Shown here: one piece after another, positions 1 to 64,000 of the stretch
Layout of the letters: every line of letters begins with the position of its first letter
How positions within the stretch are numbered: position 1 is the first letter of the stretch
Assembly (NCBI GenBank): GCA_024679065.1
Contig: JAGIQG010000013.1
Coordinates: 17,360,001-17,424,000, forward strand
Direction of reading: 5' to 3'
Length of the DNA stretch: 64,000 nucleotides
Origin: Sphyrna mokarran
Taxonomy: Eukaryota
The notes under the pieces: model-generated
The model's input: only the letters and a program-made list of their open reading frames with translations
Databases searched by the model: none
Told to the model about the DNA's origin: nothing
Translations under genes and position numbers: made by a program

Positions 1-2254
1 GAGAGTCAATTGAAGAGACATGTGAAAAGGGCAGCTTGGTGGGACAACTGAAAATCTCTTTCAAACAGAAATGCATTGGACCAAGTGACCTCATTCTAGG
101 CTGCGTGACTCTAATATGTGTAGTTGGATGCTCTCTATAGCATAATCTATCTGCTGAAGAAAGCAACAGTCAGCTAAACATACCGACTCTGTATTTCCGG
201 CCACTTTGATGGACAGGTTTAATCCAGGACACAAGTTAAAAAGATTAGCAGCGAGGAGCCAGAGACATAACACCATTATTTTGTAAAAGGATGTGGTTGC
301 TTGAGTATGAAAAACCCATTGTTCAGGTTTCCTGAGTAGCTTTGAAAGTAGATGTTCTCCAATCATATAACCCATGAGATATGTACTTTATCTGTGCAAT
401 GTCAATTACTATAAATTTATACTGTATATATTCAAAATGAATGTTTGTTAAGGTTCTACATAAAATAATTACTCTGATTCAGAGCTTATTTAATTGAGGG
501 ATTTTTGTAATACAAGCTGTCGGAAAGAAGCTCAACCTGATTTCAATGCATTACAGTTTTGGAACCTTTGCCCTTTGCTTTAATAAGGCTGTTGGAGAGA
601 ACCTAGTGCAGACACCACTTTGAAGATGGCTGAATGTTAGACTGGCTCTACTGAAACAATCACATTCTGACAGCCAAGAAGGCAGTACAGGAGCATCCTG
701 CAACATTACATGAACAGCATTCAACAAACTCTGATACGCCTTTAAACATTTAAGGTTAATTAATCCTGAAACATTAATGGGCTGTGGCCATACAGAAAAC
801 AACAATAAAACTCCCACTCCGCACATCACATTCTCAAATATGATTTATGTAGAAAGATTAAAATCACTCTGAACAGCTTCCTGTCTTAGAGTATGAGCCA
901 GAGAGTTAACTCTTTCCGTTTAGTCTCACACTCAGATAGTCTTATGAAAATCTTCTAGGGTTGTATTCAATTTGCCTCTTCCGTATCTTTTGACTTAAAT
1001 GATGATCTGCGATTTTCCGAGCCCTAAGCTTTGGAGACTTGGGATTTCCTTAGGAAATCTCCAGCAGGATACCAACAGACCTCCTCCCTGGGAGAAATAG
1101 CAGATGATTAAACTGGCTGTTGATGTGGTTTCTGTGGGATTTTCACCAAAGTTAAAGTGGGAAATCGAGACAGAACTGAGTGGATATGCAGAACTGTAGT
1201 TCTTGTAGTATTTGTTACTGTGGGACAACATGCTTAGCAGCCAATTGGAATCAAGAACCCACCCAAATGATAGCATCATTCACCTATATCTCTAAATATT
1301 GCTCTTTGTAGACTGCACTCCTGATTTTAGTAATAGAAAGGTTTCCGGTTTAATGTGCTTACCTAGTTAACTGCAGAGCTGAGCGTTCCTGAGGTAACAA
1401 ATCTAAGATGGAGCGAAGGTAAGGATGCTACAATCAGTGTGCAAACTCCTGGTTTAGGAAAAGGAAGGCAATACCCAGTGCTTCCGACTGGGATTCTTAT
1501 GTATGAGTAGGTTTGGTCTTGGGTATGATGTCTCAGCAGTGATATAATCCTTTGGCACTCCCCACCAACTGGAATAATGGTCACTTTGTGAGGTTAAATG
1601 ATGGTTCTTGGTCTTCCATTAAAGGAGGAAAAGAAAGATAATCTGGAGGAAGAAATTTCAAGTTAATACAATGCTTGCAATGTTTGTGGTCTCTCAGTTC
1701 TCAACCTCATGGTTGAAAAGGACATAGAGGCAGAACGAGACCACAGGCTGGAAAAAACAGAATCAATAAACCAAAATATATGTAATTTGAATAATATCAA
1801 TATATAGAGAGACTTTGCATTTGGTTCAGTCCACACAGCTCCCCTTTTCTCAGCAGACACCCACACACACTTTGTTATCACTTCAATTTATGCTCCACCA
1901 CATATTTCCTCCCCCATCGAGGTTTAGATGACCCACTCTCTTTTCTCCAGTGACTCAAAACCATCGATTCCCATTCATGGTGAACTTCTTTGATGATTCA
2001 AATTTGCTCTTTCTGTTCCCTGTGCTTCTTCAGGGGGCAACCCATTTCCTTCCTCCCTCCACCCGCCTTGGAGCCACCAGGAAATAGAAAGAAAGGAAAA
2101 AAGAGAGATGGTTAACGCTGCTTTTTAATTCAGGAAATCCAGTGCGGTGGTTGGAACTGATATTTGATTTCCGGTTATGTTTAGAGGGGGTGATGTTGGT
2201 AGGACAGATGGGGGTTCCCCATGGACTGCACAGCATGAGGACACACCTTTTTTA

Positions 2255-2830
2255 ATTCAATTTGTGCTTGGGAAGTGAGCATTCCCAGCCATGCCAGACC
2301 ACCTCCAGTCCCCTTCGAAAGTGATAGTGAGCTGCCATCTCGAACTGTTACAATCCATGTGGTGTACAGCCACAGTGAAGGAAGTTCCAGATTATTAACT
2401 CAGTGGCGATGAAGAAATGATGATACCGTTAAAGTCAAGATGGTTCTGTTGTGGAAGAAACTTGCAACTAACGGTATTCCCGTGTATCTTCTGTCCTTAT
2501 GCTCCTGGGTAATAAAGGTTGTAGGTTTGAAAGAATGCTGTGAAAGCAGCCTTCGCGACTATTGTAGATGGTACAAACCCACTATGAGTCAGTGGAGGAG
2601 AGAGTCAATGTTTAAAGTGGTGGATGGGGTGCTTTGTCCTGGATGGTGTTACACTCCTTGTTGTTGGAGCCATGTTCATTCAGCTAGGTGAAGAGTATTC
2701 CATCACACTCTTGGCTTATGCCTTGTGAATGGTGAAGTGGCGCTGGAGAGTCAGAAGTTGAGTTATTTACAGTAGAATTCCCCATCTATGAGGTTCTCTT
2801 GTAGCCACAGTATTTCTATGACTGCTCCAG
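2255..2830 (-). mobile_element. Degenerate LINE 3' fragment (L2/CR1-group family recurring in this window)
   Basis: Shares sequence with 3415-3700, 24410-24630, 43370-43540 and 60790-60920 (ggtggtgagc..ccttcttgaa, gcccttgtccttc motifs). Confidence 0.55.
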
Positions 2831-3414
2831 CTGGTATTAACTGAACAGCTGGCGGTGGGGGGCAGTTCGACATGTAGGGGCATGACAAGCTGCTTAGAGA
2901 ACTCTGGGGGAGGACACTCATTCAAAAGTACTTAATATGAGGTGCTAAGCTACCCCGATTGAGGAGCCTGGCATTGGAAAGGGGCTAGCGACTGAGAACC
3001 ATATACCTGTCCTTGCTGCTAACCGCTCTCTAATGCCCTCCCTGGTAAACCTTATCTCTGCAACTCCTCTCCTACTATCATTCATCTGTCACCTGGGATT
3101 CAGTGAGGATACTAGGCCTCAGATGAATGGCAGACCAGTAGCAACTATCACCTCCCGGATGGCACACTCATTAAATAAAGCTGCCAACTTCTAATATACT
3201 GGCAGCCCTCAGCAGGCAGATTTCTATCTCTGAGGTCCTTGAGAAGGCCCACCCCTGTCCAGTTAAGTGCCCAAGTGGCATTAATACAGCGTGTCTTCTC
3301 CAATAGAGGCAACTGAAACTCCCACCAGCAATTCAGTCAATAGGCAAGACTCTCATCACCTCCACTAAATACCACCCAAATAACTGCCAATAAATTGCAT
3401 AAATATAAGGAGCA

Positions 3415-3700
3415 TGTTTCAACAACACTTTCCAAACTAGCGACTTCTACCACCTAGAAGGACAAGGGCAGCAGACACATGGGAACACCCTCCAAGCCAC
3501 ACACCATTCTGATTTGGAATCGTAGCTCCGCTCCTTCCCAGTCAAATTCCTGAAGTCCCTTCCTAACAGTACTGCAGTTGTATGTACACAAGGTGGATTG
3601 CAGTGGTTCCAGAAAGCAGCTCACCACCTCTTCTCGAGGTTGAGGTGGCAAATGCTAGTCTTGCCAATGATGTTAATATCCCAGAATCAAATAATGAAAG
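3415..3700 (+). mobile_element. LINE 3'-end fragment, same family
   Basis: ctagaaggacaagggcagcagacacatggg...gcagctcaccacc; reverse complement of 24410-24630. Confidence 0.6.
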
Positions 3701-4921
3701 CAGTGATGTGGTTAGAAAGATAGACTCCAAGCCAAAAAGGGAATTATTGGGAGAGATGGCCACATCTCACATGATCAGTAAAGGTTGTAAGGACTGGGCT
3801 GAAAGAGTAGAAGAAGGGTTAGGGTTAGGTTTAGAGTGAATTCTAGGGTACAGGGTTTAGGTGGCTGAACTGCCAAAGATGGGGTGAAGTAGGGAAGGTT
3901 ACACAAGAGTCAAAGAAATGGAGAGTCCAGAAGGAATCACAGAGATAGGGGTGAGCAAGCCTATGAATAGATAGAAATAGGAGGATGAGAATTTTCAATT
4001 TGTGGAGTTAATGAACTGAGGGCTAATATAGTTCAGAGACAATAAGATTGAGAGGTGACTGAAATTGCTGGCAGAATTCAGAATAAATGTAAATTTAGGA
4101 TAAGTTTAGGACAAGTGTAAATTTATAGAATATGAGGAATTATTTGGAGAAGTTTGGAATGATGAGTGTGAATGAGAGTCTCAGTAGAAGACAGGTTAAT
4201 GCAAGAGAAGGCAATGGCCTCACTAGACTATTAATTCAGAAACTCAGATAATGTTCGGGGGACACGGGTTCGAACTCCACCACGACAGATATCTAAAATT
4301 AAACCTCTACTGATGACCATGAAACTATTGTCAATTGTTGGAAAAATCCATGTGGATCACGGATGTCCTTTGAGAAAGGAAATCTGATCTGGCCAACATG
4401 TGACTTCAGATCCACAGCAATGTGGTTGATTCTCAACTGCCTTGAGGCAGGTAGGAATGGATAATTAATTCTGGCCAGCCAGTGATACCCATGTCCCACC
4501 AATGAATAGAAAAAGGGGTAGAAACAGATGATATTACAGACATGGGCAGGAAAATCCCATCAAGCCTCCTCCCCCCCCCCCCCCCCCCCCATACAGTAGG
4601 CCTTCCCCAAAAGAGGGAATATATCTCCACAAACAATCCTTGTTCTTCATATTAATTTTACGAATTCCTAAGGTGATCTACTTTATACCTGGCTGTGTAC
4701 ATTGCCTTCAGAAATCATCAACTCGATCATGATAATCAACTGATAGCAACTAAGCAAATAATCGCCACATTCTTCAAGATAGTTTTCAATGAAAGTATCT
4801 ATTGCAAGCTTAACCTGGACAGGATATTGGGGATATTTAGTAAAAAAAAGATCCAGAGATCAATTAATAAAAAAAGCTTGGAAAAATGGCTGAGCGTGTT
4901 TTCTGTTTGTAATTTTGACAG

Positions 4922-5025
4922 ATGCTGAAGTTATGAACCTGAATGACCCCAAGTTGTGTTATATTCTGGATGGAATTCTCTTTATATATGGAATTATAAT
5001 CACCGGTCTCTACTTTAAACTCAGG
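4922..5025 (+). CDS. CD247: CD247 (CD3 zeta) exon 2: end of signal peptide, short ectodomain, transmembrane helix
   Basis: ttttgacag|AT...CTCAGG|gtaag, 104 nt, phase 1 start. Translates [34 protein letters not shown], matching the zeta TM (human [27 protein letters not shown]) with the dimer Cys and TM Asp, Tyr and Thr. Confidence 0.96.
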
Positions 5026-5127
5026 GTAAGTCATTTATCATTATTTGCTATTGTTGAGTTTTAGAGGAACCATTACTTAAATGTTTGATGTAAATGAAGT
5101 ATTGCACATTTGGATCCAGTTTATTAT

Positions 5128-5477
5128 GAAGTTTATTTATCAGTGTCACAAAGTAGGCTAACACTGCAATGAAGTTATTGTGAGCATCCCCTAGTTGCCA
5201 CATTCTGGCACCTGTTCAGGTACACTGAGGGAGAAATTAGCACGGCCAATGCGCCTAACCTGCACATCTTTCTGACTGGGGGATGAAACCAAAGCAGCCG
5301 GAGGAAACCCACACAGACATAAGTAAGGCTTACATTAACATTGCAATGAAGTTACTGGGAAATTCCCCTAGTTGCCACTACGGAGAATATGCAGACTCCA
5401 CACAGACAGTGAGCCAAGCCGGGAATTGAACCCAGGTCCCTGGCATGTGAGGCAGCAATGCTAACCATTGTGCCACC
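5128..5477 (-). mobile_element. tRNA-derived V-SINE (HE1-like) with small internal duplication
   Basis: Minus strand shows ggtggcacaatggttagc (A box), gggttcaattccc (B box), the V core gggtttcctccgg...ggttt, and an aataaac-type tail. Confidence 0.85.
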
Positions 5478-6659
5478 AAAACATTCAACAGCATCATTGC
5501 GAACTTTTTTCTAACCCACTGACAATGTACAGGTTGAAACTGTGTAGGGAGCAAATCAATCGTCATTGCTGAGTTAATTCAGGTGCAGTATCCCCAGTGG
5601 ATACCACAATCTGAATGCTGATGTATTGATGTCCTGCAACATTGAGTAGTAGAGCACAGTACCCTGTGGCTCCCCAGTGAAATGACCCAGGAGCTAGGAC
5701 TCTTGGGTTAACTTGGGTAATGTGAGTTTAGTCATCAGACTTCAAACAAGGAGTCATAGCACAAAACATTTGAAATGTAAAAGTAGTCTTTTTTAATTCC
5801 TCCAATTTCTCTATAGATGGTTCAAGCAATGTGAATGTGGCTCTAAACACATAAAGCATTGTTTTTTAATTAGATATATCTTTCATTTTTTCTGCTTTAT
5901 TGCAGCATGATTTAGACCTGCTGATTTCTTCTTCTCCCCAAGGATCAGTGGCAATTACTAGCACAGAAAGAACATTTATCCTGATGTTTCAGTGCTTCAC
6001 CTCTCCCCCAAGCTTTACGTTAACAAACAGTCATCTAAAAACATAAAGGGGATGATTGCCCATTCACCAACGGAAATATTTTATTCCCTTCTTGGTGCAG
6101 GTTATAAACTCTGATCAGATCAAGGGCTTCATGATCAGTCACCAAACAATTAGCACATTCATTTTACCATGATAATATGTCTTAGTACATTACATCACAA
6201 ACCAGAAATAGCACGACTGTCAATGAAGAAAAATACTTAATGTGCTATATTTCTCGAGTTTCCTCACTAACAGCTTTGCAGTGGAATAGGGCACTTTAAG
6301 AGCCATCAGCTCTTTGCAGGGAAAACAGTCTACTTTAGCTGCCTGTAGTGTTAGCAGCTTTTCAATAAAACTCTTCATTTGTTTGAGCCTTCGAGGCCTA
6401 TTCATTAAAACCGCCAAGTAGAAAATTAGTCCTGAGGTGATCGGACCAAATTTGCAGCCACTCCAAAAAAGTGGGAAAAGTCCATTGTAGACATTGGAAG
6501 CAGAATAAATAATTGGAATCATTGTTACATGAGAGCTGGTGACAGGGTATCAAACAACATTCTCAGCAACCAGAGGAACCAAAATATAATTGAAGATTCT
6601 GGAAAAAAACAACTTCAGAAAGAAGCTCATCACGTACTCTGTCTGGAAAGATGTAGAAT

Positions 6660-6835
6660 GGTACCAAGAGCATCGTGGGCAGTAAGGGTTTCCTCCAGTT
6701 TCTTCCCACAGTGTAAAAGACGTATGCTTAGGTGCATTGACCCAAAGAGATGCCAGAGTGTGGTGACTAGAGCAATTTCACAGTAACTTCATTGCAATAT
6801 TAATGTAAGTCTTATTTGTGACTAATAAATAATTT
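6660..6835 (+). mobile_element. Partial V-SINE
   Basis: gggtttcctccagtttcttcccacag...cacagtaacttcattgca...gtgactaataaata. Confidence 0.75.
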
Positions 6836-7814
6836 TTTTTAAAAAAAGATGCACTGCAACAATGAATTGAGAGCTGGAGTGTGTCGCAAAACATAAAGGG
6901 ACACAGGCTTATTTTGTTTTGGGGAATAAGGAAGCGACACAGTGTTAAAAATTACATGGCACATTGTGCTTGCGTATGTCCCCTCCATAGTGAAAATGGC
7001 AGGGCTATTTGATGCCATGGGACCGTTCAATGAGATTGCAGAACGATGCAGCTCATGTACAGAGAGATTTAACTATTTTGTCCAAGCAGCAAGATTGCAG
7101 CAAATATAGTCATCCCAATTTTCCTGTGCATAATTGGGGGAAAGTACTTAACCTTCTGAGAAGTCAGCCAAAAAAAACCAGGCATGAAAACCTACAATGA
7201 AATAGAGAAAAATTGCAGGGCTGCAATTCACAGAATCTTTTAGTCATTGCAGAAAGATTTAGGTTCCATAACCGCAACCAACAAGTAGGTGAATCTATCA
7301 CACAGTTTGCAGCTACCTTGAAAAGACTGGCCCAACCCTCTGAATTTGGGGATGTCTTGAATGACTCCAATAGAGATAGATTTGTCTGTGGCTGAAGGAG
7401 CAAAGTTATTCAAAAATTGTTCTTAACAGAAAGCCGCCTAACATTAAAGAAAATTTTGAAAGTTGCTGTACCTATGGAATTAGCAGCCAAAGAAGCTCAA
7501 CAGTTAAGTTTGAGCATAAGATTGCATAAGATGTCAGTTGAAAATCAAACATTGATATAGACTTGCAATTGCCATTGGTGTGCAATAATCGAGCATAGAG
7601 TAGCAGAAGCAATTATATCTTATGCAGGAATTGTGTCAATAAAGGGCCATATTGAATGCACTTATTGGAAAAAGAAACAAGTTTCAGGCCAGAGTACATA
7701 AAGCAAAACTGAATGCATCAAATGGAAAGTCAAATAAAGGAAAATATATCCATACGGTATGAAAAGGAGCGAGAAAGGACTCAAGTCACAATCTGGAGAT
7801 GAATTGTCGTTAAA

Positions 7815-8045
7815 TGTACAACTTGTCCTGGTCCTTCCACACTGACACTATAGTTAAGAAAGTCCACCAATGCCTCTATCTTCTAAGGAGGCTAAGGAAG
7901 GAAATTCAACATGTTTACTACGACTCTCACCAATTCAGACCAGTGCACAATAGAAAGTGTTCTTTCCGGTTGTATCACAGCTTGGTGTGGCTCCTGCTCT
8001 GCCCAAGACCGCAAGGAATGACAAAAGGTCATGAACGTAGCTCAA
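7815..8045 (+). mobile_element. LINE RT C-terminal fragment (Rex/L2-like) nested in the Gypsy element
   Basis: LSWSFHTDTIVKKVHQCLYLLRRLRK motif. Confidence 0.7.
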
Positions 8046-9689
8046 TCCAAAAGTCGAGCAAGATGCTTAAAGGCAAAGTCAGTGCCATATGCAATTAGAC
8101 CCAAAGTAAAGGAAGAATTAAAGTGGCTGATCAAAGTAGATGTCCTCCAACCTGTTAATTGAGAGCGATTGGGCCACACCAATAGTACCCGTGATGAAGA
8201 GAGATGGATTAGTATGCATTTGTGGCAATTTTAAAAATGGTTATCAATCTGGTACTTTGTGATTGACGATTTATTCGCTGAATTGGCTAAGGCCAACACT
8301 TCAGTAAAGTTGTCCTTATCTAAGCTTATTTCCAGATGAATATGGATCCAGATTCACAATAATATTTAACCATTGTGACACACAAAGGGCTATTCAGATA
8401 CAAAAGATTTTGATTTGGCATCAAGTCCATATCTCCTTTGTTTCAATATGTCAGGGGTCAATTCTAATGGATTCGAAGGAGTGCAATGTTACTTAGACAA
8501 TATCTTAGCTACTCGAAAGCTTGATGAAGATTATCTCCACAACCTAGATGCCACATTCCAGAGACCAGAAGATTAAGAGTCTAGAAAATTAGATGTGAAT
8601 TTTTCCAACCTTTGATCGAATATCCCAGGTCAATTCAGAGAAGCAAAAGGACCACACAAGTCACTTTGGAAAATCAAAGCCATTACAGAAGTATCTGACT
8701 TCAAAATGTCAATCAACTTCAATCTTTTTTGGATTTACTAAATTATTTTCAGAGGTTTGTCCCTAGTCTAGCAACTGTTTTTAAACTTTTACATAATTTA
8801 TTGTGGCAAAACAGAAAAAGGAAGCGGGTGGATCAATGTACAACAGGCTTTGTACAAGCTAAGGAAGCACCACTCACATCAAAAGATCCGGCACACTTTG
8901 ATCTGAATTTACCCTTACAACTGGCAAATAACACATCACCTCAAGGAGTGGAGCAGTAATTTCCCACATGATACCCACAGGTGAAGAGAAGTCAGTAGCT
9001 TTGAATAAGTCAGAAATCAATCGATCAAGAGGGAAAGACTCAAGAATCACTTTCAGAATAAAATCATTTGCGAGATAATTTACTTTATTGATTGACCTGT
9101 CATTCTCCTACAATAATATCTGGGCCTCATACCAAGATTCCATCACTGGCAGTGAATCAGATGCAGAGATGGACACTGTTCTTGTTGGCTCAGACATACG
9201 CAATAAAGTATCACTAATCAAATCTCACTGATGGGCTCTCCCAACTACCCTTATCCAATGCTTCGTCAATGAACAGTTTGTGCAGAAATATGTTCTGCTT
9301 CCAGCAAGTAGATAACATTCCTGGAACTGTAAGACAAGAAGCATAATAGAAATGATCCCGTACTGTCAGAAGTCATGGACTCAGGGACAATACATTGGGA
9401 GCAAATCCTGAGTCAAGGCCATATTCCACCTGAAAACTCAAACTATCCATACAGAGAGGTTGGGAACGAGAGTCATTATTCTACCATTATTAAGGAAATA
9501 TGTATTAAACTCAAAAGCCAATGTGGCATGGTAAAGATGAAAGAGATAGGTTTTTGGCAGCTGGGGCTCAATGCAAAAATGAAGGTGAAGGTGTGAATAT
9601 TTTCATCTTGTGCAAAAGTGTAGAATCAGCTTCTGTTAGTCCCATTTCACCTATGGGAATGGTCAGAAAAGGACAAATGAGATTGGGGG

Positions 9690-10090
9690 GAGGTAAGGGG
9701 GTGTCTCATAGAGGTTTATAAAATTCTAACAGAATTAGACAAGATAGATGCAGGGAGGATGTTTTCAATGGCGGGGAAGTCCAGAACCACGGGTCACAGT
9801 CTGAGGATTTAGGGTAGACCATTTAAGATGAAGGTGAGGTTCATTTCTTCATCCAAAGAGCAGTGAACCTGTGAAATTCATTACCACAAGAAGTAGTTGG
9901 TGCCAAAACATTGAATGTATTCAAGAGGTGGCTGGATATTGCACATGGGGCAAATGGGATCAAAAGATTTAAGGATAAAAAGCAGGATTATTGAGTTTGG
10001 ATGATCAGCCATGATTGTAAGGAATGGCGCAGAGCAGGCTCAAGGGGCCAAACAACCTTCCCCAGCCCCTATCTCTTTTGTTTCTATGTA
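9690..10090 (+). mobile_element. CR1 LINE 3' end nested in the Gypsy element
   Basis: gaggtttataaaatt, agaaccacgggtcacagtct (RTxGHS), ttcttc...gtgaacctgtg, CR1-type 3' UTR ending tttctatgt. Confidence 0.85.
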
Positions 10091-11229
10091 GGATGGATAG
10101 TAAGTACATGTAGACTATGCCAGACCATTCAAAGGCTGTATGTTTCTCATTGTGGTTGGTGCCTGAAGACAACATCCTCAGGGAGAACAATTGAAAGATT
10201 GGGTGAAATTTTCAATTCATTGAGTTATCCTGAACAGCTGGACCGCACAGTTCATATTGCAAGACTTCACTAACCATTTAAAGGAGAATGGGATTTAACA
10301 TGTTGGATCCATTCCGTACCACCCTGCCATGAACAGGCTGGCAGAACGCTTTGTTTAGATGAAGAAATATTTATTGAAGGTGATGAGAAAGCAAGATTCA
10401 TTGTCTAAACGATTGAACCAACTCCTGCTGATGCACAGAAACACTACGCACTCATCACCCCACATTTCTCTGGCGTTTGCTGATGGTTCAACTGTGCACA
10501 GAGCTTGATTTGCTTAAACGACCCAAGAGAAATTGTTGAAGCCAAACAGCAAGATCAGGTAATGTGATGAGAGAACAAGGCGAAGCATTGTGTTTTTTAT
10601 TGGGGTCAAGTAGTCCAAATGAGGAATTATACATTCCAAATCCAACTGTAATGATTGGAAATTTTTGTATTTTCACATTTTGTTTCCCTCTGGACACAAA
10701 GCTTTGTTCGTGCAGTATATTTTGTGAATGTACATTTTTTTGTAATTTCTCAGTTACTTTCCTGCATCTTCTGTATTCCATGGGCCACAGAGGAATTCAG
10801 GTTGAAAGGGCAAACACGACCTCTCCCCTTTGACTTGGGAAGCGGTCTAATTGAAATTCCTTTTCAGATTTCTTCCCATCAACCCCATCTTCCCACATAA
10901 ACATGGTTGGGAAGAAGGGTAAAGCCAAGTTTTTGGACAATCACAAACGCTAGGAAAAGATGATTATGATGAAATATATAAGCCTGAAGAATGATTTGAA
11001 GAAAATGTCATTAAATGGCCAATTGAGCATCAGAAGTCAATTAGCTGAGGAGTTAAGGTTGTCTAATCAGTCACTGACCATCCATGTCAAACAAGAGGCC
11101 ATCTCATTGATGAAGGATCGTGAACAACAAATCAGAGACTCCCTTTGGATGATCATGAGAAGAGACACATGAGTGTGGAAAACTGTGGGTGTTGTGATAC
11201 TGGCTTTTCATTACATAAGATAAAATGAA

Positions 11230-12090
11230 TTGCAAGATCACGCTGGAAAAACCCAACAATCAGGCAGCATTATGAAGAGAGAAACAGAGTTAACGGTTTG
11301 AGTCCATATGATGTCATCAGAGCTAAAGATAAAAAAGATTGGATGAAAAAATAGGTCAAAATGGAGGAGCGAACATACATCTAAGTTACTGAAATTAATG
11401 TTGAGTCCAGAAGGCTGTGTAACTTGCCTAATCAGAAGATGAGTTCCTCCAGTTTGTGTTGGGCTTCACTGGAACATTGCTGCAGGCCCAGGACAGGCAA
11501 CTGGGGTGTGACAGCAAGATGCTGAATTGAAAGGGCAAACAACAGCAAGGTTGGTGTCATGCTTGCGGACTGGATGAAGATGTTCCGCAAAGTAGTCACT
11601 CAAACTGCACTTAGTCTAGGCAATGTGAGCGAGGACTGCATTTGATCAGCGAATGCATTGGACCAAATTGAAGCAGGTGCAAGTGAAATGCTGTTTCCCG
11701 TCGAAGGGGCGTCTGGGGCATCCTTCAGGGCCTCCTGTCACTTCTTCTACAGTTTTGCTTTCGCTGAGCGCTAACCCTTGTTCTGCTACTAATACATTCC
11801 GCTATCTTACCCTTATATCATTATCAGTACCTTATTTAGTTCTTAATGCTACCATTGGCATTCCATTTGCCATGGCATCTTTGTCAAACCTTTCCTAACT
11901 CCCACCTAACCCTGACCTTCTATTCTGCTCCCCCACCCCCCAAACAATATTTCATCCATGACATTTCTCGAGCTCTGAATCTTACAGACTCAAAACATTA
12001 ACTCTGTTTCTCTCCCACAAATGCTGCCAGACCTACTCAGATTTTCTGGTTTTTATTTCAGATTTCCAGCAATCCGGTATTTTGCTTTTA
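11230..12090. mobile_element. Penelope-like element fragment: GIY-YIG endonuclease remnant (minus) between inverted pseudo-LTR arms
   Basis: Minus strand reads approximately KQHFTCTCFNLVQCIR...YFAEH and LLQCSSEAQHKLEELIF, typical of the PLE GIY-YIG domain. Arm 11230-11325 is the inverse of 11970-12045 (gagagaaacagagttaa / ttaactctgtttctctc). Confidence 0.8.
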
Positions 12091-12228
12091 TCACAAAATA
12101 TGGAATTACAATTTCATGTAACCTGAGAATCCAACTGGCTATTTTAATTAGTTACATCAGCAACACATTTACAATGGGATTAGTAAATTAACTGCTACAA
12201 AATGTTCTTTCTCATTTTCTTCTCAAAG

Positions 12229-12297
12229 TTCTCCAAGGTGAAAAGTAAACAAGAAGATAGTCCTGCCAGCCAAATGAATATTGAACAGCATTATCAG
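12229..12297 (+). CDS. CD247: CD247 exon 3 (juxtamembrane region to first Tyr of ITAM1)
   Basis: Polypyrimidine tract then aag|TTC...CAG|gtaag, 69 nt, phase 0. FSKVKSKQEDSPASQMNIEQHYQ; human exon 3 also starts FS and ends Yx. Confidence 0.88.
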
Positions 12298-12384
12298 GTA
12301 AGAAAGTATTTCCATTTTCTTGAATTAGTTACTCTTTGATCGTCACTGTAATCCAATTATTTAGGCCTAACTCAAATCAGGATT

Positions 12385-12925
12385 GTGTCCAGTCCTGTTC
12401 TGGTCTTCTGATTTGAGGAAGGATGTAGTGGTATTGGAGGCAGTTCAGAGGAGGTTCTCCAGATTGATTCTGGGGATGAAGGGGTTAACGTATGAGGAGA
12501 GATTAAACAGTTTGGATTTGTACTCACTGGAGTTTAGAAAGATGTTGGGGGGGATCTGATCAAGGTATATAAAATGTGAAAAGGGATTGATAGAGTAAAT
12601 ATAAACCAAATGTTTCCTCTTATGGGCAATCCAGAACAAGAGGTCACAGGTATAGACTATGAGGCAATTAACTATAAAACTGAGATGAGGAGAAACTGCT
12701 TCTCGCAGAAGGTGGTGAATTTGTGGGACTTGCTGCCCCATAGCACAGTGGAATCTGAATCATTGAATCATTTCAAGAAGTAGATAGATATATTGCTGAT
12801 TTTAAGAAAAGGGTAAAGGAGATATGGGGAACAGGTGGGGAAGTGGATTTGAGACCAGCGAGAGATCAGCCATGATCTGATTGAATGGCGGAGCAGGTTT
12901 AAAGGGCTGGATTTGCTGTGTTCCT
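12385..12925 (+). mobile_element. CR1 LINE 3' end
   Basis: Encodes VQRRFSRLI.GM..L.YEERL, RTRGH and FSQKVVNLW motifs. Confidence 0.9.
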
Positions 12926-13100
12926 AGGGTGCTTTTGTCGTTAGGGTGTTGTTTGTCTCTGCTAATGAAGATCCTGAAGGCTGATTATACTGAGGTTTAC
13001 ACTGAGCTGGATCACTGGTCAATTTCTGGTCACCCACAAATCATTCACCTTTCGTGGAAATAGTACTCATCATTTTGGAGATGGCTCCAAAGGAAAGATT

Positions 13101-13390
13101 GAAGTTTATTTATTACTGTCACAAGTCAGCTTATATTAACACTGCAATGAAGTTACTGTGAAAATCCTTTAGTCATCACACTCCAGCATCTGTTTGGGTA
13201 CACTGAGAGAGAATTTAGCATGGCCAATGCACCTAACCAGCACGTCTTTCAGAATGTGGGAGAAAACCAGAGCACCCGGAGAAAACCCACGCAGAGAATG
13301 TGCAAACTCCACACGGACAGTGACCCAAGCCAGGAATTGAACCTGGGTTCCTACCACAGTGAAACAGCAGTGCTAATCACCCTGCTACCC
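13101..13390 (-). mobile_element. V-SINE
   Basis: Same family as 5128-5477. Confidence 0.85.
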
Positions 13391-13769
13391 CAGAAAGTAG
13401 GACAAATGTGCATTCAGAATACCATTTGCAATACTTAGCGCTGAAAATTAATTGGAACAACAACTGACAAACATAAATCCATCCGCTTTGAGAAAGCCAG
13501 AAATGGATGTGTTTTTCTTCAACAGTTTCCATCCTGTTATTGGCTAAGCCTCTGAAATGACAGGTGTTTGGTCAACACAATAACTACACAGTGAAATCAG
13601 CCATTCTCACCCTGACAGATGCTGGGCTTTTTAACCTTGGAGGAGTGGGGGAGAGATTCATATAGAGATTTAAAGCACTCTTTAAAAGTTAGAATATAGG
13701 TTTTTGTGTGAATTGACCATTGTAAGTTAAGGATCCATCATTATAACTTAAGAATATCTGTGACTTCTT

Positions 13770-13970
13770 GTTCTAGATTGCCCATAAGAGGAAACATTTG
13801 GTTTACATTTACTCTATCAATCCCTTTTAACATTTCAACCTTCTAAACTCCAGCGAGTACAAACCCAAACTACTTAATCTCTCCGCACACTTCAACCCCT
13901 TCATCCCCAGAATGAATCTAGTGAACCTGCTCTGAACTGCCTCCAATCCCACCCACATCTTTCCTCAAAT
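13770..13970 (-). mobile_element. CR1 fragment, inverted relative to 12385-12925
   Basis: cttcttgttctagattgcccataagaggaaacatttggttta is the reverse complement of ~12603-12642. Confidence 0.85.
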
Positions 13971-15358
13971 CAGCTTAAGACAGAAATGCTCTATAAATCA
14001 TGTAGTGTAAAAGCTTAAGACTTCATGTGGAATTATGAAATAAAAGAAATTTGAATTTTATCTATTTGTATGGAAAAAGACAAAAGTATTTTAAACATTT
14101 CACTAATTTTCCAATGTATTCAGCATACAAATTCTAGAGGAAATATAATTCTTGATGATGGAAAGTATTTGCAGAGGGGTTTGTAATGGCTGGAATTGTG
14201 GAGTAATTTATTATTTCACAGGCAGGATGCCTACCTCATGCTTTCTCCTGATCCTGAACAGTCTTTGTGGTTGTAGGCGGGAGGCAGGCGGGTGGGGGGG
14301 GGGGGGGGGGGGAAGGGGGGAGGTCATTGACAAGAAATCAGTGAGCTGTGACCCAAGCCAGGAAGCCTTCTTTGCTTCATTAATACTGGGATGCTTAGTA
14401 TGTTTGCCCTATAAAGGATTGATTTATTGGTGACTTTGTCTTTCCATGTGATGCCAAAGATGCATCGTAGACACCAAAGATGGAAGCTTTTCTCTTGGTA
14501 ATTGTAAGTTGGCCAAGCATTGCTGCTATGAAGCAATATGCCAAGAATTCAAGCCTTACAGATAAGTACCTTAGTTCTGTAGGTCAGTTGGTTGGTTTTC
14601 CTGCACCTGTTTTGCTAGTCAACCAAAGTTGGTGACTGGCTTTCCAGTGCTGAGTTCTGTCAAGAGATAGCTGCCTCTCACTGATAATACAATGTCGCAG
14701 AACTCTGAAATAGTGGCTTGCGCAGTGATGCATTGTTGAGTCAGATCCCAGGTAGAGACACAACATCCTGAACCATAGATACACCCGTCTTGATTCTGAT
14801 GGTGAAGGATTACATCACACGAACATGGATCAGTCCTTGAGTTTTGGCGCTGGTATGAGCAACAAATTCAGCGTCATCAGCACACAGACATTCTCTTATC
14901 AGAGTATGCTGCACTTCAGTCTTGGCTTTCAATCTTTAAGGAGTTTTCCCCTAGGTTGTGTGTACAGCTGTCATAGTGAGAAGATTGCACCTGCCGGGAC
15001 TCTGCCTGCTCCGAATCCACACTGTGCCTCCAGGAATATTCTGCTAGTTAGTTAATGCAGCCTCATTACAATGAGTCTAGCACAGCCCCTTCCTGTGATA
15101 CTGAAGGATGAGGTGTCCCAGTAGTTGTTACAATCCTGCCCCTCCGACACCTTTGTTGGTGTATAACATAAAGATGTTTGTGTCTTCACGTCCTGTGGGA
15201 CAGAGCTTTCCTTCCAGCAGAGGAGGAGGAGGTCATGGAGGGATGACAGCAAGTATAGCTTTCCACACTTGAGCAACTCACCTGGTATTCTGTCCTTTTC
15301 AGATATATCCTTGCTACCAGGGGGTCAGTAGCCTTTTTAAACTTAAGTACGGAGGATT

Positions 15359-15565
15359 CAATAAGAAATTTCACAACACTAGGTTAAAGTTCAGCAGGTT
15401 TATTTGGTATCATGAGCTTTCGGACCACTGCTCCTTCATCAGATGAGTGATGAAGAGGGGCTCTCTGAAAGATCGTGATTCCTAATAAACTTGTTGAGCT
15501 TTAACCTGGTGTTGTGAAACTTCTTACACTGACCATCCTAATCCAACGCTGGCATCTTCATACCA
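15359..15565 (+). mobile_element. Short palindromic Penelope-type element (inverted pLTR plus tail) with hammerhead motif
   Basis: Imperfect inverted arms, tail ...tccaacgctggcatcttcatacca, TSD cggaggatt (15350-15358) / tggaggatt (15566-15574). Inserted in the RTE element. Confidence 0.8.
15410..15446 (-). ncRNA. Minimal type I hammerhead ribozyme motif
   Basis: tcat-CTGATGA-a-ggagc-agt-ggtcc-GAAA-gc-TC-atga. Confidence 0.65.
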
Positions 15566-16129
15566 TGGAGGATTTGGCATCAAGTCCATACATGGCAGAT
15601 AGCTGTACAGGCAGAGAGATATCAGTCTCATTGGAGTTATAGCTCAAAGTGGTGCTCTATCCAGGAGACCGTTTGCTTGTTCCTGTTCGTGAATATCATC
15701 GTACCTGCAGATTTTATAGGATTGGTGATGGGGTGACAGACTGCTCTTTTGATACCATCATATAGAGATTGGTATTGTCTTTAGCAGCTGTATTTCTTTG
15801 CATAGATTGATCAATATTTGTTCTCTCAGTACTTTCCTGTTTCCGGATAGCTGCCTTGGCTAACATCAGATTGTCGTGTGCGTTAGAATTAGGAACCAGG
15901 TTGTAAGCCAGCTAAATGCAGCTAGCTCTCTGCTTCAAGAGCAGTAATGATTTCTGCAAGGCAAGTCTTGAAACTATCTTCACTCCTGTATCTTCCATGG
16001 CCAGGCGATTTGCTGAAAATAGTGCAGACCAGGTTTGACAGCACAGCAACATTAGAATTCAGCTCCTCGCAGTCTTTGCTCACTTTGAAACAAAAAATAT
16101 TCCAAGATTTATTTAACTTCATCAGTCTT

Positions 16130-16430
16130 CTCAGAGAACAGCATTCTCTCTTCCATCTTCTTCCATTGGGAAAAAAGTACTAAAATCTGAGGTCATGTAC
16201 CAAGCAACTCAACAACGTCTTCTTCCCTGCTGCTATCAGAATTTTGAATGGACCTACATTGCATTAAGTTGATCTTTCTCTACACCCTAGCTGTGATTGT
16301 AACACTACACTCTGCACTGTCTCCTTTCCTGCTCAATGTACAGTATGCTTTATCTGTATTGTGCACAAGAAACAATACTTTTCACTCTATGTTAATACAT
16401 TTGACAATAATAAATCAAATCTTTATTAAA
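16130..16430 (+). mobile_element. LINE 3' end (Rex/L2-like); same family as 39000-39370
   Basis: Shared gatctttctctacaccctagct...gtaacactaca...aagaaacaatacttttcactctatg. Confidence 0.7.
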
Positions 16431-16560
16431 TAAAATAATCGATAGAGTAACAAGACACTTGAAGATGGTTGACATGGTTGATCTGAGGCTCTGAGAAGTA
16501 GGTTTCATTATATTTGTGAAAATCAGTCAGAATAATCAGAACTTGCATCATTTTTTGCAG

Positions 16561-16650
16561 CCCTTGCAGAAGAAAGATCAAACTGAGTATTCGGACCTTG
16601 CATTGAAGAACAGGAACCAGGACACAGAGGCTGGAATTAGAGCAAAACGG
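16561..16650 (+). CDS. CD247: CD247 exon 4 (rest of ITAM1)
   Basis: ttttttgcag|CCC...CGG|gtattt, 90 nt. PLQKKDQTEYSDLALKNRNQDTEAGIRAKR completes YQPL-x7-YSDL. Confidence 0.9.
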
Positions 16651-17115
16651 GTATTTTCTTTTAACCTTCCTTTCGCAAAGCAAAAATCAATTCTAGAGAA
16701 AGACAAAAGTACATTTTTTTTTAATAACCAGAATATTAAAAAAGCAATGTTGGATAAATATTGAGGTAACAATTTCTGGGATGCTTAGGATTATTTGCAA
16801 TTGTTATTTACACAAGAGTACAAACTGTATCAGGGAACTCTTCAGGCAGCCTCCTGGGAATCTCTAGGCTTGAGTCCCACTCCACGACATGGTTGGCCAT
16901 TAAGTATCAATTTGCAGGTCACTGAATACACATTAATGGTGGGTGGTAAGAATGGGAGAATATCCTGGTCAACCACGTGATGTAAAGAATTTTGGAGCCT
17001 CCGCCATTACCATCCATTGATCCAGACCACAACATGCATGTAAAATCGCATGTTGCTGTACTCCCTGAGTGAACTGTAGCACAGCAGCGCCACAAACCAT
17101 ACTCATGGGTATACG

Positions 17116-17313
17116 TGATGTAGAGATGCCACCATTGGACTGGGGTGAGCACAGTAAGAAGTCTCACAACATCAGGTTAAAATCCAATAGGTTTATTTGG
17201 TATCACCAGCTTTCCGAGCACTCACTCACCTGATGAAGGAGCAGCGCTTCGAAAGCTTGTGATTCCAAATAAACCTGTTAAACTTTAACCTGGTGTTGTG
17301 AGACTTCTCATTG
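17116..17313 (-). mobile_element. Short palindromic Penelope-type element, second copy (tail on the left)
   Basis: Tail tgatgtagagatgcc..ttggactggggt; arms cagtaagaagtctcacaac / gttgtgagacttct. Confidence 0.8.
17226..17262 (+). ncRNA. Minimal type I hammerhead ribozyme motif on the CD247 sense strand
   Basis: tcac-CTGATGA-a-ggagc-agc-gcttc-GAAA-gc-TT-gtga; stem I 4 bp, stem II 5 bp. Confidence 0.7.
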
Positions 17314-19119
17314 ATAGACAGAAGAGGAGAAGCATTCAAATTTCTATCTGTGAATCTTCTAAAATCTTGAGAAGGCATTTTAGGAATTGTGGTTACAGGA
17401 AGTTGTTTGGTGAACTGAAAAAAAATCAAATATGTCACAAATAATTCCAGTGCATCATTTCCATGACTTTCCAAATAATTTTTGTTCAATTTATTTTATG
17501 GGACGTGAGTGCCACTGGTTGGATCAGCATTTATTGCCCATTCCTAAGTGCCCTCCATTTTAGAGGGTGTTTGAGAATCAACCACATTTCTGTGAATCTA
17601 GACTAGATAAGGACCAGATTCCTTCCCTCTAAACTATGGTCATCATTAGACCTTTAATTCCAGATTTTTATTGAATTCAAATTTCACCATCTGCCAAGAT
17701 GGGATTTGAACCCTGGTCCCAAGATTTTGTTCTGGATCTCTGGGTTACTAGTTCACTGTCTCTTCTGTGCACAATTCGATGAATCATTGTCTCCTAGTAA
17801 GATAGTAAGTAAGAGTGCTCAGTTGTCAGCATAGGATAATCTGCAGATCTGATATATACCTTTGCAGACTAGGCCTTCTCAAATTTCCAGCTGCATTCTG
17901 AAACAAATCCTTCACAAGATTCCAGCAATGGAAGCAATAATCATCTCTGTAGCCCATCTGGAAGAGAAAAATCTGGTTCTTTGAGCTTCCAGATCTTGTT
18001 TTAGTCCATTAAGATCCTGTAACACATGAAAATTTCAGGCTAAGGTGCAAACACACTGAACACAAATGTCTTCAAATAAGAAATAATCACAGCTTTTGAC
18101 AGGGCCAAAGCAAAGGGGTTTTATTCCATAATAACAGAAAAAAAGATTCGTAATGATTCACAGGCAGTTCTTATTTGTACTGAGATATACTTTGCCTACA
18201 TAGGTAATATTTATCTATGAGCTCTAAGTGATTTTAGACCAGTTACAGCATCAGCTTTCAAAAAAATCTTCCTTCAATGAAAGGCACTGGGAAGCAACTG
18301 GGGACAAAAATCCTTGCCAAAGTTCAGAGGGAAAATAGACCAGAGTGAATGTGTGAGAGAGTGACAAGCAGTTGATGAATGCACTGACAGTTCTCGATGG
18401 AGGCCAGAGGAAGGGATCCAGATGAATCAGAGAAGCTGAACAGTCGTTATGGAGGCAAAGGCAGCAGGAGAAAAGTCCAACCTTTCTACTGAGCCTGCAT
18501 TCACTGAGGTGGGCTGAACAACGATGAAGCAGGGGATGGATTGTTCAAAATATCAGGTGGCAAGGTCAGAGGAGATTGTGAAGATTGGTAAGAGATGAAA
18601 TTGGAAATGGAGGCGAGGTCAGTTGTAAGTAAAGAACAACGGATCTAGAAATAGGATATCTGGCAAGATTTACTGACGTTCAAGATTTTTGTCACTGAAA
18701 GGTAGAAAAGCAGGTTTCTGCTCTGTGCCAGTAGAGATTAATGATAATACAGAAAATGCAAATTGAAGAATTTATTTCCTTTAATGTGTTCCAGTTGACA
18801 AGTCCAAAAAATACATCTGAAAATCAATTTTAAAATATTGGTACAGATGACAAACGGGGGACAGTCTCACAGTTTCTTACTTTCAGCCATCTTGTCAATT
18901 TCAATTCCTTTCACTAGTAAATTCTTGAGTATTTCAGTGTTGAACTGCATGCGTATATCAAGAGTGGAAAATTTATAAAAAACAGACATTAGACACAAAA
19001 AAAATCAATACTAGGTGGTGCACACCCGACCCCCCTATCTAACCACAAACCACAGTAAGGGGGGAATGTACGTCACGTACATCTGGGGAAGACAGGTAAC
19101 TATAGTAACAATGACATAG

Positions 19120-19560
19120 AACATAGAACACTATAGCACAAACAGGCCCTTTGGTCCACAAATTGCGCTGATCATATCCCTACCTACCAGGCCTATCTAT
19201 AACCCTCAATCCCATTAAATCCCATGTACTCATCCAGAAGTCTCTTAAAAGACCCCAGCGAGTTCGCCTCCACCACCACCAACGACAGCCGATTCCACTC
19301 ACTCACCACCCTTTGAGTAAAAAAATTACTCCTGACATCTCCTCTGTACCTACTCCCCAGCAACTTAAACCTGTGTCCCCTCGTAGCGACCATTTCAGCC
19401 CTGGGAAATAGCCTCTAAGAATCCACCTTATCAATACCTCAACATCTTGTAAACCTCTATCAGGTCATCTCTCATCCTTCGTCTCTCCAGGGAGAAAAGA
19501 CCGAGCTCCCTCAACCTATCCTCATAAGACATGCCTCCCAATCCAGGCAACATCCTTGTT
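19120..19560 (-). mobile_element. CR1 LINE 3' end
   Basis: TRMLPGLGGMSYEDRLRELGLFSLERRRMR, TRGHRFK, FFTQRVV; (acataga)n tail. Confidence 0.92.
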
Positions 19561-19971
19561 GACCTGGATTTTAACCTGAGGTCGACTGCTGGGGGCGTGT
19601 GTGCTGGAGGGATTGGCTTAGGAAGCAGTTTTACAGAAGGGGAAACCAAGAAGAATGGATTTCCTGAATATATCGCAGAACATCATTACTAGAATCCTTT
19701 AACTGAGATTCACGTTCGGAAGTAGCCAGATTGATAGGCCCGAAACCTTTCCAGCAGAAAGTCTCCTGCACAGGGCTGAAGAGCAATGGTTGCATTGGGC
19801 AGGCCTGATTGTGGGCAGGGGGGAGGGAGATATGATGGTTTTGATGGTCTTATTGGGAGGGCACAGTGCACACAAATGGTGGGGACTGGGGAAGAGTATT
19901 GGATTAATTTATTATGCCTGAAAGAAACGCTACTGCTCTTCTTGACCCAAAGCAAGGCAATGAAGTCACTT

Positions 19972-20200
19972 ACAGTTTATTTATTAGTCAGGCTTATATT
20001 AACACTGCAATCAAATTATTGTGAAATTTCCCCAGTTGCCACACTCCCGTGCCCGTTCAGGTCAATGCACCTAACCAGCACGTCTATCAGAATGTGGGAT
20101 GTAGCTGGAGCACCCACAGGAAACTACGCAGACAGTGACCCAAGCCGGGAATCGAACCCGCTCCCTGGCACTATGAGGCAGCAGTTTTAACCATTGTGCC
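19972..20200 (-). mobile_element. V-SINE
   Basis: Same family as 5128-5477. Confidence 0.8.
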
Positions 20201-20534
20201 AGAGTGCTGCCCCCGGATTCAGTCCCTCTCACCTTATTTGAGCTTCTGAGATTCCTGAAGCCTGGGAAACCTATCAGTCTTTGATAGATTGATTGGTAAA
20301 GGCACATCGCTTCATTATAATACTTAAATTATCACCTGATTCCTGTGAGTGGATTGGTCGCTCGCCTGAACGTTGGCTATTCCAATTCCTGTTCTAGATT
20401 TTACTTTTTATAAAAGTAAAAGGATTATGCTGTCCCAATGCTATAAAATAGTCTATTTTTACCTACAGCAGTCCTTTAACCCAAAGCATTCCTCACCATG
20501 TCTCATGAAGGAGAGAAGAAAAATATTTTTTTCA

Positions 20535-20945
20535 TAAGAACTAGGAGCAGGAGTGGTCATCTGGTCCCTCGAGCCTGCTCCGCCATTCAATAAGATCATG
20601 GCTGATCTTTTTGTAGACTCAGCTCCACTTACCCACCCGCTCACAATAACCCTTAACTCCTTTACTGTTCAAAAATCTATCTTTGTGTTAAAAAATTTCA
20701 ACAAGATAGCCTCACTGGGGAGAGAATTCCACAGATTCACAGTCCTCTGGGTGAAGAAGTTCCTCCTCAACTCAGTCCTAAACCTGTTTCCCCCCCCCCC
20801 GCCCCTTATGATAGCACTACGTCCCCTTGTTCTAGCTTCACCTGCCAGTGGAAACAACTTCCCTGCTTTTATCTTATCCAATCCCTTCATAATCTTTTAT
20901 GTTTCTCTAAGATCCATCCTCCTTCTAAATTCCAAGAAGTGCAGT
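20535..20945 (-). mobile_element. CR1 LINE 3' end
   Basis: RRNFFTQRTVNLWNSLP. Confidence 0.9.
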
Positions 20946-21596
20946 CTGAGTTTCAAGTCAGCTTGAGTAGAAATGAATGTAATTTGAAGGTGTGAAAAGT
21001 TACAGCTAAAGTTGAGGACAACATCAGTTAAACAGGAAGCGAACAACAAGCACCATGTTCTCTTTCATTAATCATGAATGATCTGAAATGTTAAACACTT
21101 GATTGTGACTCACTTTGACTTCTGAATCAATGCAACATATTGGCCGATTGCCCTTAATTATAGGAAAGAGGCGGCTGCCGTTGTTAGTCCTTTGTGAGCT
21201 GCAAGGAGCCAAAAGGGCATCCTGATGAAGTTCACAGCAGTAAGGCAAGCCAATATCGGACTGTCCTAGTTGGCAGTGATGTAAAAGCAGGAATTGGTTA
21301 TTAATGCAGAGGTGGATCTTAAAATGAGACAAAATTACAGGCTTAACTTTGCTGGGTACGTTTTGGTTCTATCACCCCTACGTGCACACTACAACCATCT
21401 CTAACCAAAAATTGCACATTACAATCCTAATAATCCTGCGTGCACATTCGAAGGGACCTGCTATCGGAAAGTTGCAAGTACTATAGTACCTCTTATGGTA
21501 GCCATGGAGTCAACAATGTCATTTGCTGCATGTATTGTATCAACTTTGTAAAACATTGCTGATAAATATATAACATTTTGTTTTTTTTTAAATCAG

Positions 21597-21638
21597 AACC
21601 AAAGGAAAGATTCTGCTAATCCTAATGACACCTATTCC
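21597..21638 (+). CDS. CD247: CD247 exon 5 (start of ITAM2)
   Basis: T-rich tract then aatcag|AAC...TCC|gtaagt, 42 nt. NQRKDSANPNDTYS (human QRRKNPQEGLYN). Confidence 0.9.
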
Positions 21639-21894
21639 GTAAGTAGTTTATGTTCTGGGAAATTACTATGCATGCTGCAGAATTTATTGCCCATATAGCC
21701 CTTTCATCAGTGTATCTTTACCTCTCAGTTAAGCGATATTAATAATAGCACACACACTTTGAACTATTAGTATTTAGCTGGCACTAAGTTGAATATCCGC
21801 CATGGAATTTGACTGGCTTGAAATGACCATGTTCTGCTGAATTGTGAATAACATGAGAAGCAGCAGAAGCTGCTTGCTAGAAATAGACCAAAGG

Positions 21895-22410
21895 ACCATA
21901 AGAATTAGGCCACCCGGCCCATCGAGTCTGCGCCACCATTCAATCATGGCTGAGTATTTTTCTCATCCCCATTCTCCTGCCTTTACCCCATAACCCTTGA
22001 TCCCCTTATTAATCAAGAACCTATCCTCTCCACTCAATGACCTGGCCTCCACAGCCTTCTGTGGCAAAAAAATTCCACAGATTTTGAAGAAATTCCTCCT
22101 CATCTTTGTTTCAAAGGATCGTCCTTTTAGCCTGAGGTTGTACCCCCTGTTTCTAGTTTTTCCTACTAGTGGAAATATCCTCTCCACATCCACTCTATAC
22201 AGGCCTTGCAGTATCTTGTAAGTTTCAGTAAGATCCCTCCTCATTCTTTTAAACTTCAACGAATACAGACGCAGAGTCCTCAACTGTTCCTCATATGTCA
22301 AGCTCTTCATTCCAGGGATCATTCTTGTGAACCTCCTCTGGATCCTTTCCAAGGCCAGCAGATCCTCCCTTAGATACGAGGCCCAAAACTGCTCACAATA
22401 CTCCAAATGG
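21895..22410 (-). mobile_element. CR1 LINE 3' end
   Basis: HLEYCEQFW...LERIQRRFTRMIPGMKSLTYEE. Confidence 0.92.
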
Positions 22411-22944
22411 TTTAAATGTAAGCCCAAGTAGTGGGAGATATGTGCAGGATGTGACCAAACAGAATATGTTTCAATTCTGATATAAATAAGTACAAAATAT
22501 TTTGCAAGTTGTCGAATTTAGTTCAAATCTCATTCCGAGTACTATGGAATGTAATAGAGGCTGGGAATTCTGGAAGTGCGGTGAATGTTGGTCCTATTGA
22601 TTTGAATTTTTATTCTGCTTTCTGGCTGGCATCCAACTACATTGAGAGGTTGGCTGGCCTAGCAGGTGGGAAGGCATCAGGTGGTAGGCTATAACTGCTG
22701 AAGGGAGAAGTGATCGTAATGGGGAATTAGGGTTCAAATGTGGTTTGGGAGGTTAATCACTGGGCAGGAAGCAGGTGAGCTTGGGGATGTCTTCCTGCTC
22801 TACATTCAGTGTTTATCTCTGATGGAACTCATCCTCATCTCTGTTTAACTACAGGGTTTTCGGAGTCCTGTGAAACCCACTCTACAGACATTAATGTTAA
22901 AATTTGAAACCTGCAGTCTTATTAGCATATTCAGATGTCATTGA

Positions 22945-23400
22945 GGAACAGTTGAGGACTTCGGATCTGTACTTATTGGAGTTTAGAAGGATGGAGGTGG
23001 GGGGAGGTGCGGGATCTTACTGAAACTTACAAGATGTTGCGAGGGCCTGGATAGAGTGGACGTGGAGAGGGTGTTTCCACTAGTAGGAAAAACTAGAACC
23101 ACAGCGCACAATCTCAGACTAAAGGGATAATCCTTTAAAACAGTGATGAGGAGGAATTTCTTCAGCCAGAGACTGGTGAATCTATGGAACTCTTTGCCAC
23201 AAAAAGCTGTGGAGGCCAGGTCATTGAGTGTCTTTAAGACAGAGATAGATAGGTTCTTGATTAATAAGGGGATCAGAGGTTATGAGGAAAAGTTAGGAGA
23301 ATGGGCAATGAGAGAAAAAAAATCAACCATGATTGAATGAATCAACCATGAGCAAACTCGATGGGCTAAGGGGCCTAATTCTGCTCCTATATCTTAAGGT
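22945..23400 (+). mobile_element. CR1 LINE 3' end, same subfamily as 21895-22410, inverted
   Basis: RRNFFSQRLVNLWNSLPQKAVEARSLS..DRFLINKGI. Confidence 0.92.
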
Positions 23401-23799
23401 TGTAGATAGTGCGAGCTTCTTGTGATCTGAATCCTTTGCCAATGAAACTGCAAGTGGGCTAATCGAGGCAGGATTGGATTGGGTAAATCTTTTAAATTTT
23501 AATCCATCTGCTCTGCTCCAAAAACCCAGTTAGCCCGAATGATGGTAACACAATTCCCCATCAGCTTTTAAGACAATCAGCTGTGCAAGTCATCCACTAG
23601 GTGTCACAGATGAGTACAGCATATACCAGTGAATGTCTACATTGTAATTTTTTTTATTACACATGAGATTTGTGTAAATTTGTGTAATAACAAGCAAAAC
23701 CAACTTGTGCTTGTTTTATGCATCCCTTAATGACTGCCTTTTAAAACTTCTTTCATGGGATGTGGGTGTTGCTGACTAGGCTAGTAGTTCTATTTATTG

Positions 23800-24405
23800 G
23801 CCAAACAGGGGGCTTGAGTTTAAGAGCCAAGGGATTATGCTCCAACTATACTGGACATTGGTGAGACCACATTTGGAATACTGTGTTCCATTCTGGTTAC
23901 CTCACTATAAGAAGAATGTGGAAGCATTGGACAGAGTGCAGAGGAGATTCACCAGGATGCTGCCTGGTTTGGAGGGTAGGTCTTATGAAGAAAGGTTAAG
24001 GGAGCTGGGGCTTTTCTCTTTGGAGTGGAGGAGGATGAGAAGCGATTTAATAGAGGTTTATAAGATGATGAGAGCGATTGATAGAGTGGACGTACAAAGA
24101 TTATTTCCTTGGGTGGATGCAGCTGTTACTAGAGGGCATAACTATAAGGTTTATGGTGGGAGATATGGGAGGGATGTCCGGGGTAGATTCTTCACTTAGA
24201 GTGGTTGGGGCATGGAATGGATTGCCTGCTATGATAGTGGAGTCAGACACTTTAGGAACCTTCAAGCGGTTATTGGATAGGCACATGCAGCACTCCAGAA
24301 TTATAAGAAGGGGATAGCTTGATCTTGGGATTGGACATAGTTCACACAACATTGAGGGCCGAAGGGTCTGCACTGTGCTGTAATATTCTATGTTTCTATG
24401 TCTAT
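23800..24405 (+). mobile_element. CR1 LINE 3' end nested in another LINE 3' end (23750-24630)
   Basis: LVRPHLEYCVPFWLPHYKKNVEALDRVQRRFTRMLPGL; (ttctatgt)n tail. Confidence 0.92.
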
Positions 24406-24689
24406 GTTTGCATGCTGATTTAATTGCCCTTACGAAAGTGGTGGTGAGCCACCTTCTTGAATTACTGCAGTTCACAGGTACACACATAGTGTTAATAGGA
24501 AGGGAGTTCTAAGATTTTCACCCAATGTCAGTGAAGGAATGGCTTTACAGCTCAAGTCAGGATGGTGTGTAGCTTGGAGGGGAACTTCCACATGGCAGTG
24601 TCCCAATGCGTCTGCTGCCCTTGTCCTTCAAGGTAGAACTGCGTTGATTTGTAATTTAACGAAATGTTTAAAACTTATTTTGTTCACAG

Positions 24690-24749
24690 AAACTGAATCC
24701 CAAGAACAAAAGTGAACCTTATGGTGAACTGAAACCAACTCAGCAGCAG
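24690..24749 (+). CDS. CD247: CD247 exon 6 (rest of ITAM2)
   Basis: ttttgttcacag|AAA...CAG|gtacag, 60 nt. KLNPKNKSEPYGELKPTQQQ completes YSKL-x8-YGEL. Confidence 0.9.
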
Positions 24750-25204
24750 GTACAGTGAACATACATTGATTCATGCATAGTGATGATGGTAACTTCCTAT
24801 AAGTAAATTATAAATGGTACTTCCACTTGCACTCAGGATTTGTTCAACAGTGCTCCATGGTAAAAGCTACTTAACCATGCCGAATCCTGGATTTCTATCA
24901 ATGCCTTTTGTACATATGTGAGAAAATAAATAAGTTTCTATCAAAGTATAAGAACTTCAGGAGCTAAGAAGTTATTATAGTGAAAAGAAGATAGTTTTAG
25001 TTTATTCAGTTTATCTCACCAACTGAATAAATATCACACATATGAATGGTCTAAATCTCCAGTACAAATGACATAGAGATCACTGTCTCCAATGTAGATA
25101 GTGTAAATTTTGTATACCACTTCATTATGTATGCCACTATTAATTTTTCTCAGTCACTGCACGTTAGCAGATCTTTCAAATCTAGGAAATTCCAGATAAA
25201 AGAT

Positions 25205-25610
25205 CACAGAATCCCTACAATGCAGAAAAGGCCATTTGGCCCATTGAATCTGCACCTGACAGAGCATCTTATCCAAGCTCTCTCCTCTGTCTTTTCCATC
25301 TAAACATTGCATGTTATTCTTTTTCAGATAACAGTCTATTTTCATTTTGATTGCTTTGAATCTACCACAAATTTCATATGGCTAATCCATCTAATCAACA
25401 CATCTTGGAACACTAAGAGGCAATTTAGCATGGCTAACCCACCTAACCTGCACATCTTTGGACTGTGGGAGGAAACCAGAGCATCTGGAAAAAAAACCCA
25501 TGCAGACACAAGGAGAATGTGCAGATTCCACACAGACAGTGATCAGAGTCCGGAATTAAACCTGGATCCCTGAAGCTGTGAGGCAGCAGTGCTAACCACG
25601 TTGCTGCCCC
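25205..25610 (-). mobile_element. HE1-like V-SINE with CR1-derived tail
   Basis: tRNA-like head at ~25550-25608, V core, tail cacagaatccctacaatgcagaaaaggccatttggccc. Confidence 0.8.
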
Positions 25611-25824
25611 AAACAGGCTGTGATTAACTAGCATATTAAAACCTGAAAAACAGCATTGAGCAGAACTATCAAGACCAGGGCCACAAATTATGTCTTTATG
25701 CACCAATAATTCTCAGCATACTATTTGCTTTGTGTCACTGAAGAAAGGACTTATATTATTAATAGGATGCTTTCAATATCACTGTGGATGCTGGAATAGA
25801 GGATGAGAGAAATTGCAACTTAAA

Positions 25825-26165
25825 ATGTTGAGAGGTATAGATCGAGTGGATAGTCAGAGGCTTTTTCCCATGGTTGAAATGATTACCAAAAGATGACACA
25901 GGTTTAGGATGCTGGGGAATAGGTACAGAGGAGATGTCAGGGATAAGATTTTCACTCAGAATGGTGGTGTGTGGAATAGGCTGCCGGCAATGGTGGTGGA
26001 GGTGGATTCGAGAGAGTCTTTTGAGAGACATTTAGATAAACACATGGAACTTAGTAAGATAGAGGGTTACAGGGAAGCCTAGTAATCTCTAAAATAGGGA
26101 CATGTTTGGCACAACTTTGTGGGCCGAAGGACCTGTATTGTGCTGTACTCTTTCTATGTTTCTAA
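25825..26165 (+). mobile_element. CR1 LINE 3' end
   Basis: gacacaggttta..gctgggga.taggtacagaggagatgtcagg; ttctatgtttcta tail. Confidence 0.88.
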
Positions 26166-26629
26166 AAGTTTGCATGCAGGCACGGTGTGGGCTAAGAAAT
26201 AAGAATATAGAATAAAAAACAGAAAGAAAAGGGAAGAAAAGTGTGGTGGATCCAGAGCAATCAAAATGAAAATAGACTGTTATCTGAAAAGGAATAATAT
26301 GTAATGTTTAGAGGGAGAACATGAGGGAATGGCACTATATGAATTATTCATTGAAAAGGCTGATGTAGACATTGTGGGCTGAATGGCCTTCTGCACTGAT
26401 ACTGTTCTGTGAAAAACATGAAGGGTAAATTATCCAAGGACGTTTTCTGTGCCACAGTTTGATTTTCTGATACATTTCATACCGTGCAATGCGTCACATG
26501 TAAGCAAACGCTTTGGACAAGCTGTCCTTAAATTTGTTCACGTGAAATTTAGTACAGAGATTTAGCCATGAAATTGATAAATATGTACTTTGGAAATAAA
26601 CCGAATTGTATTTTTTTTTTCCTGAACAG

Positions 26630-26665
26630 AAACGAAGAGGCAAGGGAGGGAATGACATCTATCAG
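26630..26665 (+). CDS. CD247: CD247 exon 7 (basic stretch, start of ITAM3)
   Basis: T-run then cctgaacag|AAA...CAG|gtagga, 36 nt. KRRGKGGNDIYQ (human RRRGKGHDGLYQ). Confidence 0.94.
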
Positions 26666-27219
26666 GTAGGAAAGAAATGAGTAGAATTGTCGTACTTTGA
26701 AGATGACATACAAGTGATACGTAAGCCAGTAGCCTGTGCTCCCACCTTCCATCTCATGGAAACCTGACCTAACTTGCACCGTGCCCCATTCACTCATCAC
26801 CCTTCGCACAACACTGGCTCCTAGTTGAGCAACATCTCAATTTTATCATTCTCATTTTCAAATGTCTCTATAAGTTCCCAATCTCTTTAATCTCATTTAG
26901 TTGTAAAACTCTCTTTGATCTCTCTGTGCTTCTCCAACTCTAGCCTCTTATACATCCCTGATAGTAATCATGCCATTGGCAATCCTACTTTCAGCTGCCT
27001 ATGTTCTGGAAATTCCTCCCCAAATTTCTGCTGTTTGTCCTAATTCCTTCTTCAGTAGGTGTGTCAAATTTTAATTAATGATGTTCTTGTGGAATGCTTT
27101 GGAACATTTTACTAAGTTAAAGGCATTATATAAATGCAAATTGTTATTGTAGGTAGCATATACACAAATCATAGTAATGATTAATCACCTCAGAACACTA
27201 AGTGGAAATCTATTCCATA

Positions 27220-30200
27220 AGAACAGGAGTATGCTATTTAGTCTCCCAGCCTATTCAATGAGACCATGGCTGATCTATAAGCTAACTCCAGATACCCACC
27301 TTTCTCTCATTTCTCAATATCTTTGACAAATAATATTTTAAAACTGAGATTGATAGATTCAATGTTTGATTCACATCTATTATCTTTTGAGGAAGAGTTC
27401 TAAGCTTTAACCACTCTTTCGGCTAGATCTTATGGCTGACATATCTGAAGTGGGGTGAGGGGGTAGCAGGGTGGCTTGTAAAATAAAGGCAATGGCCTTT
27501 CCACCCATCTCTGTCCTATCTCCCATTTTATAATGGGTGTGCAATCAGATTAGCCAACGGCTCTCTGGTGTGGGATTTCCTCCAAGTTGGAGGGGAAAGT
27601 CCTACTCTGAAACAATCAATGTTGCACTTGGTTTAATATCGTTGAGGAACACCTGGAATTTGGATGGGTGGACTGCTGGGTTACAGCACCATAAAATCCA
27701 ATCCTGTGTGTAGCAACAATTCCTAATTTCACTTCTGATTCAAGTCTAATTTTTAGACTATGTCCCTTCGTCCTCCCAAACCAGCAGGTAACCTTTCAGT
27801 TCCCCTTAATATCTGGAAAATTTTATAAGTTCATAAGATATAGGAACAGAATTAGGCCAATTGGCCCACCATTCAATCATGGCTGATAAGCTCCTCATCA
27901 CCATTTTCTTGCGTTCGCTCCATAACCCTTCAACCCACACCAATTAAAAATGTCTAGCTCCTCCTCAAATTTACTCACTATCCCAGCATGATCATGTAAC
28001 CCCTACAACTTCTGAATTCCAGTAAATAAAACTGATTTGTGTACCTGCTCCTTTGCAATCCAGAATTCATTGTAGTAAATCTACGCTGCACTCCCTCTAT
28101 GGCCAATGCTCAGGATTGCTCACAGCACTTCAGCTACGGTCTAATCAGGACTTTGCATTAGCTGAAACAAGTATCTTCTTTTATTCCAGTCCTCTGGATG
28201 TCAACAGCATTCTAATAACCTTTATGATTAAAATATTATGAACAGGTCATAAAATAATGATCCATACGGCTGGACCTCCATTGTTTCTAGTTTTTCATTT
28301 TTCATGTACCCTGTTCAATCCTTTTTAGGTCCTTATTGGATGATCTCACATTACCTACCTACTTTGAGATCTGTTTGCCTTAGCTTCATTTAATTTATTA
28401 TCTTTCTGTTATGTTTCTATCTACACTGGCTTAAAAAGCTGTCCGCCTATCTTTGTGGCAAGTCTGGATGTGTGATTTCCTGTTGCATGATCTGAGTCGT
28501 TAATAGTGAAATAGTGGAGGTCTCAACACCATTAGTCACCTCCTGCTGCTTAGCCATTATCCCTACTCTCTGTCTCCTGCTCAGTCAATTTTCTAACCAA
28601 TTCTATGAGCGACAACTTTAGCCAAGTCTCTTTGAGAGACTTAATCAAATGTCTTCTGGAAACACGTATAACTACTGTACTAGATATTCTCCTGTCCATC
28701 TCTTATACAGTCATAGAAGTTTACAACACGGAAACAAGCCCGTCAGCCAACTGTCCATGCTGTCTTTTTAAAAAATATTTAATCAGATTCACCAGGCATT
28801 ATCTTTTTTCACATGTCCATACTAGTTCATTATAAGCTACAAATTTTCAAGGTGGTCAGATCCCTACCTATCCTTACTATGTACACGAGTAATTTCCCCA
28901 ATTTAAGATATCAGACTAATTCGACTATATTTCACTGGTTTTTCTCTCACACACCTTTCTTAAAATACTATTGACATGACATGCACAATTTTCCAACCTA
29001 AAGTAATATGTGCTATAAGGTGCAATTTCCTCATTTACTGCCTTTAAAATCCTGGAATGGAAACCATTGGGACCAAATAGTTTGTCACTCTTTTTTTTGC
29101 AGACCTCTGTTGATTTGAGTGGGGAATGGGGGCCGTCATATGTTGGGTGGCTTTTTTTTGGAATGAATAATACGCTGACCACTTTTTCCATTATCAGTAT
29201 TGATGCAAAGTAATTATTGTTTCCATATTTTTATTGACAATGTCACGTGTCAGTTTTCAAGGAACTTGCATTGTTCCGGACTATTTTTCTTCTAACGTGA
29301 TTGCAAACTATTTTTGTGTTAATTTTGATATCCACTATAAGGTTGTTTTTATCATATTCTCCAAGTTTTTTTTCATCATTTTTTTGTGTCTTTCCATTTG
29401 GACAGAACGTGTGATGCGTATTTGCATGCTTTCCCTCTTAATTTTAAGTGGTCTCTTTATCTTTAGTTTTGTTGGCTGTTTTATTTTTGCAGGTAGAGCT
29501 TCTGTCTCTTAGGAAATAAACTGGTTCTGATTTACAAATTATTTTTGAACACCTCACCCTCAAATCTAATTTGAACTGCCCCATTGATTCCATGCCTTTG
29601 TTGCAGAAAGCTATCCAAGACACACAAGAAATTCACTACTTTTCATGCTATTCTGTATGGGAGCTACAATCTCCCATTAAAACCTTAGTCTTAACTATAC
29701 ACTTGTTTAACATCTGTATATACGCATCCCCCCACCCAACTCCACTCCATTTTCCCTGCCTTTCTGATAGTCCTTACAACTGAAAACTCTAGGTTATAAC
29801 ATTTTGCATGTCTCACATAAAGTTGAACTTGCACCTGCAATTATCTTGTTGAATAAGAATGCTTATTTGGGCTGCGTGCTTCAATTTGTGCTTTTGCTCT
29901 CATGTTTTGTTTTATTTATATATTTGTCTCTCCTGATTGAAAGAGTTTGCATCTTTTAGTTTCCCTCTTATCTGTAGTGTCTAAAACATATATTTCTAAA
30001 TTTACTCTACTCTTTTAACTTTTGGTTCGTTTTGAACTGGACAAATTTTTAACACCTTGCACAATCACCCAACCCCAGCATGCATTACTAGTTTAAAGTC
30101 CTTGCAACTGTCTAATTTATTCTTTATTAGGACTCTGACCCTGGACTGTTGCAAGTGGAATCCATTTCATTGCTCTCTTATTTTCTCAGTATTGGTGTCA

Positions 30201-30900
30201 CTGTCTCTGTCTCATACCAATCCTTAACTCAGGTGTTCACCTCCCTAATATGCTTGTCTTTATGCCAATTTTCTTGTTACTCAGATAATAATCCAGGATT
30301 TATAACTCTGTACAGTCCTGTTCTTCAATTTAGCTCCTGGTATTTTCCAAACTTGGCTACTGTTCTGTATGTGTTGGTCCCAAACATGGATCACAACGAT
30401 TAGATTTTCCCCCTCCCTCACCATATCCTTTTAAACCGATGCAAGTTGTCCCACACTGTTGATGCCAGAAAGACAATATACAATGTGGGACTCTCAATCT
30501 AACTTACAAAGTATGCCTTCTGTCTCCATAGTTATTGAATTCTGTACAATTACTGTATTACACTATCCCTCCTCTGAGCACATCCTGCAGAAAAGTGCTA
30601 TGGTTCACATTTTGGCTGTCCTTTTTACTCTTTTTAACTTCATCTTCGTCCATTATAATTACATAATTCCTGTTCGATAGGATTGTTTGTTACTTCTTAT
30701 TCTCTATTTCATCTTACTTAGCATATTTTTTTACACTAACCCCATTCTGCATCGCTTCACTATGACCTAATGATTATGGTGTGACCAAAGGCTGGAACAA
30801 ACTACTCAGATACTGTTCCCTTCCCTTCTGTCAAGACTGTCTCCAACTTGCAATTCAGCTCAATGACTTTTAAGCAGGAGATAAGAGATACAGACGATAC
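27220..30900 (-). mobile_element. Old, heavily decayed long CR1 element(s) in CD247 intron 7
   Basis: CR1 3' ends at ~27220 and ~27830; RT remnants FQKTFD (~28630-28665) and GPNGFHSRILK (~29040-29075). The 5' extent is uncertain. Confidence 0.6.
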
Positions 30901-31439
30901 CACAGATACACAGCATGTTCTGCTATTTCTTGGTTTAGATTATTTGTATCCACTTCTTAGTTTTTTTCCTTGCTTACAAACTAATGTGCACTAAACACTC
31001 AATACTGGACACAATCTTTAAAAACTCACTGTCCAAAGCTAACATAAACCAAGTAATGGAGGATATGAAGCACCTTCTCTGCCCACTCGCACCAAATTTT
31101 GATTTTCACACTTCACTTTTCAATCTTTACATAATCACTGTTCCAAAGCAATTTGATGAGATCATTTGAAATCCCTTCCTATGTTGAGAATTAATAATAA
31201 AGACATCTTAACCCAAAGTAATTTTCTGTAATCCTGTGCTCATGGTGGTCTGATATGCCCCCATAAGAATTGTCTGGTGGAAAATCAGGCCTATAGACCT
31301 ATAGTATTTCTAAATGACATTTTCTGCAAGTCTGAGTTTCCTACAGGGCATCAATCCCTGCAGTGTAAAATAATTCAATAGAAAAGTATTTCATTCTGAT
31401 ACACTCAATTAGCTAACAATTTAATGCAATTATTTGCAG

Positions 31440-31517
31440 GGACTGAGCTCAGCTACACAAGACACATATGATCAACTTCAAATGCAGCCATTACCGCCTC
31501 CACCTCCGCGTTACTGA
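31440..31517 (+). CDS. CD247: CD247 exon 8, terminal coding exon (ITAM3 and stop)
   Basis: ttatttgcag|GGA...TGA. GLSSATQDTYDQLQMQPLPPPPPRY* (human [21 protein letters not shown]). Confidence 0.96.
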   Translation, partial: GLSSATQDTYDQLQMQPLPPPPPRY

Positions 31518-32530
31518 GATTCCGTGATTGTTATTGCAATGTCAAGACAACCAACAATGGAAAGCCTTTCAGATTAATTCAATTTGACCACGACAAAAAG
31601 TTATTGCTCAACTGAAAATTGTTTACAAAATTACCTGCAAATTCATTTTTTAAAAATTTGCATTACTCCCCCCAAAAAATCACCGTAAACAAAGGATTCT
31701 ACAGTTATCAAGCCAGCACTTAAAAGCTTACTTGCCCTTGTGGATTATATTGTGTTGGTTGAAGCTTTGCTATGATATGCTAAGCCTACACAAATGTTTA
31801 GAAGTTATATTTTTGTTGGTATTTTGGTATATGTAGCAATGAAATGCTGTGTTATATTGGAGCTGAAAGTATTTAAAATAAAGGAAACAAATATATCCAG
31901 GGCATTTAAAAAGATAAATAAAAGTGCAAAATGTAAAGCAATGGCATCAAAACTGAATTAGGGCTTTCAATCCATTAATGAAAACTAGCGAAATCCAATC
32001 TGAAGGCATTTTGTATTGGTTGAGTGTTAAAACAGATAAAGAACAATGTAAATACTATTATAAATGCAAAGTAATAAGACATTTTCAATTGTAAACATTT
32101 TTCTAGCTACCAATTGAATTCATTTACTTCAACGAGACTATATAAGTTTCAGTGATATTGTCTGAGAATAGGTTTTTAGATGTTACCTTGTATAGGCTCA
32201 TTTTTCTTATTGCAACGAAGTACAGCACTGTAAAACAATTTATCAAGAGCGTGCTACAGTTCAACTTGGTTAAATGCAAGATAGTGCTAAGCATTGTTCA
32301 TTTTCTTTTAAACATTCAAAGTTCCTAAGTTTTTAGCCAGAACAAAGGCTTTAAATGGTAATTTTAATTCCATCAACTGTTCTAACATCTAGGCTTTGAA
32401 CTTGCAAAGTAACAAATGTATCTGGACAATACATTTTAATGAATAAATATTCATTTAAACTTATCTGAGAAATTATCAAGAATACTTAAAAATTCAGAAA
32501 TATATGAATAAAGCTTTTGTAATCACCCAA
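31518..32530 (+). other. CD247: Probable CD247 3' UTR (~1 kb) with candidate polyA signals
   Basis: AT-rich, repeat-free tract after the stop. AATAAA at 31877, 31917, 32442 and 32507; the last is followed by a GT-rich element (gtgtttttcagagttgtg). Several ATTTA pentamers. Confidence 0.55.
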
Positions 32531-32649
32531 GTGTTTTTCAGAGTTGTGCACTGGTATTTTCTGCCACTCATGGTCTCTTTGGCCAAGTTTTGTAGTTGCC
32601 CATATATTCAATACATGAATTACTTAGTTACTTAGCGCATGCGTGAGTC

Positions 32650-33140
32650 ATTTTTTTTAACTCAACAAAGCTATGATGATCTGAACTACATTGCCTGAAA
32701 GGGCAGTTCAAGCAGATTGATCAGTGATGTCCAAAGATATTTACTTGAAAAGTAAATTTTGTAAGGCTATGGGGAAAGATCAGGGAAATGGAACTAATTG
32801 GATAGGTCTTTCAAAGAGTTGCTACACGATAGAATAGATCAGGGTTGTTTGCTTCACAACAGGGCAAGTTAAGAAGAGATTTAATTGAAATGTATTATGA
32901 GGGTCTTAGCTAGATTGAATAGGAAGGACTTATTTCTCTTGGCAGACAGAAATAACCAGGGGCATAGATTTAAATTAATTGATGGAAGGAATAGGGTTAA
33001 AGAAATTGTTTATTAGCAAGAGGGAGGGCAAGAAACTCATTGCCTAAAAAAGTGGTAGAGGCAGTAATCCTCATTGCATTTAAACAATACTTCAATATAC
33101 ACTTTAAGTGCTGTGACCTATAGACCAAAAATGTGATTAG
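32650..33140 (+). mobile_element. Decayed CR1 3' fragments
   Basis: aaccaggggcatagatttaaattaattg; aactcattgcctaaaaaagtggtagaggcag. Confidence 0.7.
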
Positions 33141-34999
33141 GTCAGACAGGTCTTTTTCAGTTGGTATAGAAATGATGGGCTGGAAGGCAGCCTTCGACGC
33201 TTTAGACTTCAATTATTACAATTGTGACATTAAGGATCAAAATTAGTTTACTAATCCAGCTTTAGTTTTTTGCTTCAGGATAACATTTCCATAATAAATA
33301 ACTGACTCAACTACAGCTACCACTAATTACTTTAATGCTCAGTTGTAGACTTATTTTCAGAAAATAAAGAACTAGTGGTTTTTAAAGCAGCTTCCTTGAT
33401 TTACTAATAATTGCAGCAATCAGACCATGTCAATCGTATTCTTAGCACTGTGTTTTCAATACTCAGTAAAAAGATCTTTGAAAAGCCATATGTCCATTAA
33501 GAATTAAAAGACAAAAAAGGCAGAATAACATGTTTATTGTTTGGAAATGGACAATCTGAACATCTATAAATGAACAAAACATTTTCATTCTTAGGAAACA
33601 TAACATCCCATCTAATTGCTACAATTTGAACAAGAACTCTGGGATGCTTTTAGTTAACTTATTTTAAATGCAGGCCTAACTGCTGTGAGGTATGATTCAT
33701 TTCTTGCTTTACTTTGCAATTCCTTAAAGGAAACTTTAATCATTGTTAATTTCACAGTTCTATGTATTTAAGGTGTTTTATCTGTAATGTCTGTCAATTT
33801 TTTTGTATTAAAAAGAGTAGTTATCAAGATTGATTTGAATATTAATAATCCTTTGATTCTTTAATCCAAAGGACAGTTTCACCTAGAAGATCCTTTTTAG
33901 TGAAGCTCTACTGTTATTGCAATTAGTTGGCATAATTACTTCAAAATCATTGCAAGTTTTAGAAGGTTAGAATAATGCTTCTTGATAAATTGACTGTGAG
34001 CTGGGAAAGCATTGTATCCAGAATGTTTATTATAAGTAGATGTATTTACACCAAATGATAAATTGTAAAACAGACATGATTTAAACAATATATTCCTGAC
34101 ATCTTTGAATAATCAGGATTATAGTCTGCCTCTAAACAACTTCCTGCAAGAGTGAGAAGGGAAACAGGCAATTGACAAAAATAATCCTTCCTTGTAAAGC
34201 AGCCACCAAAAACTGACCAGTTTGTTTGCTCCATCAAGTGTCCTACAACAGCATAAAATATAACAGGATGAGCACTAGGCCTTTACAGCATTATTAAATG
34301 GGTACAAGTGAAGAGGACACTTAATAGATACCTCAGCTACACTGTGTTAACATTATTACAATTTTGCAACTCTACATTCAAGGCTTTTTTCCTGCCTGGT
34401 AACTACAAAGCTGAATAAGAAATATTTTTGTTCAGAGCTTTCAACTCACTGAGGAAGCTCTGGCCCTATTCACATCTGACAACCTGCTCTGAAAACTCTG
34501 TTCACTTTTTGACAGCTGTGACAAATTTCAGCACAGCAGCTGAGACCAGCTGCAGTATTTTAAAGCAAACCATGACATCCTGGATCAAATAACCCATAAC
34601 ATTCACAAAAAATAGTCCTACCTCCCAATGCTAACAGATAGTTCAGTTAAAAAAATTTCAGTGTCTGAATGCGGACCTGCCTTTTCAACTAACTAATCAG
34701 TCCTTCCTTGGGCCATATCCGATCCTTCTATAAAACAAGTTCTGTTGGAATCTATTAATTTTTGTGATATAACAGCCAACCTTCAATGACAGAGGTCATA
34801 ATAAAGAAAATGCTTTATAATGGAGTTTACACATGCGGTTCATTCATCGGGGTGACTATTTGTTGTCATTATTATCAATCCCTTGAAGCAAGAATGATAT
34901 CTGCTAGACTTCATAACTTGTGCATCCTCAGGTGACTCTGCAGTCACAGTTTGTTGGGCAGAGAGGACAGAAGTTATCATGAGAAAAGGAGGGAATCTC

Positions 35000-37900
35000 A
35001 TGCCAGGATTATGCTGTCTCTCAATCCACTTTTGTTGCTGTGTTTATGTAGCCACTTTGTAAGTGTGTTGTGGCTTTTTTGATGAGGCTCTGCAACATAG
35101 TATGGTTTACAGTAAGATCCTTGTATGTACCAATGGCAATTTGGTCACTTTCCAATGAGAGCTTTCATCCTTAAAATACTTTCTTCATCCTCTTTGAGGT
35201 GATGTTCCATCTTGAAGTTGTGAAGAGGTTCTGCTTTGGAAGCAGATCATTTGGCATGTAGACAAAGTTTTTGGACCAGCAGCAAAAATTTTGCATGCTC
35301 AATCTTGCAATTTTGGAGGAATTGGCTTTGATAAGGATGCTGGATTAATTTGCCTGCTCTGCTGCTTGCTTTTCCACTGGTAGAAATTCTCCCATGCCTG
35401 GAGCTGCCTTTGGCAGGGGACCTAGTTGTCACTGTCACATAGAAGATATAGAAGAGTGATGGCAGCAACACTGTAAGCTCAAGTCTTTGTCCTGTTATGC
35501 AGATCTCTGTTGTTAAATTTCAAATTGGACAATTTGTGGAAAACTGCACTCCTACAGCCAATTCTGTTCTGGATCTCCACTTCAATGGTAACCTTTTGAT
35601 AAAGGTAGTTGCTGAGATATGGGAAGTGTTCAATAACTTCTAAAGTTACTCCATCAATAACAATAGATATTTGTCTGGGAAAAACAGATGGAGAATTTTG
35701 GTTTGGTTGATTCGAGTGAGAAAGCAACTCTTTTATACAGGGAGTTACAGAGGCTGGGGGTAGATTGTCTGAATGTCACTTACAATGTTAAGCAGAGGTT
35801 GGCATATAAGCTGTGGATATGCTGAAGAATAACTTTAGTCTTGGTCACAAATGGGTTCAATGTCAAAGTTGAAGAGGAGAGTTGGAGCTATTACATAGCT
35901 TTGTTTTCCACTCATCCCAATACAAGGGGGTCTCAGTCCCTAGTCCACTGCATGTTTGTGTCATAATTCAGGAATCATAGGATAGTAACAAACTTTGCTG
36001 GAAATCTAAGTTTCTGGAGGACTTTCCAAAGTACTTTATGGGTGATACTGTCAAAGGCCTCTATAGATCAACAAAGGCATTGCAGACACAGACATTCCAG
36101 ATAATTTTCTCGGTTTTGTCAAAAAAAGATGGTTCCCTTATGGCTGGAAATCCTACTGAGTTTCTGGAAGGATGTCTTTGTTGATGGAAAGAGGTGATTC
36201 TGTAAGATTTATGTGACAGAAAGAATACACCACTAATAGTTTCCACAAATCATCATTTTTCTTGAAGAATTAAATAATGATAGCATTGCAGAAGTGATGA
36301 GAAATGTCTCTTCTTTCCAAATTCTTGTAAAAAGATCTGAGAGTTTAAACAAGACCACCAGCTTTATAGCTTCCTGCAGAAATGTTGTCTGCACCATATG
36401 CCTTGTTGTTTACCTGTTACTTAGTCTTCTGTATCATATTAAGTGTTGGCAATATATCCAAACTTAATCTCCCATGTTGTTGAGGTGTTGTGTTGGTGAT
36501 TTTGTCAAATACCATTGCCTCCCAATTGAGAAATTTCTGACAGTGCTCATTCCAACTGTCTTAGATGGTTGCATCATCTTTGGGAAAATAACTTCTCCAA
36601 TCCAGAATTCTAAAATGCAGAAGCACTAGTTGCCCAGAAGTTTTTTTTTATATACTTTGCAACTCCAGATTCTAAAACTCATGATGCTGCAACTATGACC
36701 TTGCATTTTTCTGCACTAGTTGGGTTCCAATGTTAAGGGTCATTTGCCTGCCTAACTCTCCCAGATTCCACTAGAAAGGTAAGATTGAAACTTGAGTGTC
36801 TTGTTATTTTTATTTATACAGTTTAATTGTGAAGCATATGAATTGTGGAGCCCTCCTCGAAAGAATAATGATTTTCTTCATGGCACGAGCAAATACCTGT
36901 CTACCATGGCAAAGGTCATTGCGATAACATAATCAGGGTTTAGTTTGAAGGTCAACTAAATTGGATATCCTAAAGAATTGGGCACATTAAAATCAAACAC
37001 AGTCAAACCTTGGGTAGGCCAGACTTGACTAAGTTCAAATATACAGACACAGAAACACGTCTGGAGCTGTTCCATCAAAGACCTTGCACTGTACTGAGAC
37101 CCAGCTGGAGATCATCGCAATCTATTGAAATGCATTGGCCTATTGTTAAAAGCCCAGATTGGGCCAGACTTCCTGTCACCTAAAATTCCTGCAATTACCT
37201 TATGTGGAATAGGTTTTATGTAAGCAACACCATGGAGCTGGACACCTGAGGGAGAGCCCCAATGTCCAGTCAGACAGACATCAAGAAACCCACTGGGTAT
37301 TGGGACCCCCTTCCCCTCAATGATTGGAAACCAGATTTGTTTCTGGAAAGGTGAGGAGCGCATCTCAGACACACTGGCAGCAAGAATTGACAAGGGAGGT
37401 GACTTTGGCCATATGGAGGACTGACCGCAGAAGGAAGAAGCTGCCATCAAGACTCACCTTTATGATGACAGACCAGAGGGACTCAGAATCGGGCCTGCAG
37501 TTTAACCAAACCGTCTTTGCGGGTAGTATAATTGAATCTAGGTTATCTTCTTGTTTTGCGTGTGTTATTGAAGGTTTAATAGTACTATTATTATTAAACT
37601 TATTGAACCCTGTTCTTTGTTCATCTTGCAAATGGTGCACTGGGATAAAACTTTTAAGTAAACTGGTCAAAACTATCTGGTACAACATCATCTTATGTTG
37701 TTTTATAGAATTTAGTGGTCAAAAAATTAAACCTTAGGCGGTTGAGTCAAAACTATTTCCTATAATAGGTAGGCACAGTTCTTTAGAAAGTATTTGGATT
37801 TTTCCCCAACAGTATCTAACAGAGATAAAGCTTTCTGAATTATGACATTTATAAATGTTTAATAACTGCTTATTTGGTAGACCCTAGTAATTGAGCGTTT

Positions 37901-38960
37901 GTAGGTAGGATACCCTCTGTGATAGAGTGCCAATGTATTCTCTTTCATGACCTGCTCCTATTAAAGCATAAGTAATTGGCATGCTGTCAATCGTTAAGTG
38001 CAATGTTTTGGAAACATGGAAGATATGGTATTTGGATACATAAAACAATTTTTGTTAATGCTTTATAACGTTTTGAAGTTTTTGTCAATTGTTTTATGTC
38101 AAATAGAGATTTGTATCTGTGTTGGGCACTAAAAACCTATTCTATAATCGAGAAATGCCTTGGGCCTGAATGTTCTGAACTGGAGGGTGTTACAGTGGTA
38201 TTGCCATCTTCAGCTTGGGAGTAGGAACCATTGGTTTTTGATTCAAAGATGGTCTTGGTGGCTTGGAAGAAGCCACACATGTTGTGCTAGTCTGTGTAGT
38301 GTTGGATTTCATTGGCTTTTACCTATTATTTAATTCTTGATGACACATATTCTCTGATCTTGTTTTTTGAGTAATAAGCACTCTTTTCATTTCTGCAATT
38401 ATGTAGAGATTTTGACAGAGAATGAAACTTTAGCATCTCTGTTCAAGAATTTAACATATTTATCATTCTCATCAAACCAGTCTTGATGCTTGCGAAGTTA
38501 AAACCCGAGCATCTGTGTATATGTCTCTTGGATTCCAGATGTAACCTTGCCCCAGAGCCTTCCATACTGGCATCATTAAAGTTTGTGAGAGGGTCAGATG
38601 AGCAAAAGGATGCAGATGGAACTGTACACGTTTTCCATCCTGGAAAAAATAGATAGATGTTAAATCTTCTCCTGAATTTTTTTGAAGAGTTTTAATGTTT
38701 GGGTATTATGCATATGCTCAAGGTGGAGAGTACAAGTCTTCAGTCTGTCCAATAATCATTTGTGCCCTGCATAGCTTGGGTGATGCGCACATTCTTCTAA
38801 TCCTGGCCACGGACAACGAATTAGTCCAGATGTTTCCAACGCTTGGATTGGAATTTTTCCAAATTTTATAGCATCAATCTTTTTGATTAACCCATGTGTT
38901 TCTGCTAGTGAGCCCATGATCAGTGCACTTGAGAGCAGACGTTTGCATTTGATTTCCACA
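35000..38960 (-). mobile_element. Long decayed RTE-clade LINE (endonuclease and RT), interrupted at ~36830-37780
   Basis: LEVIEHFPYLSNYL (YLG region), AFVDL*.AFD (~36050-36090), YRITS, endonuclease-like IQALET (~38830). Confidence 0.7.
36828..37777. mobile_element. Possible solo LTR or unknown insertion inside the RTE element
   Basis: ~950-bp non-RTE block beginning TGT and ending CA, with a T-rich 3' part. No clear TSD seen. Confidence 0.35.
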
Positions 38961-38999
38961 TTCCCCTTTACCCGATGGTGCCCTTCCAGGCAACATAGT

Positions 39000-39370
39000 T
39001 GCCTTCAAATCTAGCACTATTTTTTTTCTCCATCCATTGATTTTGTTTACACTTCCCACTGCCCCAGCAAAGCAGCCAGCATAACTAAGGACTCTACACG
39101 CCCTGGACATTCCCTCTTCCATCTTCCTCTATTGGGAGAAAGAAACAAAAGTCTAAGGTCATATACCAACGACTTGAGAACGGCTTCTTTCTTGCTGCCA
39201 TGAGATTTTTCACCTGAAGTTGATCTTTCTCTATACCCTAGCTATGACTGTAACACTACATTCTGCACTCTCGTTTCCTTCTCTACAAATAGTATGCTTT
39301 GTTTATAAAGTCCACAAGAAACAATACTTTTCACTCTATGCTAATACATGTGACATTAATGTATCAAGTA
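39000..39370 (+). mobile_element. LINE 3' end (Rex/L2-like)
   Basis: Paralogous to 16130-16430. Confidence 0.7.
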
Positions 39371-41116
39371 ATAAAAAATTCCAGTCAGATGAATTTGCCT
39401 TGCATTGGGATTGCCAGCAACACAAAATCCAGATGTACATACGAGTTCTTTATTTTAGCCAGTAGAATGGACTGAGTGATGATTGTGGACTATTGATAGC
39501 CATTAAGTCAAAGCCTTAAGAGGCATAAAACTATTCATTATTTCAATTGGAGGCACTGTGACTATATCTGTGATTTTAATTTTGATGGCAAACCGAAATG
39601 ATGATTGTCCTCTGGTTTCCCTCTTCCTAAAAAAAGTGTAACTATTGCTTTCCTCTCCAAACTGATCTTCAGCAGGGAGTCAGATTTTACTCAGATCGAG
39701 CACCAGAAAAAGTTTTCCTTTCAGGACATTCGTAACTTGTTTGTCCATAACCATGCACACATTCCAGGTACCAAAATTCATGCATTTTTCACTAGTGTGC
39801 TTTTAACTGTGAGGATGGTGATTCCAGTTTCCCAAATCTCGGATACATTACTCAAGTGAGGGGTTTGAAAATGTACCTCAAACTGCTGCAGGGGAGTTAC
39901 TTTTGCCCCAACTCTAAGGACTAAGCAACTATCAGGAATCCACTGCTGACAGGCAGGTTTGTGGCTAGAGCTGCAGGCTCATTGTTGTGCTTCTGATGCC
40001 ACTGGTGAATCATATGACTTTCCAGTGTCCCTGGCAGGACTGTGTTTGTCATATTTTAACATAAGATAGTCAATGTGCACAATCTTGAAAGATTGGAAAT
40101 ATTTACCCAATGGCATGGCTCACCATGATTGCAGAATGTCAAACTGCACTGTAATATTCATCAGCCTTCATACACATGTACATGTAAGAATAATTTATTT
40201 GCCTATTTTGCTGTTAAGGACTTGTGAAAATGTGTTTTAATTTAGGTATGTCTCTCTAGATCTGCCCAGATCAGTGTGGCAGGTTCACCTCATGCAGTTT
40301 TTAGTTGGAATAGTCTTGGTGGAAAGACAAGCTACGAACAGCACCATAAGCAGCCTGCCTCCCTGGGATTCAAGGATGAGTGCTATGTTATTAGTTGGAA
40401 TCTAGTACTAGCTTAGGTTTTTTTGATTAGTTTATTGCATAGCTTTTCAATTGGGACAGTACAAAATAAAAAAGTTAATAAAATCTCAGCCGACAAATTG
40501 CTTATGGTTAACTTCTACAATTGTCAACCTAAAATAATTTTTGAATGATGGAAAAAGGAGAAATTTATAAGGACTGCAATGAAATTTATAAAAAATATAT
40601 GAAATTCGCATCACAATTTATTGCAGTGCAACTGAAAAACAATTTATTGTATTGAGATAAAGGTGAAATAGCAGAACAACTTTCAACAGTTATTCTTTGA
40701 AACATAACCTCATGAGAGATTATTGCTTACAGGGAGAAATTACTTCGAGACTGTCTGCATGTGAACACATGTATGCAGTTGGAGAGAATTCAGCTAATTT
40801 TAATAATTTACACACACTCCGTTGCAAAGGAGGTTTGCTGAACATAATGGCTTGCTACTTAAAATTAAAGACAAATAGCCCACAGACAGACAAAAACCTA
40901 GAACAACTTCGTTTAATCACAATAGATTTCAACATTTCCACACACTGTGGAGAGGTGGGAGAAGGAGAAGATGTGTGTGCATTAATAGTGGCTCAGCTGG
41001 TAGCGCTCACATGCAAAAGTCAACAAGATTCTGGGTTCAAGTCCCACTTCAGGGCTTAAACACAAAAATCAAGGCTGATAATGCAGTGCAGCATTGAGGA
41101 TTTGTTGCATTTTCAG

Positions 41117-41620
41117 GGAAAGGATATACTGGTACCGGAGGGGGTGCAGAGGAGATTCACTAGGTTGGTTCCAGAGAAGTTTGGCTTAGGAGGAGACACC
41201 CAGTAGACTAGGGCTATACTCATTGCAATTCAGAAGAATGAGGGGAGATCTTATAGAAACATATAAGATTATGAAGGGAATACGTAAAACAGAAGCAGGG
41301 AACTTGTTTCCACTGGCAAGTGAAACTAGAACTAGGAGGCATGACCTCAAAATAAGGGGAAGCAGATTTAGGACTGAGTAGAGGAGGAACTTCTTTATAC
41401 AAAGGGTTGTGAATCTGTGGAATTCCCTGCCCAATGAAGCAGTTCAAGCTACCTCATTAAATGCTTTTAAAGCAAGGATAGATACATTTTTGAACAGTAG
41501 TGGAATTAAGAGTTACGTTGAGCATGCGGTTAAGTGGAGCTGAGTCCACGAAAAGATCAGTCATGATCTTATTGAATGGCAGAACAGGGTCGAGGGATCA
41601 GATGGCCTACTCCTGTTCCA
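41117..41620 (+). mobile_element. CR1 LINE 3' end
   Basis: gtgcagaggagattcactagg...gtgaatctgtggaattccctgccc; same subfamily as 20535-20945. Confidence 0.9.
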
Positions 41621-41666
41621 GCAAACTGAGGTTCTTTCTGTCTCCTCAGATGGATGTAAAAGATCT

Positions 41667-41940
41667 AAAGTTTATTTATTAGTCACAAGTAGGCTTACAT
41701 TAACACTGCAATTAAATTACTGTGAAAATCCTCTATTTGCCACATTCCGGCACCTGTGCGGGTACACAGAGGGAAAACTCAGCACGGCCAATTTATCTCT
41801 GGACTGTGGGAGGAAACTGGAATACCCAGAGGAAACCCACGAAGACATAGGCAGAATGTGCAAACACCATACAGCCCAAGCTGGGAATCAAACCTGGGTC
41901 CCCGATGCTGTGAAGCAGCAGTGCTAATCACTGTGCCACA
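41667..41940 (-). mobile_element. V-SINE
   Basis: Same family as 5128-5477. Confidence 0.85.
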
Positions 41941-42159
41941 TAATATGCTATTATTTCGAAGTAGGCAACTTATCCACCATGTCCTGGCCAATACTTATCC
42001 CACAATCAACGTCTCAAAAAATATGATCTGGTCATAATCATGTTGCTGCTTGTGGAAGTTTGCTGTGTACAAATTGGATGCTGTGTTTTCTACGTTACAC
42101 CAGTGATTGCTCTTCAAAAGTACTACACTGGACATCTCAAAGTGCTTTACAGCTAATGG

Positions 42160-42739
42160 TCGTGATTCTCAGTCATTGGTGAATCCAGTACATCAGTACC
42201 AAAGACAAGGTTGAATTTGCAACCAGCTTTAGCCAGAAGTGCTGAAGTTGACAATTGAGTTCAGCTTCTTCTGAGGTTCCCAGATTCACAGATGCCAGTC
42301 TTCAGCTAATTCATTCACGTGTTATCAAAAAATGGCTGATGGCCCTAGATACTGCTAAGACAATACTCCAGTAGTAACACTAATAAAAACTTGTAGTCCA
42401 GATGTAGCTGTGCTCCTAACCAAGCTGTTCCAGTTTACTTACAATACTGACATCTATCCGGCAATGTGGAAAATTGCCAAAGTATGTCTTGTCCACAAAA
42501 GAAAGGAAAAATCCAACCCAGTCAATTACTGTCCCAACTATCTTCTCTCAATCATCAGCAAAGTGAAGGAAGGGCTTAGTGGTAATGTTATCAAACGGCA
42601 TTTACTCAGCTGTAACCTGCTCATTGATCATCAGTTTGGGTTCCAACAAGGCCACTCAGTTCCCGACCTCATTACAGCCTTGGTTCAAACGTGAACAGGA
42701 GGTCAAAAGGTGAGGGAAGACTGACCGCCCTTGACATAT
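42160..42739 (+). mobile_element. LINE RT fragment
   Basis: YPAMWKIAKVCLVHKRKEKSNPVNYCPNYLLSIISKV...HQFGFQQGHS...LTALDI. Confidence 0.88.
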
Positions 42740-43010
42740 TCAGTAAGAATCTGGCAACACCAATTTTAAATCCAACCGATTTATTTGATAGTAAATCTGC
42801 GAGCTTTCAACTTTCGTCTTTGTCAGGCATTTGCCTGATGAAGACAAAAGTCGCGAGCTTTCGACTTTTGTCTTCATCAGGCAAATGCCTGACAAAGACG
42901 AAAGTTGAAAGCTCGCAGATTTACTATCAAATAAATCGGTTGGATTTAAAATTGGTGTTGCCAGATTCTTACTGAGTTTACCCCAGTCCAACGCCGGCAT
43001 CGCTACATCA
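42740..43010 (+). mobile_element. Short Penelope-type element: perfect 236-bp palindrome plus 35-nt tail, 14-bp TSD
   Basis: Arms 42740-42853 and 42862-42975 are exact reverse complements. Tail 42976-43010. TSD cgcccttgacatat (42726-42739) / cgcccttgatatat (43011-43024). Confidence 0.88.
42851..42884 (-). ncRNA. Minimal type I hammerhead ribozyme motif
   Basis: ttgc-CTGATGA-a-gac-aaaa-gtc-GAAA-gc-TC-gcga. Confidence 0.65.
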
Positions 43011-45489
43011 CGCCCTTGATATATGGCAGCAAAGAGTCTTACCAAAATTGGAGTCACCGGGAATTTTCTCAAAAACTCTCCAGTAATTGGTGTCATACCT
43101 AGTACAAAGGATGATGAGGTCAATCATCTCAGTCTTGGCATATTGGTTTTCATTAGTCATTTATCAGATGAGGGCTTCGTTGGCTGGGCCAGCATTCATT
43201 GCCTGTCCCTAACAGCCCAGAGGGCATTTGAGAGCCAACCGCATTGATGTGGATCTGAATTCACATGCAGACCAGGACAGGTAAGGGCTATACACATTTC
43301 TTTCCTTAAAAGTAAGTTGATGGGTTTTTTTTAAAACAAATATACATTGATTTCATGGTCATCACTACTTCACTGTTGTTGGATCCAAATTGTGGAACTG
43401 CCTTCCTAACAGCACTGTGGATGTAAGTACACCACATGGACTTTAGTGTTTTAAAAAGCTCACCACCACATTCTCAACGATGATTGGAGCTGACCAATAA
43501 ATGCCGGCCGAGCCAGAAACACCGACGTACAGTAGAGGAATGAAAAGAACAGCCATAAGTGTAACAATTGAGGTGATGTGTCAAGGAGTTTGCTGATGGA
43601 TTATTGTAAATAAAACTGCTCTGTTAAGGTCAGATTCCAAACATCTCTTTAAATTTGAATTCAACCACCTGGAGGAACAACATGCATGTTTTCTTAAGAT
43701 AGTTGACAAACTGTTTAAGATTAATAATCAGAAAAAGTCACATACTCAATGGATGTGAACTTCGAAAGAATGGACTGCACAAAGGTAAGCAGAAAATAAC
43801 TAACTTTCCCATCAGCATTTGAGTCAGATTTTTAATGAACCAAGACGCCATTACAAAAATGAATACAAAATGATTAGATAAAATGACCACATTACAATAC
43901 AAAAAAATCTAGTTGCAATGGAATTATTTCATGGCAGTTATTGAAGACAGCTTTATCTGCAATTATTCACTATACAATGGAACAGATTTTGAAAGGGGAC
44001 GTTAAGAACCAAACAGTGCCTTAATGCAGACAGAAGCAGTATTGTTAAATTTGCATTTCCAATACAACTGAGCAGTTCATCATGAATACCTATCGCTGTG
44101 TATCTGGTTTCATAATAAATTAGAAAAATAGGCTTTTGTTTGAATAGATACTTTTTTAAATTAAAAGGGTGGGGAATAAATTAAAACTGTAAAGATCAAA
44201 TATTTATCCAATGTACAGCAGACCAGACTAGTAGCCATATAACATGATCTTAAAACCAGGCAGCATCATGTAAAATCAGAGATATGTGCAATCATTTAAA
44301 TCATTTTTAAAATCTTAAATTCAAGGAATGCTGTTGTCGCATCTTGATTATGAAGGATGGAAAATTATGCTCAGTTATAGCTGTCACTCGCGAATTTATC
44401 TGTTTTTCTGGCTCTTGTGTTGAAACTCCTGAAAAAGATTCCCAGTTCCAGTTCAAACTTCTAATTATAGGTTGACTTATAACTTTTCTACATATGTATA
44501 TTTTATGAACCAATTTTCTAAATAAATCATGTAACAATATTCTTTGTTAGGGAGGCAGAATCATTCCCAATCTGCAGATGGTTAGCTAATTAACCAGAGG
44601 AAAATACAGACAGGAATCTGAAAATTATAAAGCCAAAAAGATAGTTAAGATCGGTAAAAGCTATGTTATAGAATTTAGTAAATCTTTATATCTGTTGATA
44701 CAACATCTTTGCAGTATATGTATCTTTCACCACATCCAATTTCCTTCCCGAATTTGTTATTCAACGAACTTGAGTTAATGATGTTTTTGTTCCCATCTAA
44801 CAAAGTACTGAATTTTAAATTAATCTTTGCAAACACACTGTTATTGTTAGTGAAATGATATGTAATAACGACCAAATTTTAAGCATTATAATTGCCTACT
44901 TCTGATCCTTGAAAAAAAGATCAATTGCTTCAAAGTTCATGCTGAACCTAAAAACTGTTCTAGGTTCAGCCATTCTTCAAAGCATTGAGCCTCTTCAAGA
45001 CCAAAAATTCCAACTGAATTTGACAAATATATTTTTCTGAAGCCATTAGTATATTAAAGATGTCTTCATCATTGAGATTCAATTAATTGATTCCAGTTAA
45101 ATTTATATAAATGTGTCAAAAGATAAAATACATCATGAAATAAGACATAACTAAGATCTGCAAATATGTACCCATGTCATTCATGAATGAAGTATTGTGA
45201 AAACCTAACACTAAACAGGGCAGAATATTTATACCACAAATAAACAAAAACACTAAATAAAATCAAATAACTAAATCTGTCAAAGTGTAAAATTTAATAT
45301 CCTAATAGTTTAGTCCTTACAGCTTCCCAAAGATTAATCTTTGTACTGCTAATTGAGTTTATCATGAGCCAGAAATGTTACTGTACATTGTAAGTTCATT
45401 TGGTTATACCAGTACACAGCAATATACAAATCAATGCTTAACAATAATGCCTTACTGTTGCAATGTGTTAGTAGACAATTACAATGAAG

Positions 45490-48400
45490 TGTGCATTCAC
45501 ACCAGTTTATTGTGGAAATATTTTACACATAATATAGTTACATTCCTGCTTCTAACCTCAAAGGCTAGAACCATTTCAAAATTTTCATTACCACTCTTCA
45601 AAAGAATCATGCCATTTAGTGTATGAAAAAATTCACAGTAAAATGTTGCAGTTTGCTATGGATTAAAGAGAAACTGCTGCATCAGTAATGAAAAGACATA
45701 CCATCCTGTGATGTAAAAATTCTGAATCCCACAGTCAAATTTAAAATAAATGTATAGACCTTGACTCCAGCTTGTTGATATATATGTGGTAAAATGCTCA
45801 GATATAAAGTTTTCTTTCTCATTTTGCTTCTTTTATATTTACTTCTTTCTTTGCTCTTACCAAACTTTCATTCTTAGCCATTTAAACAAAGTGCTCAATT
45901 GACCAAGTGAAATATATAATAGTCACAATATACAAATTAATTTAGATTAAGCAATACTACTACATTTTGATGAACAATTGTCTATGTTTTCCACAAGCAA
46001 AGTGACATTGATGTTCATCTAGAGGCACCAATGGCATATGCAATTTGTTTTTCATATTCAGTAGATTTATGATGCAGAATTTTAAATTTTACCACCTTTT
46101 ACTGTGATATTACCTGTTCTTATAGGCTAGTTAAACCTGCCAGTTGCTAGTGTTATACACTAGATCTTGTAAACAAGCTGCGTTTGTCCTGTAAATTATT
46201 AATTTGTGATGCATTTTAATATTATTGTATGTATCTTGGTGGTAATTATTCTATTGAGTTTATTTGAAAACCACTGAGTTTCTTGAGAACTGAGATTGTT
46301 TTTCATCATTTAATAAATTTATCTTGGACCAAAGTATTTTAACATAAAAAGTGAAGACCTCCTTTAAATAGATTGGAAAATAATTAGATCTGTGGTTTGG
46401 AGCAATCATTGAAGGTAGCCAGGTACAGATCAAACTTTACAGATGATAAGCATTTTTAGATCATACTGACACTCAAACAAACAAACTGCTTCAGGTAATG
46501 AGAGCATAAGGGAGATGCTGAATATCAAAATGCAACAGTAAAACATTTTCCGGCCTGAACAGAGTGTAAGCAAGCGCAGGGTGAAATTAAACTGTGATAT
46601 TTACCAAATAATGGCAACACTGGATTAATTTATCAAGGTGTGTCTGTTAAACTGTTTCCCAAACTCAGTTTTGAGCAGCCAATTTGTATGAACATCTTGC
46701 ATAACATTAAATAAGGAACCATATGATACTATAGCTTCAATGGCAATATAGAATTTACTTGCACATTAATTTGGTAAATGGAGGAACGGGTCTCTTTACA
46801 AAGTCAACAGCAAAGATTTTAGTTTGCTGGATAGGTTAATTTCACTTATGCCTTACTCTTCTGTTCCATTTCCATAATAGCCTCTCCAATTCAGTATAAA
46901 TTCAAGAACTGCTTAATTTTCATGAATTATGAAAGAGCATTCAAAAGGTCTGCATTAAGCAGCCTACAAATTACAAGCACCATATAAAGCTGCTTAATTT
47001 GGTGAGTCATTTCTAGACAACATTTTCACATATTGAAAAGAATATTAAACATTTGGTACACAAGTTTCACAGAAAGTAATGCCATCACTTAATGAGAAGC
47101 AATGCTGTTTATAAATCAGATGCAATCTCACCTATAGTTCATCAAGGCTAGATGTTTCCAGTTATAGATCAAGGTTTTGATGCTTTTTGGAAAAGCTTCA
47201 AGCTATGCATCCAGAAGAACATCACAGGAAGTTGTCTTCATTACCAAGTTTTGAATTTGTGTTGGACTGATGCAAAAATATATGGACCAAATTCAGTGCA
47301 ACTGTTCTATAATTATAGAGGCTTATAACCAGCTCAATTACTGATTGGTAAATTTGGGAAACTGGAAAGCAAGGATGTAATTCTCCACAAGATCAAAGCT
47401 TTTTTTTTGCACTGTCCTGTACCATCTCACATTTATTAAATTTTGATGTTTACTAAATTTTTTATACCTTCTGTTCAAATTGTTGAAAAAGTCCATCCTG
47501 ACAGAAGTGACAGCCAGACAAGCAATTTTTAGACAAGAATTGTTTATGCAAACTATATTCATCAGTATTTATTGGTTTTCTCTGAAGACAGTATTCTATA
47601 ATATCACTAATTTCAACTACCATATTACTGTTGAAATTTTTAGCATTTGTTTCAGGAAAACTGCATCTTGCCCCAGAGCAACAAACCCTTCAGGACACCA
47701 TGTTGGAAGTTTCCTTCAGCTTTTCAGTTGCCATCAATTGAATTTCAATTTAGGGCTTTTGGAAAAGTCTGATTATTCCAGTCCTGCCAAGAACTAATAA
47801 CACTTGGTACAAGATGATATCATCTCACATTAGCTATAGGGTTTTGGAATATTTGCACTGGTAAAGGTCCGACATTTGTATCCATCTATCAGAAGTTAAT
47901 ACAAAAAATTGTCAGGGTAAATGTGAACACACTCAACTGTGGTACTGCATTAAGGTGCACTGAATACAGGGACGTCCGCAGGTTACCTGTGCTGCAATCT
48001 TATTATACAAGAAATACACCATGCACATGTGGGGATAGTTCAACACAGTTGAAAATCTGAGTTACACCCACTGAGTTGTTACACATCTTCATTCAGAGAT
48101 AACGAGTAAATAAGTCATAAATTTCACTTATTAGTAACAGTATCCCTTTTTTCTTGGTCATATACAGAATTCATCTGTAGAAAACATGCAAAAGACCACC
48201 AAAAATTATATCTACATATATTTTATGCTCTTTTACTTTAATTTCTGTAATTCCTGATTTAATTAAGTTTAAACGTGATCAGATATAATCATCAGATTCA
48301 TTCTTCAAGAATAAAAGTACTGGTGATGTGGTCAATGAAATCACTGAGTTATAGACTTATTTGGACTCTTATTTCTGTCAGTCATCCACTGAACAATATA

Positions 48401-51400
48401 CATGAACAGTTTAGCTTTTCCTTCAAAGGAGACTCACTGGCAGGCCAGACCAGAGAACGGGAAGGAAGGAAACATGGAAAGAAGGAATACCCTGTATCAA
48501 AATAACTGTTATGTTGGAAAAGGCAAAATATGTTGCCTATTTTCTAGGATTTTACTTTTAATGCATGTCTACAGTAGGCACCTGTAACCATCCTTTTAAA
48601 TGGAAATTTAGAGATGAAAAACTTCACATCAAATTGAATTACTTTGTTGGGAATAAGGTGGATATAAAGTTTAAAAAATGATTTCATTTCTGAAAGATAT
48701 TATGTAGATATTTTTTATTTAAGAAAGGAATACTGCCTATTGAAAATCTTTGTTTTTTAAAAAACCTTCCAATAAATAACACATCTAAAGAATACAAGCC
48801 TGCGGACGTCCAAAATTGGATAATATGTACACTTTTAAAACTATGAACAACTAGGCAGTGAAAAACAGTTATGTTCTCACACACAAGACACACCCAAAAC
48901 ATACAAAAATACTATATCTTAAACTACCAAGTAAGACAATTTATTTTTTTATCTCATGCCATGACTTAAGAGCAATACACTGAAACGAACAAGGATTTGA
49001 CAAAAAAAAACCTTTTATCCCAGAAATATACCAAAATATACATCTAAGCTTTGGAATTACTGAGGTTAGACTAATGCCTGCTGGGTAATTGCATTTAATA
49101 CACAATTAAGGTTGCAAAGAAGAAACAAATCTTTGGTATCTGCATTAGGCGAATGTTAACATTTGTATTTTGCTTTGGGATAGAGCTTGTATGATCCAAC
49201 AACCCCCATTTAGTACTCAAAAAAACAATCACTGAACACAAAAGAAAATCCACCCTTCTCCACACAAAAAGGTACTGAGTCTCTATCTAGCACAAGGTTG
49301 AGGAATACAATGCATAGTTGCACAGTGGTATTATGAAAAGGAGATGAAACCCTTGCAAGCAAGCTACATCTTTTTTAGTCTTCATTTTCCTTTCACAAAA
49401 TGAAATGGCAGCGTCCAGCCAGTTACAGTCAGTTCTGAAGAGCACCTCAGTGTGTATTAATTCAGATCACCCAGCCCAAAGGGATAAACGCCCCTCAGAA
49501 GAGCCAATACTACCACAGGAGTCTCCAGTCCTTTAACCAATCAAATAGCACATGGGCTCCACTTTCAGAAGTCCCTCTGGTGGACAGAATGAAGCATATT
49601 TCTTTTGCTTTATGCAATTCTTTTGTCACTGTAAGCAATTCACACTTTTGAAATGAGATTAGTGTAGGACTGAAGACATTTAAAAAATTTAATTCATACA
49701 ATCATTAATAAGTCTTTGGTTTTATCAGCACAATGTAAGGTTGCTGGCATGTAATTAAAGAACTAAGCATGGCAGGAAAGACAATCACTAACATTTACAT
49801 TCAGAGGGTGAGTGGTATTCTCAAGGTATTTTTAATAATGGACACAACACCCTTACCTGATCTGACACAAGATTGTCAAAACTGAACAGTCATTTATTAT
49901 TTAACCAATATTTGGCTATGAGCATTACTGTGCATTCATTTATTTGGACTTCAGTATAGCAGAAGGAAAAAGGCAAAGATAATAATTATTATGTTGTGAC
50001 ATATTTCAGGTTTCAGAAGACAAAAATGCATCTTATCAGGGATATATTAGGCTTGTATAAAAGCACATAAAGTATAGTTTCTATATTTAAGAAATGTGGT
50101 CTTAAACAACTAGCAATGAGGCTATTATACATGAAAGCATCAATAATTTGGCTGAATGCTTAAGAATATAGTGTTGGTTAGCTCAATTGGCTGAATGGCT
50201 GCTTTGTGATGCAGTGACGCCAACAGCACAGGTTCAATTCCCATACTGGATGAGGTTATTCATGAAGGCCTGCCTTCTCAACTTTGCCCATCACATGATT
50301 CTCATGTTAAAATTGCCATCAGTTATCTCTCCCCTCAAGGAGAGAACAGCCTATGGTCTTCTGGGATAATGGCAATTTTATCTTTTATTCATCCATCTCC
50401 TTAATACACGTAACAGTTCAAATTTAGCAATTTAAAGTTAGCCTACGTATTCATGTAATAAGGTTCAATGGCCTGGCCCAAAGACCAGAGGGAGAATTTC
50501 AATGACTGAATACTAGGTTGATATCTAATTGCATACACATATCCAGTCGGAGTAAAGTGACAGCCTTTCATCATAACTAACCAGTTTTCCACATAAGAAG
50601 TTGAGAGTCAAGCTAACAACTCGCCAAGTTAACATCATGGAAACAATTAATTAATGTACAGTAATGGAAGCAATCAGTTGCCTCATGTGTTATTAGGCAT
50701 GGTTACGAAGAAGCAAATGGTTCAACGGTTTGGCTAAAAATTCAGCGGGACGGAAAGATGTGGAGGAACATGGGGAAAAAGTTAAAGGATTGCAGTATGT
50801 TCAATGCTTCCTTAAACTTCAGTTGTCAATTCTGACTGTCATTATTCTCCTGCCATGCTAGTGCTGATACATGCCAGAGTTTTTTTAAAAAGTATACAGT
50901 CAGTGGCAGGTTCAGCCACTCTGAGGGGGGAGATTAAAGCGAGTTACTCAGTCATGAGTTAGAAATGAGGTATACAACAGCTCCTGTACACAGAACAGAT
51001 GGTGACAGCACCATTTAAGCAACTGAGGAAGAAAATGAAATAATCATACCATGTGAGTAGACAAGTGTAAATTAGGAGTATTTCCACTTAAATTTGTAAG
51101 ATGCTCAAGTAAATAGGTCACTAGACACTATATTTTTCAATCTCCTTTCAGCTCAGTAACAAAAACAATTGTGTAAGGTCTTGCTGCACTGAAGTTTACA
51201 CTGAATAAGATGTAATTTCAAAACCCACCATTGCACTGGGCATGACAATCCCTAGGGTTGTTGGCGTAGTAACAGATACTTCTAATTCTCTAAACCTCTA
51301 TATAGGAACAGTACATCAAGACATTAATAGCTGTTGATTGGGCTTTTTTTAAAATTATCTCAATGCATTGAAAATCATATGGTGGAATAGAGTAGGTTTT

Positions 51401-54400
51401 TTTTATTGAGAGTATCAGATTTCTTTCCCCAGGAAAATCATTTCTATTACAGCTAAACTCCTATTCTATCACAATTTGAATGGTTTACAATTAACAATAA
51501 AACAAAACCTGCTCATTACCCAGTAATTTTCACTACAGATTAAAACTGTGACAATATCTCAAATGCACCTTACAAAAGTAACTTATACAAAAATAACCAA
51601 CTGTATGATTGTCCTAGGGTAGTTGTGATGCTTTTATAATTTGTATGGGGGCTTTTATATACAATATTTTAATAAGGTTGCTATTAAGATCATACAAAGT
51701 TAAGTATATTAACCTGTTTGATATTCATACCAACCATGGAATAAATCTGACAGAATTTCATTTTCTTCCTCAGAAATCCTTCATTTATTAATTTACTATA
51801 CAAACTGACCCATACTTTTGTTCCAAGTGCTCTTCTTGTTTAACTGGAATGGATGCATCAAGATTTCTTTTTACATCATTCTCCAAAAGTATGTAGCTCT
51901 TTACAAAACCAGCCACTAAAATGAGAATCAAATCTACCTGCATAACCCACTAGGGCAAGTTTGTTGTAATTTTTTTCATTTTTATATTCATAAAACTCAA
52001 GGTAATCAATCTTCTGTACTTTCAAAATCCTTAATTCAGTTTGTTGCTACTTCAATGATTCCAAGTGAATATTTAATCATTAATATTTAATCATTTATTA
52101 ATCCAACCACTAAATCGGTTTTCCTGCCTTTCCTTATCATTCCAAAGCAAGGACTGGTAATGAAGCTTGGTGTATCTACCAACTAAAAGCTAACAATTTT
52201 ATTTTGCTTTCTTTGATACAGCCTAGGTGAAAACAGGAGGAGATGCAGATTTGGATTCACCGTAGAATAAGCTGTATAATTCTTGCTTATATATAAATCA
52301 TTACTTCACATACATATTGTGTCTACCAACGGTTGAAACATTTGAATGATTATAAATTATTACCTGATGTAACTCAGGAAAGGACTTAAATATAGGCAAA
52401 AGTAATGTACTGATCAAATTTTGTTGGAAACGAAATGCAGAGAAAATGAATATCTGGTTAGCATATAGCAAAAGGAAAATTATTTTATCAGAGAATTTTT
52501 GTAGCACATCGTGACTTAATAATTTCACTATTCTTCCAGTGAAACTGTATTTCTAGTCGGTAAGTAAATATAGGGACATGTTATCAAAGAAAGCATAATA
52601 AAGCCAAAATGGTCAGATATCACTTGCTTCCTTAAATTTGAGTCAGCTGCAACGCTTTCATTGGGCGCTTCATTCAAGTTCAGTATCAAGAGCTGGGCAA
52701 CATTTTTAACATGCCAGTAAGAATGACCAAAAGTTTTGAAATGTTTCAAATTTCCTTTTGAAAGAGGGGGAGCTATAAAAAAAATGTATTACAGGTTGTT
52801 TGTAAGGCATATAAAGTAGAATAAAAACACAGAATGCTGGAAAAATGCAGCAGGAAAGACTCCAAACCTTTTGTTCATTCCTATACTACAGAAATCAACA
52901 ACTTAGTTATTTGTAAGCATTACTTTAATACAGCCAAGCTAAAATTGTGGAAAAAATAACTCAATGTTTTAGGAAATAAAACTCAGTTATCTTGTCTGGC
53001 AAGTTAATTTACCAAATACTTTGACACAACAATTTTAGTCTGGAGTATTATAATGCCCAACCCTGGTACCACTTTAAATTTCTAATACAAAAGCACAGTG
53101 AACACCAATATTGATTAACAGTCATAGACTAGAATCAACACTCTATGTAATGACACTAGAATGGCATTCGTTATACAGATTTCACAAGTGGAGCTCTTCA
53201 ATGACATCACTGTAGCCTTCTTTTAGAATTTTTAAATGTCCACAGTGCAGCCAAGTTTTGCAATACTTTTGGATATTATTGAAATTAAACCTACACCAAA
53301 TCCACAACTGGCACACAAACTGGCTACCAATCTTTTTTTGGAGGGTAGCACTATAGCTCAATTAATGATAATATTTAAGGGTGTGCAATATAATGCATTT
53401 CTTATTGTTTTCGTTCTGCTAAAATGTAAACTACATTACTTAAAATATAAACATAAAACTTAATTTTTAAAAATGCAATCCGGATTCAGAAGGTCAGCTG
53501 TTTCAAACTGCAATCAGATAGTTTTCACATGCTGGATATGTTGTATTGCAGAAAACTTAAAAAACTGACAAAGAGAGGAAAATACAAAATTAACAATAGC
53601 TAATTTGACACACAAAGTGTGTAGCTAAAACATATGACAGTAATTATAGCCCAAAATTCACATATAAAAAAATAAGATCTGTAAAGTTGCCACTTCAGCC
53701 ACTTAACATAGTTAGCTTTATGGCAACTCATCCTCTCAACACAAAGAACATTATTGCACACCCCTAATATTTGCTAGTAGAGAACTTTATCTTAGAAAAG
53801 TCAAATCACATCACTGATGCTTCATAGCAACCTCCGAATCCAAACATCTGATTAAAAATTACTGCTAAGTCTATCTGTATGACACAATCTAGTTTGATAC
53901 CTTGAGATTACTGTCAAATTACTGCAAATTCTCATTCCACCAACTGGATACAAAAATGAGAGCTAGGATAGTCAAAATGTTAAGCCTCTGTTTTTCTAAA
54001 GCACAAACCAAATGACCGGAGATAACTGCAGCCACATATCAACTCAATTGTTCTTTGATCAGTCAAGCAGGTGCAAGGAGCAGGATATATTTTTGGTCTA
54101 GACTGAATTGTTTAGCATTGCTATCAACAATAATAATAATACAAAGTTTAAAAACTTACTCAACTATTAGTGTGACAAACACTACATTCAATTTACAACA
54201 CAGATAAAACGCTCACTTTTTCCTTTATTTTAAAGGAAAAGTCTTTTCTATAGTGGAACCCTCTCCCATCCCCTGACATTGTTGAACTAACCCCTTTTCT
54301 AACAAAAGGCCAGTGAAAGATGAATGGTATGGTACTGCTTAAAATGTAGAATACAACAAATCTTAACTAGTTTAAAAACAGTGAGATGGTGCATGCTAAA

Positions 54401-57400
54401 ACATAGGCCACAATTTAATTGAGTTGCAAAAGAAGGCATTTGCTTTGGCAAATAGTATCACAAGTAATTGATTTCTTTCTTTAGTTATCTAGATCACCTT
54501 TTAAAGAGAGAAACTAAACCCATAAACATTTTTAAAGTACAGAGTATCACCCAAAAATCAAAACTACATTCTAAATCTACAATCATATCCACCAGGAATA
54601 ATTTTTGCGTTTGCAAAGCAAGCCTGTAATTGCTAAGCGATGCTGAGGTATTTTTTTCATGGAAAAATCACAATGATGGAAAATTTGCTCATGTTCTACT
54701 TGTAGGGTGCAAGATCTGTTTCATTTCCCAATGAAAATGTTTGCACAAATAGCTTAAAGCCATTTCTTTTTAATTTAAAGAATTTAAGGTCATAATATTG
54801 TGAATAGTATTAATAAAGTGTTCAGATGGGATTTCCCTCCAATCCCAATTTGGCTCATCCAAAATGGAGGAAATACATTAATTAATCTTCCTGTCATTTG
54901 AGTAAGAATTACTAAATGCCGTAGAACTTTCAGAAAGGGTGCCAACAAGATAGATGACAACTTTATAAACCTATAGAAAGTACAATTTTAATTGGGTTAG
55001 GTAGAATATCAGTTTTTTTTTCCTTTTAGCCCTACATGGGGTTTCCTGAAATGGTGTTCCTACCCTACCATGATAATCATATCAAAGCAAAATCACTGAC
55101 TCATTATATCAGCGACAGGGCTACACACCATAAAAGAACATTACCACCAATAGAGGTCACTGATTTAAGATAATTGGCTGAAGAATCAGAGGAAAAGAGT
55201 TTTATTTTTATGCAACAAGATATCTGGAACCCAATGCCTGAAAAGGTGTTGAAAGAAAATTGAACAGTAACTTTAAGAAAGGAATTTGATACAAATGTAA
55301 AACTTTTGTGGGCGATGAGAAAATAACAGGAAAACAGGACAGCTTTTTAAAGAATCACACAAGCAGATTGCCTCTTTCAGTGCCCTAAAGTTCTACGAAT
55401 TCTATGAAGGACATTTTCTACATTTTGTGCTCAGAACCTAACCTCATCAAATCAACAGATGTACTTATATAATGTTTTTACCAACTGATTTTTTAATAAG
55501 TTAAAGCTGTAGCAAATGGTAAACCTTAAAGTTTTATTCAGTAGCTTTTGGTTCAATAGTGCTGTCAATGTTGAAGAAATGGGACATTGTTGAGGATTCA
55601 ATTCCCCAAATACGGCAAAGTGTTGCACATACAGTTTATTTGGGGGGGGGAGAGGGGAGTGGGAGTGGGAAACAGAGGGGAAAAAAGATATACACTAAAC
55701 AGAAAAATTATAAACTTGTATCAACTAAACTGTCAATTGCTAGGAGTTAATAAACCATGATTTAAGTTGTTGGTAAATACATTTCAAGTGCCTGCAGGGT
55801 TGCACATTCTCCACTTCATTGAAGTCAATTTCTAAAATCTGGATAAAGCATATCTGCTAGACAACCATTATATCTGCTTTTGTCTGGTTGGTGATGCCTG
55901 CAATGATTGTGATACTAAAAGAAAACTTACTTGATACATGTTTTAACTCTGACAAAACTGGTCATAACCCCAAGTATGAGTCTTTAGAAGTTAAGGAGCA
56001 AAACATAAAATTTGCACTTGATTTGTCAAACAATACGAAAAAAATTATGTCAGAACAAAGGGCAAATTAGTTTAATATTCTGCCATAAGTAAAGTACATT
56101 TTTGGAGACTTTTGGGAAATAATCAGCTTTTAGCTAATCCAGCTGTTAAAATGTGAGGATGCTCTTGTATTAGAACTGGGCAAAAAAACCATCACCATAG
56201 AATTATGACCCAATTTAAAGCTAAAACTTAAAGAATTACTTTGGTTATTCATATTGCAATGTTTCTTAATATACACCAGAATTATTTGGCATGGTCATAG
56301 CTACATTTATGCACCTTAAAATTTAACTTTTATGTCAAGCGTTTGAAGATCAAAATCAAAGGCTTTTTAAAGCCAAAAGTTTGTTACTTAAAGGTTGGGA
56401 GTAGCATATAAATGTCAGTAAGAGCACTTCCAGATTTCTAAAATTAATGCTTTATGAGTTAACTTAAATATTATCCTACATTAATTAGCAACTTGCATTT
56501 TACCAGCTTTATTTAATATGAAAAAATACAACTTTGATTCAAGTGAATTGTTAGAACAAATCAGTATGTGTCTGACTTTATTTGAAGTCATGGAAAGATG
56601 GCAAAATGGGAAAATAGTAGATCTAATCAATTATGAATTGTAACTATAACTGCTCTGAACCATTTTCTGCTCCCAATTAAAATTATTCATTTTAACATTA
56701 AACTATTCTTTAGATTTATTTATATATATTCAGTTCCAAAATCTCACTGATATAATCCACTATATACATACACACATACCCCCATGTCTGATTAACCATC
56801 AGCGTTTGCAGTGTTGGTGCAAATGGTACTGCCCAGCTCCAATTTGTACAAGAGCAAAAGAGAATCCTGAATGAAAACCATGTTTTAATTGGTTCAACCT
56901 CAAACTATAAACACCCCACAATTAAAGCAAAATGTTCTTTGTGATAGACTAATTCAGTGATACACCAATGACCTCTGTAACAAAATATTAACCTATTAAG
57001 GGAATAAAAAATTAAAAGTTCTGTCCCAACTAATTTTCAGTTGTTGCAATTAGAGACATAAAGAATTAAAACTAACTCAGTTAAGTTCAAAATTCAAATA
57101 TAAACTGTGGTCTGAGGTCAACTACAAAACATTATTTTTAAAACTCTGTTCACTGCCTCTGTCAATGAACAGCAGTTTTGTTTTGCAGTTAAAACTGAAG
57201 GAACTATCATAGATACACCTTAACGTTTATGTTTGTTTTTGCTGTTTTTTTACAGCATTTGTTATTTAAGGAGCAAATTACTTTAGTGGAAAATCAGGAG
57301 CAATGAAAGGTTCTCAGAAACTATAAAACATCTTCAGCCATTCAAAAGGTTAACAATAAACTCATTAATCAGTTTTGTCCTTTAATTCAAATCTGTTTAA

Positions 57401-60200
57401 TATTAAACAGCATGCAATGAAAGCTGTACTGAAAATACACTAGGCTGACATCGATTGCCCCAGCATTGGTTGAATGCTATAACTCACCCGGCCAATTTGC
57501 TTTCTTTCTGAATACTACTCCCTAACTGAAAAACTGATTGGGCAATCTGTTTCAAAACTTACACCACGCTAATCAACAAGTACGAAATACGTGAGGAAGT
57601 GAAGATCGCCTCAAAAAAGCACCTCGCCTTTACTTGAACACTCAGCATAATGGGAAAATCTTTTTGCTGTGTGGCACATTATATGTGAGACCAATGTATT
57701 ATTGGCACTGATGTGACTGTAGTCAACTGGCCTTTAAGTTAGCTTCCATTGCATAGTTTGTACTTCTGTTACATCATTAATTCTTTCTATGCACAGGTAC
57801 TATGCACATTTTTGTATTTTGGGTGCCATTAAAATATAGTGCAATGAGAGACAACAGTAATGAGGACAGACGTTTCATACATATGACTTAGATTAGGTGG
57901 GTGGTGGAATTACAGAAAGATCTGGGAAAATTGCAAATAACTGCCTTACAGGACTAAAGGGTTTCAGTTTATATTTGTGCATGGGGTCCAAACATTTTCC
58001 ACTGGTTCAAAGTCCAGAATCTACTATTAGGACAGCAACAACATTCCTCAAAAATTTGATTCTGACTATTCAGTGATAGTACGAGAGTACATAAACTAGG
58101 ACACAAAAGTACTGCAACAGTACAATCTGTCTATTTTGTATATATACTCTGAGGGTTTGTACATCTTGAAATAATACTTTCAACCTCCATAATATTACTA
58201 GCACTAGTCTACATTTAGCCATCCAGTAAATTTGAATTGCCCAATGAAAACTGGTTGCACCAGACTCTTGACAAAATGGTTACTACTCTGCACAATGTAA
58301 AGTTCATGTTTGAAGGTTCCTTTACCTGAAAAACGACATTAAAAAGTAGAAAATAGTAACTGTTTACCTTTTATGAACAGGAGCAACTAAATTACTGATG
58401 CCTATTAACTGCACTCATGCAAACAATGTCATTGGTACAGCAGCTAGGTAAAACTGACTTTGGTTCAAGCTTTTAATAGCTGTCCATATTTGGTTGGCAG
58501 CCATATTCATTTTATTTGCAGATTGGTAGAATAACTCAACCAATACTGCAATTTTCACGTCTTGAAAAGGAGATAAATGTAGTTACTAACAGGGAAAAAA
58601 ATGGTGGCTGTCATTATTTTTAAGATTAAGAAACGACATCCAGTCATTACCAGCACAAAGAACAACACCAACCCAAGTAAATTTCAATAATAAAATTAAC
58701 TCAAGTACTTAGTTGGTTTAAGTAAATATACACATTGTCTCAGTGCAGCAAATATGGGTGAATAGTTACTAACAGAGCATAGCGATGTCCTGATGAACAT
58801 TTGCTTGATTCAAGCCCATTATTTGTTAAAGAATCAGCAATGTGTTAATCAGAAAATATCACATGCTTTCAGACTGAAAAAAATTATACCCCACATTCAT
58901 TTCCAGTGGCAGCTGAACGGCCTATACGTAATAGGTAACTAAATGTGTTGTTTATTAACTAATTAGGCATGATGGTCAGTGTTGCCACAGAAATCATTCT
59001 AGCTTGTAATGCGATTCTTGTCCCACACTTACACAAGCACATTGACAGAAAATGACAGGCACCATTTTTACTCCATGTGAACTGCAATGCTCTACTCCAG
59101 TCCTTTAATTTTTGGTTTTAATATGCTTACAGCAATGGTTCAAGCCATATTGTGCATACTGTAAGCCTCTAGTCTCAAAACAACCCTATTTTCCATTAAA
59201 GATAAACAAACATCAAACTGAGCCAACATAAGATCTGTCATCAATCTATAAGGAACAAATGTTATTTAGTTTTTATAAATAAATCAGTTTCAGGAAACTA
59301 GATAACAAATTTTCCCCATTGGTTAGACTGGTTCATTTATAGTTTGCTTATCTCTACCATATTCCGGGATGGTTCCAACTGGCTTCAGTATCTGAGCAAA
59401 GACAAAAGCTTCACAAGATACCCATGATCCACTGACTATAAAGTCTCCTCCATTTCCAGTTGTTCAGCCGTGTGGATCAATATCTCTGATGGTACGATAT
59501 TTGCTAATGTACCCAACCCTTACATTTAGAAAGGACAGACATTCTAAGCCATTTTAAAAACCAAGAATGTTTTTAAAACCACCAGTTTGTGAACTTTTGT
59601 CTCAAAGCATCTATCTTTGAATCTTTCCTACAAAAATAACCAACAGTAAACCACTTTATACAAACGGTGCATAAATCTACAGTGTACCCGACAAGGAAAA
59701 ACCTTTTTTTAAAGAAAGGATACCATTTCAAGAGACATTAACAAGAAAAAAATAAAAACCCAATGTAATTTTCTTAATGGTATACACAGGGGAAAAAAGA
59801 TGCACAAGCATCCCAAGTACAGGCCTGCCTAAACTGTACCAGTTAAAGAAACCCATGCTATTTATACATGATATAAACACCTTTATGAAACAAAAAGGCC
59901 TGTACAACAGACCTAATTAAAATAAACACACAATTAAAAAGAACTAATAAAATAGATACTAAAGGAGACAGAACCCTTGCCTATGCATCGTTAATGACTC
60001 CTATATTGTTACGACCGTCTGAAACGATAAATATTCACGTGTTTCCTTTTTGGTAGAAGTCTTTTTTTTGTCATTTGTGACACAATCCTGAAAAACAAGC
60101 AAGTTAAAAAAATTAGGCAAACATCAGTTTTGCTTTTGCTGGAAGCAGCCAACTACACATCCCATTACTGGATTAGATGATCCACTCTAGGGAATACGTC
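45490..60200 (-). other. POU2F1: Putative long POU2F1 3' UTR (up to ~14.7 kb)
   Basis: AT-rich and nearly free of recognisable TEs, unlike the rest of the window. Minus-strand AATAAA at 45506-45511 with upstream TGTA. The end point is inferred. Confidence 0.5.
50170..50375 (+). mobile_element. Short tRNA-derived SINE within the putative POU2F1 UTR
   Basis: ttagctcaattgg (A box) ... ggttcaattccc (B box). Confidence 0.6.
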
Positions 60201-60499
60201 TCATTGGGCCTTGGTGGTGTTGGTGGCCCCACCTGCTGAGGTCACAGTGAACGAAGAGTTCTGGTTGGAATCAGCTGACATAGAGGCCATCTGGAGACTG
60301 GCTGCATGTCCAGTTGTCCCGGCAGCGGATATCAGGCTTACGGCTGGGTTGCTGGTGAGTAAGGAGAGGTTTTGTGGGTTCAAAAAAAGAGGGGCTGTAA
60401 CGATGTTTGGAGCACCCCCTGGGTTCGCTGCATTGGCAAACAATAGATTTCCACTGGCATCAAGGGAGGTTATAGGAAGCGTTCCACTAGATGCAAGTG
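60201..60499 (-). CDS. POU2F1: POU2F1 (Oct-1) last coding exon
   Basis: Minus-strand acceptor tttctcttttcag|CA CTT GCA. (A)[51 protein letters not shown]...TTKAQ* matches the Oct-1 C-terminus ([41 protein letters not shown], ...KAQ). Adjacent to CD247 as in mammals. Confidence 0.96.
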
Positions 60500-61628
60500 C
60501 TGAAAAGAGAAATAAATCTAGGTTACAACAAATTAGCCTCACGGAGCTATTCACATCACCTGTATATCAAAAAGGAAAAGAGAACAGAAAAATAGCGCTA
60601 GTAATACTTAGCAGGTGTATTTATTAAAAAATTGATAGTAATATCTAAGCAAGGTAAAAATGCATTACTAAATATGTGAATGTGAAGAAATGAACAGAAA
60701 ACTAACAAATTTCAAGTTCTCTCCATATGACATACTAATCACTGTTGCTGAGTCAAAATCCCAGAACACTCTTCCTCAAAGTACTATGGGTGCCCTACGC
60801 CACATAAACTATAGTGGTTCAAAAAGGCAACACATCACTACCTTCTCAAGGACAATTCTGAATGGCAATGAATGCTGTCCTAGCCAGCGATGCCCACATC
60901 CTATGAATGAATAAGTTTTTAAAAATCCAGTTCTTTCCAATCTCATTTCAATAAATAAATGAGTAATCATAAATGAACATTTAATATACGAGAGTTGATG
61001 TTTCCTACAGAAAATCACTGGTCAAGTTCATATTTATTTCCAACAAATCTGAGGTCAAGAGTGGTTGGTTTAACCAACTGTTTAATTTGGGGCTACCATT
61101 TTTACATGCCATTCCTGACCTGTAGCAGTCCTTGCTGGTACAAAGAGAAAGAGAGAGAGAGAGACAAGTACTTTAGTGCAGGCAATTTGGTTTTTAAAAA
61201 TATGTTTCTAAGAAATAAGCTTCTGTTTCCAAAAAAGTCACTTAAAAGCAGTGATTCTGAACCTATGCCGTGTAGTAACATGTTCTACATGTATCAGTTT
61301 ATTTTATTAACTATTTTAGATGCAACTTAACCTAAGTTAAAACTACAGTCAAAAGGAATTGTATATCAACATGTTTAACTTTTGTGTTTCTCATTATTTA
61401 CTGTTTGATTTGCCTCATTCTGTTTAATTTTCTTAATCAATGCATTTTAAAGATCTGGCAGCCTAAACCATCATGCAGCAATTTTTTGTTTTATATCCAC
61501 TTTTCCTATTTGGGAACTATAGAGGTTTACACAATAATCAGGCAATTAAAGCCTTTCACTGAAATTAAAAAATGTACTAGAAATATTCAACAGGTCAGAC
61601 AGTATCTATTGGAAGAAGATGAAGTTAA

Positions 61629-62720
61629 GGAGGTGATTCTCCCAAACAAATTTAAATGTCGAATGTGTGTGAAAACTGGAGTAAATCACACTTTTTTTTC
61701 AGTGGGAGTTTCAAAACGTATCTCCCACACTCCGTGCACTGCAGACATCACTAGTATTGTTCACTTCAGAAATCAGTGAATGAGGTCTATGCTCACCACA
61801 GAGGCCGACAGCATAATGCTGAGCAGACCATTGCACATTGGTGCTCAGGGAGGTGACCCCTGGGCATTGCCACCCTGGCACTGCCTGTCTGGGCCCTGGC
61901 ACTGCCCAAGGGGCAAAGTGCCAAGGGGACAGGGCCTAATAGGAGTCAAGCATCTGTCTATCAGTGCATACTCAGTGGCCCCAGTCTGCTGGCCTCCCAA
62001 ATGCTGGCCAGTCTCACAACTCTGTTGATCTCCCAGACATGTCTACGAAACCGGATCTAACTCTCCCCACCACCTCTTCCCCATCTCAGCAGGCTGTCAC
62101 CACCATCCCATAAAGCCAGCCATATCACTGGCAAACCCCCCCAACCTCTGATCTTGATTGTAGAGTTGCAGCTGGACTCCTCACCTCCATCCCCAACAAT
62201 TGTCCCATAGACTCCTTCTATTAGGGCCCCTCATTAGGCCCTGTCCCCTTGGCACTGCCCTATGCCAGGTGTCCTCTGGGCATCGGCATTTTGTCCCTTG
62301 GGCAGAGCCAGGGCCCAGACTGGCAGTGCCAGGGATCACCCCCCTGAGCACCCGATCCTCTGGATGGGGGGGGTTCTCGATTGCCCCCCCTCTTCACTCC
62401 AATGCCGTCGGTCCATCAGCTCCTATCGGTGCAGAGTTATAGTAAATCCTACTGGAATGAAATACTCCTGACGAGGGTAGAGTTAGTGGGAGAAGAAAGG
62501 CTAGCAGGCCTGGAGACTTCAGGCCCATGCCTGCTAATTATATTTAAATCATTAAAATGAGGGTCTGAATATAAAATGCAGCTCCGTGCCAAGTTTCGGC
62601 GTGGAGCTGACAGTGCCGGAAATCCAGCACTGGAGGTGCGCTCAGGCCCAGACATCCAACACGAATTGACAGGTGCTACAGTCTCCCGGCCCAGCACAAG
62701 ATGAGGGGAGAATTGCCCTC
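61629..62720. mobile_element. GC-rich non-autonomous DNA transposon/MITE-like element in POU2F1 intron
   Basis: Imperfect terminal inverted repeats gaggtgattctccc / gggagaattgccctc; internal inverted repeat ~61840-61940 versus ~62233-62352. Confidence 0.5.
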
Positions 62721-62879
62721 CACGTGTCAGATCAATGATCTTTTGCCTGAATTAAGAAAATGTAATAGGTTTTAAACAAGTATAGTGGCAGGGTATATTG
62801 GGGAAGGGGAAGAACAAAAAGGGAGAAATCATAAATGGGGGCAACAGAATTCTCACTAATAACTGCTGTTCAAACAAAA

Positions 62880-63325
62880 CGTGGGGCCAGAGATTATGTT
62901 CTGAATTGTTGAAATCAATGTTGAGTCCAGAAAATTATAAATTGCCTAATTGGAAGATTAGATGCTGTCCCTGGAGCTTCCATTACGTTTGAATGAGAGT
63001 GTAGAAGATGAAGGATATTGAGACCAGTGTGAAAGTGTGCTGGAAAACTAAAATGATAGGCAACTAGATGTGCAGGTTAGGTGAATGGACCATGCTAAAT
63101 TCTCTTTCAGTGCACCCAAATGGGTGCCGGAGTGCAGCGACTAGGAGATTTTCACAGTACCTTCATCACATTGTTAATGTAAACCTGCTTGTGACTAATA
63201 AATAAACTTTAACTTTAGAAAGTTAGAATCTGCTTGTGGATTGAATGGAGAATATACTGAAAAGTAATCATCCCATCATGTTTGGCCTTTCCACTGTAGG
63301 GGAGACTCTATCATGAGCAACAACT
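62880..63325 (-). mobile_element. Penelope GIY-YIG remnant, interrupted by a partial V-SINE (~63075-63215)
   Basis: aatgttgagtccagaa...ttgcctaat..gaagat shared with ~11395-11440. Confidence 0.6.
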
Positions 63326-63369
63326 ATTTATTATTAAATGGCAAGAATAGGAGAAAAGCACTGTTTTAC

Positions 63370-64000
63370 CTGAAGGCATTTTGGAGACCTGGGTAATAAG
63401 AATGGAAGAGATAAAAGACCAAATATTACACACATAGTAAGAGGCTGAGGACACAGCCTTGTGGGACACTGATATTGGAGGAAGTGTTGTTGCCTTTTCT
63501 TACTGATAGCCTGTAGGTTAGGAAGTTCAAAATCCAGTCGCAGAAGGAGCCGACCCCAAGCCACAGAGTTTGGAGATGAGTTTTGTAGGAATAATGGTGT
63601 TGAAGGCCGAGCTCTAGTAGAAAAACAGGAATCTAACGTAGGTGTCTCATTACAAGGTGTTCCAGGGTTGAGTGCAAGGCCAAGGAGATGGCATCTGTTG
63701 TGGATCTGCTGCAGCACTACACAAATTGTAGTAGATCCAGGAAATCTGGGAGGCCAAAAATGATTCATGCCATGAAGCACTTCATAATGATGGATGTCAG
63801 AGTCACTGGATGATAGTCACTAAGGCACGCTGACTGGCTTTTCTTTAGTACCAGGAAGATAATTGACTTCTTGAAGCAGATAGAGACATTAGATTGTAAT
63901 GTAAATAGAGACATTAATGCAGATAGAGACATTAATTGTAGGTGTAAATAGAGGTTGAAGAATATTCCAGCCAGCTGGTCTGCGCAGGATGAGTGCTCGT
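63370..64000 (-). mobile_element. LINE RT/linker fragment
   Basis: Resembles the reverse complement of upstream parts of the LINE family at 42160; no intact ORF. Confidence 0.5.

Follow-up and report, generated by a model that had tools for sequence, protein, structure and literature searches.

Three short mirror-image inserts in a 64-kb window of the Sphyrna mokarran genome (the whole stretch of DNA analysed, 64,000 nucleotides) are very probably separate, extremely 5'-truncated, head-to-head insertions of endonuclease-bearing Penelope-like elements (PLEs). They match the pseudo-LTR (pLTR) and tail end of such elements. Because the inserts correspond to the cut-short ends of a protein-coding PLE with thousands of copies, they are likely inert PLE stubs. 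The family is ordinary, comprising truncated ends of a known retrotransposon class with a layout already in print. A sequence-only reading of this DNA had noted the three inserts (E1, E2, and E3), and we found each where it was placed, with arms in inverted orientation, a tail on one side only, and a single intact hammerhead core. Their parts are as follows.

15349..15358, unstranded: E1 left target-site duplication (TSD), 9-10 bp, single C/T difference from the right copy
15359..15449, minus strand: E1 inverted pLTR arm of family A, lacking the tail, with its 5' end 7 nt before the hammerhead core
15414..15442, minus strand: E1 minimal type I hammerhead, intact core, G-G mismatch in stem II
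15448..15526, plus strand: E1 direct pLTR arm, truncated at core +1, degenerate hammerhead, 2-nt overlap with the inverted arm
15527..15565, plus strand: E1 unpaired tail, its end corresponding to the ORF ATG in ORF-bearing copies
15565..15574, unstranded: E1 right TSD
17102..17115, unstranded: E2 possible decayed TSD, uncertain, 10/14 identical to 17307-17320
17116..17151, minus strand: E2 unpaired tail
17152..17222, minus strand: E2 direct pLTR arm of family A, cut within stem II at +13
17223..17313, plus strand: E2 inverted pLTR arm, lacking the tail, with its 5' end 7 nt before the core
17230..17258, plus strand: E2 minimal type I hammerhead, intact core and stems
42726..42739, unstranded: E3 left TSD, 14 bp, one mismatch
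42740..42829, minus strand: E3 outer arm of family B in inverted orientation, mirroring 42886-42975 exactly, with G8A and C11.1U in both
42827..42853, plus strand: E3 inner sense segment, hammerhead 5' half, exact mirror of 42862-42888
42854..42888, minus strand: E3 inner antisense segment with the sole intact E3 core (42855-42880), CpG states unlike the outer arms
42886..42975, plus strand: E3 direct pLTR arm, with its tail 89% identical to the ORF-linked L094 end and 92% to L249, G8A hammerhead
42976..43010, plus strand: E3 unpaired tail, 35 nt
43011..43024, unstranded: E3 right TSD

The arms are 84% identical over 63 nt in E1 (15359-15449 and 15448-15526) and 83% identical over 71 nt in E2 (17152-17222 and 17243-17313). 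For E3, the reported arm pair is present (42740-42853 and 42862-42975, 100% identity over 114 nt), but the insert consists of four segments (antisense, sense, antisense, sense) rather than two arms. TSDs had been described for two inserts, and both were recovered (14 bp in E3 and 9-10 bp in E1, each with one mismatch); the possible 14-bp TSD of E2 is an addition. No ORF remnant was found within the window itself.

The proposed link to PLEs holds, as the same kind of arm, hammerhead, and tail flanks ORFs for reverse transcriptase (RT) and a GIY-YIG endonuclease. ORF-bearing PLEs with the shared pLTR were sought and found, and the arm plus tail is their pLTR. One copy, L081, carries a single 892-amino-acid ORF that matches RVT_1 (E = 2e-9) and, C-terminally, GIY-YIG (E = 3e-5). 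Its ATG begins at the tail end, and its 133-nt direct pLTRs are 94.7% identical. The endonuclease contains the DKG and CCHH motifs defined in PMC8557442, and a CX2-5CxxC linker (CHSNLCKTC) lies upstream of GIY-YIG in L081. Of 17 parsed copies, 8 keep the linker in frame, and in the others it is mutated or frameshifted. Neptune and Nematis are the candidate clades, with Neptune suggested by the linker and by the vertebrate distribution given in PMC4209133.

Of the 20 best GIY-YIG loci, 19 carried the E3-type arm, as did all 20 longer regions, which were picked for long frames or inverted pairs. Exact tails numbered 5,237 for subfamily B and 250 for subfamily A, with 0 for controls, and 389 tail-to-ORF-start junctions were detected at ≤2 mismatches. 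The upstream pLTR ended between +39 and -953 in 27/30 ORF-start copies. Long palindromes follow the same plan, such as L083, with 2,067-bp arms at 98.7% identity. The suggestion of two subfamilies was borne out: E1 and E2 belong to the older subfamily A and E3 to the younger subfamily B. A-type tails were joined to ORF remains in L152, L141, and L143, and identity between these loci and the arms of E1 and E2 is 78-87%. Such remains were linked in only 3 of 30 A-tail loci (within 1.5 kb), and no A element of full length turned up; both results count against the truncated-end explanation.

We also confirmed the hammerhead assignment. Intact CUGANGA...GAAAGCUH cores occur at 15414-15442 (-), 17230-17258 (+), and 42855-42880 (-), whereas simulation gives an expectation of 0.14 occurrences per window even for a relaxed form of this pattern. 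The core nucleotides, stems I and II, and the palindromic stem III of a minimal type I hammerhead are present. An Rfam scan at E ≤ 10 returned no hammerhead family and only weak microRNA-type hairpin matches. In all three inserts, the intact core is on the inverted, tail-less part, and the hammerhead of the tailed arm is truncated or dead (starting at +1 in E1 and +13 in E2, and carrying G8A and C11.1U in E3).

The claim that differing stem pairings are preserved stood in part. Stem covariation is real, but the stem II G-G mismatch of E1 departs from it. Among 200 arms, which come from related subfamilies and are not independent events, stem II pair 3 was paired in 95.0%, compared with 61.7% in shuffles; covariation was also seen in ORF-linked copies. 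The U-A at stem I pair 1 of E1, read earlier as covariation, was found in 0 of 200 other arms, so two chance mutations are the more likely origin. In E3, the 3' strand of stem I (gcga) spans the internal junction. CpG decay is evident in genomic copies, with G8A in 38/200 arms, and a G8A lineage appears to have been mobile. The predicted pairing of stems I and II was ≤0.001 in whole inserts, compared with 0.70-0.77 in the L081 5' pLTR; in this folding model, the palindromes keep the ribozyme shut. The hammerhead is probably inherited from active elements, where it was under selection; once in a stub, it decays and, by prediction, is sequestered.

We then surveyed copy lengths using 92 consecutive exact B tails from one stretch of contig C1 (30 of 90 loci were analyzed up to 1.5 kb). 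Six copies were too short for alignment, 45 measured 88-328 bp, and 41 measured 399-3,476 bp. Length in these tail-picked copies was continuous from <100 to 3,476 bp, without a gap. The lengths merge into ORF-bearing PLEs, which supports the second alternative of the sequence-only reading, extremely 5'-truncated PLE insertions. A terminal head-to-head inverted arm was present in 47 of the 92 copies, with a TSD in 33 of these 47, and its outer end lay 32-42 nt before the tail end in 29/33. Most two-armed copies had a TSD of 11-17 bp. A TSD was called in only 6/34 B copies lacking the inverted arm, which may reflect a detection limit or a second route.

Truncation points were counted by multi-reference comparison of arms. 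Arms truncated between 0 and -19 nt relative to the core numbered 13/62 (direct) and 11/24 (inverted) in B and 12/18 (direct) and 8/14 (inverted) in A; truncation at -100 to -199 accounted for 1/34. Short copies are thus over-represented and the stubs form a real size mode, which counts against the truncated-end explanation. Truncation points cluster just 5' of the hammerhead. A single transcription start was not supported as the cause of this cluster, as only 6/27 ORF-start copies end at -2 to -24. Read by eye, ends were scattered and did not peak sharply where the hammerhead would cleave.

The end positions lead us to infer double-ended priming. The GIY-YIG nuclease would cut the two target strands approximately 12-15 nt apart. 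One target 3' end would prime reverse transcription at the ATG, giving the tailed arm, and the other would prime 32-42 nt (about 35) upstream, giving the tail-less arm. Both cDNAs would often halt close to the hammerhead's 5' edge before being joined through short microhomology or filler.

Alternatively, the palindromes could arise by fold-back self-priming of one cDNA or antisense template rather than from both target ends, an explanation that we consider unlikely. Junction palindromes in Adineta were interpreted as self-priming in PMC3846280, and several junctions here are likewise perfect short palindromes. The stem-loop II haplotype is also identical or nearly so between arms in 44/45 pairs. 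However, the arms are truncated at different points, either can be the longer, and the constant position of the outer end, 32-42 nt before the tail end, is what a second start site would give. Moreover, the arms of four insertions (L091, L093, L183, and L095) match different subfamilies, which makes single-molecule fold-back impossible unless conversion followed. General arm-to-arm homogenization was rejected for short copies, whose arms decay independently, with 8 CpG pairs changed in the same direction and 9 in opposite directions. Long copies have an excess of same-direction CpG pairs (19 versus 3, ~5 expected).

The four segments of E3 need a further step if the inserts are truncated PLE ends. 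Its antisense-sense-antisense-sense layout is exactly what would result if double priming took place on RNA transcribed from an older stub, and the outer arms would then have one set of CpG mutations in common and the inner arms another. It is conceivable, though quite doubtful, that palindromic stubs are at times transcribed and that the Penelope enzyme copies them again, with E3 as such a granddaughter. At ≤3 mismatches, the only match to the E3 inner junction was E3 itself; the parent may be lost or absent from the assembly, so this search neither proves nor excludes second-generation copying. Contigs from the best DNA run, possibly the very data behind the assembly, cover both E3 borders but do not cross the palindrome, so they do not independently confirm the exact E3 center. 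The surrounding host sequence has motifs resembling those of a CR1/L2-type RT remnant; a Pfam search of it gave no match. If such re-copying occurs, the genome would preserve the beginnings of a non-autonomous PLE class that does not depend on the ribozyme. Insert ends and arms of mixed subfamily would be in vivo evidence of PLE priming from both target strands, and PLE integration would sometimes draw on two different RNAs.

The sequence-only reading favored a distinct retrozyme- or SINE-like non-autonomous family and named lengths that grade continuously into those of ORF-bearing PLEs as evidence against it. Such a gradation was found, so the headline reading is unsupported. In its SINE-style form, a fixed palindromic RNA of ~200-270 nt would be transcribed and copied whole in trans by the PLE protein, which is very improbable. 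The peak in size around 200 bp, most marked in family A, agrees with such a unit, as do the four segments of E3 and the trans action of Adineta pLTRs (PMC3846280). One junction recurs among matches picked for E3-likeness (L039, L041, L048, and L054). Against this, internal junctions vary from copy to copy, the truncation-point pairs of two-armed A copies all differ (19/19), lengths extend continuously to 3,476 bp, long ORF-containing palindromes have the same ends, and no parent of the E3 inner junction was found at ≤3 mismatches. The copies thus lack the fixed consensus, shared internal junction, and discrete length of a SINE-like unit, and this reading is largely refuted for the bulk of copies.

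Non-LTR retrozymes, in which head-to-tail hammerhead repeats are cut to monomers, circularized, and reinserted, share the type I hammerhead with palindromic stem III and are described in one cartilaginous fish as derived from PLE pLTRs (preprint, 10.64898/2026.07.22.740005), but this origin is scarcely credible here, given that all three inserts are head-to-head, that no array of at least three occurred in 120 tail-picked loci (two same-strand tails, 305-657 nt apart, in only 3/90 B loci), that ends are set by the tail and scattered truncation, and that the core is predicted to be sequestered.

The value of these copies is as a natural data set on how inverted pLTRs and a one-sided tail arise in PLEs, an open question. 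Thousands of young copies with readable TSDs can report start sites, cut stagger, and synthesis stops, and the same copies can tell whether an element with a dead hammerhead still transposes. Full-length copies like L081 offer a second PLE clade for the published in vitro system. In scans, the stubs can pass for new ribozyme RNAs or precursors of microRNAs; their annotation should be that of PLE ends.

Our literature searches found no paper describing the shark family and nothing relevant on twin priming in PLEs; "shark" has 0 occurrences in the main text of PMC4209133. A partial tandem with an inverted 5'-truncated copy and a one-sided 30-40 bp tail is a published layout of endonuclease-bearing (EN+) PLEs (PMC8557442; Adineta Pen2/Pen3, PMC3846280). 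The shark copies share with these complex insertions the head-to-head pLTRs, single-end tail, strong 5' truncation, TSD, pLTR hammerhead, and a parent with RT and C-terminal GIY-YIG. They differ in that approximately half of sampled copies fall in the shortest class, which consists of just two pLTR ends, and in the truncation cluster just 5' of the hammerhead. As in metazoan PLE minimal type I hammerheads (PMC4209133), there is a bulge after A9, a G10.1-C11.1 pair, and a palindromic 15.2-16.2, and there are many consensus families with compensatory changes, mostly dispersed from full elements. Metazoan retrozymes (PMC7229834; 10.64898/2026.07.22.740005) are similar in their type I hammerhead, non-coding nature, size, and PLE origin, but they form head-to-tail repeats yielding circular RNA, whereas the arms of the shark inserts pair head to head, with a tail and with junctions that vary. 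In vitro, the Poseidon element PAc of Anolis carolinensis (PMC11167929) has both target strands cut and extended from two start sites, and insertion does not need hammerhead cleavage. Two adjacent reverse-transcription starts define the tail in PAc and, on the mechanism proposed here, in the shark elements. The main PAc start lies 111-118 nt inside the ORF, whereas the shark tail ends at the ATG; the PAc hammerhead overlaps the start codon, whereas that of the shark lies ~120 nt upstream; and the shark protein has a CX4CxxC linker that Penelope/Poseidon lacks.

The three head-to-head elements reported by the sequence-only reading, E1 (15359-15565), E2 (17116-17313) and E3 (42740-43010), are present in the window, and each has one intact hammerhead core, as had been proposed. 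By repeat finding, their arms (copies of a Penelope-like element [PLE] pseudo-LTR, pLTR) are 84% identical over 63 nt in E1, 83% over 71 nt in E2 and 100% over 114 nt in E3. The inverted, tail-less part houses the intact core in all three; the core of the direct, tailed arm is cut or mutated. The loose hammerhead pattern has a chance expectation of 0.14 per simulated window, and no Rfam model matched E1-E3 at E ≤ 10. Both target site duplications (TSDs) claimed earlier were recovered with one mismatch each, at 14 bp for E3 and 9-10 bp for E1, and E2 has a possible, decayed TSD of 14 bp (10/14 identical).

Intact hammerhead cores (pattern search)
15414-15442, minus strand, E1
17230-17258, plus strand, E2
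42855-42880, minus strand, E3

Genome searches with E2 and E3 as queries returned 4,514 and 2,546 first-look candidates, respectively (40 scored for each). The family B tail (E3) occurs 5,237 times as an exact 31-nt match and the family A tail (E1 and E2) 250 times as an exact match, with 0 occurrences of either reversed control. Judged by divergence, family A copies are older (best matches 81-88% identical to E2), so the exact-tail count is too low for this family.

We screened this genome for GIY-YIG domains and scored 150 of 490 candidates. An E3-type arm was found in 19 of the 20 best loci; in 17 of these it shares the strand of the match and lies ~400-530 nt downstream of it. All 20 of the longer regions, selected for a long frame or an inverted pair, have such an arm as well. 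One locus is a full-length PLE.

Full-length PLE
L081:2004-5156 (G000:C1104:8285500-8288660), minus strand, with an open 892-aa ORF

It comprises a pLTR (hammerhead, arm, tail), an ATG directly at the tail end, the ORF with RVT_1 and GIY-YIG domains, a 3' UTR of ~220 nt and another pLTR. The closest named protein homologs are from the sharks Heptranchias, Scyliorhinus and Mustelus (79-86% identity). Its sequence would make it Neptune- or Nematis-type by the criteria of PMC8557442. In this copy, Ser replaces the second cysteine of the endonuclease Zn motif. The genome holds 389 tail-to-ORF junctions at ≤2 mismatches. The tailed arm of E3 is 89-92% identical to ORF-linked copies; for the arms of E1 and E2, identity to A-type copies attached to ORF remains (L152, L143, L141) is 78-87%. 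Family A yielded no full-length element.

Lengths were sampled on one contig (C1) from its first 92 exact B tails in consecutive order, chosen regardless of length; upstream sequence was limited to 1.5 kb in 30/90 loci. Copy lengths were 88-328 bp in 45 cases and 399-3,476 bp in 41; the other six could not be aligned because they were too short. A terminal inverted arm was present in 47 of the 92, with a TSD called in 33/47 (12-15 bp in 28), compared with 6/34 copies lacking this arm. The tail ended ≤3 nt from the ATG position in 39/39 TSD-defined copies, an upper limit partly built in by the search range (-6 to +3). At its outer end, the inverted arm stopped 32-42 nt short of the end of the tail in 29/33. 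Long palindromes, among them L083 (2,067 bp arms) and L096 (1,648 bp), contain ORF pieces in both arms and have the same two ends as short copies. In family A, 19 of 30 tail-picked loci are two-armed, with truncation-point pairs differing in 19/19 pairs. End positions, TSDs, independent truncation and continuity with ORF copies are directly observed. The PLE link drawn by the sequence-only reading holds, since the arms of E1-E3 match ORF-linked copies. Its distinct non-autonomous family does not: B lengths run on to ORF-bearing copies, the outcome named beforehand as refuting it, and these elements are not the fixed unit of a SINE-like family. Separately, four insertions (L178, L193, L196, L217) span ~45-70 nt, scarcely more than the tail, and L217 has two back-to-back tails before an ORF start.

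The ~200 bp size class noticed earlier is a real mode, produced by truncation clustering 0 to -19 nt from the core. Truncation is non-uniform: this interval took 13/62 direct B arms at risk (several subfamily references), 11/24 inverted B arms at risk (counted within 700 nt) and, with few A references, 12/18 direct and 8/14 inverted A arms; -100 to -199 took 1/34 direct B arms. The enzyme may pause or release near the hammerhead. A single transcript start was not supported as the source, as upstream pLTR ends of ORF-start copies are scattered from +39 to -953 (at -2 to -24 in 6/27). Also against a plain reading, the same junction is repeated among matches selected by similarity to E3.

The usual PLE layout is an inverted truncated copy plus tail (PMC8557442, PMC3846280). 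According to PMC11167929, an Anolis PLE protein cuts both strands and extends them, starting at two sites that define the tail. One arm would be primed from each target 3' end and the two cDNAs joined via microhomology or filler; junctions have an overlap or gap of -6 to +11 nt in 33/39 B cases. The main rival explanation of the inversion is self-priming, proposed in PMC3846280. Stem-loop II, CpG-normalized, is the same in both arms in 24/45 pairs and slightly different in 20/45 (random expectation of identity, 3.5%), which indicates that the arms come mostly from one source. At L091 (L091:2077-5037), the arms carry two different common haplotypes, and at L093 (L093:1849-5406), L183 and L095 they are in phase with different other copies. 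Such loci suggest that a minority of insertions drew on two RNA templates at once or underwent conversion afterwards. Long two-armed loci (e.g., L185, L088, L083, L084) show 19 same-direction CpG changes common to both arms versus 3 opposite (~5 expected), reflecting either source-RNA inheritance or patchy arm-to-arm conversion.

E3 contains a perfect 114-bp four-segment fold-back (42740-42975), the right two-thirds of which is a normal two-arm stub and the left part its mirror. The outer arms share exactly G8A and C11.1U; the inner segments share a distinct set of CpG changes. A later DNA-level template switch re-copying the left arm is slightly favored: the TSD has a mismatch and the arms none, short copies in general are not homogenized, and no parent copy of the junction was found genome-wide at ≤3 mismatches. 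A doubly primed transcript of an older stub is less favored. No available contig crosses the E3 center. The host sequence (42300-42739 and 43025-43160), without a Pfam match, resembles a decayed CR1/L2-type RT in its motifs.

Other repeats share the window. Three inverted-repeat pairs (82-121 nt, 86-94%, 0.8-1.3 kb apart) are unrelated to the PLE end; one holds LINE-like coding remains, and all are possibly inverted LINE insertions. A ~300 bp repeat is SINE-like by appearance.

Other repeats
12428-13952; 22085-23305; 25292-26319, inverted-repeat pairs
5140-5475; 13118-13397; 19990-20201; 25407-25616; 41682-41939; 63066-63211, ~300 bp SINE-like copies (appearance)

Of 259 anchored arms, 200 included the hammerhead motif and were used to score its conservation; the values overstate it, as the parser accepted no more than two mismatches per half. 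Pairing exceeded that in shuffles, which ignore relatedness, at stem II pair 3 (95.0% versus 61.7%), stem II pair 2 (94.5% versus 80.9%) and stem I pair 2 (87% versus 75.7%). The proposed covariation stands as pairing, but it consists of subfamily differences also found in ORF-linked copies, and so shows selection on active elements and not stubs. The U-A reading of E1 stem I pair 1 recurs in 0 of 200 other arms. Genomic copies are decaying: the core is intact in 102/200 arms, with G8A in 38 and G12A in 35, and at the C7-G8 CpG of 178 B arms core-breaking CA (39) is at least as common as harmless TG (20). G8A occurs in 10/19 arms of one stem-loop II haplotype and in both arms of 5/45 insertions (2.2 expected), L191, L094, L183 and L181 among the loci with both arms affected. 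This hints, weakly, at mobility of a source whose hammerhead was dead, with which the in vitro result in PMC11167929 agrees. Predicted stem probabilities are ≤0.001 inside E1-E3, because the antisense arm comes first on each strand, and 0.70-0.77 in the 5' pLTR of L081.

E1-E3 behave as EN+ PLE insertions throughout the tests of that class. The retrozyme reading fails on the tandem arrangement, as defined in PMC7229834 and 10.64898/2026.07.22.740005, with arrays of ≥3 absent from 120 tail-picked loci. Our literature search found no description of this shark PLE family. Minimal hammerheads, dispersed and covarying, have already been described in fish PLEs, as PMC4209133 reports.

Follow-up and report, generated by a model that had tools for sequence, protein, structure and literature searches.

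Probable inverted triplication of a hairpin head inside a Penelope-like retroelement insertion of Sphyrna mokarran

In a 64,000-nucleotide stretch of the Sphyrna mokarran genome (assembly GCA_024679065.1, contig JAGIQG010000013.1, positions 17,360,001 to 17,424,000; hereafter the window), two arms of 114 nt (42740-42853 and 42862-42975) are 100% complementary across an 8-nt loop, and the axis of this palindrome falls between 42857 and 42858, at the centre of an AGCT that belongs to a hammerhead ribozyme-like unit. Together with a one-sided tail of 35 nt the element measures 271 nt (42740-43010), and its arms are the sole 100% complementary pair among the 25 inverted pairs (at least 25 nt long and at most 1.5 kb apart) of the window. 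How did such a symmetry arise, and did the ribozyme take part in it? An earlier note, made from the letters alone, had described the perfect arms with their spacer, the position of the axis and a TSD with one mismatch, all of which were reproduced here, as well as inner near-palindromes with mirrored outer and inner variants, which were present on re-inspection. The four ribozyme-like units that it counted are likewise there, although only one of them holds a full catalytic core (Table 1). A tandem unit of 54 nt with 81% identity is also visible in the palindrome.

Table 1. Features of the palindromic insertion, in window coordinates, and open frames of the parent element
Feature	Position	Strand	Remarks
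Left TSD	42726..42739	+	14 bp, one mismatch to right copy
Outer left arm, inverted copy of the pLTR 3' part	42740..42808	-	starts exactly at the tail boundary
Outer-left hammerhead unit	42809..42829	-	core CTGACAA, G8 lost, CpG-type change
Inner-left hammerhead unit	42832..42852	+	CTGATGA and stem II intact; junction replaces GAAA
Central ten bases, native minus-strand GAAA-GCTC-GC	42853..42862	-	hold AGCT and the predicted cleavage site; 8-nt loop 42854-42861
Inner-right hammerhead unit	42863..42883	-	forms the sole intact catalytic core together with 42853-42862; has lost its stem I partner
Outer-right hammerhead unit	42886..42906	+	core CTGACAA, G8 lost
Outer right arm, sense pLTR 3' part	42907..42975	+	predicted cleavage site after 42914
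Penelope tail, one-sided	42976..43010	+	35 nt; tail as defined in the available text of PMC8557442 and PMC11167929
Right TSD	43011..43024	+	14 bp
Net gain over a single-centre copy	42809..42862, equivalently 42853-42906	.	54 nt
Near full-length RT and GIY-YIG open frames	L194 938-3442; L195 1045-3462; L196 1085-3433

By its sequence, the palindrome belongs to a Penelope-like retroelement, as an inverted-repeat insertion truncated at the 5' end. When the shark's own genome was searched at the DNA level, 2,546 candidates came back, 40 of which were scored, and a 26-mer spanning the arm-tail boundary has 522 exact matches in the genome. Long copies run upstream into a GIY-YIG frame, and a protein search of the genome, which gave 78,941 candidates for the endonuclease region, led to open frames of up to 835 aa; the same pLTR follows all six that were fetched, and the window arm matches this parent pLTR at 85-94%. 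The two frames that were scanned, L194 (835 aa) and L195 (806 aa), contain RVT_1 (E 2e-9 and 4e-10) and GIY-YIG with E-values of 4e-4 and 1e-3, just under Pfam's cut-off. Near full-length open frames of this kind imply that the family has been active recently. A C-x4-C-x2-C stretch lies upstream of GIY-YIG in L194-L199, and the family is a candidate for the Neptune clade of PLEs, which has a Cys-rich linker between RT and EN. The parent encodes RT and then GIY-YIG with a pLTR, and the focal copy consists of an inverted 5'-truncated pLTR, the tail and a TSD, as expected of EN+ Penelope-like insertions; parent, tail and TSD therefore fit the description of Penelope-like insertions in the available text of PMC8557442, PMC3846280 and PMC11167929. 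The accessible parts of the first two already report EN+ insertions with an inverted 5'-truncated pLTR, a one-sided tail of 30-40 bp and a TSD (PMC8557442, PMC3846280), and the focal locus shares with these the inverted arm, the one-sided 35-nt tail, the 14-bp TSD and a parent with RT and GIY-YIG in one frame. It differs from them in lacking an ORF remnant and in carrying the hairpin head twice more, in inverted order, which brings the ribozyme units to four. No description of such a multi-centre Penelope form was found in a literature search that covered mostly papers outside subscription, in their main text. The focal junction and the focal core each occur once genome-wide, and a spreading subfamily defined by either, such as a non-autonomous self-spreading element or a retrozyme, was therefore rejected.

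Mirrored arms as such are ordinary for this family: of the 522 places listed for the arm-tail 26-mer the first 90 were sampled, and 35 of these copies are inverted-arm palindromes, with arms of 19-171 nt that start 0-13 nt from the tail boundary and with scattered fold points. The mirror-image structure is the normal insertion form of this Penelope family, and it is the extra centre that needs explanation. TSDs of 9-17 bp flank 25 of 30 scored palindromic copies and contain a mismatch in nine of the 25. The pooled arm-to-arm mismatch, taken as the family mean, is 4.0%, and perfect arms occur in 2 of 25 copies among arms of at least 60 nt; the outer 69 nt are perfect in 3 of 24 copies and their identity is thus not rare, so that a rebuild of the whole arm is not required. 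Mirrored private variants are common in ordinary copies, mirrored CpG hits show a modest excess (5 of 43 site pairs, 2 expected), and direct internal duplications are present in L003, L004, L006 and L027. The sense arm most commonly starts 31-45 nt upstream of the cleavage site (16/90), and in one copy (L121) the left arm terminates at AGCT. Among the 27 sense-arm 5' ends that lie between -28 and +40, six map to positions 0 to +4 relative to the predicted cut (post hoc p ~0.011), which is a weak hint that cleaved RNA sometimes serves as a template.

Removal of one 54-nt unit from the focal copy leaves a 217-nt copy with 4 mismatches between its arms in 90 positions, every one of them CpG-type, a divergence that resembles the family mean. 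Two candidate ancestors of this kind were considered, the first of which is collinear with L139 and L011 (202/216 identical, no gaps) and the second of which aligns to L009 with 209 matches and 2 gap columns; the four CpG sites are each hit in 8-14 of 40 scored copies (20-35%). From either of these inferred ancestors a single switch-and-return yields the observed sequence letter for letter, as prefix, reverse-complement fragment and suffix of a four-point template switch, with 140 equivalent solutions each and a re-copied stretch of 44-114 nt for one candidate and 53-123 nt for the other. In the four-point model, as set out in the consulted part of PMC5453318, one switch-and-return generates a perfect inverted repeat and spacers are inverted between flanking short repeats. 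The focal locus is alike in these respects and differs from those short-range mutations in that the switch recurs at one site of a repeat family and adds 54 nt. Inverted triplications (ODIRA, DUP-TRP/INV-DUP) are described in the available text of PMC10766186 as arising at short interrupted inverted repeats; they have the same order of segment, inverted segment and segment with palindromic junctions at short inverted repeats, although here tens of bases rather than kilobases are involved and no origin is implied.

Several of these observations make it probable that the hairpin head was triplicated in inverted orientation after insertion, through one polymerase template switch-and-return during replication or repair. 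The reconstructed 217-nt copy is collinear with ordinary ones and its arm divergence of 4/90, confined to CpG, is close to that of the family; the mismatch in the TSD is typical of the age of the family, while 0 mismatches in 114 nt would have a probability of ~0.01 at 4% divergence; and the assembly holds no second locus with the focal core, hence no visible source copy. Neither a pre-event allele nor an orthologous single-centre copy was seen. In the proposed sequence of events the two original arms would first have decayed independently at the four CpG positions, after which a nascent strand may have switched to the other strand, guided on one side by the extended homology between the arms and on the other by a short quasi-palindrome around GAAAGCTCGC, and 44-114 nt would have been copied backwards. 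The ribozyme would have supplied sequence, namely the palindromic stem III in the loop, and not catalysis. The template switch or arm conversion that the earlier note had offered among its options survives in part, as a portion of one half appears to have been re-copied from the other half once the CpG mutations were in place, whereas its rebuilding of an entire half is unnecessary, 44 nt being the minimum.

The fold-back at AGCT that the same note had named fared differently. The central ten bases are native minus-strand sequence and not palindromic, the centre continues 1-2 nt beyond the predicted cleavage site before it turns, and the whole genome contains 0 matches to the pattern of a perfect fold-back at AGCT, compared with one match for the actual focal junction; a fold-back at AGCT itself was therefore rejected. 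By self-complementarity the AGCT axis ranks 1-9 of 126-148 axes in the window arm, depending on window size, and 3-19 in the arm of another copy, and AGCT may have helped, as DNA, to set the register or align the switch. For an ordinary copy (L077), stems I and II are predicted to fold around the hammerhead core, and the family motif CUGANGA...GAAA...UH is present; an Rfam scan of the window gave 0 matches at the gathering score. The accessible text of PMC4209133 on minimal type I hammerheads of metazoan PLEs notes opposite-strand pairs 100-700 bp apart, and the family repeat likewise has CUGANGA, an extra base before stem II, GAAA, a palindromic stem III (AGCU) and a short stem I. Compared with these, the focal units are broken in three of four cases and all are buried in the 114-bp stem. 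The one intact core, that of the inner minus-strand unit, does not appear able to fold, as the predicted structure of either strand is the 114-bp hairpin (-206 and -212 kcal/mol). The product is accordingly expected to lack ribozyme activity and should be capable of folding into a stable hairpin or cruciform.

Switching in the ribozyme loop is not confined to the focal copy. An exact-pattern search for two facing cores at most 60 nt apart retrieved 10 junctions at 8 loci, and nine of these junctions, at seven loci including the focal one, turn in a loop that holds GAAAGCT; being based on exact patterns, all loop-pattern counts are lower bounds and favour young copies. The earlier note had asked whether other copies fold back at AGCT, and the answer is divided: none does so perfectly, but nearly all multi-centre junctions turn within the loop around it. 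Of the eight junctions in a sister subfamily, six turn on an inverted repeat of 5 bp that encloses a 19-nt loop and two on a variant pairing, and other short repeats would have been available in the arm. These sister loops keep ~13 native bases past the cleavage site, and their axes lie 1.5 nt off AGCT, set by the flanking 5-bp repeat. Since the same ~20-nt loop is the turning point at six further loci, which share the multi-centre build, have variants of their own and mostly turn at the 5-bp inverted repeat, the loop is a real hot spot for switching. It is also a rare one, with 47 switched loops in the sister subfamily against 3,093 normal ones. Thirty switched sister loci were examined and comprise 20 plain palindromes joined at the loop, in both orientations (8 and 12), and 10 micro-inversions; another pattern gave 30 matches, 22 of them with a plain inversion of the loop, including three identical unplaced contigs. 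At spacings of 61-200 nt there were 8 matches, namely two re-counts of one array, two inside-out two-unit palindromes that turn further downstream and four others, which we read as neighbouring or unrelated insertions.

Some of these loci also bear on timing. In L155 two CpG variants occur in the three left units and in two loops, whereas the last unit and loop lack them; in L161 the copy rejoins its template within the centre. Both patterns fit in-place triplication of an already decayed arm. Those of L157, L158 and L160 discriminate neither timing. Several further forms were encountered. L153 (G000:C2:63245816-63246058 and flanks) has four alternately inverted centres with eight ribozyme units, both outer loops being flipped and mirrored, and resembles the result of rolling-hairpin synthesis. 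A micro-inversion of the 19-nt loop that spans the cleavage site and destroys the ribozyme recurs in L033-L061 and L206-L230, probably with independent origins, since several stem-II variants carry it. L165 and L169 are inside-out palindromes with cores facing each other, and L169 has a tail at both ends.

The main rival to triplication after insertion is formation at insertion, unlikely in our estimate and yet a credible account, in which the Penelope enzyme would copy the RNA of an older, decayed palindrome through its centre and join or fold back near the ribozyme loop by twin priming or snap-back. A young second-round insertion from such a decayed source would give the same letters, and the left arm does start at the tail boundary as in primary insertions. 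The mirrored CpG excess of ordinary copies indicates that decayed templates or arm conversion do occur, and the 5-bp inverted repeat joins first-round palindromes at 20 of 30 loci and in either orientation, so that the loop is used at insertion too. Only 1 bp of microhomology is found at the 3' end of the focal junction, which likewise argues against a post-insertion event; L153, with mirrored private variants in its alternating centres, looks like repeated snap-back synthesis, and the available text of PMC11167929 reports that a Penelope enzyme nicks and extends both strands in vitro. Formation at insertion would, however, require a young insertion, which sits poorly with the mismatched TSD, and a source copy, none of which was found in the assembly, and for L155 it would take two different template RNAs.

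The remaining explanations each receive far less weight. Ribozyme-linked self-priming, as suggested by the earlier note, would have the cleaved RNA end fold on the palindromic AGCT and prime its own copy, and it could draw on the exact position of the axis, on the AGCT-holding loops of 9/10 multi-centre junctions and on the sense-arm ends clustered just past the cleavage site. The junction, however, retains bases on either side of that site, with 1-2 beyond it in the focal copy and ~13 in the sister loops, from which it follows that the template was uncut there, and neither the missing perfect fold-backs nor the off-centre sister axes agree with it. The 5' product of a cleaved hammerhead ends in a cyclic phosphate, which also counts against self-priming. 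The accessible part of PMC3846280 puts forward self-priming on antisense templates as an origin of inverted PLE junctions, whereas that of PMC11167929 describes cleavage as unnecessary for insertion in vitro. For the focal copy we regard self-priming as very improbable and largely refuted. Two separate steps, a tandem duplication of the 54-nt unit by slippage followed by a flip of the hairpin head between inverted repeats, would agree with the visible 54-nt period and the direct duplications in four ordinary copies, but two events are invoked where one suffices, and neighbouring centres are mutually inverted in the multi-centre loci with asymmetric centres; the chance of this is slight. Equally slight is the chance of an assembly fold-back, which perfect arms, a genome-unique junction and contig support that ends 24 nt into the arm might suggest. 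TSDs on both sides, a tail and host sequence that continue past the right arm, the non-palindromic loop and the six similarly built loci with variants of their own speak against it, as does one DNA run, possibly of the assembly's own sample, that holds 0.97 of 91 sampled words of 41900-42870. An 851-nt contig from run X1 matches 42300-42763 without differences; it supports the flank on the left and extends 24 nt into the arm, fewer than the 31 letters required to count as bridging. Runs X2, X6 and X8, with small shares, have zero cover at 42820-42870, and no listed piece of theirs extends to the insertion site; no RNA run was among the listed holders of the sequence.

The insertion lies in a decayed repeat of high copy number, presumably a relic of a CR1/L2-type RT. 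A placement between two convergent genes, as stated in the earlier note, finds a counterpart on one side at most: a C-terminal exon of POU2F1 lies on the minus strand at 60204-60566 (Pfam E 7.5e-35), 17 kb from the palindrome, whereas no plus-strand gene was found in a Pfam scan of 77 of the window's 119 long frames, in which this exon was the only convincing match beside one sub-threshold match. The window also contains two older palindromic stubs of another Penelope-type subfamily (15362-15560 and 17117-17313), each with a hammerhead core, a one-sided tail and arms that are 83-84% complementary, and long degraded inverted repeats at 21901-23382 and 12428-13952, 81-95% complementary and ~0.6-1.4 kb apart.

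The focal structure is best read as a Penelope stub of a familiar type to which an inverted triplication, a less common secondary event, was added, and it is probably a recurrent by-product rather than the work of the ribozyme; no host function is indicated for the palindrome. The inverted-arm stub is by itself a known and ordinary Penelope footprint, and on this reading the extra centre means that such stubs go on being rearranged. With 47 switched and 3,093 normal loops in the sister subfamily, the junctions can be counted and used to test how inverted repeats are built by Penelope elements. A bolder proposal, which we consider rather doubtful, is that the Penelope enzyme has a built-in point for switching strands in the ~20-nt loop at the hammerhead cut, one that would yield plain palindromes, ribozyme-destroying micro-inversions and rolling-hairpin-like arrays at insertion, with cleaved RNA ends sometimes acting as templates. 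If this were true, the genomic copies would be a readable record of PLE reverse transcription crossing the ribozyme cut.
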